Positions 1 to 64,000 of a stretch of DNA of 64,000 bases are shown here, one piece after another (the first letter of the stretch is position 1; each line of letters opens with the position of its first letter). The DNA lies in the NCBI RefSeq assembly GCF_023055435.1, contig NW_025963813.1, forward strand, positions 3,844,001 through 3,908,000, written 5' to 3'. Source of the stretch: Haliotis rufescens (lineage: Eukaryota). The notes below the pieces were generated by a model that was given only the letters and a program-made list of their open reading frames with translations, was not told where the DNA came from and did no database searches. A program made the position numbers and the translations under genes.

Positions 1-208
1 CCTTTTGTATTAGGAGGATTCATATGCCAAGAATGGGACTAACACTAGCTCTCGCTGCAGCTGTTTTTGTAATCAATAGGATACGGTTCTCCGTATGTGC
101 GTTTGTATTATACATCATGTACCACATAGGTGATATGTGTTTCTTCTTTTAATTTGCAGGTAAGCAGTAAGTAAATACAAAGTCGAAAAGACAAATTCAT
201 TTCATGGT

Positions 209-214
209 TTTATT
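209..214 (-). terminator. Polyadenylation signal AATAAA of the Gly-rich gene (same position in every unit)
   Basis: tttatt on + strand, ~113 bp past the stop codon; conserved in all units and in the remnant near 35740. Confidence 0.75.
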
Positions 215-326
215 TGAAGTCGTTTCTCAAAGTTGACATTGTATAGTGTGGTGTAGTCAACGATTCTATGGCAACGATGGCATCAAATGTCCAGCATTTG
301 ATAGAAATGTGAAGAGCCTGTTGAGT

Positions 327-991
327 TTAACCATGGTGGCCACCGCCTCCATGGCCACCTCCTCCATGGCCGCCGCCACCGTGACCACCTCCGTGGCCAC
401 CACCACCGTGGCCGCCGCCGCCGCCACCATGACCACCTCCGTGGCCGCCACCTCCATGTCCGCCGCCACCATGACCCCCACCACCTTTGCCGCCTCCTCC
501 GTGGCCGCCACCCCCTTTGCCACCGCCTCCTTTTCCGCCACCTCCTCCGTGGCCGCCACCTCCTTTGCCACCGCCTCCTTTGCCACCACCTCCTTTGCCA
601 CCGCCTCCTTTGCCACCGCCTCCTTTGCCACCGCCTCCTTTGCCACCACCTCCTTTTCCACCGCCTCCATGTCCTCCTCCGCCTCCTTTGCCGCCACCCC
701 CTCCGTGGCCACCATAGGCAGAGCCAAAGAAGGCTGTGAACACTAGAAAGGAGAACAGTGCATCTGTAGTTAAATGTCTTTAAAGAACAACGCAAGAATA
801 TAGTTTTCAACCTCATAATGTTGCCAATTACCTTTTGTACGCTCTTTAAGTCACGTTGCTGTAGAAAATAGGCAATGAATTAAAAGATAAGTGAATTTAT
901 CAGTCCACATTTCAATAGAACTCACACAGCTCACGTTTGAAAGTTTGAACTTACCCAAGGCCACAACGAGTGCAATTTTATAGAGCTGCAT
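327..991 (-). CDS. Secreted Gly/His/Lys-only repeat protein, copy 1 (150 aa; exons 991-955, 742-327)
   Basis: Exon 1 ATG..TTG G|GTAAGT (MQLYKIALVVAL). 212-bp intron with polypyrimidine CTAG acceptor. The phase-1 join gives MQLYKIALVVALVFTAFFGSAYG (signal peptide) then GH(GGGGK/GGGGH)n..HHG*. TATA, Inr and AATAAA are correctly placed. Confidence 0.93.
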
Positions 992-1030
992 CTTCACAGT
1001 TACGTCTATCCACAGTAGAATAAACGGTGT

Positions 1031-1066
1031 GAATGACCACGTAGCAAATACACAAGGCCTTTTATA
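1031..1066 (-). promoter_or_regulatory. Core promoter: TATAAAAG (1066-1059) and Inr TCATTC (1036-1031); repeated in each unit
   Basis: Canonical TATA box ~32 nt upstream of the A of a TCAKTY initiator; ATG lies 43 nt further on. Confidence 0.8.
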
Positions 1067-2814
1067 CAAATGGATAAGGAAATCAGGACACTATGAATCG
1101 AAATACTCCCAATGGAGAAAGAAAGAGAACAAGTTCTATTTTGACTTTTTCCTCAACATGTATTTGTAAACTAACACCAGATTATATAATATCACCTTGG
1201 CATTGGAGAGTTTCATTCTTTATTATTTACGTCTTCCTGAATAACCATCAAAACATGCTGTGCATTTGTTACGTAAGGCGGCGCCCCTTGGATGTTTCTC
1301 TGTTGGATTAAATGCAAGGTGCACTGACTCATCCAATGAATTCAAAGCAAATATGACATACAAAAACAATGAATAGACGGGTCTCTATAAAATGCAAGGA
1401 CAATGATTAGCTGTAAATATCATGTTACAATAGGTCTCGTTATGCAGTTTCTTGGTCCCATCAATGACTATTGTAAAATACCTATATCTTAAATGAGCAA
1501 ACAGTAGATACTGCATGCTTTTCATTTGATGAAAATACACCGATATTTAGGGAATTACAACACGTACTACGCCTCCGTCGCCTTATATGCTGCTCGTAGC
1601 ACCACAACACATACTGTAAGTGATATCTACTCAATAATGGACACAGAAGTGACCGTGCAACCACTTATACACGAAATATATTTACACCTATCTGAGAAGC
1701 GTAGGGATAAAAGAGGGCTACAGTCTGAAAGCAGAATATGAGACCGCTCCATGTCACACATCTGAGTTGCTTTTTTCAAAGCAGTTAAAAGAACCTAGAT
1801 AATTAATTCAACTATTGTAGTCTGCATGTTTAAAATATTTCTTTGAGCTCTTTCCACACGATCGAAATCGCGTACCAATATATGCTGACCGCAGTAACCT
1901 GTAAGGGGCATACTATCTCCATCTGACTCAGCAATACAGTAAACTAAATGTAATGTCAACGGTATTACATTTGAGAAAGAGTGCTAAATGACATCCTATT
2001 ATTGTGTGCGGATAGTGTATCAATGCAGTTAGCAAACTGATAGTCAAATGGACAGGTGTGAAGTTAACTAGGTATGGTATGTAGCTACTTTAATACTATT
2101 GTAATTCTCCACAAGGTCAGAACTGCTAAAATGCAGAAACGCCTAAACGTGGACAAGAACAAGGTATTTGTGAAGCATTTGGGGACGATTATGTAGGGTT
2201 GAAACTTCTTTAAATCTTGAGACAAAACGTATTAGAGGGGAAGAGTTCTGTTTTTGACGCATACACAGTGAAGACAAAATGTTGAAATACATTAAAAGTA
2301 AAATGTACTCATAGGATAGATATATAGGTATTTTGCAATTATCAACGGAATCTGTTGAGCTAATTCTAGGGACGATGTGTATGATTTCACTAGTGGAAAC
2401 TGATATATACCATGTATTTATAAATTGGCTTTCCGACAACACAGTCAAGGCAAGGAGTGAATTATTTGCAATGTTTAATTGTTAATTACCTTTTGTATTA
2501 GGAGGATTCATATGCCAAGAATGGGACTAACACTAGCTCTCGCTGCAGCTGTTTTTGTAATCAATAGGATACGGTTCTCCGTATGTGCGTTTGTATTATA
2601 CATCATGTACCACATAGGTGATATGTGTTTCTTCTTTTAATTTGCAGGTAAGCAGTAAGTAAATACAAAGTCGAAAAGACAAATTCATTTCATGGTTTTA
2701 TTTGAAGTCGTTTCTCAAAGTTGACATTGTATAGTGTGGTGTAGTCAACGATTCTATGGCAACGATGGCATCAAATGTCCAGCATTTGATAGAAATGTGA
2801 AGAGCCTGTTGAGT

Positions 2815-3479
2815 TTAACCATGGTGGCCACCGCCTCCATGGCCACCTCCTCCATGGCCGCCGCCACCGTGACCACCTCCGTGGCCACCACCACCGTGGC
2901 CGCCGCCGCCGCCACCATGACCACCTCCGTGGCCGCCACCTCCATGTCCGCCGCCACCATGACCCCCACCACCTTTGCCGCCTCCTCCGTGGCCGCCACC
3001 CCCTTTGCCACCGCCTCCTTTTCCGCCACCTCCTCCGTGGCCGCCACCTCCTTTGCCACCGCCTCCTTTGCCACCACCTCCTTTGCCACCGCCTCCTTTG
3101 CCACCGCCTCCTTTGCCACCGCCTCCTTTGCCACCACCTCCTTTTCCACCGCCTCCATGTCCTCCTCCGCCTCCTTTGCCGCCACCCCCTCCGTGGCCAC
3201 CATAGGCAGAGCCAAAGAAGGCTGTGAACACTAGAAAGGAGAACAGTGCATCTGTAGTTAAATGTCTTTAAAGAACAACGCAAGAATATAGTTTTCAACC
3301 TCATAATGTTGCCAATTACCTTTTGTACGCTCTTTAAGTCACGTTGCTGTAGAAAATAGGCAATGAATTAAAAGATAAGTGAATTTATCAGTCCACATTT
3401 CAATAGAACTCACACAGCTCACGTTTGAAAGTTTGAACTTACCCAAGGCCACAACGAGTGCAATTTTATAGAGCTGCAT
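2815..3479 (-). CDS. Gly/His/Lys secreted protein copy 2 (150 aa; exons 3479-3443, 3230-2815)
   Basis: Same exon/intron structure as copy 1. Confidence 0.92.
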
Positions 3480-5302
3480 CTTCACAGTTACGTCTATCCA
3501 CAGTAGAATAAACGGTGTGAATGACCATGTAGCAAATACACAAGGCCTTTTATACAAATGGATAAGGAAATCAGGACACTATGAATCGAAATACTCCCAA
3601 TGGAGAAAGAAAGAGAACAAGTTCTATTTTGACTTTTTCCTCAACATGTATTTGTAAACTAACACCAGATTATATAGTATCACCTTGGCATTGGAGAGTT
3701 TCATTCTTTATTATTTACGTCTTCCTGAATAACCATCAAAACATGCTGTGCATTTGTTACGTAAGGCGGCGCCCCTTGGATGTTTCTCTGTTGGATTAAA
3801 TGCAAGGTGCACTGACTCATCCAATGAATTCAAAGCAAATATGACATACAAAAACAATGAATAGACGGGTCTCTATAAAATGCAAGAACAATGATTAGCT
3901 GTAAATATCATGTTACAATAGGTCTCGTTATGCAGTTTCTTGGTCCCATCAATGACTATTGTAAAATACCTATATCTTAAATGAGCAAACAGTAGATACT
4001 GCATGCTTTTCATTTGATGAAAATACACCGATATTTAGGGAATTACAACACGTACTACGCCTCCGTCGCCTTATATGCTGCTCGTAGCACCACAACACAT
4101 ACTGTAAGTAATATCTACTCAATAATGGACACAGAAGTGACCGTGCAACCACTTATACAGGAAATATATTTACACCTATCTGAGAAGCGTAGGGATAAAA
4201 GAGGGCTACAGTCTGAAAGCAGAATATGAGACCGCTCCATGTCACACATCTGAGTTGCTTTTTTCAAAGCAGTTAAAAGAACCTAGATAATTAATTCAAC
4301 TATTGTAGTCTGCATGTTTAAAATATTTCTTTGAGCTCTTTCCACACGATCGAAATCGCGTACCAATATATGCTGACCGCAGTAACCTGTAAGGGGCATA
4401 CTATCTCCATCTGACTCAGCAATACAGTAAACTAAATGTAATGTCAACGGTATTACATTTGAGAAAGAGTGCTAAATGACATCCTATTATTGTGTGCGGA
4501 TAGTGTATCAATGCAGTTAGCAAACTGATAGTCAAATGGACAGGTGTGAAGTTAACTAGGTATGGTATGTAGCTACTTTAATACTATTGTAATTCTCCAC
4601 AAGGTCAGAACTGCTAAAATGCAGAAACGCCTAAACGTGGACAAGAACAAGGTATTTGTGAAGCATTTGGGGACGATTATGTAGGGTTGAAACTTCTTTA
4701 AATCTTGAGACAAAACGTATTAGAGGGGAAGAGTTCTGTTTTTGACGCATACACAGTGAAGACAAAATGTTGAAATACATTAAAAGTAAAATGTACTCAT
4801 AGGATAGATATATAGGTATTTTGCAATTATCAACGGAATCTGTTGAGCTAATTCTAGGGACGACGTGTATGATTTCACTAGTGGAAACTGATATATACCA
4901 TGTTTTTATAAATTCGCTTTCCGACAACACAGTCAAGGCAAGGAGTGAATTATTTGCAATGTTTAATTGTAAATTACCTTTTGTATTAGGAGGATTCATA
5001 TGCCAAGAATGGGACTAAAACTAGCTCTCGCTGCAGCTGTTTTTGTAATCAATAGGATACGGTTCTCCGTATGTGCGTTTGTATTATACATCATGTACCA
5101 CATAGGTGATATGTGTTTCTTCTTTTAATTTGCAGGTAAGCAGTAAGTAAATACAAAGTCGAAAAGACATATTCATTTCATGGTTTTATTTGAAGTCGTT
5201 TCTCAAAGTTGACATTGTATAGTGTGGTGTAGTCAACGATTCTATGGCAACGATGGCATCAAATGTCCAGCATTTGATAGAAATGTGAAGAGCCTGTTGA
5301 GT

Positions 5303-5952
5303 TTAACCATGGTGGCCACCGCCTCCATGGCCACCTCCTCCATGGCCGCCGCCACCGTGACCACCTCCGTGGCCACCACCACCGTGGCCGCCGCCGCCGC
5401 CACCATGACCACCTCCGTGGCCGCCACCTCCATGTCCGCCGCCACCATGACCCCCACCACCTTTGCCGCCTCCTCCGTGGCCGCCACCCCCTTTGCCACC
5501 GCGTCCTTTTCCGCCACCTCCTCCGTGGCCGCCACCTCCTTTGCCACCGCCTCCTTTGCCACCACCTCCTTTGCCACCGCCTCCTTTGCCACCGCCTCCT
5601 TTGCCACCACCTCCTTTTCCACCGCCTCCATGTCCTCCTCCGCCTCCTTTGCCGCCACCCCCTCCGTGGCCACCATAGGCAGAGCCAAAGAAGGCTGTGA
5701 ACACTAGAAAGGAGAACAGTGCATCTGTAGTTAAATGTCTTTAAAGAACAACGCAAGAATATAGTTTTCAACCTCATAATGTTGCCAATTACCTTTTGTA
5801 CGCTCTTTAAGTCACGTTGCTGTAGAAAATAGGCAATGAATTAAAAGATAAGTGAATTTATCAGTCCACATTTCAATAGAACTCACACAGCTCACGTTTG
5901 AAAGTTTGAACTTACCCAAGGCCACAACGAGTGCAATTTTATAGAGCTGCAT
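5303..5952 (-). CDS. Gly/His/Lys secreted protein copy 3 (145 aa; one GGGGK fewer, one G>R; exons 5952-5916, 5703-5303)
   Basis: Same structure; 15-bp in-frame deletion. Confidence 0.92.
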
Positions 5953-7775
5953 CTTCACAGTTACGTCTATCCACAGTAGAATAAACGGTGTGAATGACCA
6001 TGTAGCAAATACACAAGGCCTTTTATACAAATGGATAAGGAAATCAGGACACTATGAATCGAAATACTCCCAATGGAGAAAGAAAGAGAACAAGTTCTAT
6101 TTTGACTTTTTCCTCAACATGTATTTGTAAACTAACACCAGATTATATAATATCACCTTGGCATTGGAGAGTTTCATTCTTTATTATTTACGTCTTCCTG
6201 AATAACCATCAAAACATGCTGTGCATTTGTTACGTAAGGCGGCGCCCCTTGGATGTTTCTCTTTTGGATTAAATGCAAGGTGCACTGACTCATCCAATGA
6301 ATTCAAAGCAAATATGATATACAAAAACAATGAATAGACGGGTCTCTATAAAATGCAAGAACAATGATTAGCTGTAAATATCATGTTACAATAGGTCTCG
6401 TTATGCAGTTTCTTGGTCCCATCAATGACTATTGTAAAATACCTATATCTTAAATGAGCAAACAGTAGATACTGCATGCTTTTCATTTGATGAAAATACA
6501 CCGATATTTAGGGAATTACAACACGTACTACGTCTCCGTCGCCTTATATGCTGCTCGTAGCACCACAACACATACTGTAAGTAATATCTACTCAATAATG
6601 GACACAGAAGTGACCGTGCAACCACTTATACAGGAAATATATTTACACCTATCTGAGAAGCGTAGGGATAAAAGAGGGCTACAGTCTGAAAGCAGAATAT
6701 GAGACCGCTCCATGTCACACATCTGAGTTGCTTTTTTCAAAGCAGTTAAAAGAACCTAGATAATTAATTCAACTATTGTAGTCTGCATGTTTAAAATATT
6801 TCTTTGAGCTCTTTCCACACGATCGAAATCGCGTACCAATATATGCTGACCGCAGTAACCTGTAAGGGGCATACTATCTCCATCTGACTCAGCAATACAG
6901 TAAACTAAATGTAATGTCAACGGTATTACATTTAAGAAAGAGTGCTAAATGACATCCTATTATGGTGTGCGGATAGTGTATCAATGCAGTTAGCAAACTG
7001 ATAGTCAAATTGACAGGTGTGAAGTTAACTAGGTATGGTATGTTGCTACTTTAATACTATTGTAATTCTCCACAAGGTCAGAACTGCTAAAATGCAGAAA
7101 CGCCTAAACGTGGACAAGAACAAGGTAGATGTGAAGCATTTGGGGACGATTATGTAGGGTTGAACATTTTTTAAATCTTGAGACAAAACGTATTAGAGGG
7201 GAAGAGTTCTGTTTTTGACGCATACACAGTGAAGACAAAATGTTGAAATACATTAAAAGCAAAATGTTCTCATAGGATAGATATAAAGGTATTTTGCAAT
7301 TATCAACGGAATCTGTTGAGCTAATTCTAGGGACGATGTGTATGATTTCACTAGTGGAAACTGATTTATACCATGTATTTATAAATTGGCTTTCCGACAA
7401 CACAGTCAAGGCAAGGAGTGAATTATTTGCAATGTTTAATTGTAAATTACCTTTTGTATTAGGAGGATTCATATGCCAAGAATGGGACTAAAACTAGCTC
7501 TCGCTGCAGCTGTTTTTGTAATCAATAGGATACGGTTCTCCGTATGTGCGTTTGTATTATACATCATGTACCACATAGGTGATATGTGTTTCTTCTTTTA
7601 ATTTGCAGGTAAGCAGTAAGTAAATACAAAGTCGAAAAGACATATTCATTTCATGGTTTTATTTGAAGTCGTTTCTCAAAGTTGACATTGTATAGTGTGG
7701 TGTAGTCAACGATTCTATGGCAACGATGGCATCAAATGTCCAGCATTTGATAGAAATGTGAAGAGCCTGTTGAGT

Positions 7776-8440
7776 TTAACCATGGTGGCCACCGCCTCCA
7801 TGGCCACCTCCTCCATGGCCGCCGCCACCGTGACCACCTCCGTGGCCACCACCACCGTGGCCGCCGCCGCCGCCACCATGACCACCTCCGTGGCCGCCAC
7901 CTCCATGTCCGCCGCCACCATGACCCCCACCACCTTTGCCGCCTCCTCCGTGGCCGCCACCCCCTTTGCCACCGCCTCCTTTTCCGCCACCTCCTCCGTG
8001 GCCGCCACCTCCTTTGCCACCGCCTCCTTTGCCACCACCTCCTTTGCCACCGCCTCCTTTGCCACCGCCTCCTTTGCCACCGCCTCCTTTGCCACCACCT
8101 CCTTTTCCACCGCCTCCATGTCCTCCTCCGCCTCCTTTGCCGCCACCCCCTCCGTGGCCACCATAGGCAGAGCCAAAGAAGGCTGTGAACACTAGAAAGG
8201 AGAACAGTGCATCTGTAGTTAAATGTCTTTAAAGAACAACGCAAGAATATAGTTTTCAACCTCATAATGTTGCCAATTACCTTTTGTACGCTCTTTAAGT
8301 CACGTTGCTGTAGAAAATAGGCAATGAATTAAAAGATAAGTGAATTTATCAGTCCACATTTCAATAGAACTCACACAGCTCACGTTTGAAAGTTTGAACT
8401 TACCCAAGGCCACAACGAGTGCAATTTTATAGAGCTGCAT
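7776..8440 (-). CDS. Gly/His/Lys secreted protein copy 4 (150 aa; exons 8440-8404, 8191-7776)
   Basis: Same structure as copy 1. Confidence 0.92.
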
Positions 8441-10263
8441 CTTCACAGTTACGTCTATCCACAGTAGAATAAACGGTGTGAATGACCATGTAGCAAATAC
8501 ACAAGGCCTTTTATACAAATGGATAAGGAAATCAGGACACTATGAATCGAAATACTCCCAATGGAGAAAGAAAGAGAACAAGTTCTATTTTGACTTTTTC
8601 CTCAACATGTATTTGTAAACTAACACCAGATTATATAATATCACCTTGGCATTGGAGAGTTTCATTCTTTATTATTTACGTCTTCCTGAATAACCATCAA
8701 AACATGCTGTGCATTTGTTACGTAAGGCGGCGCCCCTTGGATGTTTCTCTGTTGGATTAAATGCAAGGTGCACTGACTCATCCAATGAATTCAAAGCAAA
8801 TATGACATACAAAAACAATGAATAGACGGGTCTCTATAAAATGCAAGAACAATGATTAGCTGTAAATATCATGTTACAATAGGTCTCGTTATGCAGTTTC
8901 TTGGTCCCATCAATGACTATTGTAAAATACCTATATCTTAAATGAGCAAACAGTAGATACTGCATGCTTTTCATTTGATGAAAATACACCGATATTTAGG
9001 GAATTACAACACGTACTACGTCTCCGTCGCCTTATATGCTGCTCGTAGCACCACAACACATACTGTAAGTAATATCTACTCAATAATGGACACAGAAGTG
9101 ACCGTGCAACCACTTATACAGGAAATATATTTACACCTATCTGAGAAGCGTAGGGATAAAAGAGGGCTACAGTCTGAAAGCAGAATATGAGACCGCTCCA
9201 TGTCACACATCTGAGTTGCTTTTTTCAAAGCAGTTAAAAGAACCTAGATAATTAATTCAACTATTGTAGTCTGCATGTTTAAAATATTTCTTTGAGCTCT
9301 TTCCACACGATCGAAATCGCGTACCAATATATGCTGACCGCAGTAACCTGTAAGGGGCATACTATCTCCATCTGACTCAGCAATACAGTAAACTAAATGT
9401 AATGTCAACGGTATTACATTTAAGAAAGAGTGCTAAATGACATCCTATTATGGTGTGCGGATAGTGTATCAATGCAGTTAGCAAACTGATAGTCAAATGG
9501 ACAGGTGTGAAGTTAACTAGGTATGGTATGTTGCTACTTTAATACTATTGTAATTCTCCACAAGGTCAGAACTGCTAAAATGCAGAAACGCCTAAACGTG
9601 GACAAGAACAAGGTAGATGTGAAGCATTTGGGGACGATTATGTAGGGTTGAACATTTTTTAAATCTTGAGACAAAACGTATTAGAGGGGAAGAGTTCTGT
9701 TTTTGACGCATACACAGTGAAGACAAAATGTTGAAATACATTAAAAGCAAAATGTTCTCATAGGATAGATATAAAGGTATTTTGCAATTATCAACGGAAT
9801 CTGTTGAGCTAATTCTAGGGACGATGTGTATGATTTCACTAGTGGAAACTGATATATACCATGTATTTATAAATTGGCTTTCCGACAACACAGTCAAGGC
9901 AAGGAGTGAATTATTTGCAATGTTTAATTGTAAATTACCTTTTGTATTAGGAGGATTCATATGCCAAGAATGGGACTAAAACTAGCTCTCGCTGCAGCTG
10001 TTTTTGTAATCAATAGGATACGGTTCTCCGTATGTGCGTTTGTATTATACATCATGTACCACATAGGTGATATGTGTTTCTTCTTTTAATTTGCAGGTAA
10101 GCAGTAAGTAAATACAAAGTCGAAAAGACATATTCATTTCATGGTTTTATTTGAAGTCGTTTCTCAAAGTTGACATTGTATAGTGTGGTGTAGTCAACGA
10201 TTCTATGGCAACGATGGCATCAAATGTCCAGCATTTGATAGAAATGTGAAGAGCCTGTTGAGT

Positions 10264-10928
10264 TTAACCATGGTGGCCACCGCCTCCATGGCCACCTCCT
10301 CCATGGCCGCCGCCACCGTGACCACCTCCGTGGCCACCACCACCGTGGCCGCCGCCGCCGCCACCATGACCACCTCCGTGGCCGCCACCTCCATGTCCGC
10401 CGCCACCATGACCCCCACCACCTTTGCCGCCTCCTCCGTGGCCGCCACCCCCTTTGCCACCGCCTCCTTTTCCGCCACCTCCTCCGTGGCCGCCACCTCC
10501 TTTGCCACCGCCTCCTTTGCCACCACCTCCTTTGCCACCGCCTCCTTTGCCACCGCCTCCTTTGCCACCGCCTCCTTTGCCACCACCTCCTTTTCCACCG
10601 CCTCCATGTCCTCCTCCGCCTCCTTTGCCGCCACCCCCTCCGTGGCCACCATAGGCAGAGCCAAAGAAGGCTGTGAACACTAGAAAGGAGAACAGTGCAT
10701 CTGTAGTTAAATGTCTTTAAAGAACAACGCAAGAATATAGTTTTCAACCTCATAATGTTGCCAATTACCTTTTGTACGCTCTTTAAGTCACGTTGATGTA
10801 GAAAATAGGCAATGAATTAAAAGATAAGTGAATTTATCAGTCCACATTTCAATAGAACTCACACAGCTCACGTTTGAAAGTTTGAACTTACCCAAGGCCA
10901 CAACGAGTGCAATTTTATAGAGCTGCAT
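10264..10928 (-). CDS. Gly/His/Lys secreted protein copy 5 (150 aa; exons 10928-10892, 10679-10264)
   Basis: Same structure as copy 1. Confidence 0.92.
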
Positions 10929-12751
10929 CTTCACAGTTACGTCTATCCACAGTAGAATAAACGGTGTGAATGACCATGTAGCAAATACACAAGGCCTTTT
11001 ATACAAATGGATAAGGAAATCAGGACACTATGAATCGAAATACTCCCAATGGAGAAAGAAAGAGAACAAGTTCTATTTTGACTTTTTCCTCAACATGTAT
11101 TTGTAAACTAACACCAGATTATATAATATCACCTTGGCATTGGAGAGTTTCATTCTTTATTATTTACGTCTTCCTGAATAACCATCAAAACATGCTGTGC
11201 ATTTGTTACGTAAGGCGGCGCCCCTTGGATGTTTCTCTTTTGGATTAAATGCAAGGTGCACTGACTCATCCAATGAATTCAAAGCAAATATGATATACAA
11301 AAACAATGAATAGACGGGTCTCTATAAAATGCAAGAACAATGATTAGCTGTAAATATCATGTTACAATAGGTCTCGTTATGCAGTTTCTTGGTCCCATCA
11401 ATGACTATTGTAAAATACCTATATCTTAAATGAGCAAACAGTAGATACTGCATGCTTTTCATTTGATGAAAATACACCGATATTTAGGGAATTACAACAC
11501 GTACTACGTCTCCGTCGCCTTATATGCTGCTCGTAGCACCACAACACATACTGTAAGTAATATCTACTCAATAATGGACACAGAAGTGACCGTGCAACCA
11601 CTTATACAGGAAATATATTTACACCTATCTGAGAAGCGTAGGGATAAAAGGGGGCTACAGTCTGAAAGCAGAATATGAGACCGCTCCATGTCACACATCT
11701 GAGTTGCTTTTTTCAAAGCAGTTAAAAGAACCTAGATAATTAATTCAACTATTGTAGTCTGCATGTTTAAAATATTTCTTTGAGCTCTTTCCACACGATC
11801 GAAATCGCGTACCAATATATGCTGACCGCAGTAACCTGTAAGGGGCATACTATCTCCATCTGACTCAGCAATACAGTAAACTAAATGTAATGTCAACGGT
11901 ATTACATTTAAGAAAGAGTGCTAAATGACATCCTATTATGGTGTGCGGATAGTGTATCAATGCAGTTAGCAAACTGATAGTCAAATTGACAGGTGTGAAG
12001 TTAACTAGGTATGGTATGTTGCTACTTTAATACTATTGTAATTCTCCACAAGGTCAGAACTGCTAAAATGCAGAAACGCCTAAACGTGGACAAGAACAAG
12101 GTAGATGTGAAGCATTTGGGGACGATTATGTAGGGTTGAACATTTTTTAAATCTTGAGACAAAACGTATTAGAGGGGAAGAGTTCTGTTTTTGACGCATA
12201 CACAGTGAAGACAAAATGTTGAAATACATTAAAAGCAAAATGTTCTCATAGGATAGATATAAAGGTATTTTGCAATTATCAACGGAATCTGTTGAGCTAA
12301 TTCTAGGGACGATGTGTATGATTTCACTAGTGGAAACTGATTTATACCATGTATTTATAAATTGGCTTTCCGACAACACAGTCAAGGCAAGGAGTGAATT
12401 ATTTGCAATGTTTAATTGTAAATTACCTTTTGTATTAGGAGGATTCATATGCCAAGAATGGGACTAAAACTAGCTCTCGCTGCAGCTGTTTTTGTAATCA
12501 ATAGGATACGGTTCTCCGTATGTGCGTTTGTATTATACATCATGTACCACATAGGTGATATGTGTTTCTTCTTTTAATTTGCAGGTAAGCAGTAAGTAAA
12601 TACAAAGTCGAAAAGACATATTCATTTCATGGTTTTATTTGAAGTCGTTTCTCAAAGTTGACATTGTATAGTGTGGTGTAGTCAACGATTCTATGGCAAC
12701 GATGGCATCAAATGTCCAGCATTTGATAGAAATGTGAAGAGCCTGTTGAGT

Positions 12752-13416
12752 TTAACCATGGTGGCCACCGCCTCCATGGCCACCTCCTCCATGGCCGCCG
12801 CCACCGTGACCACCTCCGTGGCCACCACCACCGTGGCCGCCGCCGCCGCCACCATGACCACCTCCGTGGCCGCCACCTCCATGTCCGCCGCCACCATGAC
12901 CCCCACCACCTTTGCCGCCTCCTCCGTGGCCGCCACCCCCTTTGCCACCGCCTCCTTTTCCGCCACCTCCTCCGTGGCCGCCACCTCCTTTGCCACCGCC
13001 TCCTTTGCCACCACCTCCTTTGCCACCGCCTCCTTTGCCACCGCCTCCTTTGCCACCGCCTCCTTTGCCACCACCTCCTTTTCCACCGCCTCCATGTCCT
13101 CCTCCGCCTCCTTTGCCGCCACCCCCTCCGTGGCCACCATAGGCAGAGCCAAAGAAGGCTGTGAACACTAGAAAGGAGAACAGTGCATCTGTAGTTAAAT
13201 GTCTTTAAAGAACAACGCAAGAATATAGTTTTCAACCTCATAATGTTGCCAATTACCTTTTGTACGCTCTTTAAGTCACGTTGATGTAGAAAATAGGCAA
13301 TGAATTAAAAGATAAGTGAATTTATCAGTCCACATTTCAATAGAACTCACACAGCTCACGTTTGAAAGTTTGAACTTACCCAAGGCCACAACGAGTGCAA
13401 TTTTATAGAGCTGCAT
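12752..13416 (-). CDS. Gly/His/Lys secreted protein copy 6 (150 aa; exons 13416-13380, 13167-12752)
   Basis: Same structure as copy 1. Confidence 0.92.
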
Positions 13417-15239
13417 CTTCACAGTTACGTCTATCCACAGTAGAATAAACGGTGTGAATGACCATGTAGCAAATACACAAGGCCTTTTATACAAATGGAT
13501 AAGGAAATCAGGACACTATGAATCGAAATACTCCCAATGGAGAAAGAAAGAGAACAAGTTCTATTTTGACTTTTTCCTCAACATGTATTTGTAAACTAAC
13601 ACCAGATTATATAATATCACCTTGGCATTGGAGAGTTTCATTCTTTATTATTTACGTCTTCCTGAATAACCATCAAAACATGCTGTGCATTTGTTACGTA
13701 AGGCGGCGCCCCTTGGATGTTTCTCTTTTGGATTAAATGCAAGGTGCACTGACTCATCCAATGAATTCAAAGCAAATATGATATACAAAAACAATGAATA
13801 GACGGGTCTCTATAAAATGCAAGAACAATGATTAGCTGTAAATATCATGTTACAATAGGTCTCGTTATGCAGTTTCTTGGTCCCATCAATGACTATTGTA
13901 AAATACCTATATCTTAAATGAGCAAACAGTAGATACTGCATGCTTTTCATTTGATGAAAATACACCGATATTTAGGGAATTACAACACGTACTACGTCTC
14001 CGTCGCCTTATATGCTGCTCGTAGCACCACAACACATACTGTAAGTAATATCTACTCAATAATGGACACAGAAGTGACCGTGCAACCACTTATACAGGAA
14101 ATATATTTACACCTATCTGAGAAGCGTAGGGATAAAAGGGGGCTACAGTCTGAAAGCAGAATATGAGACCGCTCCATGTCACACATCTGAGTTGCTTTTT
14201 TCAAAGCAGTTAAAAGAACCTAGATAATTAATTCAACTATTGTAGTCTGCATGTTTAAAATATTTCTTTGAGCTCTTTCCACACGATCGAAATCGCGTAC
14301 CAATATATGCTGACCGCAGTAACCTGTAAGGGGCATACTATCTCCATCTGACTCAGCAATACAGTAAACTAAATGTAATGTCAACGGTATTACATTTAAG
14401 AAAGAGTGCTAAATGACATCCTATTATTGTGTGCGGATAGTGTATCAATGCAGTTAGCAAACTGATAGTAAAATGGACAGGTGTGAAGTTAACTAGGTAT
14501 GGTATGTTGCTACTTTAATACTATTGTAATTCTCCACAAGGTCAGAACTGCTAAAATGCAGAAACGCCTAAACGTGGACAAGAACAAGGTAGATGTGAAG
14601 CATTTGGGGACGATTATGTAGGGTTGAACATTTTTTAAATCTTGAGACAAAACGTATTAGAGGGGAAGAGTTCTGTTTTTGACGCATACACAGTGAAGAC
14701 AAAATGTTGAAATACATTAAAAGCAAAATGTTCTCATAGGATAGATATAAAGGTATTTTGCAATTATCAACGGAATCTGTTGAGCTAATTCTAGGGACGA
14801 TGTGTATGATTTCACTAGTGGAAACTGATTTATACCATGTATTTATAAATTGGCTTTCCGACAACACAGTCAAGGCAAGGAGTGAATTATTTGCAATGTT
14901 TAATTGTAAATTACCTTTTGTATTAGGAGGATTCATATGCCAAGAATGGGACTAAAACTAGCTCTCGCTGCAGCTGTTTTTGTAATCAATAGGATACGGT
15001 TCTCCGTATGTGCGTTTGTATTATACATCATGTACCACATAGGTGATATGTGTTTCTTCTTTTAATTTGCAGGTAAGCACTAAGTAAATACAAAGTCGAA
15101 AAGACATATTCATTTCATGGTTTTATTTGAAGTCGTTTCTCAAAGTTGACATTGTATAGTGTGGTGTAGTCAACGATTCTATGGCAACGATGGCATCAAA
15201 TGTCCAGCATTTGATAGAAATGTGAAGAGCCTGTTGAGT

Positions 15240-15907
15240 TTAACCATGGTGGCCACCGCCTCCATGGCCACCTCCTCCATGGCCGCCGCCACCGTGACCA
15301 CCTCCGTGGCCACCACCACCGTGGCCGCCGCCGCCACCGCCACCATGACCACCTCCGTGGCCGCCACCTCCATGTCCGCCGCCACCATGACCCCCACCAC
15401 CTTTGCCGCCTCCTCCGTGGCCGCCACCCCCTTTGCCACCGCCTCCTTTTCCGCCACCTCCTCCGTGGCCGCCACCTCCTTTGCCACCGCCTCCTTTGCC
15501 ACCACCTCCTTTGCCACCGCCTCCTTTGCCACCGCCTCCTTTGCCACCGCCTCCTTTGCCACCACCTCCTTTTCCACCGCCTCCATGTCCTCCTCCGCCT
15601 CCTTTGCCGCCACCCCCTCCGTGGCCACCATAGGCAGAGCCAAAGAAGGCTGTGAACACTAGAAAGGAGAACAGTGCATCTGTAGTTAAATGTCTTTAAA
15701 GAACAACGCAAGAATATAGTTTTCAACCTCATAATGTTGCCAATTACCTTTTGTACGCTCTTTAAGTCACGTTGCTGTAGAAAATAGGCAATGAATTAAA
15801 AGATAAGTGAATTTATCAGTCCACATTTCAATAGAACTCACACAGCTCACGTTTGAAAGTTTGAACTTACCCAAGGCCACAACGAGTGCAATTTTATAGA
15901 GCTGCAT
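15240..15907 (-). CDS. Gly/His/Lys secreted protein copy 7 (151 aa, +1 Gly; exons 15907-15871, 15658-15240)
   Basis: Same structure; 3-bp in-frame insertion. Confidence 0.92.
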
Positions 15908-17730
15908 CTTCACAGTTACGTCTATCCACAGTAGAATAAACGGTGTGAATGACCATGTAGCAAATACACAAGGCCTTTTATACAAATGGATAAGGAAATC
16001 AGGACACTATGAATCGAAATACTCCCAATGGAGAAAGAAAGAGAACAAGTTCTATTTTGACTTTTTCCTCAACATGTATTTGTAAACTAACACCAGATTA
16101 TATAATATCACCTTGGCATTGGAGAGTTTCATTCTTTATTATTTACGTCTTCCTGAATAACCATCAAAACATGCTGTGCATTTGTTACGTAAGGCGGGGC
16201 CCCTTGGATGTTTCTCTTTTGGATTAAATGCAAGGTGCACTGACTCATCCAATGAATTCAAAGCAAATATGATATACAAAAACAATGAATAGACGGGTCT
16301 CTATAAAATGCAAGAACAATGATTAGCTGTAAATATCATGTTACAATAGGTCTCGTTATGCAGTTTCTTGGTCCCATCAATGACTATTGTAAAATACCTA
16401 TATCTTAAATGAGCAAACAGTAGATACTGCATGCTTTTCATTTGATGAAAATACACCGATATTTAGGGAATTACAACACGTACTACGTCTCCGTCGCCTT
16501 ATATGCTGCTCGTAGCACCACAACACATACTGTAAGTAATATCTACTCAATAATGGACACAGAAGTGACCGTGCAACCACTTATACAGGAAATATATTTA
16601 CACCTATCTGAGAAGCGTAGGGATAAAAGGGGGCTACAGTCTGAAAGCAGAATATGAGACCGCTCCATGTCACACATCTGAGTTGCTTTTTTCAAAGCAG
16701 TTAAAAGAACCTAGATAATTAATTCAACTATTGTAGTCTGCATGTTTAAAATATTTCTTTGAGCTCTTTCCACACGATCGAAATCGCGTACCAATATATG
16801 CTGACCGCAGTAACCTGTAAGGGGCATACTATCTCCATCTGACTCAGCAATACAGTAAACTAAATGTAATGTCAACGGTATTACATTTAAGAAAGAGTGC
16901 TAAATGACATCCTATTATTGTGTGCGGATAGTGTATCAATGCAGTTAGCAAACTGATAGTAAAATGGACAGGTGTGAAGTTAACTAGGTATGGTATGTTG
17001 CTACTTTAATACTATTGTAATTCTCCACAAGGTCAGAACTGCTAAAATGCAGAAACGCCTAAACGTGGACAAGAACAAGGTAGATGTGAAGCATTTGGGG
17101 ACGATTATGTAGGGTTGAACATTTTTTAAATCTTGAGACAAAACGTATTAGAGGGGAAGAGTTCTGTTTTTGACGCATACACAGTGAAGACAAAATGTTG
17201 AAATACATTAAAAGCAAAATGTTCTCATAGGATAGATATAAAGGTATTTTGCAATTATCAACGGAATCTGTTGAGCTAATTCTAGGGACGATGTGTATGA
17301 TTTCACTAGTGGAAACTGATATATACCATGTATTTATAAATTGGCTTTCCGACAACACAGTCAAGGCAAGGAGTGAATTATTTGCAATGTTTAATTGTAA
17401 ATTACCTTTTGTATTAGGAGGATTCATATGCCAAGAATGGGACTAAAACTAGCTCTCGCTGCAGCTGTTTTTGTAATCAATAGGATACGGTTCTCCGTAT
17501 GTGCGTTTGTATTATACATCATGTACCACATAGGTGATATGTGTTTCTTCTTTTAATTTGCAGGTAAGCAGTAAGTAAATACAAAGTCGAAAAGACATAT
17601 TCATTTCATGGTTTTATTTGAAGTCGTTTCTCAAAGTTGACATTGTATAGTGTGGTGTAGTCAACGATTCTATGGCAACGATGGCATCAAATGTCCAGCA
17701 TTTGATAGAAATGTGAAGAGCCTGTTGAGT

Positions 17731-18395
17731 TTAACCATGGTGGCCACCGCCTCCATGGCCACCTCCTCCATGGCCGCCGCCACCGTGACCACCTCCGTGG
17801 CCACCACCACCGTGGCCGCCGCCGCCGCCACCATGACCACCTCCGTGGCCGCCACCTCCATGTCCGCCGCCACCATGACCCCCACCACCTTTGCCGCCTC
17901 CTCCGTGGCCGCCACCCCCTTTGCCACCGCCTCCTTTTCCGCCACCTCCTCCGTGGCCGCCACCTCCTTTGCCACCGCCTCCTTTGCCACCACCTCCTTT
18001 GCCACCGCCTCCTTTGCCACCGCCTCCTTTGCCACCGCCTCCTTTGCCACCACCTCCTTTTCCACCGCCTCCATGTCCTCCTCCGCCTCCTTTGCCGCCA
18101 CCCCCTCCGTGGCCACCATAGGCAGAGCCAAAGAAGGCTGTGAACACTAGAAAGGAGAACAGTGCATCTGTAGTTAAATGTCTTTAAAGAACAACGCAAG
18201 AATATAGTTTTCAACCTCATAATGTTGCCAATTACCTTTTGTACGCTCTTTAAGTCACGTTGCTGTAGAAAATAGGCAATGAATTAAAAGATAAGTGAAT
18301 TTATCAGTCCACATTTCAATAGAACTCACACAGCTCACGTTTGAAAGTTTGAACTTACCCAAGGCCACAACGAGTGCAATTTTATAGAGCTGCAT
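17731..18395 (-). CDS. Gly/His/Lys secreted protein copy 8 (150 aa; exons 18395-18359, 18146-17731)
   Basis: Same structure as copy 1. Confidence 0.92.
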
Positions 18396-20218
18396 CTTCA
18401 CAGTTACGTCTATCCACAGTAGAATAAACGGTGTGAATGACCATGTAGCAAATACACAAGGCCTTTTATACAAATGGATAAGGAAATCAGGACACTATGA
18501 ATCGAAATACTCCCAATGGAGAAAGAAAGAGAACAAGTTCTATTTTGACTTTTTCCTCAACATGTATTTGTAAACTAACACCAGATTATATAATATCACC
18601 TTGGCATTGGAGAGTTTCATTCTTTATTATTTACGTCTTCCTGAATAACCATCAAAACATGCTGTGCATTTGTTACGTAAGGCGGCGCCCCTTGGATTTT
18701 TCTCTGTTGGATTAAATGCAAGGTGCACTGACTCATCCAATGAATTCAAAGCAAATATGATATACAAAAACAATGAATAGACGGGTCTCTATAAAATGCA
18801 AGAACAATGATTAGCTGTAAATATCATGTTACAATAGGTCTCGTTATGCAGTTTCTTGGTCCCATCAATGACTATTGTAAAATACCTATATCTTAAATGA
18901 GCAAACAGTAGATACTGCATGCTTTTCATTTGATGAAAATACACCGATATTTAGGGAATTACAACACGTACTACGCCTCCGTCGCCTTATATGCTGCTCG
19001 TAGCACCACAACACATACTGTAAGTAATATCTACTCAATAATGGACCCAGAAGTGACCGTGCAACCACTTATACAGGAAATATATTTACACCTATCTGAG
19101 AAGCGTAGGGATAAAAGGGGGCTACAGTCTGAAAGCAGAATATGAGACCGCTCCATGTCACACATCTGAGTTGCTTTTTTCAAAGCAGTTAAAAGAACCT
19201 AGATAATTAATTCAACTATTGTAGTCTGCATGTTTAAAATATTTCTTTGAGCTCTTTCCACACGATCGAAATCGCGTACCAATATATGCTGACCGCAGTA
19301 ACCTGTAAGGGGCATACTATCTCCATCTGACTCAGCAATACAGTAAACTAAATGTTATGTCAACGGTATTACATTTAAGAAAGAGTGCTAAATGACATGC
19401 TATTATTGTGTGCGGATAGTGTATCAATGCAGTTAGCAAACTGATAGTAAAATGGACAGGTGTGAAGTTAACTAGGTATGGTATGTTGCTACTTTAATAC
19501 TATTGTAATTCTCCACAAGGTCAGAACTGCTAAAATGCAGAAACGCCTAAACGTGGACAAGAACAAGGTAGATGTGAAGCATTTGGGGACGATTATGTAG
19601 GGTTGAACATTTTTTAAATCTTGAGACAAAACGTATTAGAGGGGAAGAGTTCTGTTTTTGACGCATACACAGTGAAGACAAAATGTTGAAATACATTAAA
19701 AGCAAAATGTTCTCATAGGATAGATATAAAGGTATTTTGCAATTATCAACGGAATCTGTTGAGCTAATTCTAGGGACGATGTGTGTGATTTCACTAGTGG
19801 AAACTGATATATACCATGTATTTATAAATTGGCTTTCCGACAACACAGTCAAGGCAAGGAGTGAATTATTTGCAATGTTTAATTGTAAATTACCTTTTGT
19901 ATTAGGAGGATTCATATGCCAAGAATGGGACTAAAACTAGCTCTCGCTGCAGCTGTTTTTGTAATCAATAGGATACGGTTCTCCGTATGTGCGTTTGTAT
20001 TATACATCATGTACCACATAGGTGATATGTGTTTCTTCTTTTAATTTGCAGGTAAGCAGTAAGTAAATACAAAGTCGAAAAGACATATTCATTTCATGGT
20101 TTTATTTGAAGTCGTTTCTCAAAGTTGACATTGTATAGTGTGGTGTAGTCAACGATTCTATGGCAACGATGGCATCAAATGTCCAGCATTTGATAGAAAT
20201 GTGAAGAGCCTGTTGAGT

Positions 20219-20883
20219 TTAACCATGGTGGCCACCGCCTCCATGGCCACCTCCTCCATGGCCGCCGCCACCGTGACCACCTCCGTGGCCACCACCACCG
20301 TGGCCGCCGCCGCCGCCACCATGACCACCTCCGTGGCCGCCACCTCCATGTCCGCCGCCACCATGACCCCCACCACCTTTGCCGCCTCCTCCGTGGCCGC
20401 CACCCCCTTTGCCACCGCCTCCTTTTCCGCCACCTCCTCCGTGGCCGCCACCTCCTTTGCCACCGCCTCCTTTGCCACCACCTCCTTTGCCACCGCCTCC
20501 TTTGCCACCGCCTCCTTTGCCACCGCCTCCTTTGCCACCACCTCCTTTTCCACCGCCTCCATGTCCTCCTCCGCCTCCTTTGCCGCCACCCCCTCCGTGG
20601 CCACCATAGGCAGAGCCAAAGAAGGCTGTGAACACTAGAAAGGAGAACAGTGCATCTGTAGTTAAATGTCTTTAAAGAACAACGCAAGAATATAGTTTTC
20701 AACCTCATAATGTTGCCAATTACCTTTTGTACGCTCTTTAAGTCACGTTGCTGTAGAAAATAGGCAATGAATTAAAAGATAAGTGAATTTATCAGTCCAC
20801 ATTTCAATAGAACTCACACAGCTCACGTTTGAAAGTTTGAACTTACCCAAGGCCACAACGAGTGCAATTTTATAGAGCTGCAT
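20219..20883 (-). CDS. Gly/His/Lys secreted protein copy 9 (150 aa; exons 20883-20847, 20634-20219)
   Basis: Same structure as copy 1. Confidence 0.92.
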
Positions 20884-22706
20884 CTTCACAGTTACGTCTA
20901 TCCACAGTAGAATAAACGGTGTGAATGACCATGTAGCAAATACACAAGGCCTTTTATACAAATGGATAAGGAAATCAGGACACTATGAATCGAAATACTC
21001 CCAATGGAGAAAGAAAGAGAACAAGTTCTATTTTGACTTTTTCCTCAACATGTATTTGTAAACTAACACCAGATTATATAATATCACCTTGGCATTGGAG
21101 AGTTTCATTCTTTATTATTTACGTCTTCCTGAATAACCATCAAAACATGCTGTGCATTTGTTACGTAAGGCGGCGCCCCTTGGATGTTTCTCTGTTGGAT
21201 TAAATGCAAGGTGCACTGACTCATCCAATGAATTCAAAGCAAATATGACATACAAAAACAATGAATAGACGGGTCTCTATAAAATGCAAGAACAATGATT
21301 AGCTGTAAATATCATGTTACAATAGGTCTCGTTATGCAGTTTCTTGGTCCCATCAATGACTATTGTAAAATACCTATATCTTAAATGAGCAAACAGTAGA
21401 TACTGCATGCTTTTCATTTGATGAAAATACACCGATATTTAGGGAATTACAACACGTACTACGCCTCCGTCGCCTTATATGCTGCTCGTAGCACCACAAC
21501 ACATACTGTAAGTAATATCTACTCAATAATGGACCCAGAAGTGACCGTGCAACCACTTATACAGGAAATATATTTACACCTATCTGAGAAGCGTAGGGAT
21601 AAAAGAGGGCTACAGTCTGAAAGCAGAATATGAGACCGCTCCATGTCACACATCTGAGTTGCTTTTTTCAAAGCAGTTAAAAGAACCTAGATAATTAATT
21701 CAACTATTGTAGTCTGCATGTTTAAAATATTTCTTTGAGCTCTTTCCACACGATCGAAATCGCGTACCAATATATGCTGACCGCAGTAACCTGTAAGGGG
21801 CATACTATCTCCATCTGACTCAGCAATACAGTAAACTAAATGTAATGTCAACGGTATTACATTTAAGAAAGAGTGCTAAATGACATCCTATTATGGTGTG
21901 CGGATAGTGTATCAATGCAGTTAGCAAACTGATAGTCAAATGGACAGGTGTGAAGTTAACTAGGTATGGTATGTTGCTACTTTAATACTATTGTAATTCT
22001 CCACAAGGTCAGAACTGCTAAAATGCAGAAACGCCTAAACGTGGACAAGAACAAGGTAGATGTGAAGCATTTGGGGACGATTATGTAGGGTTGGAAATTT
22101 TTTAAATCTTGAGACAAAACGTATTAGAGGGGAAGAGTTCTGTTTTTGACGCATACACAGTGAAGACAAAATGTTGAAATACATTAAAAGCAAAATGTTC
22201 TCATAGGATAGATATAAAGGTATTTTGCAATTATCAACGGAATCTGTTGAGCTAATTCTAGGGACGATGTGTATGATTTCACTAGTGGAAACTGATATAT
22301 ACCATGTATTTATAAATTGGCTTTCCGACAACACAGTCAAGGCAAGGAGTGAATTATTTGCAATGTTTAATTGTAAATTACCTTTTGTATTGGGAGGATT
22401 CATATGCCAAGAATGGGACTAAAACTAGCTCTCGCTGCAGCTGTTTTTGTAATCAATAGGATACGGTTCTCCGTATGTGCGTTTGTATTATACATCATGT
22501 ACCACATAGGTGATATGTGTTTCTTCTTTTAATTTGCAGGTAAGCAGTAAGTAAATACAAAGTCGAAAAGACATATTCATTTCATGGTTTTATTTGAAGT
22601 CGTTTCTCAAAGTTGACATTGTATAGTGTGGTGTAGTCAACGATTCTATGGCAACGATGGCATCAAATGTCCAGCATTTGATAGAAATGTGAAGAGCCTG
22701 TTGAGT

Positions 22707-23386
22707 TTAACCATGGTGGCCACCGCCTCCATGGCCACCTCCTCCATGGCCGCCGCCACCGTGACCACCTCCGTGGCCACCACCACCGTGGCCGCCGCCG
22801 CCGCCACCATGACCACCTCCGTGGCCGCCACCTCCATGTCCGCCGCCACCATGACCCCCACCACCTTTGCCGCCTCCTCCGTGGCCGCCACCCCCTTTGC
22901 CACCGCCTCCTTTTCCGCCACCTCCTCCGTGGCCGCCACCTCCTTTGCCACCGCCTCCTTTGCCACCACCTCCTTTGCCACCGCCTCCTTTGCCACCGCC
23001 TCCTTTGCCACCGCCTCCTTTGCCACCGCCTCCTTTGCCACCACCTCCTTTTCCACCGCCTCCATGTCCTCCTCCGCCTCCTTTGCCGCCACCCCCTCCG
23101 TGGCCACCATAGGCAGAGCCAAAGAAGGCTGTGAACACTAGAAAGGAGAACAGTGCATCTGTAGTTAAATGTCTTTAAAGAACAACGCAAGAATATAGTT
23201 TTCAACCTCATAATGTTGCCAATTACCTTTTGTACGCTCTTTAAGTCACGTTGCTGTAGAAAATAGGCAATGAATTAAAAGATAAGTGAATTTATCAGTC
23301 CACATTTCAATAGAACTCACACAGCTCACGTTTGAAAGTTTGAACTTACCCAAGGCCACAACGAGTGCAATTTTATAGAGCTGCAT
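22707..23386 (-). CDS. Gly/His/Lys secreted protein copy 10 (155 aa, +1 GGGGK; exons 23386-23350, 23137-22707)
   Basis: Same structure; 15-bp in-frame insertion. Confidence 0.92.
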
Positions 23387-25209
23387 CTTCACAGTTACGT
23401 CTATCCACAGTAGAATAAACGGTGTGAATGACCATGTAGCAAATACACAAGGCCTTTTATACAAATGGATAAGGAAATCAGGACACTATGAATCGAAATA
23501 CTCCCAATGGAGAAAGAAAGAGAACAAGTTCTATTTTGACTTTTTCCTCAACATGTATTTGTAAACTAACACCAGATTATATAATATCACCTTGGCATTG
23601 GAGAGTTTCATTCTTTATTATTTACGTCTTCCTGAATAACCATCAAAACATGCTGTGCATTTGTTACGTAAGGCGGCGCCCCTTGGATGTTTCTCTGTTG
23701 GATTAAATGCAAGGTGCACTGACTCATCCAATGAATTCAAAGCAAATATGACATACAAAAACAATGAATAGACGGGTCTCTATAAAATGCAAGAACAATG
23801 ATTAGCTGTAAATATCATGTTACAATAGGTCTCGTTATGCAGTTTCTTGGTCCCATCAATGACTATTGTAAAATACCTATATCTTAAATGAGCAAACAGT
23901 AGATACTGCATGCTTTTCATTTGATGAAAATACACCGATATTTAGGGAATTACAACACGTACTACGCCTCCGTCGCCTTATATGCTGCTCGTAGCACCAC
24001 AACACATACTGTAAGTAATATCTACTCAATAATGGACACAGAAGTGACCGTGCAACCACTTATACAGGAAATATATTTACACCTATCTGAGAAGCGTAGG
24101 GATAAAAGAGGGCTACAGTCTGAAAGCAGAATATGAGACCGCTCCATGTCACACATCTGAGTTGCTTTTTTCAAAGCAGTTAAAAGAACCTAGATAATTA
24201 ATTCAACTATTGTAGTCTGCATGTTTAAAATATTTCTTTGAGCTCTTTCCACACGATCGAAATCGCGTACCAATATATGCTGACCACAGTAACCTGTAAG
24301 GGGCATACTATCTCCATCTGACTCAGCAATACAGTAAACTAAATGTAATGTCAACGGTATTACATTTAAGAAAGAGTGCTAAATGACATCCTATTATGGT
24401 GTGCGGATAGTGTATCAATGCAGTTAGCAAACTGATAGTAAAATGGACAGGTGTGAAGTTAACTAGGTATGGTATGTTGCTACTTTAATACTATTGTAAT
24501 TCTCCACAAGGTCAGAACTGCTAAAATGCAGAAACGCCTAAACGTGGACAAGAACAAGGTAGATGTGAAGCATTTGGGGACGATTATGTAGGGTTGAAAA
24601 TTTTTTAAATCTTGAGACAAAACGTATTAGAGGGGAAGAGTTCTGTTTTTGACGCATACACAGTGAAGACAAAATGTTGAAATACATTAAAAGCAAAATG
24701 TTCTCATAGGATAGATATAAAGGTATTTTGCAATTATCAACGGAATCTGTTGAGCTAATTCTAGGGACGATGTGTATGATTTCACTAGTGGAAACTGATA
24801 TATACCATGTATTTATAAATTGGCTTTCCGACAACACAGTCAAGGCAAGGAGTGAATTATTTGCAATGTTTAATTGTAAATTACCTTTTGTATTGGGAGG
24901 ATTCATATGCCAAGAATGGGACTAAAACTAGCTCTCGCTGCAGCTGTTTTTGTAATCAATAGGATACGGTTCTCCGTATGTGCGTTTGTATTATACATCA
25001 TGTACCACATAGGTGATATGTGTTTCTTCTTTTAATTTGCAGGTAAGCAGTAAGTAAATACAAAGTCGAAAAGACATATTCATTTCATGGTTTTATTTGA
25101 AGTCGTTTCTCAAAGTTGACATTGTATAGTGTGGTGTAGTCAACGATTCTATGGCAACGATGGCATCAAATGTCCAGCATTTGATAGAAATGTGAAGAGC
25201 CTGTTGAGT

Positions 25210-25874
25210 TTAACCATGGTGGCCACCGCCTCCATGGCCACCTCCTCCATGGCCGCCGCCACCGTGACCACCTCCGTGGCCACCACCACCGTGGCCGCCG
25301 CCGCCGCCACCATGACCACCTCCGTGGCCGCCACCTCCATGTCCGCCGCCACCATGACCCCCACCACCTTTGCCGCCTCCTCCGTGGCCGCCACCCCCTT
25401 TGCCACCGCCTCCTTTTCCGCCACCTCCTCCGTGGCCGCCACCTCCTTTGCCACCGCCTCCTTTGCCACCACCTCCTTTGCCACCGCCTCCTTTGCCACC
25501 GCCTCCTTTGCCACCGCCTCCTTTGCCACCACCTCCTTTGCCACCGCCTCCATGTCCTCCTCCGCCTCCTTTGCCGCCACCCCCTCCGTGGCCACCATAG
25601 GCAGAGCCAAAGAAGGCTGTGAACACTAGAAAGGAGAACAGTGCATCTGTAGTTAAATGTCTTTAAAGAACAACGCAAGAATATAGTTTTCAACCTCATA
25701 ATGTTGCCAATTACCTTTTGTACGCTCTTTAAGTCACGTTGCTGTAGAAAATAGGCAATGAATTAAAAGATAAGTGAATTTATCAGTCCACATTTCAATA
25801 GAACTCACACAGCTCACGTTTGAAAGTTTGAACTTACCCAAGGCCACAACGAGTGCAATTTTATAGAGCTGCAT
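25210..25874 (-). CDS. Gly/His/Lys secreted protein copy 11 (150 aa; exons 25874-25838, 25625-25210)
   Basis: Same structure as copy 1. Confidence 0.92.
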
Positions 25875-27698
25875 CTTCACAGTTACGTCTATCCACAGTA
25901 GAATAAACGGTGTGAATGACCATGTAGCAAATACACAAGGCCTTTTATACAAATGGATAAGGAAATCAGGACACTATGAATCGAAATACTCCCAATGGAG
26001 AAAGAAAGAGAACAAGTTCTATTTTGACTTTTTCCTCAACATGTATTTGTAAACTAACACCAGATTATATAATATCACCTTGGCATTGGAGAGTTTCATT
26101 CTTTATTATTTACGTCTTCCTGAATAACCATCAAAACATGCTGTGCATTTGTTACGTAAGGCGGCGCCCCTTGGATGTTTCTCTGTTGGATTAAATGCAA
26201 GGTGCACTGACTCATCCAATGAATTCAAAGCAAATATGACATACAAAAACAATGAATAGACGGGTCTCTATAAAATGCAAGAACAATGATTAGCTGTAAA
26301 TATCATGTTACAATAGGTCTCGTTATGCAGTTTCTTGGTCCCATCAATGACTATTGTAAAATACCTATATCTTAAATGAGCAAACAGTAGATACTGCATG
26401 CTTTTCATTTGATGAAAATACACCGATATTTAGGGAATTACAACACGTACTACGCCTCCGTCGCCTTATATGCTGCTCGTAGCACCACAACACATACTGT
26501 AAGTAATATCTACTCAATAATGGACACAGAAGTGACCGTGCAACCACTTATACAGGAAATATATTTACACCTATCTGAGAAGCGTAGGGATAAAAGAGGG
26601 CTACAGTCTGAAAGCAGAATATGAGACCGCTCCATGTCACACATCTGAGTTGCTTTTTTCAAAGCAGTTAAAAGAACCTAGATAATTAATTCAACTATTG
26701 TAGTCTGCATGTTTAAAATATTTCTTTGAGCTCTTTCCACACGATCGAAATCGCGTACCAATATATGCTGACCGCAGTAACCTGTAAGGGGCATACTATC
26801 TCCATCTGACTCAGCAATACAGTAAACTAAATGTAATGTCAACGGTATTACATTTAAGAAAGAGTGCTAAATGATATCCTATTATGGTGTGCGGATAGTG
26901 TATCAATGCAGTTAGCAAACTGATAGTCAAATGGACAGGTGTGAAGTTAACTAGGTATGGTATGTTGCTACTTTAATACTATTGTAATTCTCCACAAGGT
27001 CAGAACTGCTAAAATGCAGAAACGCCTAAACGTGGACAAGAACAAGGTAGATGTGAAGCATTTGGGGACGATTATGTAGGGTTGAACATTTTTTAAATCT
27101 TGAGACAAAACGTATTATAGGGGAAGAGTTCTGTTTTTGACGCATACACAGTGAAGACAAAATGTTGAAATACATTAAAAGCAAAATGTTCTCATAGGAT
27201 AGATATAAAGGTATTTTGCAATTATCAACGGAATCTGTTGAGCTAATTCTAGGGACGAAGTGTATGATTTCACTAGTGGAAACTGATATATACCATGTAT
27301 TTATAAATTGGCTTTCCGACAACACAGTCAAGGCAAGGAGTGAATTATTTGCAATGTTTAATTGTAAAAATTACCTTTTGTATTAGGAGGATTCATATGC
27401 CAAGAATGGGACTAAAACTAGCTCTCGCTGCAGCTGTTTTTGTAATCAATAGGATACGGTTCTCCGTATGTGCGTTTGTATTATACATCATGTACCACAT
27501 AGGTGATATGTGTTTCTTCTTTTAATTTGCAGGTAAGCAGTAAGTAAATACAAGTCGAAAAGACATATTCATTTCATGGTTTTATTTGAAGTCGTTTCTC
27601 AAAGTTGACATTGTATAGTGTGGTGTAGTCAACGATTCTATGGCAACGATGGCATCAAATGTCCAGCATTTGATAGAAATGTGAAGAGCCTGTTGAGT

Positions 27699-28363
27699 TT
27701 AACCATGGTGGCCACCGCCTCCATGGCCACCTCCTCCATGGCCGCCGCCACCGTGACCACCTCCGTGGCCACCACCACCGTGGCCGCCGCCGCCGCCACC
27801 ATGACCACCTCCGTGGCCGCCACCTCCATGTCCGCCGCCACCATGACCCCCACCACCTTTGCCGCCTCCTCCGTGGCCGCCACCCCCTTTGCCACCGCCT
27901 CCTTTTCCGCCACCTCCTCCGTGGCCGCCACCTCCTTTGCCACCGCCTCCTTTGCCACCACCTCCTTTGCCACCGCCTCCTTTGCCACCGCCTCCTTTGC
28001 CACCGCCTCCTTTGCCACCACCTCCTTTTCCACCGCCTCCATGTCCTCCTCCGCCTCCTTTGCCGCCACCCCCTCCGTGGCCACCATAGGCAGAGCCAAA
28101 GAAGGCTGTGAACACTAGAAAGGAGAACAGTGCATCTGTAGTTAAATGTCTTTAAAGAACAACGCAAGAATATAGTTTTCAACCTCATAATGTTGCCAAT
28201 TACCTTTTGTACGCTCTTTAAGTCACGTTGCTGTAGAAAATAGGCAATGAATTAAAAGATGAGTGAATTTATCAGTCCACATTTCAATAGAACTCACACA
28301 GTTCACGTTTGAAAGTTTGAACTTACCCAAGGCCACAACGAGTGCAATTTTATAGAGCTGCAT
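27699..28363 (-). CDS. Gly/His/Lys secreted protein copy 12 (150 aa; exons 28363-28327, 28114-27699)
   Basis: Same structure as copy 1. Confidence 0.92.
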
Positions 28364-30186
28364 CTTCACAGTTACGTCTATCCACAGTAGAATAAACGGT
28401 GTGAATGACCATGTAGCAAATACACAAGGCCTTTTATACAAATGGATAAGGAAATCAGGACACTATGAATCGAAATACTCCCAATGGAGAAAGAAAGAGA
28501 ACAAGTTCTATTTTGACTTTTTCCTCAACATGTATTTGTAAACTAACACCAGATTATATAATATCACCTTGGCATTGGAGAGTTTCATTCTTTATTATTT
28601 ACGTCTTCCTGAATAACCATCAAAACATGCTGTGCATTTGTTACGTAAGGCGGCGCCCCTTGGATGTTTCTCTGTTGGATTAAATGCAAGGTGCACTGAC
28701 TCATCCAATGAATTCAAAGCAAATATGACATACAAAAACAATGAATAGACGGGTCTCTATAAAATGCAAGAACAATGATTAGCTGTAAATATCATGTTAC
28801 AATAGGTCTCGTTATGCAGTTTCTTGGTCCCATCAATGACTATTGTAAAATACCTATATCTTAAATGAGCAAACAGTAGATACTGCATGCTTTTCATTTG
28901 ATGAAAATACACCGATATTTAGGGAATTACAACACGTACTACGCCTCCGTCGCCTTATATGCTGCTCGTAGCACCACAACACATACTGTAAGTAATATCT
29001 ACTCAATAATGGACACAGAAGTGACCGTGCAACCACTTATACAGGAAATATATTTACACCTTTCTGAGAAGCGTAGGGATAAAAGAGGGCTACAGTCTGA
29101 AAGCAGAATATGAGACCGCTCCATGTCACACATCTGAGTTGCTTTTTTCAAAGCAGTTAAAAGAACCTAGATAATTAATTCAACTATTGTAGTCTGCATG
29201 TTTAAAATATTTCTTTGAGCTCTTTCCACACGATCGAAATCGCGTACCAATATATGCTGACCGCAGTAACCTGTAAGGGGCATACTATCTCCATCTGACT
29301 CAGCAATACAGTAAACTAAATGTAATGTCAACGGTATTACATTTAAGAAAGAGTGCTAAATGACATCCTATTATGGTGTGCGGATAGTGTATCAATGCAG
29401 TTAGCAAACTGATAGTAAAATGGACAGGTGTGAAGTTAACTAGGTATGGTATGTTGCTACTTTAATACTATTGTAATTCTCCACAAGGTCAGAACTGCTA
29501 AAATGCAGAAACGCCTAAACGTGGACAAGAACAAGGTAGATGTGAAGCATTTGGGGACGATTATGTAGGGTTGAAAATTTTTTAAATCTTGAGACAAAAC
29601 GTATTAGAGGGGAAGAGTTCTGTTTTTGACGCATACACAGTGAAGACAAAATGTTGAAATACATTAAAAGCAAAATGTTCTCATAGGATAGATATAAAGG
29701 TATTTTGCAATTATCAACGGAATCTGTTGAGCTAATTCTAGGGACGATGTGTATGATTTCACTAGTGGAAACTGATATATACCATGTATTTATAAATTGG
29801 CTTTCCGACAACACAGTCAAGGCAAGGAGTGAATTATTTGCAATGTTTAATTGTAAATTACCTTTTGTATTGGGAGGATTCATATGCCAAGAATGGGACT
29901 AAAACTAGCTCTCGCTGCAGCTGTTTTTGTAATCAATAGGATACGGTTCTCCGTATGTGCGTTTGTATTATACATCATGTACCACATAGGTGATATGTGT
30001 TTCTTCTTTTAATTTGCAGGTAAGCAGTAAGTAAATACAAAGTCGAAAAGACATATTCATTTCATGGTTTTATTTGAAGTCGTTTCTCAAAGTTGACATT
30101 GTATAGTGTGGTGTAGTCAACGATTCTATGGCAACGATGGCATCAAATGTCCAGCATTTGATAGAAATGTGAAGAGCCTGTTGAGT

Positions 30187-30836
30187 TTAACCATGGTGGC
30201 CACCGCCTCCATGGCCACCTCCTCCATGGCCGCCGCCACCGTGACCACCACCGTGGCCGCCGCCGCCGCCACCATGACCACCTCCGTGGCCGCCACCTCC
30301 ATGTCCGCCGCCACCATGACCCCCACCACCTTTGCCGCCTCCTCCGTGGCCGCCACCCCCTTTGCCACCGCCTCCTTTTCCGCCACCTCCTCCGTGGCCG
30401 CCACCTCCTTTGCCACCGCCTCCTTTGCCACCACCTCCTTTGCCACCGCCTCCTTTGCCACCGCCTCCTTTGCCACCGCCTCCTTTGCCACCACATCCTT
30501 TTCCACCGCCTCCATGTCCTCCTCCGCCTCCTTTGCCGCCACCCCCTCCGTGGCCACCATAGGCAGAGCCAAAGAAGGCTGTGAACACTAGAAAGGAGAA
30601 CAGTGCATCTGTAGTTAAATGTCTTTAAAGAACAACGCAAGAATATAGTTTTCAACCTCATAATGTTGCCAATTACCTTTTGTACGCTCTTTAAGTCACG
30701 TTGCTGTAGAAAATAGGCAATGAATTAAAAGATAAGTGAATTTATCAGTCCACATTTCAATAGAACTCACGCAGCTCACGTTTGAAAGTTTGAACTTACC
30801 CAAGGCCACAACGAGTGCAATTTTATAGAGCTGCAT
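30187..30836 (-). CDS. Gly/His/Lys secreted protein copy 13 (145 aa; one GGGGH fewer, one G>C; exons 30836-30800, 30587-30187)
   Basis: Same structure; 15-bp in-frame deletion. Confidence 0.92.
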
Positions 30837-32659
30837 CTTCACAGTTACGTCTATCCACAGTAGAATAAACGGTGTGAATGACCATGTAGCAAATACACAA
30901 GGCCTTTTATACAAATGGATAAGGAAATCAGGACACTATGAATCGAAATACTCCCAATGGAGAAAGAAAGAGAACAAGTTCTATTTTGACTTTTTCCTCA
31001 ACATGTATTTGTAAACTAACACCAGATTATATAATATCACCTTGGCATTGGAGAGTTTCATTCTTTATTATTTACGTCTTCCTGAATAACCATCAAAACA
31101 TGCTGTGCATTTGTTACGTAAGGCGGCGCCCCTTGGATGTTTCTCTGTTGGATTAAATGCAAGGTGCACTGACTCATCCAATGAATTCAAAGCAAATATG
31201 ACATACAAAAACAATGAATAGACGGGTCTCTATAAAATGCAAGAACAATGATTAGCTGTAAATATCATGTTACAATAGGTCTCGTTATGCAGTTTCTTGG
31301 TCCCATCAATGACTATTGTAAAATACCTATATCTTAAATGAGCAAACAGTAGATACTGCATGCTTTTCATTTGATGAAAATACACCGATATTTAGGGAAT
31401 TACAACACGTACTACGCCTCCGTCGCCTTATATGCTGCTCGTAGCACCACAACACATACTGTAAGTAATATCTACTCAATAATGGACACAGAAGTGACCG
31501 TGCAACCACTTATACAGGAAATATATTTACACCTATCTGAGAAGCGTAGGGATAAAAGAGGGCTACAGTCTGAAAGCAGAATATGAGACCGCTCCATGTC
31601 ACACATCTGAGTTGCTTTTTTCAAAGCAGTTAAAAGAACCTAGATAATTAATTCAACTATTGTAGTCTGCATGTTTAAAATATTTCTTTGAGCTCTTTCC
31701 ACACGATCGAAATCGCGTACCAATATATGCTGACCACAGTAACCTGTAAGGGGCATACTATCTCCATCTGACTCAGCAATACAGTAAACTAAATGTAATG
31801 TCAACGGTATTACATTTAAGAAAGAGTGCTAAATGACATCCTATTATGGTGTGCGGATAGTGTATCAATGCAGTTAGCAAACTGATAGTAAAATGGACAG
31901 GTGTGAAGTTAACTAGGTATGGTATGTTGCTACTTTAATACTATTGTAATTCTCCACAAGGTCAGAACTGCTAAAATGCAGAAACGCCTAAACGTGGACA
32001 AGAACAAGGTAGATGTGAAGCATTTGGGGACGATTATGTAGGGTTGAAAATTTTTTAAATCTTGAGACAAAACGTATTAGAGGGGAAGAGTTCTGTTTTT
32101 GACGCATACACAGTGAAGACAAAATGTTGAAATACATTAAAAGCAAAATGTTCTCATAGGATAGATATAAAGGTATTTTGCAATTATCAACGGAATCTGT
32201 TGAGCTAATTCTAGGGACGATGTGTATGATTTCACTAGTGGAAACTGATATATACCATGTATTTATAAATTGGCTTTCCGACAACACAGTCAAGGCAAGG
32301 AGTGAATTATTTGCAATGTTTAATTGTAAATTACCTTTTGTATTGGGAGGATTCATATGCCAAGAATGGGACTAAAACTAGCTCTCGCTGCAGCTGTTTT
32401 TGTAATCAATAGGATACGGTTCTCCGTATGTGCGTTTGTATTATACATCATGTACCACATAGGTGATATGTGTTTCTTCTTTTAATTTGCAGGTAAGCAG
32501 TAAGTAAATACAAAGTCGAAAAGACATATTCATTTCATGGTTTTATTTGAAGTCGTTTCTCAAAGTTGACATTGTATAGTGTGGTGTAGTCAACGATTCT
32601 ATGGCAACGATGGCATCAAATGTCCAGCATTTGATAGAAATGTGAAGAGCCTGTTGAGT

Positions 32660-33324
32660 TTAACCATGGTGGCCACCGCCTCCATGGCCACCTCCTCCAT
32701 GGCCGCCGCCACCGTGACCACCTCCGTGGCCACCACCACCGTGGCCGCCGCCGCCGCCACCATGACCACCTCCGTGGCCGCCACCTCCATGTCCGCCGCC
32801 ACCATGACCCCCACCACCTTTGCCGCCTCCTCCGTGGCCGCCACCCCCTTTGCCACCGCCTCCTTTTCCGCCACCTCCTCCGTGGCCGCCACCTCCTTTG
32901 CCACCGCCTCCTTTGCCACCACCTCCTTTGCCACCGCCTCCTTTGCCACCGCCTCCTTTGCCACCGCCTCCTTTGCCACCACCTCCTTTGCCACCGCCTC
33001 CATGTCCTCCTCCGCCTCCTTTGCCGCCACCCCCTCCGTGGCCACCATAGGCAGAGCCAAAGAAGGCTGTGAACACTAGAAAGGAGAACAGTGCATCTGT
33101 AGTTAAATGTCTTTAAAGAACAACGCAAGAATATAGTTTTCAACCTCATAATGTTGCCAATTACCTTTTGTACGCTCTTTAAGTCACGTTGCTGTAGAAA
33201 ATAGGCAATGAATTAAAAGATAAGTGAATTTATCAGTCCACATTTCAATAGAACTCACACAGCTCACGTTTGAAAGTTTGAACTTACCCAAGGCCACAAC
33301 GAGTGCAATTTTATAGAGCTGCAT
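32660..33324 (-). CDS. Gly/His/Lys secreted protein copy 14 (150 aa; exons 33324-33288, 33075-32660)
   Basis: Same structure as copy 1. Confidence 0.92.
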
Positions 33325-35119
33325 CTTCACAGTTACGTCTATCCACAGTAGAATAAACGGTGTGAATGACCATGTAGCAAATACACAAGGCCTTTTATAC
33401 AAATGGATAAGGAAATCAGGACACTATGAATCGAAATACTCCCAATGGAGAAAGAAAGAGAACAAGTTCTATTTTGACTTTTTCCTCAACATGTATTTGT
33501 AAACTAACACCAGATTATATAATATCACCTTGGCATTGGAGAGTTTCATTCTTTATTATTTACGTCTTCCTGAATAACCATCAAAACATGCTGTGCATTT
33601 GTTACGTAAGGCGGCGCCCCTTGGATGTTTCTCTGTTGGATTAAATGCAAGGTGCACTGACTCATCCAATGAATTCAAAGCAAATATGACATACCAAAAA
33701 AATGCAAGAACAATGATTAGCTGTAAATATCATGTTACAATAGGTCTCGTTATGCAGTTTCTTGGTCCCATCAATGACTATTGTAAAATACCTATATCTG
33801 AAATGAGCAAACAGTAGATACTGCATGTTTTTCATTTGATGAAAATACACCGATATTTAGGGAATTACAACACGTACTACGCCTCCATCGCCTTATATGC
33901 TGCTCGTAGCACCACAACACATACTGTAAGTAATATCTACTCAATAATGGACACAGAAGTGACCGTGCAGCCACTTATACACAAGATATTTACACCTATC
34001 TGAGAAGCGTAGGGATACAAGAGGGCTACAGTCTGAAAGCAGAATATGAGACCGCTCCATGTCACACATCTGAGTTGCTTTTTTCAAAGCAGTTAAAAGA
34101 ACCTAGATAATTAATTCAACTATTGTAGTCTGCATGTTTAAAATATTTCTTTGAGCTCTTTCCACACGATCGAAATCGCGTACCAATATATGCTGACCAC
34201 AGTAACCTGTAAGGGGCATACTATCTCCATTTGACTCAGCAATACAGTAAACTAAATGTAATGTCAACGGTATTACATTCAAGAAGGAGTGCTAAATGAT
34301 ATCCTATTATGGTGTGCGGATAGTGTATCAATGCAGTTAGCAAACTGATAGTAAAATGGACAGGTGTGAAGTTAACTAGGTATGGTATGTTGCTACTTTA
34401 ATACTATTGTAATTCTCCACAAGGTCAGAACTGCTAAAATGCAGAAACGCCTAAATGTGGACAAGAACAAGGTAGATGTGAAGCATTTGGGGACGATTAT
34501 GTAGGGTTGAACATTTTTTTAAATCTTGAGACAAAACGTATTATAGGGGAAGAGTTCTGTTTTTGACGCATACACAGTGAAGACAAAATGTTGAAATACA
34601 TTAAAAGTAAAATGTTCTCATAGGATAGATATAAAGGTATTTTGCAATTATCAACGGAATCTGTTGAGCTAATTCTAGGGACGATGTGTATGATTTCACT
34701 AGTGGAAACTGATATATACCATGTATTTATAAATTGGCTTTCCGACAACACAGTCAACGCAAGGAGTGAATTATTTGCAATGTTTAATTGTAAATTACCT
34801 TTTGTATTGGAGGATTCATATGCCAAGAATGGGACTAAAACTAGCTCTCGCTGCAGCTGTTTTTGTAATCAATAGGATACGGTTCTCCGTATGTGCGTTT
34901 GTATTGTACATCATGTACCACATAGGTGATATGTGTTTCTTCTTTTAATTTGCAGGTAAGCAGTAAGTAAATACAAAGTCGAAAAGACATATTCATTTCA
35001 TGGTTTTATTTGAAGTCGTTGAAAGTTGACATTGTATAGTGTGGTGTAGTCAACGATTCTATGGCAACGATGGCATCAAATGTCCAGCATTTGATAGAAA
35101 TGTGAAGAGCCTGTTGAGT

Positions 35120-35514
35120 TTAACCATGGTGGCCACCGCCTCCATGGCCACCTCCTCCATGGCCGCCGCCACCGTGACCACCTCCGTGGCCACCACCACC
35201 GTGGCCGCCGCCACCGCCACCATGACCACCTCCGTGGCCGCCACCTCCATGTCCGCCGCCACCATGACCCCCACCACCTTTGCCGCCTCCTCCGTGGCCG
35301 CCACCCCCTTTGCCACCGCCTCCTTTTCCGCCACCTCCTCCGTGGCCGCCACCTCCTTTGCCACCGCCTCCTTTGCCACCACCTCCTTTGCCACCGCCTC
35401 CTTTGCCACCGCCTCCTTTGCCACCGCCTCCTTTGCCACCACCTCCTTTTCCACCGCCTCCATGTCCTCCTCCGCCTCCTTTGCCGCCACCCCCTCCGTG
35501 GCCACCATAGGCAG
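35120..35514 (-). pseudogene. Truncated copy 15: exon 2 body only; no acceptor, exon 1 or promoter
   Basis: Homology stops at ataggcag (35514) and jumps to 3'-flank sequence and a SINE. Confidence 0.88.
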
Positions 35515-35520
35515 TAAGTA

Positions 35521-35686
35521 GTGAGTGAGTGAGTATGGTTTTACGCCGCATTTAGCAATATCCCAGCAATATCCCGGCGGGGTACACTAGAAATGGGCTT
35601 CACACATTGTACCCATGTCGGGAATCGAAGCCGGGTCTTTGGCGTGACGAGCGAACGCTTTAAACACTAGGCTACCCGACCGCCCC
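35521..35686 (-). mobile_element. tRNA-derived SINE (family A; tRNA-Asp-like head, (TCAC)n tail)
   Basis: Reverse strand reads GGGGCGGTCGGGTAGCCTAGTG..CTCGTCACGCC..GCTTCGATTCCC (A/B boxes) and ends GCGGCGTAAAACCATACTCACTCACTCAC; flanked by gcagtaagta direct repeats. Confidence 0.88.
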
Positions 35687-36984
35687 GTAAGCAGTAAGTA
35701 AATACGAAGTCGAAAAGACATATTCATTTCATGGTTTTATTTGAAGTCGTTTCTCAAAGTTGACATTGTATAGTGTGGTGTAGTCAACGAGGCTATGGCA
35801 ACGATGGCATCAAATGTCCAGCATTGAGGCGGTCTGCGCTGAATTGGAAAATGAGTTGTATTTCAAAATGTCAGGAGATAAAGTATTTGAAAATGAATGA
35901 CATAAACTGTACATGCAGATCCTATTTCTACACAGCCGCCATTTTGTAGTCATGGATAGATGGGAGATGACAACGTGAGAGAAAAATCACTTCCGCGTTT
36001 CCGCTGTGTTGTCAATCAATTGCGAAGGGAAAGATCTTGTGTTAACGAATTTCTATGTCGATTTTAGGTTAATCGAGGCGAATAATAACGAAAATTACCG
36101 TTGCTATACAGTGTTTAAAACACCCGACAGCCAGAGACGGTCTATTTTACTGACGAGCGGTCAGTGTTGAAGAGTTGCACGCCCGATGGTCGGGCTATTA
36201 TTGTATTCCCTAAAGTACCTTTCTAGTTTTGATTCAATATAAGAGGTAAATGAACTGCTGTAGACGTTAAACACATTATTCAGTCCTTTCCTCGTATGTT
36301 GATATCAATTTTCTGTCCTCATTTTCCAGTGGCCAAATGCTAGAAATATTCAATCAGAACGCACGTAGTTAATGTTTTAGGCTTGTATTCTAAAAAAGTG
36401 CGATGCCTACTGTTTGTGTGGAGCTCTGGTCAATGATGCCAAAATGGCGACGTCCTAGCAATGGGCATGTGTTCGATATCGGTGGTTTATAGGCCGTCTT
36501 GGCTGTTCTGTAATTATGGATATGAGTTTTTAGATATGGATGAATCAGACTTGGAAATTCACGAATAAAGCTTTCAACGAGTGAAAGTTACTAAGTTGAC
36601 CATCTACCAGTTTGTTATAGTCTGAGAACTAACATCCAACGGTACTATTCTAATGTTTACTCTTTTGTTACTTGTGTTCGTTTGTCGAGAAAATTCTGGA
36701 CTGGCAACATTTTATCTGCTTTGGTAACTTTGCAAATATGTCAGTCTGGTTTTCTGACTGAAATGTTGGGGAATTCTCTAAACTGTGTCAAAAACATATT
36801 ATTTTAACGAATGTACCGGAACACAGGCACAACGTTGAAACACGCATCGTTTGAAGAGCGTACTGCGGTATGCCGGTGTACCGGTAATACTGTAGTCTTA
36901 GACTGTGATCCCGTCTTATACATAATGCGAGGTCACACCAAACATTCATCCATGGGATTCACATTCGTCAACAGTAAATTCTCA

Positions 36985-37432
36985 TGAGTTAGTGAGTGTG
37001 GATTTACGCCGCTTTTAGCAATATTCCAGCAATATCACGGCGGGAGAAATCACACATTTTACCCATGTCGGGAATCGAACCCGGGTCTTCGGCGTGAAGG
37101 GGGCACGGGTGGCCCAGTCGGTCGTCAAAGGCGACGCGATTCGCTGTGCAGAGTTGCGTCCCTTGGGCACGCCAGAAACCTATGATTGTGGGTTCGAATC
37201 CCGGTTCGCCCCGATTATGTTTCTAGGTTTGTAGGCACCATACCCGTGCCCGTGGGTTTCACCGAAGTGGTAAACGTCTGAGACCTGCATCACTTCGGGC
37301 TTTCCACCCACATTAAGCTGACACGCCTTGATATAACTGGAATACTGTTAAAAGCGGCGTTAAACCCAACTCACTCACTCATTTCGGCGTGACGAGCGAA
37401 CGCTTTAACCACTAGGCTATCCGGCCGCCTCC
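36985..37432 (-). mobile_element. SINE family A copy interrupted by a nested SINE
   Basis: 36985-37097 and 37383-37432 join into a family A copy. Confidence 0.85.
37098..37382 (+). mobile_element. tRNA-derived SINE family B, nested, 10-bp TSD
   Basis: A box TGGCCCAGTCGG, B box GGTTCGAATCC, (TCAC)n tail; TSD ttcggcgtga at 37088-37097 and 37383-37392. Confidence 0.88.
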
Positions 37433-38273
37433 TTTTGAGCATGAACAGTTTGTTTAAGAAAAAAATATTATAGCGAACCTTTTTGCACAATGGATAAAAT
37501 TACAACAAAATATTGATTGTGACCCGACTGCAGAATCTACACGGTGATAGGGCTGGACTATGTGTGACTGCGGCATAATACAACATCCACTCACTTGTAC
37601 TTGGTAGCCAAATGATTTGCTTTTCATATGATTGTCATATTGCAGGGATATTGCTGAGTGTGGTGTTAAGCAATGAAGAAAAAAGAATAACCGTTTTTGT
37701 TAATACTTTATATCTAAAGCTGCTACATCGCGTTCTAGATCGAAGATAGTCTCGCGACGCTCAGGGTAGGGCGGCATATGACTTGAATTAATTCAACAGA
37801 GGGGGGTTTATTGACTTACCTACGTCACTACACACCTTGAAACTAATTTAAAAAAACATCGTATGTGTCGTTGAGTGTCGCATCACGATGAACATGTTGC
37901 GCTACGGGAGCGCCTCGCATATATAAACAGGACTGGTAAACATCGTTGAACCTAAAAAAAAGAAACCCGCGCTTCATTATAAAGGGAATGCTTTGAAATG
38001 CGCCCCAGACAGCGGTATTCCAGCAATATCCCGACGACTTGTAAATAGTCGAGTGAGGGCCATGCAAACCAGTGATTGATAGCATGAACATCGAGCCTCG
38101 TCACACATTGCAACACACTGTAAATCACTCATTGCAGCCAAAGATGGGTTCTCGGTGCCTATTCAACCGAAGTCAAATTTGGTATAACTTTAGCAAATAA
38201 TTTAATAAAAAAGCCGATTTACATGATTTCACCCTGGTCACTAACGTTTTGGACTCTTTTCTTTATACTTTGT

Positions 38274-38397
38274 GGGGCGGATGGGTAGCAGAATGGTTAA
38301 GACGTTCGCTCGTCACGCCGGGTTCGATTCCTTTCGTGAGTAAAAATCTAAGGCCCATTCTTTTGTCGCCAAAAAAGTGGCGTCCACACTCACTCAC
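38274..38397 (+). mobile_element. Degenerate SINE family A
   Basis: ggggcggatgggtagc..cgttcgctcgtcacgccgggttcgattcc..cactcactcac. Confidence 0.75.
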
Positions 38398-39532
38398 TTC
38401 GACTTCGTATTAATGCATAAACACATAACAGAAAATCAAAATAAATTGATCATTGATTTTCCTCCTTGTTAGAAAATCAGAAGTGACGATGCAATGTTTT
38501 AAATTTAATTTATATTTTATTGATGTCTATGTAACTGGAATATTCATGACAATATTCACTCACTCACTAAAGTATGTAAAATAAAGTAGACAGACAGACA
38601 GACAGACAGATAATCATTTATTTGAGTCTCACCCCAGTAATACAGTATCAAATTTACAAACATGTGTAAAACAACATAAAATTATTGCTTAGGCCACTCA
38701 ATGCAGAGTTACGAGAGACTAAAACGGTAGTCTGCAGCTAGGGATCGCTAAGTAATCAGCGTGGCAAGCAATCGTTGAGAAAACAAAGTGCGCCAGGTGC
38801 TCCTCCTCCGACTCACGGCAGTATCCGGGTACGGACGTGAGCCGGGTCTCATCACTGCTGTCAGCTCGGAACAAACCGGGGAATCCCCTTTCTGTGAACA
38901 TTGCATTTCCCATGTAAGCAGCTGAATGTGAAAGAATATGAACCGACCATTTCATGTTCTGGGATGCGGCTGGGAATAATTTTGACTAATTTTTTTCATA
39001 AATTACTGCCTCAAATTTTGTCTCAGGATTTAAAAAAGAAGTAAAAAACAAATTAAGTGGACACGATGAATGTGCAGAAGATGTGTGTGAAAAAAATAAA
39101 TATTCGTCGTGAAGCAGTGAAAAAATATACAGTGCCGGACAAAAGAAAGTATACACCCGGGTTTGATGGTGACTAGAAATGAAACAAACAAGAAATGACG
39201 GGGATGTATTTTATACGGGCATCATACTTGTGTTCAAGCTTAAGTTTGCAGTGTTTAGGTGACTGATTTCAGCCTAATAACGTTTCTATAATAATTTGTA
39301 GTTTTTTAGTCCATTCAAATTTTTTATCCGAGAAAGTTTCGTAGTCGGTCCCTTGAGGAACCAGGATGTCCTGTTGCATCCAGCTTTAGCTAGGATGTCA
39401 CTCTGACTATTTGACTATTGAAACAGTGTTTATAATGAGATCATCGCTACGTATACCTGTGTATATATAGAACCCAGTGTAACACGTGAGGCGATGAGGG
39501 TTTGGAGGTGATGACGGCATTTTGACATCGAT

Positions 39533-42500
39533 ATGTTACCATTGCTGTTCTTGGTCTTCGGGATTTTTCACTCAATCACTGCGGTTATAACAACAGGTAA
39601 GTATAGTTATACAAGTTTGTATTTGAGTCTTTAAGTGGTGAGGATTAACGCCGCTTTGAACAATGTTGCAGTTCTATCATGGTGTCAGTTAAGTATGGGA
39701 TGATATTATACAGTCCAAAGTGATGTAAGTCTTAGACCACTTTAGCGAAACCCATGGGTATTGTGATGACAAAACACTGATTATAATCAGTGCAAATCTG
39801 GGATTCGAACCCACGATAATCTGACCCTAGCACGGTAAGGGAAGTAACTCTTCAATTCAGAATTAATATTTTTTTTAAAATTTTAATGCCCCATTATTCC
39901 GGCTATATGGTAAATACCTGTAAATAATCGAGGCGGAACCAGGCAAGCTCTTAGTCGCCTTTATTAATATCTTATTAACTTTAGGTCAAGACATTTGACC
40001 TTGTATTAATATAAATATCCTCCCCGGCATAAGTTCGTACTTTACTTATGATGGCAAATGATGACAGCATCTTATTCCAGCCACCTCTTTTTCTTGAAAA
40101 AATGCTTTAATTTAGAGATTAATTGAAGCGCTATGTCAATCACATGGTGTCTAAATTATCGAATTTAAACTAAATTATTAAATGTATCCTGTACATACAA
40201 GATATTCTGAAAAAAAATGTGTTGTTAAAAATAATATTGACTGTTGGTGCTTGTTACAGAGAAAACCATTGTATGCCTTTAAACTTGGTCTTCGGCGTGA
40301 CAAAGTCTACTCTGTCTCACCGAGGAACAGTTTCACATTTATCATTACCATAGTAACTATTTATGACTGGATAAGGAACAAACCTTTACATGTACCTGAA
40401 CAAACTGATAACTTTTGATGGAACACAATAGTGAATGAGTGATCATGAATGCGGCGCCTTAGACGACTTAGACCATTGTGCCCATGTGAGGATTCGAACA
40501 CGGGTCATCGGCGTGACGAGCGAACGCCTTAACCACTTGGCTACCCCACCGCCCGACTACGTATTGACGAAAGAATGTATTGATTTCGGCGGCAGGGTCA
40601 ACGAGCCTGGTTGTTTCTACTTCCGGAATCTACAGTTTCGAGTGATTTCTCCGACTAAGATAGATAGATAATATCTCTAAAATTTTGCAAAGTGACCTAC
40701 ACTCGTGTCAGTTTGTTTAGCTTTTCTTCAGAATTGTTAGTGACTTCCTGGCTCAAAATCAACTGCAACAATAGCATGACGTCATCATATACACTCTTCA
40801 AAAAAGGAAAGTCACAGGTAAAGTTTTAGGAAATTTATTTGTTTCTCATAAAGTCGATATATGTAATTTAATATCATAGATACAAATATGAATTTGTGGA
40901 GCTCGATAGTCACATGTTATCGTTATACAAAGGAATTGAAAACTGTTCATTGTCAGGTCCCATAAGGCCACAAAGTTGCGCTGAACTCAGCATCTCGTGT
41001 GACCGCCCCTGGCAGCAATTACGGCTCTGCATCTCCTCGGCACTGGCTGGATAAGTGTACGAATTCTGTCCTGCGGAATTCTGCGCCCTTCTGCTTGTAA
41101 CGCTTTGGCCAGTTGTCTGCGGTGTGTTCTGACGTTGACGTACACGTCGATTGGAGTTCATCCCAGAGGTGCTCGATTGGGTTGAAATCTGGAGATCTCG
41201 ACGGCCAGGGCAAGGCGTTTATGTTGGCATTATGAAGGTAGTCTACCGTCACACGAACTGTGTGCGATGGGGCGTTGTCCTGTTGAAAGAGCTCCCTCAA
41301 GCGGTCAATGATTGGAAGAAGGTGAGATTGAAGAATTTGATTCATGTAGCGATTTGCTGTCAAATGTCCCTGAACCACATCGAAGTCATATCTCTTGGTG
41401 TAGGTTATGACCCCCACATCATGACACTACCGCCACCGAAATTGTCGAATTCACGTACACAATGTGGGGAAAAACGCTCATTTCGACGACGATAAACACG
41501 TTGTCTTCCATCTCGCCGGTGAAGAAGTAATCTTGATTCATCGTTTAACCACACTTGTCTCCAGGTTCTCAAATTCCAAGGCTTTAAGGTATGGCACCAA
41601 CGCAAGCGTCGCTGGATCTGTTGCAAAACAGGGACGATAACTGGTATTCTGGGTCGGATTCCAGCCTAGCGAAGATGGTTCCTGAAAGTCTGGTCCGATA
41701 TCCTCCTCAAACCAAGGTTGCGTCCTGCAGTCTCGTAGGTGTGGCACTGCGTTGATGTAGGTGGAACAGTCGAATGTAGCGATCCTGTGCAGGGGTGGTA
41801 ACTCTTGGTCTGCAGTGGAATTGAACTGTGTGTATCGGTCACAAAGACGGCAAATGGTGCTGTGGTGGGCGTTGAAGTGGCGTGCAACAGAAGACTGCGA
41901 TTCCCTTCTTTGGATACGTCCTATGGCGATGTTCCGATCGGCAGCGCTGAGTCTCGGCATTTTCGAACTTGAAAAATGATGACAACTGAATGACAAATTA
42001 TTGGCTTATGCTTGCCTTTTTCAGAGCCACTACTACGGGTTACGAATGCCATAACTTGCACGTGCATTTTGCTTTACTGTTTTCCTCAATGACATTATGA
42101 ACAGGTGTGAAAACAATGCCGTTTAAGACATTGCAAATCGACAATGGCTGCGTTTTGATGCACTGTTTGTCGAATATCAGGCCACCAATATTTTCCAATA
42201 ACAAATATTCAATTTATATTCCGTTTTTTTGTGTGTACATACTACACGTGCGTTCCTTTTTTTGAAGAGTGTATTACGGCGCGTGCCCATGATTGGTTAA
42301 TCCATACATGTGTTAATCCAGACGGTTTCACGGTTTTCCCACTAAATAGTGTGATCATGAATGGTCTCTCACTCAATTATCCCATGGGAATCCTGGGTTA
42401 GAATTATTCCCTATAATCAGGCGACTAGGTTCTGATTTGGCTGACTGTGTGTCACCTTCATCGTTACTCATGCTTTCATTCACTGGTTTGTCTGGTACAG

Positions 42501-42811
42501 GCTCGACAATTTACAGCTTTGATACCTCTGAGATAACAACGGCGTTAAACAAAATTCACTTTTTCACACTGTAACATCAGAACTATATGTTTTCAGGTCC
42601 CACAACCCCAAGCATGATTGCCAGCATTGAGCATTCAAACAGAATCACCACGCCTTCACACGACATCATCGCCAAATCGTTATCATCCCGCATCATGGCC
42701 TCTACAGTGTTGCTGAGGATATTATGCACTTACTGCCAGAAGATTGAAAGGAGTCATTATCAAGGCTACAGCTGTCAGACAGTGTGTGTGACGACGTCAT
42801 CGTCGGGGTGA
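39533..42811 (+). CDS. Predicted 92-aa secreted peptide with C-terminal CxxC-x12-CxxxC (exons 39533-39596, 42597-42811)
   Basis: TATATATAG at 39462. Exon 1 MLPLLFLVFGIFHSITAVITT G|GTAAGT (signal-peptide-like, phase 1). A phase-1 acceptor TTTTCAG at 42596 opens GPTTPSM..LCTYCQKIERSHYQGYSCQTVCVTTSSSG*. Confidence 0.6.
40431..40554 (-). mobile_element. Degenerate SINE family A
   Basis: ggattcgaacacgggtcatcggcgtgacgagcgaacgccttaaccacttggctaccccaccgccc. Confidence 0.75.
40792..42271 (-). mobile_element. Tc1/mariner (DD34E-type) transposon, full length, frameshifted transposase
   Basis: TIRs CACTCTTCAAAAAA(A)GGAA at both ends with flanking TA. Fragments MPRLSAADR..VARHF (HTH), WLNDESR, GGGSVMMWG, FQQDNAPSH, WPSRSPDFNPIEHLW. 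Confidence 0.93.
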
Positions 42812-43156
42812 CACTCACGAAGTTCTACCACTCACTGTTAAGATAGGACTTCAAGTATACAAAATAATGGTGCCAGTTAAAGGAGGCCTGACTAGTGTCG
42901 TTAAGGAGTTGATTCGTCACGCTGAACATCCGCGGTTCTTTTCCCAATATGGGTAATCATGAACTCAATGAGACATTGACGATATCTACTGAGGGTAATC
43001 ATGACTTGCTAGATTTATGTTCATCCTAACATTGTGAAACATTAAAGTGGTGTTTGATTTGATTGAATCAGACTTCCTGGGACTAATCGGTACCAAAAGC
43101 GAGTCTCTTTTAAAGGTATCAGAAAATGGAGTAATCAGAAACTTTTTACTAGATGG

Positions 43157-43196
<40 letters not shown>

Positions 43197-43198
43197 TG
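43157..43198. repeat. (GCGT)n microsatellite
   Basis: Direct reading. Confidence 0.9.
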
Positions 43199-43364
43199 TA
43201 TATATTGATAACAGTTATAACCAAGCCCAGACAAAATCACTGGGTAACAACGAAAGCAACGATCTATAGTGTTTGTTTTTTGTTTTTTTTATAAACAGTA
43301 ACCGCGTTAATCTGGGCGGTATTAAAACGGGTAAACGAGTCATGGATACGAATTTAAACATGCC

Positions 43365-44750
43365 AACACAGACACTACATCCCATGTCGATTGTGTTTGT
43401 AACTGTAAAGCCTACACAGACACTCAATCCCATGTCTACTGTGTGTGTTACAGTAAAGCCTACACAGACACTACAATCCATGTCCTCTGTGTATGTTACC
43501 GTAAAGACTACACAGACATTCAATCCCATGTCTAGTGTGTGAGTTACTGTAAAGCCTACACAGACACTACAATGCATGTCCTCTGTGTATGTTACTGTAA
43601 AGCCTACACGGATACTACAATCCATGTCCTCTGTGTATGTTACAGTAAAGCCTACACAGACACTCCGATCCATGTCCTCTGTGTATGTTACAGTTAAGCC
43701 TACACAGACACTCCATCCCATGTCCAGTGTGTATGTTACAGTAAAGCCTACACAGACACTCCATCCCATGTCCAGTGTGTATATTACCGTAAAGCCTACA
43801 CAGACACTACAATCCATGTCCTCTGTGTATGTTACCGTAAAGCCTACACAGACACTCCATCCCATGTCCAGTGTGTGTGTTACAGTAAAGCCTACACAGA
43901 CACTACGATCCATGTCCACTGTGTGTGTTACAGTAAAGCCTACAGAGACACTACAATCCATGTCCTCTGTGTATGTTACCGTAAAGCCTACACAGACACT
44001 ACGATCCATGTCCACTGTGTGTGTTACAGTAAAGCCTACAGAGACACTACAATCCATGTCCACTGTGTATGTTACCGTAAAGCCTACACAGACACTACAA
44101 TCCATGTCCTCTGTGTGTGTTACAGTAAAGCCTACACAGACACTACAATCCATGTCCTCTGTGTATGTTACAGTAAAGCCTACACAGACACTACAATCCA
44201 TGTCCTCTGTGTGTGTTACAGTAAAGCCTACACAGACACTACAATCCATGTCCTCTGTGTGTGTTACCGTAAAGCCTACACAGACACTACAATCCATGTC
44301 CTCTGTGTATGTTACAGTAAAGCCTACACAGACACTCCTTCCCATGTCCAGTGTGTGGGTTACAGTAAAGCCTACACAGACACTACAATCCATGTCCTCT
44401 GTGTATGTTACCGCAAAGCCTTCACAGACACTACAACCCATGTCCACTGTGTGTGTTACAGTAAAGCCTACACGGACACTATGATCCATGTCAAGTGTGT
44501 ATGTTACTGTAAAGCCTACACAGACACTCCATCCCATGTCCACTGTGTGTGTTACAGTAACGCCTACACAGACACTGCAATCCATGTCCTCTGTGTATGT
44601 TACAGTAACGCCTACTCGGACACTGCAATCTATGTCCACTGTGTGTGCTACAGTAAAGCCTACACAGACACTACGATCTATGTCCACTGTGTGTGTTACA
44701 GTAAAGCCGACACAGACACTACAATCCATATCCACTGTGTTTGTCACAAG
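43365..44750. repeat. 48-bp minisatellite, ~29 copies
   Basis: Unit gtaaagcctacacagacactacaatccatgtcctctgtgtatgttaca; 16-aa periodicity in the ORF track. Confidence 0.95.
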
Positions 44751-45599
44751 TGTCTAAGCTCAACTGAAAAAAATCCTCTTTAATGGAGCATATTACTCAT
44801 TGCCTCTCAGGAGATCTCTGGGCGCTGAATAATTGTGTAACTTAATATAATTAATGCCTAACTCAGAACTTATTTCACTGAGTAGGTCCAGGTCAGAGGT
44901 CAACAAATTCGGCGCCTGTGGGCATGATGTCAGGGAGCGTGGGCGTTGAGCCGGATGCCGCGTTGAGATCCGGACGGAGTACCAGGAAATGTCGCTATGA
45001 TCATTTTTACAGCCTCTTTACTGAGGAATGTTATTATGATCCAACCGCAAGCTGTTCTAACCGTATCTGAATGAGAACTTCCTTACACAGTTACGGCAAT
45101 CGTCGAAATTATGTTTTTTATCTACATTAATATCCAAACAAACTATAAAAAACAATTGACGACGGTTATGGAGCTCAGATACCCATTTGTCACATACACA
45201 TGCGAAACAGCTGGCCAGATATCAGTTATCCAATCTAGAAGTAATCATTGATATCGAGATCGTTAAGAACGATAACTGAGTTAACCCTGTTAGTGGAAAT
45301 TGCTTGTTATTATCCATTATGCACACGGTTTCTGGGGTCGCACGGTCTTGTACACTTAGCCGTCGTGATTATTGAGGTTTTGCATAAGATTGGGGGCACA
45401 GCCTTTCTAAGTAGATAACAGGGTTTCGAAATGTTTAAATTTAAAATCATGAATGTTACATTTGTGAGATAAAAAACATTATAACTATCTATGTCTGAAT
45501 CTGTGTATAATTATATGGCTGCAAAATAGCCGATGCGACTGTCTTTATGTGCATATGTACACGTCTAAATCTGCATATGTAGCTATCTAATTCTGCGTA

Positions 45600-46020
45600 T
45601 TTTTTAGCCTTCATGTGCATGTGTATCTGTCTACACCTGTATCTAGTTTTGCATATGCATCTGTCTACATCTGCATGTGTATCTGTCTATATCTGCAAAT
45701 GTAGCTGTCTACAACTGCATATGTAGCTGTCTACATCTGCATATGTAGCTGTCTACATCTACATATGTTTCTGCCTACATCTGCATGTGTATCTGTCTAC
45801 ATCTGCATATATAGCTGTCTACATCTGCATATGTAGCTGTCTACATTTGCATATATAGCTGTCTACATCTGCATATGTAGCTGTCTACATCAGATCTGCA
45901 TATATAGCTGTCTACATCTGCATATGCAGCTGTCTAATTCTGCAAATGGATCTGTCTACATCTGTATGTGTAGCTGTCTGAATCTGCATGTGTATATCTC
46001 TACATCTGCATATGTATCTG
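45600..46020. repeat. 22-bp minisatellite (atctgcatatgtagctgtctac)n
   Basis: Direct reading; degenerate at the edges. Confidence 0.88.
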
Positions 46021-46298
46021 TCCAATTCACATTCACATGATGAAAATAACTCAAAATCAGCCATGTGATCACAAACGACAACAGGATATTCCAGTTTTCA
46101 TCTGCCTATACAAATAACACGAGAAATTAGATTTAAATACTTTAAATGGCTCTTATCTGAGGTCACGGTGCTTATTAAGTCGGTGCAATTACACTTTCCA
46201 AACGCTCGATAAACTATCTCGGATAAACTACACGTGCCGGAAGCCCATAAATAGAGATATTTGACAACCCTCGCCCCCAGTTTCACTCAAGCTTCAGC

Positions 46299-49200
46299 AT
46301 GGGGAGGTCAGTTGTAGTTGCTGTTCTGTGTGTCGTGGTGGTAGTGTCGGGCGCTGTTCATGACGACACTCAAGTTTCGCAGCTGAGAGAAGAAGTCAAT
46401 AAACTGAAACGACGAGGTATTAAAGCTGATTTGAGGAAAATATCCAACCAGTTACGGGGATTGGAAAGCATGTTGAGGCGTGTGGAAAGAGGTGTTGCAG
46501 AACAAAAGGTTTGTCTCCGTGACCAAGGTGACTCAATTCAAAATATCATGAACCACTGCTGCGTCGGAGACAGAACTTCTGGTTCAACGGAATCGCCCTC
46601 TGAAAACGTCATTTCCACTACTGAAGCTCCCGACCGTAAGCGAAGTTTATTAACCAAAGAAGCCTTTTAACTGTTATTTGAGATGCAAGCACAAATAATT
46701 CGTCACTACTCGGCCCTTTTCGTAACCTGTAATTGATGTGTCACCACACGCGCCTTTCCGTAACCTGTAATTGATTTCGTCACCAATCGGTCATTTTCCT
46801 TACCTGTAATTGATTTCGTCACCAATCGTCCTTTTCCTTACCTGTAATTGATTTCGTCACCAATCGTCCTTTTCCTTACCTGTAATTGATTTCGTCACCA
46901 ATCGGTTCCTTCCGCAATCTGTAATTGATTTCGTCACCTCTCGCCCCTTTCCGTAACCTCGATTTCATCCACACTAGCCCCTTTCCGTAACCTGTAAGTG
47001 ATTTCGTCACCACTCGCCCCTTTCCGTAACCTCTATTTGATTTTGTCCCAACTCGCCCCTTTCCGTAACCTGTAAATAATTTCGTCACAATCGGCTCTTT
47101 CCGTAACCTGTCAATTATTTCGTCAATTCGTGACCAACTCGTGTTTTCCCGGGACAAGCCGAATAGTGACTCGTGCCCCTCTCGTGGCCCTTTTTGCGAC
47201 CGGGTTCCGTCTTAGCGCAAACGGGCATACCTAAAACAATTGTCAACTCGTTGCGTCATAGTTCACATATAATTCCCCATATAATATATATATGCAGATG
47301 CAATTTAAAGCACATTGTGACATGCGGAATAATACAGTATGATTGAACAAATTTAACTGTGTCTTGGGTATATTTTTAGATGCAAGACATATGTAAAATC
47401 CAAAATTATTTCTGAGGGATTCTTTGACGAAAAACTTGAAATCATACGCGCATTCTGAATGGTTTGTCTTATTTTCGCACATAACATTCATCGAAAGGGG
47501 GACGAGTCTTCTTACAGGTTACGGAAAGGGGCGAGTGGTGACGAATGTTATTTCGTCACCACTCGCCCATTTCTATCACTAGCCCATGGGATCATCCAGA
47601 AAGTGCGTATTGTTCGAGGTTCCTTGTTCTAATTATGCTTGTCAAATAATTTTGGTTATTGGTATAACTAATTAATTAACATTTCGCACGACGTACGCGT
47701 GTTATGAATGCAAGAGTGTAACAAAGGTGTCACGTGCCGGGAAGGAGCTTGGTTTCTGGCGTGCCTTTTGGCAACAACTCTGCCCAGTGGCGCCTCACAC
47801 GATTGGGCCAACTGCTTTACAAAAACTACTGCACATCACCGACAATCATTCGAACCCATCACCTAATTCAATAGGTCCTTTCGAGCTTGTGCATAACTGG
47901 CAATATGGGACCTTTGACACCTCAGACTGATTTACCAGATTGATGAGTTCTTACATTTGCTCTTAAGGGATACACTAGTAACAATCTGTGTATGTGCAGG
48001 TGCGTGCGTGCGCGCGTTTGTGTGTGTGCGTGCGTGCGTGTGTGTGTGTGTATGTGCGTGCGTGCGTGCGTGTGTGCGTGTGTGTGTATGTGTGTAGGCA
48101 CACAATTTGACTTGGACCCACACCAAAAATACACAATTTTTAAGCAAATCCAGTGAAAACAGAAAAACCCTGAGGCATCTTTATTGTTCCAGTATCCCTT
48201 TTTATTTTATACTTAACATGGACAAGCTGTGAATTTGACCGATCTTTCACGACGGACTGTCCATGAAAAAGTTGTGAAAGGCATCGCGCAGACACTTTCA
48301 TCGCTTATAAATTCTTCTAATCGACTGTACCAATTGGGCTGTTGTATCATGTTGAGTAGGACACTCCAACATGAAGGATCACGTTCTCTTTTCCAGAGCA
48401 ACTGTCACCAACTGTAGTCGTCGTTGTCGGGACAACGCGCACGACGATTGAGCTGGTGATGACACCCTCTTCTAACTATGGGGACCGAGAGGTCACATGG
48501 TATCAAGTTCGGCATAATACTTCCGGTTACGATGTCGTCTACTCTGTTGTTGGTAAGTAATAGACACGTCACATTGATACCCCTTACGGAAAGATGCGAA
48601 TGCTGCCGAATGATGTAAGTACGATTAAAAAAACGACAATACCAATGCACAGTCATTAACGTTTTAATATTAACAAATCTACGACTCTGTTTGCTTTTAG
48701 GTAGTCAAACGGACATTCGTCATTTTGTGGTGACGGGTTTGGTGCCCAACACGCAATACACTTTTCAAGTGACTGCATGGTACAGCGCTAACGACGGAGA
48801 GATTGCAAACGTCACAGCAAAAACACTGCGTGGGAGTAAGTATATAAACTATATAAGTATATAATCTACACTGTCACACACCTCTGTAAATATACTCTTC
48901 AAAAAAGGAAACGTAATACGGATATTTGGGCCATAAAATCAAAATAAGCAGAACCAAGAGGTCCAAAATGAAGAGGTTTGATGTATTATAGTGTCAGTGA
49001 CAAAGTTCCCGGATCAAAATGATCACAACAAGGACATGCAAACCATTAGTCGGGAAACACGTACGATTCGGAAAAATGCACCCAGTGCAGTAACAAAAGG
49101 GACATGGAGCAGCAGCACTATGAACGGTATTAAAGTGCAGGGTTTTTGATTGCCTGGCATCTGCGTCAATCGAACAGTGACAGTTCAACAACATGTCAAG

Positions 49201-51960
49201 ATTAACAGAAGTGCAAAGAAACAACCTCATAGGCCGCTTGCAGGCAGAGGAATCCCGATCAGCTGTTGCCAGGGTTTTCAATGTAGCGCCCAGCACCATC
49301 ACAAGGCTATGGGATCGGTTTCAACAGCATGGGTCAACACGCGATCGGCCAAGGTCGGGACGACCAAGAGTAACAACCCCCGCCCATGATCGCTACATCC
49401 AACTGCTCCACCTACGTGAAAGGACAGCAACCTAGGCCAACCGCATCCCAAATATCCGGACTGCGCAGAATCCCCGACCAGACCGTACGAAACAGTTTAA
49501 GAGTAGCAGGTCTACGAGCAAGACGTCATATTGGCGTCAACACAGGGTATGGCCTCAACTGCGATGGAGAGATGTATTGTTCAGCGACGAATAAAGATTT
49601 CTCCTCCGTCGAGGGGATGGAAGAGCACAGCTCTGCAGACGTCGGGGAGAACGTTACGCCGGAAACTGCGTACAGGAAGTGGACAGGTTTGGTGGGGGTA
49701 GCGTTACGATGTGGGCGGCTATCTCTCCTCATGGCAGGACAGGTTTGAACATATCCAAGGCAATCTCAGGACTCAATGATACATCAACGAATTTCGCATA
49801 CCACAAGTCCTCCCAATTGCAGCCAACGGCAACAGGAGCCTGTCTACACAACAACAACGTTGATGTTCTCCCCTGGCCCTCCTGATCCCCGGATTTGAAC
49901 CCGAAAGAGCACCTGTAGGATGAGTTGGATAGACGGCTACGCCGACGTCAACCACAACCCCAGACGTTGCAGCAGTTGGCTTTTGCGTTAAAGGCCGTGT
50001 GGGCTACCATTCCCAAGGATGTGATTTGCATACTCGTCCCTTCCATGGGCAGGAGATGTCAGGCCGCTATCGATTCCAACAGGGAACATACGCATAATTG
50101 ATGGCAGCTGACTTTTCCTATGTACCGATAACTAAGATGACAACAATCACCAACAACATTTTGGCTCTATACCTTTCACGGTTTCTCGTATAAATGTATT
50201 TTCCTAGCTCACACAAACCCATGCTTGTCGTAAATGGCGACGATGCTTGTGGTAAGAGGCGAATAACGGGATCGAGTTGTCAGACTCGCTGACTTGGTTG
50301 ATGCATGTCATCGTATCTCCATTGCTTAGATCGATGCTTATGATTTCACAATCACTGGACTGTCTGGTCCTGACTCGATTATTTACAGACCGCCGTCATA
50401 TAGCTGGAATATTGCTGAGTGCGGCGTTAAAAAACAAACAAACCAAACAACAAAAGCTCCATAAAAATCTGTTTTTTAGGAGTATATAATTAGATTACCC
50501 TACCTCCCCGTGAGGATTCATGGGCGCGGATTGCCCAGTCGTCTGAGGCACCGCAAGTCGATGTCCATAGTCTGTTGTAGCGACTAAAGAACTTTGTTTC
50601 AGCCGTCCCGTCAGCTCCAGTCGTCAACATTGGTGAACTCACAAACAACTCTGTGGAGTTGCTGATGTCCAAGCCAGCATCTGATGAAGACGTGGACGTC
50701 GATTCCTATGTTATTGTTTATCCACGTATGACAAATGAGCATCGCTTCAACGTAAAAATCAGTAAGTATTTCCATACAGGTTAAGTTGGAGTTTAACGTC
50801 GCGTCCAAGATTATTGCCTCATACAGCGACGTGCGTGTGTGCGTCGAGCGCTCTTGTCCTTGTCCGAACGTCTATTGTGCTGACCCACTGAGATACCGTG
50901 ACACAGATTAACATGGATAATCTAATGTCTCCATGCCGACCAGTCCGTGTTGTATCCTCTTAATGCCGAACGCCAGGAAACAACAAGTACAATTTCTTTT
51001 GATGGCTTGGTCGCATCTCACAACTGAAAGAGTTGTGAGATAATTATTGCTGTAGAACGGTCACAACAATGAGATCGACTTGTTTCAGATCTGTATTTCA
51101 ATATGAGCAATATGTCAATTGTAAAATTAAAAAAGAAATACAGAAAATTAACACAGGAGACGATTTCCCATTTTTTAACTTTATATGGAAATATGTAGTA
51201 TGCGAAGTTTAGCCTTTTTCTTGCGTTTAGCTTGCCGGCATCCAGTAATGCCTGATAATTCAGCACCATACTAGCGTGTAACACCGAGGTGACTGAACAT
51301 ATACAATCTGATCCTTAAATATGCCCTCACATTGCAATATCACCGAAGTTCTGTGGGTCAAACACTTCACTTAAGCCAACGTGAGTTAATATATACCTAA
51401 TTTCTTGGAGGTGATTGTTAGCATTGTAAACCCTTGATGTTTTATCATGGCCAGGTGAGCTTACACACGGTATTTAAAATTCACAGCGCCACCTGTCACC
51501 AGATTTTGGGTCAACAGTACGTGGCCACAGACTATTCAGGTTCAAGCAGCAGCTGGTAGGGAGACTGGACCAGAAGTGCTTGTTCTTGCTTCTCCTTTAT
51601 CGGACCGTAAGTTGATGAGGAAATCAGTTTCTCGTGTGTTGCTCATGCTCTACTTCGCCATTACTGTGGCCGGATGTTGTCAGACTTTAAGGGCGGGTAA
51701 CTCTGACCATACTCCAGTACCGGTGACATTTTGAAAAACGTTTCTGTATCCTGCCTTTGATATTTTTTGCTGGATTTTTATGATGCACTAATTTGACATA
51801 TTGCTGGAGGAAAATGAACAAACTCGAGAGCAATACATGTAATGAAACATGATAGGACGGCCATCTTGTCTGAGAACGTGTGGGGGACAAGTTTTCTTCT
51901 CACTGAAAATGCAGAATGATTGTTTTGCTTCTTTATTTACTTTCAAATCCAGGTGGTTGA
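46299..51960 (+). CDS. Secreted coiled-coil + two fibronectin type III domain protein (~304 aa; exons 46299-46635, 48397-48552, 48701-48835, 50603-50761, 51487-51606; last exon uncertain, 51953-51960 or 53101-53120)
   Basis: Signal peptide MGRSVVVAVLCVVVVVSG and heptad region. All introns are phase 1 with AG/GTAAG sites, and internal exons are multiples of 3. FN3 hallmarks: TTIELVMTP..WYQV, FVVTGLVPNTQYTFQVTAW, VPSAPVV..TNNSVEL..VDSYVIVY. Confidence 0.85.
46700..47572. mobile_element. Foldback/MITE-like element built from a ~38-bp tandem repeat with an inverted copy
   Basis: About 11 copies of cccctttccgtaacctgtaattgatttcgtcaccactcg (46700-47130); reverse-complement copy acaggttacggaaaggggcgagtggtgacgaa at ~47514-47545. 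Confidence 0.65.
47987..48095. repeat. Compound (GT)n/(GCGT)n microsatellite
   Basis: Direct reading. Confidence 0.9.
48893..50207 (+). mobile_element. Tc1/mariner copy, decayed, right TIR not found (intron 3 of the FN3 gene)
   Basis: Left TIR tactcttcaaaaaaggaaacg; MSRLTEVQR..VARVFNVAPSTITRLWDRF..RPRSGRPRVTT, GGGSVTMWA, VLPWPS. Confidence 0.9.
50215..50452 (+). mobile_element. SINE-like family C, 5'-truncated
   Basis: Homologous to 57213-57480; tail gctggaatattgctgagtgcggcgttaaa(aac)n. Confidence 0.82.
50785..51015 (-). mobile_element. Degenerate SINE family D
   Basis: Reverse complement of the body and tail of 62729-63069. Confidence 0.7.
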
Positions 51961-52319
51961 TGCTAAATAAACTCAGTATAACTCTGTGAAAACCCTTACA
52001 TAATCAGGTGAGTTTTCCAGGTTTGTCACCTCCATAACCGTGGTCGTGTGTTTCACCACAAATTTATATACGTCTTTGACTTGCATCACTTCATAAAAAA
52101 AATCCCCAAATATTCATAATCCCTATCTTAGTGCGAAATACAATAATATCATTACAATATATGTTAAAATGTCAAGTTTAGTATTTTCTGTTCTTAGAAC
52201 AACCATTGTGGTTATCTTTTCTTTTCAATCATTCAAGACGTATATAACTATTCCAAGATTCCAAGGTGAGGTCAAGCGCTCTAAGATGTATTTGTTTTAT
52301 TTCATCTTTAGAGAAAACT

Positions 52320-52770
52320 ACTCCGTAAGGTTCGGTGTAGCAATTGGTCTTCCACACTCCGCATTTGTCGTAGGAGGTGACTAAGCTTGTCGTAAGAGGC
52401 GACTATGCTTGTCGTAAGAGGTGACTATGCTTGTCGTAAGAGGCGACTATGCTTGTCGTAAGAGGTGACTATGCTTGTCGTAAGAGGTGACTATGCTTGT
52501 CGTAAGAGGCGACTATGCTTGTCGTAAGAGGTGACTATGCTTGTCGTAAGAGGTGACTATGCTTGTCGTAAGAGGTGACTATGCTTGTCGTAAGAGGTGA
52601 CTATGCTTGTCGTAAGAGGCGACTGTGCTTGTCGTAAGAGGCGAATATGCTTGTCGTAAGAGGTGACTCACTGGATTGTCTGGTCCAGATTCGTTTATTT
52701 ACAGAATGTTGTCATAAAGCTTCAAAATATTGCTGAGTGTAACGTTAAACACAAACAAACAAACAAAACC
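52320..52770 (+). mobile_element. SINE-like family C copy with internal 22-bp tandem expansion (52362-52668)
   Basis: About 14 copies of gcttgtcgtaagaggygactat, followed by the family C body and (aaac)n tail. Confidence 0.85.
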
Positions 52771-53319
52771 ACAGGAAACACCGGCCAACACTGCAAATAT
52801 AGAGTACTGGAGACAGGCTGTCAATGCTGAGGGACGAATACTCTTGCCAGTGCAGATCAGTTCAGTCATCGCATGTGATACAATGAACTCCAATCAGATC
52901 AATTTGAAGAAGAGAGTATCGATTACCTCCCTTTAGAGGATTTTATTACGATGCATCACAGCTAGGTCAGCCCACAACCTCGTTTGAACAAGGACCATAT
53001 TGTAATTTTACAGAACAAACATAAAGTAATATTAATATAGAGTAACGGGGTGAAAGGCGGTATTATTCCCTACTAATATGAAATAACGTCATGTTTACAG
53101 CTACGGTAGAAAGAGGCTGATTGTGTCTGGTGACCCTACAGCGGTGATCTCCCTTGTCTCTCTCCATCATTGTCAAGATATTGTCACCATACATGGTGTA
53201 TTTAATTTGTAACTATACAATGCTGAAATGTGAACGGGGAATAAATCAGGATTTATTTCTTAAACGTTGATTAAAATTTCTTTTATGGCTCATCCCAATG
53301 TGTCATTTTCATGATCTGC

Positions 53320-53426
53320 GGTGACACCAAAAATGATTTCCCACATTTCTTCCTTGTGTGGAATCGAACCCGGAACTTCGGCGTGATGAGCGAACGCCTT
53401 GCCCACTATGCCACAGCTTCCTCCCA
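53320..53426 (-). mobile_element. Degenerate SINE family A
   Basis: ggaatcgaacccggaacttcggcgtgatgagcgaacgcctt. Confidence 0.65.
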
Positions 53427-54070
53427 ATCCTCATGAGTCATGGCCTTGGCAGATGTCAAAGTCGAGGGGGGGGGGGGGGGGGGGGGGTTGTCGAAAAAGA
53501 GACTTTTGGTTCATAAACAACCACATATACAAGAAGGGAAAATCGTGCGCTGGGTTCAGGAGCTTTCGAGTTTTATCTTGATATTGAACAAATAGCCTCA
53601 CAAACTCCTTGTTTAAAATAAAAACTCCTTGTAAAGGGGATATCGTTTGAACTGGGAAGGTGAAGGAGTGGGTGTTTTTTCTTCCCAACGCCTTCACAGA
53701 CAGATTCCACGGATTGTGAGAAAATATGATATACTTCCGAAACATGCATTTGACATAGTTGGCATGAAACTTGTGTACTGGTGTATAGCAGTGAAGTATT
53801 GGGAATTGAAGACATGGAAAAGATAGAAATAGTATGAAGCTATTTTTTAAGTTGATTCCAAATGTTGGCGAATCCTTGTTGTAGTCTGTGGAGATTGTGG
53901 TAGACATTCGTTATATATTAACTATCATACAAACTATTAAGTACTGGTTGAAATTAATAACAAGGCCTGCTAACAGATACTGATATCAAACATATCAAAA
54001 GTTACCACAGATATTAAACCCAACTCACTCACTCACTCATTTATATCCTGGGCCTAGGAAATAGGTGCGC

Positions 54071-54072
<2 letters not shown>

Positions 54073-54110
<38 letters not shown>
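54073..54110. repeat. (AC)n microsatellite
   Basis: Direct reading. Confidence 0.9.
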
Positions 54111-54113
<3 letters not shown>

Positions 54114-54699
54114 TCAATGTCAATCTGAAGAGCGTATAACATTATATTGGGGACAAGGTACATGTACTTCATCTTCAAAGACAGATCATTCAATACAAAG
54201 AACAGTCTGATGCATAATAATATTTTTCAAGAATTTCCTTGAACATTTTATTTTTTCGATAAATGCTCATCAAAATCAGCAGCATGGTCAGTCAAACGTT
54301 TATTTGGCTGAATAAAAGTGGAGACAATTGCAAAAAACATATAAGGTGAAAATATACTTGATACACATGCGGGTAGTTATAAATATGAAGTAACGGGGAT
54401 AAGCTGACACGCCATGATATAACTGGAATACAGTTCCAAGCGACGTCAAACCCACTGTGGTAGTGTTAACATACAACTCAAAGTTTGCTGAGGACCAAGT
54501 CTTGATGGTATCAAAAATTACCCAACACACGAGGGTGAAATATCCAGGAACACAATGATTAGGTAACCCAAGTTGGACCTGAATTTCATGATGAACGGAC
54601 AGAGGCATGCAGTCATGGGCAAGATGTGCACGAGGTGCCTGAAAACCAGTGTGTCGTGACAGAATCGTTGCATCAGAGAGCACATTTGCAACTAAGGAT

Positions 54700-55520
54700 T
54701 GCAACAACTGAATGCACTTATACCTCCTCAGCGTCAAAGACGTCGTTTGACGACCGAAGAATTAGTTAGATGTACTGGCAATCTTGACACTGGAGCAACA
54801 CAAACAACATCACGTTGCACATGTTTTTGGTGTCAGTCAATGTGTGATCAGCAGGGCATGGAATCGATACCAGACGTTTGGGTCACCTACCCAGCTACGC
54901 ATAACAGGCAGGCAAGTTCGGGTTGGGCTGACGGGACACGGGACACACCAGGACTGGGCTGTAGTACTTTTCACCGATGAATCGACCTTCTGTTTAAACT
55001 TCACAGATCGTCTTGCCCGAACGTGGCGCAGACAAGGAGAATGATTTCAGGATTCCAACGTGGCCGAACATGGCCGCAATGGAGAGGACTCAATCACAAT
55101 TTAGGGTGGGGTCACATGAGATGGAAGAACCGATCTCCATACCCAACAGCGGGACACGATGAAAGGTGTGTGCAACAGGGGTGGCATTCTGGATGTGTAG
55201 GCGAGGCCGTATGCTCCTGCAATCGGACCAGACTTCATCCTTATGGACGATGACGCACGGCCTCCTCGTGCCAGGACTGTTGATGCCTACTTGGAGCAGG
55301 AGACCCTTGTTCACAAGGAGTGGCCAGCCCTGTCACCGGCCTTAGCTCTATCGAACACACGTGGAACGAGCTGCAGATCGTTTTCTCACGACGCCCGGTA
55401 CTTCCGGCAACTCCACAGGAACAAGGCAATGCTCTTACTGAAGAGTGGAACAATCTTCCCTTGGCAACAACCCAGACACTTATTGGGAGCAAGAGACGAC
55501 TTCGCGCTACTGAGAGGTTT
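54700..55520 (+). mobile_element. Decayed Tc1-like transposase remnant (ends not defined)
   Basis: HVAHVFGVSQCVISRAWNRY, WAVVLFTDES, MDDDARPPRAR, EWPALSP, IEHTWNEL across frameshifts. Confidence 0.85.
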
Positions 55521-55885
55521 GGCTTTTTTTTAAAAATGAATTGTGATTTTTTACCTTTTAGTTTTGGTCAGATACTCTCATTTTGACGGGGGATCTGACT
55601 GATCATTGGTCACATGTTGTTTGTTGGCAATGTGTGGCACATCTCAACAGACGTTTGTTCATAAAACACGCAATATTGTATTTGGGTATTTCAACAGATG
55701 CACACTATTTGACGTATTACTACTAACAGTGGTGATCCTTAGCAAACTTTGAGGAGTATATGACCGCTGACCTGTTAAACTGGCTTTAAATATTAAATTA
55801 GGACTTAGTACTTGCTTACTTACTTCTGAAATGAATAGCAACTTGTTGCTGGCCACTGTGTAAACTAAAACCACTCACTAACCAT

Positions 55886-58012
55886 TCACATTATTTTCAT
55901 TCTAACGTTCATACAGTCTCTGAACGATAGCAGAACCCCCGAGACATAACTCTTAGATCGGGACAGACGTGAAGTGTAAAGACTTCTGCCCCTGGTCGGA
56001 TCTTTCATGGACAGCAGCTTCTTCGTACCCTTCATCGTTATCATTACTTCCTCGACAAGTGTGTACTCTTTAAACAGCTGGGTCTTTTCAACCAGAACAC
56101 GTCTTCGAAACCTTGGTGCGTCCGATATGAGCTGTCCGTTTATAGCAATAACTCGATTTCCTGGTGATTTCGCGACAATTTTAGACATTCTGGACCAATT
56201 AGGTGAACTGTACCTTTCGACAAACACTTTGTAGTCAGCTTGACATGACCGCTTGGATATTATAATTTTTATTTCGAAAGCGATGATGACCCGCTTGTCC
56301 GGTATGCCGAGGTTGAGGGTAGCTTTACAATACCTGTCTGACCTTGGCCTCAGTGATGTCGGGTATATATATCCCTGTTCGTCGACCAGGCACCCAGTGA
56401 GAGATTGAAACCTGTGTTCTGGAACGAGTAGGTGATTGGAGTGGAGAGGAGGGCAGTGAAAGGGAGGGGAGGGGAGGGGAGGGGAGGCTGATGGAGTCGT
56501 TCTCGACCTGGGTACCATCGACATGTACCTGGGGTAAATTTTAGTCATCGCCACGAAATCACGAAATATCGCGTTAATCAACAAAGATGGCTGCAAACTT
56601 GCTCATACTTATAGAGTGAAAGAAGTTATTCTGCCAAGAAGCAATTTTACTTACATTAATGACAAACATTGCAAGTTGCGCTTCTCAAGAAATATCCATT
56701 TTGCTGGCGATAAACATAATCATGGTACCTAGGTCGAGAACGACCCCATCAGCGTAAAATGAAATTGCCTTTGTGTAACTTATGTTTTGGGTATTTGGGG
56801 ATAATCTTGGTCCTGGTGTGTTACGTTTGAAATCGGCTTTTGAACAAGACTGACATTCTGCAGTTGTTGGTAGGTCAAAGATGCATTGTTATGCAGTTTT
56901 TAAATTAACCGTTTCTGTAGAATATTATGTAGCAGGTGTAAATTTAGATACGTTTTGATCGGCAATCGCTCGATTCCGCTGTACATAGGGAAACAGGTAG
57001 ATGCAATAATACTCCAAGGAATGAGGTTTTGTAAGATATAACAGGGGCCTTTTAAAACCCTTGAGCTATTACTTTGAAAGTGACATGGAAGGAATTGTTT
57101 TATCCAAATTTCCATAGAACCTTTTAACCTTTAACAATAAGAATCTATATTTTTCTTTCGTCAACTTCCGATTTCAGGGACAAAATGATGGATTATTTTG
57201 GGTGAGTAGGGTTGGTTGGTTGGTTTGTTGTTTAACGCCGCACTCAGCAATATTCCAGCTATATGACGGCGGTCTGTAAATAATCGAGTCTGGACCAAAC
57301 AATCCAGCGATTGATATCATGAGCATCGATCCTCGCAATGAAGGATCGATGACATGCATCAACCAAGTCAGCGAGCCTGACCACCCGATCCCGTTAGTCG
57401 CCTCTTACGACAAGCATAGTTGCGTTTTACTGCAAGCATGGATTGCTGAAGACCTATTCTACCCCGGGTCTTCACGGGTAGGGTGAGTAAGGTGATACAT
57501 AACGTCGCATCAGCCTTATTGCAGCCATATAGCGACGAGAACAAGTTTTCATATCTGCAAGCATGTCGTATGAATGCATCAGAGTTTTATTTAAAAGCAG
57601 ATTGTCAAACACATTTTAGCATAACAATAGTAGTTACAACGGCCTATACGCCATCAGCATTTTTACAATGAATTTTGATTTGCAAGAAAACCTAGAAGTA
57701 ATGTCAACGGTATCGTTACCTCTGAACACACAAACTGGATTCCCTGCGCGTGATTTGAGGCAAACGTCTCCGCGTGAACAAGTCCGGGCCGAGCATACAG
57801 TCTGGGAATAAAACGTAAACAGCGAGTGAGTGAATGTTGTTTTATGCCATCAGCATTGTTTCAGCGTTCTTATATCTTATCCTGCAGATATCTGGGCCAG
57901 GCAAACCAGTGTTTATAGCATGAGCATTGGAAAAGAAATGGGCATTTATATCCTTGACATCGATGAAAGACTAAGGGAGCATCCCATCCATTTGTGTTAT
58001 GGTGGTGGTGGT

Positions 58013-58063
<51 letters not shown>

Positions 58064-59113
58064 CGGGGGGGGGGGGGGGATATGTAACAACTAGCAATCT
58101 ATACATTTTTACTCTTAACACACAATTAGTGACGTTTGGGTAATTCCTGCTATTTTAATAATTTGATTTCAAGAAAACAGTTATTAAATACAAAAATTGA
58201 AAATTTAACAAGCTTTTCATGGTTTTCACCAATGCCAACAAACTATTCTTTTGGGGCATATGTCTGGTTAAATTATTCATTTACAAAAACATTTTCCACT
58301 CACCCCATAGAAATCAAATGGATGCTCCCTAAAAATAGGAAGTGCAGGCAAATTAACGTCCTAACGCCTATCATCGGGTCTATGAAAGGTCTGATACCCT
58401 CACCATCCAGGGGTAGGAATGGTGGTTGTGTCTGACAAAACATCTATGTTCTTAAGATCCAAGCAACCTCTAGTCAAGGGGGTTCTATGGAGTTCATGCT
58501 TGTGAAGGTTGTATAAGGCTCTGTGACTTTGCTGATTGGCAGCGTACCCTAATGCAGTGTGCGGAAAAGTGCCTGCCCGGTTGCCCGTGGCTACTTTTTT
58601 TTTTCAGGCTGGTGAAAATAAATCAGTGCAGCCCATATCAAGTGGAAAATGTTCACTTGAAAAATAAGATCAATTTCTAAAAAACAATTTGTTATTCATC
58701 TATCACAGCACATTAGTTCTGAAAGTGTCAAAAACCTATTTTATATCCTCTCAGATTGAAGTTTCTAACGTTGTTAAAGCTAATATTTATTCACCTACTC
58801 TTATCAGATTGCCCTTGATTTCTTCCTTATTGCCTTCAAAACGGTTTCTAGTATTATGTATGGCACCTACCTCTCGAATCTGGAAATGCCGGTTAGGTAG
58901 GACTAGTGTTTGAGACCGGCGCTTAATACGTGGTTGTCTGTTGAACAGTATCGTACACTGCAGGCTCTTGGCGGAGAACCGTATTCCCATGCACCTGGCT
59001 GTTTTCAGGCACAATTCTTCACACATGAGCTTTCCAGTGACCCCGATACCGTTTGATGTAGATATGAAACGTGCGCACACTATCCACGATAAAACGTAAA
59101 GTGGTCGGGACAT
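55886..59113 (-). CDS. Predicted ~283-aa basic, probably secreted protein: PAN/apple-like Cys motif plus uncharacterised C-terminal domain (exons 59113-58795, 56418-55886)
   Basis: MSRPLYVLSWIVCARFISTSNG leader; CEELCLKTARCMGIRFSAKSLQC matches PAN-type C-x3-C-x5-C..F..C spacing. The phase-1 donor G|GTGAAT fits the phase-1 acceptor GTTCCAG|. Exon 2 and its acceptor are conserved in the paralog at 63351-63883. Confidence 0.65.
56487..56753. mobile_element. MITE-like element with 32-bp terminal inverted repeats
   Basis: gctgatggagtcgttctcgacctgggtaccat (56487-56518) versus the reverse complement of 56722-56753, 30/32 identical. Confidence 0.75.
57213..57480 (-). mobile_element. SINE-like family C, full length, 13-bp TSD
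   Basis: TSD gggtgagta(g/a)ggt at 57200-57212 and 57481-57493; (AACC)n tail. Confidence 0.88.
58001..58079. repeat. (GGT)n-(GT)n-polyG compound microsatellite
   Basis: Direct reading. Confidence 0.9.
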
Positions 59114-59381
59114 TTTTGGCTGCCCGAAAGTTCCTTTGTTGGTCACTCTTACAGATGTACCGCTGTACACCCTGGGATGCTTAAGACTGAAGGAAAGAGG
59201 AATTAGTTCGGGTGCTCTGGGACTATCCTGTTACCGTAAATTAATCAATGTCAGACAATCTTGAGCACAAAGGAATGTTTTTTTGGTTTATGGTTTGCGG
59301 CGGTCCACATGGGGGAAGCTAGCGGTGTTGTGTTGATCGTTGTTAGCATCCATGGTAAAGTGATGTCCGTTGCCGGCGTTA

Positions 59382-60943
59382 TGGTGATGGTCGTGGCAGG
59401 AAGCTTGAAGTGGTCGAGGCAGGAAGCTTGAAGTGGTCGTGGCAGGAAGTGGGGTGATGGTCGTGGCAGGAAGCTTGAAGTGGTCGTGGCAGGAAGTAGG
59501 GTGTGGTCGTGACAGGAAGTGGGGTGATGATCGTGGCAGGAAGTAGGGTGATGGTCGTGGCAGGAAGTAGCGGGTGGTCGTGGCAGGAAGTAGGGTGATG
59601 GTCGTGGCAGGAAGTAGGGTGATGGTCGTGGCAGGAAGTGGGGTTGTGGTTGTGGCAGGAAGTGGGGTGTGGTCGTGGCAGGAAGTAGGGTGTGGTCGTG
59701 GCAGGAGGTGGTGTGGTGGTCGTGGCAGGAAGTAGGGTGTGGTCGTGGCAGGAAGTGGGGTTTGGTCGTGGCAGGAAGTAGGGTGTGGTCGTGGAAGGAA
59801 GTGGGTGATGATCGTGGCAGGAAGTAGGGTGATGGTCGTGGCAGGAAGTGGGGTGTGGTCGTGGCAGGAAGTAGGGTGTGGTCGTGGCAGGAGGTGGTGT
59901 GGTGGTCGTGGCAGGAAGTGGGGTGGTGGTCGTGGCAGGAAGTGGGGTGGTGGTTGTGGCAGGAAGTGGGGTGTGGTCGTGGCAGGAAGTAGGATGTGGT
60001 CGTGGCAGGAAGTAGTGTGTGGTCGTGGCAGGAAGTAGGGTGATGGTCGTGGCAGGAAGTGGGGTGGTGGTCGTGGCAGGAAGCTTGATGTGGTCGAGGC
60101 AGGAAGTGGGTCGGTGGTCGTGGCAGGAAGTAGGGTGTGGTCGTGGCAGGAAGTGGGGTGATGGTCGTGGCAGGAAGTGGGGTGGTGGTCGAGGCAGGAA
60201 GTGGGGTGGTGGTCGTGGCAGGAAGTAGGATGTGGTCGTGGCAGGAAGTAGTGTGTGGTCGTGGCAGGAAGTAGGGTGATGGTCGTGGCAGGAAGTGGGG
60301 TGGTGGTCGTGGCAGGAAGTGGGGTGTGGTCGTGACAGGAAGTGGGGTGGTGGTCGTGGCAGGAAGCTTGATGTGGTCGAGGCAGGAAGTGGGGTGATGG
60401 TCGTGGCAGGAAGTGGGGTGGTGGTCGTGGCAGGAAGTAGGATGTGGTCGTGGCAGGAAGTAGTGTGTGGTCGTGGCAGGAAGTAGGGTGATGGTCGTGG
60501 CAGGAAGTGGGGTGGTGGTCGTGGCAGGAAGTGGGGTGTGGTCGTGGCAGGAAGTGGGGTGATGGTCGTGGCAGGAAGTAGGGTGTGGTCGTGGCAGGAA
60601 GTGGGATGGTGGTCGTGGCATGACGTAGGGTGTGGCCGTGGCAGGAAGTGGGGTGATGGTCGTGGCAGGAAGTGGGGTGTGGTCGTGGCAGGAAGTGGGG
60701 TGGTGGTCGTGGCAGGAAGTGGGGTGATGGTCGTGGCAGGAAGTAGGGTGTGGTCGTGGAAGGAAGTGGGGTGGTGGTCGTGGCAGGAAGTGGGGTGGTG
60801 GTCGAGGCAGGAAGTGGGGTGGTGGTCGAGGCAGGAAGTGGGGTGGTGGTCGTGGCAGGAAGCTTGATGTGGTCGAGGCAGGAAGTAGTGTGTGGTCGTG
60901 GCACGAAGTGGGGTGGTGGTCGTGGCAGGAAGTGGGGTGGTGG
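59382..60943. repeat. G-rich 23-24-bp minisatellite (ggtcgtggcaggaagtRgggtg(a/g)t)n, ~65 copies
   Basis: Direct reading; mixed 23/24-bp units shift the reading frame continually. Confidence 0.95.
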
Positions 60944-61516
60944 TTTTTGACAGCGGCAGCGAGATGTCACGTGCGATATAGGGATGATAATCGTGGCCAG
61001 TGGTAGGATGATGGCTGTTCCCGGGATTCGTGAACACACGAAATTGCAAGCATAAATTGAAATGATGAATAGTGGTAATTAAGTGAAACAAAAAGAAGTC
61101 AAATCTGCATCATCGGTATTTAAGATACCCTTAAAAACTTCTTGCAGTGATTCGTTGAATTATCCCAGGATAGGCGAATGCCCCGCTTATAGTCTTCTGT
61201 ATCATGCAGGAACACGGTTATTCGCAATGAAGATTAACGAGAAGTGTCTGACCAGCAGCTAATTAATTCATAGTAAATCTTTTGAGAACTTACTGAGAAA
61301 TTATTTCTACGGATATTTATCTATTCTTTTCGCTTTTCACACTGCTGAAAATGTAAGAGTTGGGTGTCAATTATAACTGATTTATCGATGGTGGCTTTGT
61401 GACGCTACATTCATACTTTAGTTGCTGCATCAATTATAAGGCGCCATTTGTATTGTTGGAAAGAAACTCGTCAGTGGGTAATGGAGATTTACGTTGTAGG
61501 AAGGTCAGTCCTGCGT

Positions 61517-61750
61517 GGGCGCGGATGGCTCAGTCGTCTTAAGTGCCGCAATTCGCTGTGCAGAGATCCCTTGTCCACATCAGAAACCTCTGTGGGTACG
61601 AATGCCTGTTCGCCCTGATTGTTTCTTGGTTTATCAGCACGATACCCGTGCTTGTGGGTTTCACAAAAATGGTTAACGTCTGAAACCTGCATCACTTCGG
61701 GCTTTCCTCCCACACGCCGTGATATAACTGGAACACTCAAGCACTCATTA
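61517..61750 (+). mobile_element. Degenerate SINE family B
   Basis: Homologous to 37098-37382 (attcgctgtgcagag, acctgcatcacttcgggctttcc, gatataactggaa). Confidence 0.8.
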
Positions 61751-62452
61751 CTCGAGCTCAGTAAAACCCGTTAAACACTAAATCTGGTTTGGCTCATTCT
61801 GGATTATCGTGTTACCATTATTTTATCCTTCTGATTTGTTAATTAGGTTCAGCCTTGTGGTCACTTTGAACTGCAAATGACAGGAGAAGGTCCTCTTCAC
61901 TGCAGATATATTGGGGAGGTGGGGGGAGGGAGGAGGGAGGAGGGACTACTTCCTGATGTAATAAAGTTGGAATAAAGGATATGATGCCTTATGTTCTCAT
62001 TCACTTCCGGTAGATTGTGCAATAATATAGAATCGAGTATCTATATCCTTATCTGACATGAAATTTGGCAATTAACTGTATATGTACATGTATGTTTACA
62101 GGGCCAAACGTCTGACACCTAAAAAGCGCATGACGGTGGTGTGATGACATGCATCAACCAAACACCACCCTATTCCGTGTGTCCCCTAATAACAATAACA
62201 GTATTTTGCCAGTATTGCGCCGCATGTAATGACTGATACTGAAAGAAACAATATTTATGTATATTGAATATGGCGTATCGGTTATCTCCATTAGAAGTTT
62301 TTAAGTACGATGCATCATAGTTCAACACCTCGTATGAACAAGGACCAGTACTGAATGCAAAGTTAGGGATCGTAAATAGGCTTGGGGATGTATATTTATA
62401 GTGAAAAGAGAGCGCACAAGTTAATAAAAAATATTCCCAAATATAATCGGGA

Positions 62453-62590
62453 NNNNNNNNNNNNNNNNNNNNNNNNNNNNNNNNNNNNNNNNNNNNNNNN
62501 NNNNNNNNNNNNNNNNNNNNNNNNNNNNNNNNNNNNNNNNNNNNNNNNNNNNNNNNNNNNNNNNNNNNNNNNNNNNNNNNNNNNNNNNNN
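62453..62590. other. Assembly gap (138 N)
   Basis: Run of N. Confidence 1.
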
Positions 62591-62728
62591 AAAAAAATAT
62601 TATGCTTCAGACTGCTAAAATGTTGTCTTTTCCTGTAGGGAAAAACGTAAATCTGAAGCATTGCAGAACCAGATTATCTTTACTCCCCACATGACTACAA
62701 TTGGTTAAGCCCATTCCTTGTGTCCCCT

Positions 62729-63069
62729 CGTGGTCTTGTGGTAGAGCGTCCGCCCGGAGAGCGGAAGGTCCAGGGTTCGATCCCGGGCCGCGTCATACAA
62801 AAAGACGTTAAAAGATTGTACTTGTTGTTACCCTGTCTGGCGCTCGGCATTAAGGGGCTAAAACAAGGACTGGTCGGCTCGGAGTCAGTATACTGTGTCT
62901 GAGTGGGGTATTCATGTTAAACTGCGGCATGGTATCTCAGTGAGCTAGCACTATAAATCGGCATCAGTCCGGACTAGTACAAGCAGCCACACACACACAT
63001 ACACGTGCATGCACGTCGCTATATAAGTGCAATAATCTTGGACGCGACGTTAAACCCAATTTCACCTCA
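62729..63069 (+). mobile_element. tRNA-derived SINE family D, 13-bp TSD; central region resembles the MetaSINE core (from memory)
   Basis: A box TGGTCTTGTGG, B box GGTTCGATCCC; TSD ccttgtgtcccct at 62716-62728 and 63070-63082; tail gacgttaaacccaatttcacctcac. Confidence 0.85.
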
Positions 63070-63350
63070 CCTTGTGTCCCCTGCCGAAATATTGCTGGTA
63101 AATTACGTAAAGCGGCGTACAATCACAAACAAAGCCGCCGCTCTGTTCACACGGGGCAGGGCATCCGCAAGCAGGATGGACCTATTCTGATGTGGTAGGA
63201 AGACCGAGGGCCTATTCTATCCACGGTCTTGTGTTAATAGGAGAACTTGCCTTGACTTAGATATAAACTGAGGACGTAGTCTCAGTCACTTATGAACTGA
63301 AATAGCCACTTGTCGCTGAACACTGTAAACTCAATCCACTCACTAACCAT

Positions 63351-63883
63351 TCACATCATCTTCATCCTAACGTTCATACAGTCTCTGAACGATAGCAGAA
63401 CCCCCGAGACATAACTCTTAGATCGGGACAGACGTGAAGTGTAAAGACTTATGCCCCTGGTCGGATCTTTCATGGACAGCAGCTTCTTCGTACCCTTCAT
63501 CGTTATTATTACTTCCTCGACAAGTGTGTACTCTTTAAACAGCTGGGTCTTGTCAACCAGAACACGTGTTGTGATCTTTCTTTGATGAAATGGTCCGTGT
63601 GATATGAGCTCACCGTTCTCAACATTAACTCGATGTCCAGGGTATTTCTTGGCAATACCAGATAATCTGGACACAGCACGTGAGTTGGTCTTCTCGACAA
63701 ACACTTTGTATCCAGCTGGACATATTTATATTTTTATTTCGGTTGTGATGTTGACATGCTTGTCCGGTATGCCGAAATTAAGGATAGCGCTACAATAACT
63801 GCCTGACATGGACCTCCGTGATGCCGGATACATATATCCCTGTTCGTCGACCACGCACCCAGGGTGAGAATCGAACCTTTGTT
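63351..63883 (-). pseudogene. Paralog of exon 56418-55886 with in-frame premature stop (63728-63726) and 12-bp deletion; upstream exon lies outside the window
   Basis: Same GTTCCAG phase-1 acceptor; GCVVDEQGYMYP..EIKI*ICPAGYKVFVE versus GCLVDEQGYIYP..EIKIIISKRSCQADYKVFVE. Confidence 0.75.
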
Positions 63884-64000
63884 CTGGAACGAGTGAGTGA
63901 GTGAGTGAGTGGGTTGGTGATTACGACGCGAGTGTTCGTCAGATTACATTTATCTTACACCGACTTGTAAGATAAATAGTAACTGATAGGCACGAGTGCA

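Follow-up and report, generated by a model that had tools for sequence, protein, structure and literature searches.

Tandem gene arrays of the red abalone for predicted secreted chains of glycine, lysine and histidine

Layout of the array and structure of its units

The DNA analyzed here, referred to as the window, is a stretch of 64,000 nt from Haliotis rufescens (assembly GCF_023055435.1, contig NW_025963813.1, positions 3,844,001-3,908,000 of the forward strand). As seen in Table 1, the minus strand of the window carries 14 complete and intact head-to-tail copies of a 2.49-kb unit, together with one truncated remnant. The exon-1 start word (ATG and the next 17 bases) occurs 14 times on the minus strand, at 991, 3479, 5952 and so on to 33324. 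The array, named array A below, has a period of 2473-2503 nt (mostly 2488) and runs on leftward past the window edge to a total of 26 copies. An earlier note on this DNA had reported at least 14 copies; this figure is correct for the complete copies in the window, but too low for the whole array. At the other end, truncated copy 15 is a remnant marking the upstream edge of the array.

All 14 copies are built in the same way, with a 37-nt exon 1, the donor GTAAGT, a 212-nt intron ending in TTTCTAG, and an exon 2 that runs to a TAA stop. The splice of 991-955 to 742-327 proposed earlier for copy 1 was recovered with the same exons. A TATA box precedes the ATG by 75 nt in 14 of 14 copies and is also kept in the sister arrays, an Inr-like TCATTCA follows it by about 33 nt in these 14 copies, and the word surrounding AATAAA occurs 16 times in the window; the promoter elements and polyadenylation signals previously described were thus found again. 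The joined frames encode proteins of 145-155 aa, with one and the same 150-aa sequence in 10 of the 14 copies. No stop or frameshift occurs in any of them, in agreement with the claim that every full copy is intact, and the intact gene structure extends to 25 of 26 copies of array A and all 35 of array B. In the 3'UTR, an 18-nt core of the motif TCAAATGCTGGACATTTGA is identical in all five arrays of the family, while the first base of the full 19-nt motif is C in array B.

Table 1. Positions of the array, its gene copies and neighboring elements in the window
Feature	Position	Strand	Description
Window part of array A	1-35830	minus	14 complete units, one truncated, 3'UTR fragment at upstream edge
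Polyadenylation signal, copy 1	209-214	minus	AATAAA; inter-array conservation stops just past it
Palindromic 3'UTR motif, copy 1	283-301	minus	19 nt, TCAAATGCTGGACATTTGA; about 30 nt past stop
Exon 2, copy 1	327-742	minus	Remainder of signal peptide, 127-aa Gly/His/Lys chain, TAA stop at 329-327
Intron, copy 1	743-954	minus	212 nt, GT...AG, phase 1, within signal peptide
Exon 1, copy 1	955-991	minus	37 nt; ATG and first 12 signal-peptide codons; donor GTAAGT at 954-949
5'UTR and about 420 bp of promoter-proximal sequence, copy 1	992-1410	minus	65-75% conserved between arrays A and B
TATA box, copy 1	1056-1067	minus	GTATAAAAGGCC; 75 nt upstream of ATG
Gene copy 2	2815-3479	minus	ATG to stop, 150 aa, intact
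Gene copy 3	5303-5952	minus	145 aa, one pentad fewer, intact
Gene copy 4	7776-8440	minus	150 aa, intact
Gene copy 5	10264-10928	minus	150 aa, intact
Gene copy 6	12752-13416	minus	150 aa, intact
Gene copy 7	15240-15907	minus	151 aa, intact
Gene copy 8	17731-18395	minus	150 aa, intact
Gene copy 9	20219-20883	minus	150 aa, intact
Gene copy 10	22707-23386	minus	155 aa, one additional Lys pentad, intact
Gene copy 11	25210-25874	minus	150 aa, intact
Gene copy 12	27699-28363	minus	150 aa, intact
Gene copy 13	30187-30836	minus	145 aa, intact
Gene copy 14	32660-33324	minus	150 aa, intact; furthest upstream of the complete copies
Truncated copy 15	35120-35512	minus	Exon 2 (end of signal peptide to stop) and 3'UTR; lacks promoter, exon 1 and intron
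SINE-like element	35522-35685	.	Adjoins truncated copy 15
Isolated unit 3'UTR fragment	35686-35830		After first SINE-like element
SINE-like element, second copy	36985-37429		Interrupted

The encoded chain and the selection acting on it

The precursor opens with a predicted signal peptide of 23 aa, in which a Lys-containing n-region, a 13-residue hydrophobic core (mean Kyte-Doolittle 2.9) and small residues at -3/-1 can be recognized. Cleavage before GH is the only predicted site compatible with all five paralogues. The common mature product has 127 aa with the composition given earlier, G101 H15 K11, a mass of 9.25 kDa and a pI of 11; glycine makes up 80% of it. The arrangement of a Lys block before a His block was also reproduced: the N-terminal half contains K9/H3 and the C-terminal half H12/K2, so that Lys pentads come first and His pentads last, and 18 of the 25 gaps between successive non-Gly residues are exactly 5. 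The computed net charge is +10 at pH 8.1 and +25 at pH 5 for the array A product, and +11 at pH 8.1 for that of array B. Mature chains of arrays A, B, C and E consist of Gly, His and Lys only, the sole Tyr of the precursors lying at position -2 of the signal peptide. Single-sequence AlphaFold2 modeling gave a mean pLDDT of 41, and the chain is predicted to be disordered, with no stable fold.

Comparison of arrays A and B indicates which parts of the unit are conserved. Their units can be aligned only from -420 to the poly(A) signal, without the intron; the spacer is unalignable, and so is the intron apart from its splice sites. The exon-1 region is 74% identical (about 26% different). Within the coding sequence, 61 differences were found with a codon-position bias of 47:10:4 (47 of 61 at position 3), the codon differences comprise 43 synonymous versus 11 nonsynonymous changes, and all gaps are multiples of 3. 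These values correspond to a dS of 0.76 and a dN/dS of 0.10, or 0.14 for the signal peptide alone. The concentration of the coding differences at third positions speaks for a real protein under selection; that the gene encodes such a protein and that it is secreted is very nearly certain, and the coding frame is subject to strong purifying selection. The conservation of promoter, exons and UTRs between the two arrays, together with the low dN/dS, also supports the gene model, the secretion signal and the block layout put forward in the earlier note.

Within arrays the units are far more alike than between arrays, with similarities of 99.1% in array A and about 98.5% in array B, and concerted evolution maintains this likeness. 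Segregating sites in array A are distributed unevenly (48/1215 in the spacer versus 3/453 in the coding sequence, Fisher p = 1.7e-4), the coding sequence being approximately nine times less variable. Such similarity means that intactness by itself proves little, and it can be argued that the arrays are a nonfunctional or selfish amplification, either a satellite-like repeat that merely holds an open frame or a set of recently dead gene copies. The 15-nt coding repeat inherently changes length in frame, one copy carries a Val-to-Glu change in the signal-peptide core, and another is truncated. However, at a dS of 0.76 the arrays retain frame, composition, signal peptide, splice sites, TATA box and poly(A) signal, and neither the dN/dS and codon-position bias noted above nor the lower variability of the coding sequence relative to the spacer fits this explanation, which is already disfavored and extremely improbable.

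A family of five arrays and its parallels

The family comprises about 165 genes in five red abalone arrays (A to E: 26+35+29+38+37), a count that may be affected by mis-assembly of the long arrays; two arrays stop at scaffold ends. Throughout the family, the predicted product has a signal peptide and, behind it, a chain of 6-9 kDa in which Lys and/or His recur at regular distances among Gly, and the arrays differ chiefly in the Lys:His ratio. The 35 copies of array B are Lys-richer, array A has the Lys-then-His block, the 29 copies of array C are His-rich, and the approximately 75 copies of arrays D and E encode pure Gly/His chains that should carry almost no net charge at pH 8. Common to arrays C, D and E are the 37-nt exon 1, the phase of the intron, promoter blocks and the 19-nt 3'UTR motif, and their products share an N-terminal GHGGGG and a C-terminal GGGHHG-stop. 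A terminal Gly by itself would be weak evidence for amidation in a chain with 80% Gly; the notable feature is the conserved HHG end.

The earlier note did not recognize the family, and the searches are in line with this. No homologue was matched at E <= 0.001 or <= 10 among 5.8 billion proteins, and the single match among 1.84 billion representative proteins was irrelevant; in both cases correction for composition makes the search nearly blind. No Pfam family matched the chain, and no paper describing Gly/His/Lys gene arrays was found in the literature search. Sub-threshold matches to Rfam Prion_pknot in the GGN repeat are an effect of composition, not kinship.

Several known proteins resemble the abalone chains in composition. 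Acanthoscurrin, the glycine-rich antimicrobial peptide of tarantula haemocytes (about 130 aa), is likewise secreted and cationic, with more than 70% Gly, GGGGX pentads and interspersed Lys; it differs in that X is mostly Leu, its ends contain Tyr/Arg, its character is hydrophobic and a His block is absent. Its C-terminus arises by amidation of the terminal Gly. A sequence relationship of acanthoscurrin to the abalone chain could not be shown, and acanthoscurrin is not known to be encoded by tens of tandem copies. The plant shepherins and the beetle peptides holotricin-3/tenecin-3 are nearly two-letter Gly/His chains with GGH/GGGH repeats, released from secreted precursors, and are a close parallel to what arrays C, D and E encode. 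Their lineages are unrelated to that of the abalone, however, and they are much shorter (28-84 aa), contain Tyr, Asn, Pro, Gln and the like and lack a Lys block; moreover, their antifungal activity has been shown, whereas that of the abalone chains is putative.

Among structural proteins, Nvjp-1, the Glycera jaw Gly/His protein and the His-rich proteins of squid beak are also secreted, disordered and Gly/His-rich. In these proteins, His takes part in coordinating Zn/Cu or in cross-linking by catechols, with condensation triggered by pH or metal. They are larger, belong to known hard tissues and use a richer alphabet (Tyr, Asp, Ala and others), in contrast to the three residue types at most of the abalone chains. 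With regard to gene organization, fish antifreeze protein arrays, mosquito cuticular-protein sequence clusters and histone repeats are known dosage arrays, in which complete small genes lie head to tail, evolve in concert and are read as a means of quick mass production. Their products are different, and the abalone arrays yield a graded series of compositions, not one product. Purely chemical analogies exist with the Cu(II) sites of the prion octarepeat (PHGGGWGQ) and Gly-His-Lys, which have in common with the abalone chains a His whose following Gly residues complete the site through their backbone amides, and an amino-terminal Gly-His. Adjacent GGGGH and GGGGK runs are seen in another gastropod secretion, the mucus of Cornu aspersum, in short peptides that also contain Leu, Val, Asn, Pro and other residues and are known only from de novo MS/MS (PMC11206429). 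The activity of cationic intrinsically disordered antimicrobial peptides (CIDAMPs) from hornerin has been ascribed to disorder and cationic charge independently of sequence, and a 22-mer of Gly and His only is reported to be active; unlike the abalone chains, CIDAMPs come as fragments from a large protein inside epidermal cells and act at acid pH and low salt, and they are not dedicated secreted gene products (PMC6399351).

Possible roles of the product

Every unit of the array is self-contained, bearing one complete gene together with its TATA promoter and its poly(A) signal. The earlier note described a homogenized dosage array; homogenization is borne out by the 99.1% similarity within array A and the unalignable spacers between A and B, while dosage, read from copy number alone, is a likely function of the multiplication. 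Tandem amplification for dosage is known for structural-protein and antifreeze genes.

The product may be a bulk secreted polyelectrolyte that would work by side-chain chemistry and not by fold. The Lys block would form a permanent polycation binding polyanions, while the His block, uncharged in sea water but gaining charge once the pH drops under about 6.5, could act as a switch and also as a multivalent Cu/Zn ligand. In its chemistry, the His-Gly-Gly-Gly unit would match the copper site of the prion octarepeat, the Gly-His predicted for the amino terminus is reminiscent of the copper peptide Gly-His-Lys, and both Lys and His could be nucleophiles for quinone cross-linking. As the most likely use, given a little less than an even chance, the product would enter an extracellular material as a component able to cross-link or coacervate; candidates are mucus or an adhesive, the jaw or radula, and the outer organic layer of the shell. 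Gly/His-rich proteins harden Nereis jaws, Glycera jaws and squid beak via metal or catechol cross-links, and the abalone chain, judged from sequence and model, is likewise secreted, disordered and Gly/His-rich. The mature chains of arrays A, B, C and E lack Tyr/Asp of their own for assembly. The absence of Tyr/DOPA, Cys, Asp and aromatics, unlike known jaw, beak, byssus and shell proteins, counts against a material role, as do the size of 6-9 kDa, small for a structural protein, and the fact that abalone is not known to have a metal-hardened tissue.

The main rival explanation, which is regarded as unlikely, is host defense: the chains would be cationic, intrinsically disordered peptides acting against microbes or fungi in mucus, gut or haemocytes, perhaps with their activity raised by Zn/Cu and acid pH, on the model of shepherins, holotricin-3/tenecin-3, acanthoscurrin and hornerin-derived CIDAMPs. 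In its favor, the predicted products combine small size, secretion and a strong positive charge with added His, and the type of charge diversifies among paralogues. Glycine-rich cationic antimicrobial peptides of the acanthoscurrin/shepherin/holotricin-3 type form a functional class and not a homology family, marked among other features by a secreted precursor with an N-terminal signal peptide, Gly above about 60%, cationic residues and net positive charge; arrays A and B agree with these features by prediction (80% Gly; +10 and +11), and a sequence relationship to a described member was not found by searches nearly blind to such composition. Antimicrobial peptide families tend to diversify, and arrays of tens of identical copies are unusual, which speaks against host defense. 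Furthermore, the chains from about 75 of the 165 copies consist of Gly and His alone and would be almost uncharged at the pH of sea water or haemolymph, the chains have no hydrophobic face, and a 2025 review of abalone antimicrobials includes no Gly/His/Lys peptide. A synthetic peptide of Gly and His only was reported to be highly active against P. aeruginosa, but His-rich peptides lose activity at neutral pH (PMC6399351). Peptides from antibacterial fractions of garden-snail mucus include GGGGHGGGGKG- and GGGKGGGGH-type stretches, yet their sequences were read de novo by mass spectrometry and are backed by no gene (PMC11206429).

By analogy only, a sacrificial scavenger could also be imagined: a disordered basic protein, mass-produced into the oral or digestive secretions of an animal that grazes on kelp, would bind or covalently trap algal polyphenols (phlorotannins and their quinones) or dietary metals. 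In mammalian saliva, tannins are bound by proline-rich proteins and histatins, such salivary proteins being disordered, repetitive and basic with tandem-clustered genes, and His and Lys are nucleophiles attacked by quinones. The chain contains no Pro, the usual tannin-binding residue, and this proposal seems highly unlikely, even though the red abalone feeds mainly on kelp (PMC9709998).

The range of some 165 genes, from Lys-rich to pure Gly/His, somewhat favors a bulk polymer over a classical antimicrobial peptide. The antimicrobial, metal-binding and adhesive/matrix functions offered by the earlier note are all candidate roles. It is tentatively suggested, as a doubtful but conceivable extension of the polymer interpretation, that the arrays form a graded series of two- and three-letter polyelectrolytes, from Gly/Lys through Gly/Lys-block-Gly/His to Gly/His, blended into a tunable coacervate, glue or metal-cross-linked matrix. 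The abalone could then mix permanently charged chains with chains switchable by pH or metal. If true, the series would parallel in nature the design of synthetic block copolymers and would represent a class of material so far undescribed in mollusks.

Gene structure and surroundings in the window

A GGN-rich block of 15-nt and 45-nt repeats recurs every ~2,488 bases between 337 and 35,506 of the window (Tandem Repeats Finder), and the word that opens exon 1 (ATG plus the next 17 bases) occurs 14 times on the minus strand, from 991 through 33,324. In all 14 copies, exon 1 has 37 nt and is followed by GTAAGT, the intron has 212 nt and ends in TTTCTAG, and exon 2 terminates with TAA. The joined frames give proteins of 145-155 aa, 10 of which are identical while the rest vary by single residues or whole pentads, and neither stops nor frameshifts were found in any of them. 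Every copy has a TATA box 75 nt upstream of the ATG, an Inr-like TCATTCA ~33 nt downstream of the TATA box, and an AATAAA downstream of the gene. In the common product, a predicted 23-aa signal peptide precedes a 127-aa chain with the composition G101 H15 K11. An earlier note on this stretch had described the same splice structure, 14 intact full copies, the TATA, Inr and AATAAA elements of each unit, and a chain of this composition with Lys first and His last; its observation was correct in all checkable details. The Pro-rich and Ala/Thr/Ser-rich ORFs on the plus strand over the repeat were rejected as complement or frame shadows of the GGN codons, and have no gene signals.

At the upstream edge of this array (array A), a 15th copy is reduced to exon 2 and the 3'UTR and adjoins a SINE-like element. 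One copy of the element sits exactly where the lone 3'UTR fragment meets the truncated gene, and the insertion is flanked on both sides by a short TACTTACTGC duplication. No tRNA was detected in the element by ARAGORN.

The rest of the window contains other features (see table). In the decayed transposase, the DDE_3 (E 3.5e-11) and HTH_38 domains lie in separate broken ORFs. Both strands of the 24-nt minisatellite contain long open frames, which resemble shadows of the repeat rather than genes. One plus-strand ORF, for which Pfam gave only a weak match below threshold, begins with a hydrophobic signal or anchor segment and continues into a charged, coiled-coil-like one; it could represent exon 1 of a secreted or membrane protein. 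Two minus-strand ORFs share nearly identical C-terminal stretches of ~75 residues and have no Pfam match, and probably belong to a dispersed repeat or to some unclassified mobile element.

Arrays of the gene family in the red abalone genome and other features of the window (C35, scaffold carrying the window; C47 and C246, other scaffolds; positions without a scaffold name are those of the window)
Feature	Location	Strand	Description
Array A	C35:3,816,426-3,877,433	minus	26 copies; right half in window
Array B	C35, 1.87 Mb from array A	minus	35 copies, 2,292-bp unit
Array C	C35:5.46-5.55 Mb, between arrays A and B		29 copies, 3,088-bp unit
Array D/E	C47:372275-475187		38 copies
Array D/E	C246:6042224-6141650		37 copies
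Damaged copy of array A	C35:3820272-3821026	minus	left of window
Palindromic 3'UTR motif	283-301		19 nt; recurs in every unit
Truncated 15th copy	35,120-35,512	minus	only exon 2 and 3'UTR
SINE-like element	35522-35685; 36985-37429		copies 88-91% alike
Tc1/mariner-type transposase	41019-41996	minus	decayed
Minisatellite	43362-44748		period 48 nt
Minisatellite	45650-46022		period 22 nt
ORF	46299-46670	plus	possible first exon
Minisatellite	46699-47125		period 39/77 nt
Minisatellite	52365-52668		period 22 nt
ORF pair	55886-56596; 63351-63704	minus	probable repeat or mobile element
Minisatellite	59383-60944		period 24 nt, 66 copies
Run of N	62453-62590		138 N

Sister arrays and their evolution

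Array A extends beyond the window, and four sister arrays were found elsewhere in the genome. The genome also carries abalone egg-lysin exons (Pfam PF01303); one of them is identical across 34 residues to the red abalone lysin of PDB 1LIS and resembles entry 3LYN clearly less, lysin being a protein that diverges fast between species. Arrays A and B occupy the minus strand of a single scaffold and together contain 61 copies, and the same number was obtained by DNA search, by the exon-2 pattern and by the exon-1 pattern. All 35 copies of array B are intact, and only 1 of the 61 full-length copies is clearly damaged. In this copy, which belongs to array A, signal-peptide residue 10, in the hydrophobic core, is changed from Val to Glu, and ~760 bp of spacer are missing. 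The chain of array B (88 aa, G70 K12 H6) is shorter and richer in Lys than that of array A, the chain of array C has 115 aa (G86 H26 K3), and the arrays on C47 and C246 encode pure Gly/His chains, e.g. G75 H18. The latter two arrays each reach the very end of their own scaffold, so the copy number of the pure Gly/His genes may be higher; their orientations would also fit one continuous array that was split in the assembly and could hold at least 75 copies. All five array types have the 37-nt exon 1, a phase-1 intron within the signal peptide, shared promoter blocks, and chains that start with GHGGGG and end with GGGHHG before the stop. In total, the family comprises about 165 genes, with products ranging from Lys-rich to pure Gly/His.

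When one unit each from arrays A and B is compared, the stretch between about -420 and the poly(A) signal is ~65-75% identical, with the exception of the intron; nothing in the intron or in the remaining 1.2 kb of spacer can be aligned. Of the 61 differing sites in the CDS, 47 are third positions of codons, 10 are first positions and 4 are second positions. The codon differences comprise 43 synonymous and 11 nonsynonymous changes; 4 of the latter replace a signal-peptide residue conservatively, and the others are mostly interchanges of Gly, His and Lys, with one Gly to Ser. The CDS alignment contains three gaps, of 3, 6 and 108 nt. The Nei-Gojobori method gave a dS of 0.76, a dN of 0.075 and a dN/dS of 0.10, and a dN/dS of 0.14 for the signal peptide alone, values that the alignment of repeats may flatter; unlike these figures, the codon-position bias is independent of that alignment. 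Within array A, the units are 99.1% identical, and segregating sites are found at 48 of 1,215 spacer positions vs 3 of 453 CDS positions (Fisher p = 1.7e-4). Together, the comparisons show an old family, its frame and composition kept by selection and its copies homogenised inside each array. The case for a real spliced gene is made from sequence evidence, mainly the conservation between arrays A and B, the codon-position bias, the dN/dS values and the low variation of the CDS.

A further conserved element is a palindromic motif, TCAAATGCTGGACATTTGA, located ~30 nt past the stop in every unit and common to the five arrays. All of them carry the same 18-nt core, the first base of the motif being C in array B, while the surrounding 3'UTR has diverged between arrays. 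Genome-wide, 168 occurrences of the motif were counted vs 0 in the reversed control. The palindrome can fold as a hairpin of 7-8 bp with a 5-nt loop; as a structure, the hairpin was rejected, since its energy of -5 to -6 kcal/mol is not better than that of shuffled sequences (z = -0.2 to -1.5). Covariation is absent from the stem because the sequence never varies, and only sub-threshold composition hits were obtained for the motif in Rfam. The motif may serve to regulate the stability, localisation or translation of the mRNA.

Properties and possible use of the chain

The mature chain of array A has a computed mass of 9.25 kDa and a computed pI of 11; for the array B chain, a mass of about 6.37 kDa is expected. 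Its first half contains K9/H3 and its second half H12/K2, and most of the residues other than Gly are spaced exactly five apart. The computed net charge rises from +10 at pH 8.1 to +25 at pH 5. AlphaFold2 gave a pLDDT of 41 and no secondary structure for exon 2, and the chain is regarded as disordered. Cleavage of the signal peptide is predicted before Gly-His, which is favoured as the sole candidate with small residues at -3 and -1 in all five paralogues. The C-terminal Gly was set aside as evidence for amidation, since Gly makes up 4 of every 5 residues.

The most likely use of the Gly/His/Lys chains, put forward tentatively, is as a bulk extracellular material, such as an adhesive or mucus, the radula or jaw, or the organic layer on the outside of the shell. 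A material is favoured because nearly half of the genes encode chains that would be almost uncharged in sea water, and because the gene copies are homogenised and not diversified. High copy number would serve output, and the chain would work through its side chains: Lys as a fixed polycation, His as a pH switch and multivalent ligand of Cu or Zn, and both as potential nucleophiles for quinone tanning. As a chemical analogy, the copper site of the prion octarepeat is of the same type as the abalone His followed by Gly amides, and the predicted amino-terminal Gly-His resembles Gly-His-Lys.

An antimicrobial or antifungal role, perhaps with metal or in an acid gut or phagosome, is a possible but rather unlikely explanation. 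Garden-snail mucus fractions with antibacterial activity yielded, by de novo sequencing, peptides in which GGGGH and GGGGK runs lie side by side (PMC11206429), and in a study of disordered cationic peptides, a 22-mer of Gly and His only was highly active against P. aeruginosa, while His-rich peptides lost activity at neutral pH (PMC6399351). That the chains scavenge polyphenols or metals in the secretions of a kelp grazer is speculative and improbable. Amplification without function is the most improbable of these explanations, being disfavoured by the evidence of selection on frame and composition. An antifreeze role was set aside, as the five-residue period is unfit for a polyproline-II bundle and the red abalone is a temperate-water species.

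Searches, known systems and significance

Homology queries were made with exon 2, as the 12 codons of exon 1 are too short for database search. Neither the whole of exon 2 nor its residues 1-40 at E <= 10 retrieved relatives among 5.8 billion proteins, and a single 36-bit match among 1.84 billion representatives was dismissed as an irrelevant bacterial Ala/Gly/Asp/Lys repeat protein. No family was assigned to exon 2 by Pfam, no usable cluster of look-alikes was obtained from the ESM Atlas, and exact look-up of three exon-2 ORFs in a protein collection gave no match. These blanks carry little meaning, since composition correction cancels the score of so biased a sequence. Words from the signal peptide and the junction were not found in the literature searched. 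Reports on abalone shell proteomes, silk-like proteins and the chiton radula proteome describe no such composition, nor does a 2025 review of antimicrobial peptides of aquatic invertebrates for abalone. The earlier note did not recognise the family, which agrees with the lack of relatives and of a Pfam family for exon 2 and of any paper with the signal-peptide or junction words.

Among known systems, acanthoscurrin is closest in design, with GGGGX pentads and about 130 aa. By composition, the closest include shepherins and holotricin-3 as well as Gly/His proteins from the jaws of worms and the beak of squid, and the genomic layout is similar to the dosage arrays of antifreeze, cuticular-protein and histone genes. 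The abalone chain is therefore filed as working like these systems, as one of the Gly-rich secreted polymers with His or Lys; it is not counted as a family member, because no homology to any compared system is detectable and because it lacks the Tyr and Asp content of known structural proteins.

If expressed as predicted, the chain would have one of the simplest natural protein alphabets known, with 80% Gly and one or two side chains at a spacing of five residues, and the family ranks among the larger tandem amplifications of protein-coding genes in animals. For annotation, the case is a warning: searches based on HMMER give such sequences almost no score, the signal peptide is concealed by an intron, and trypsin would reduce the Lys block to pentapeptides too small for shotgun proteomics. 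For these reasons, the family could be abundant and yet have been missed. The chains offer an easily synthesised, genetically defined model of charge blocks and His switches in sea water, with which metal binding, phase separation, cross-linking and the killing of microbes could be modelled. In a species that is both declining and farmed, they may uncover a material or a barrier defence of abalone that has so far gone unrecognised.
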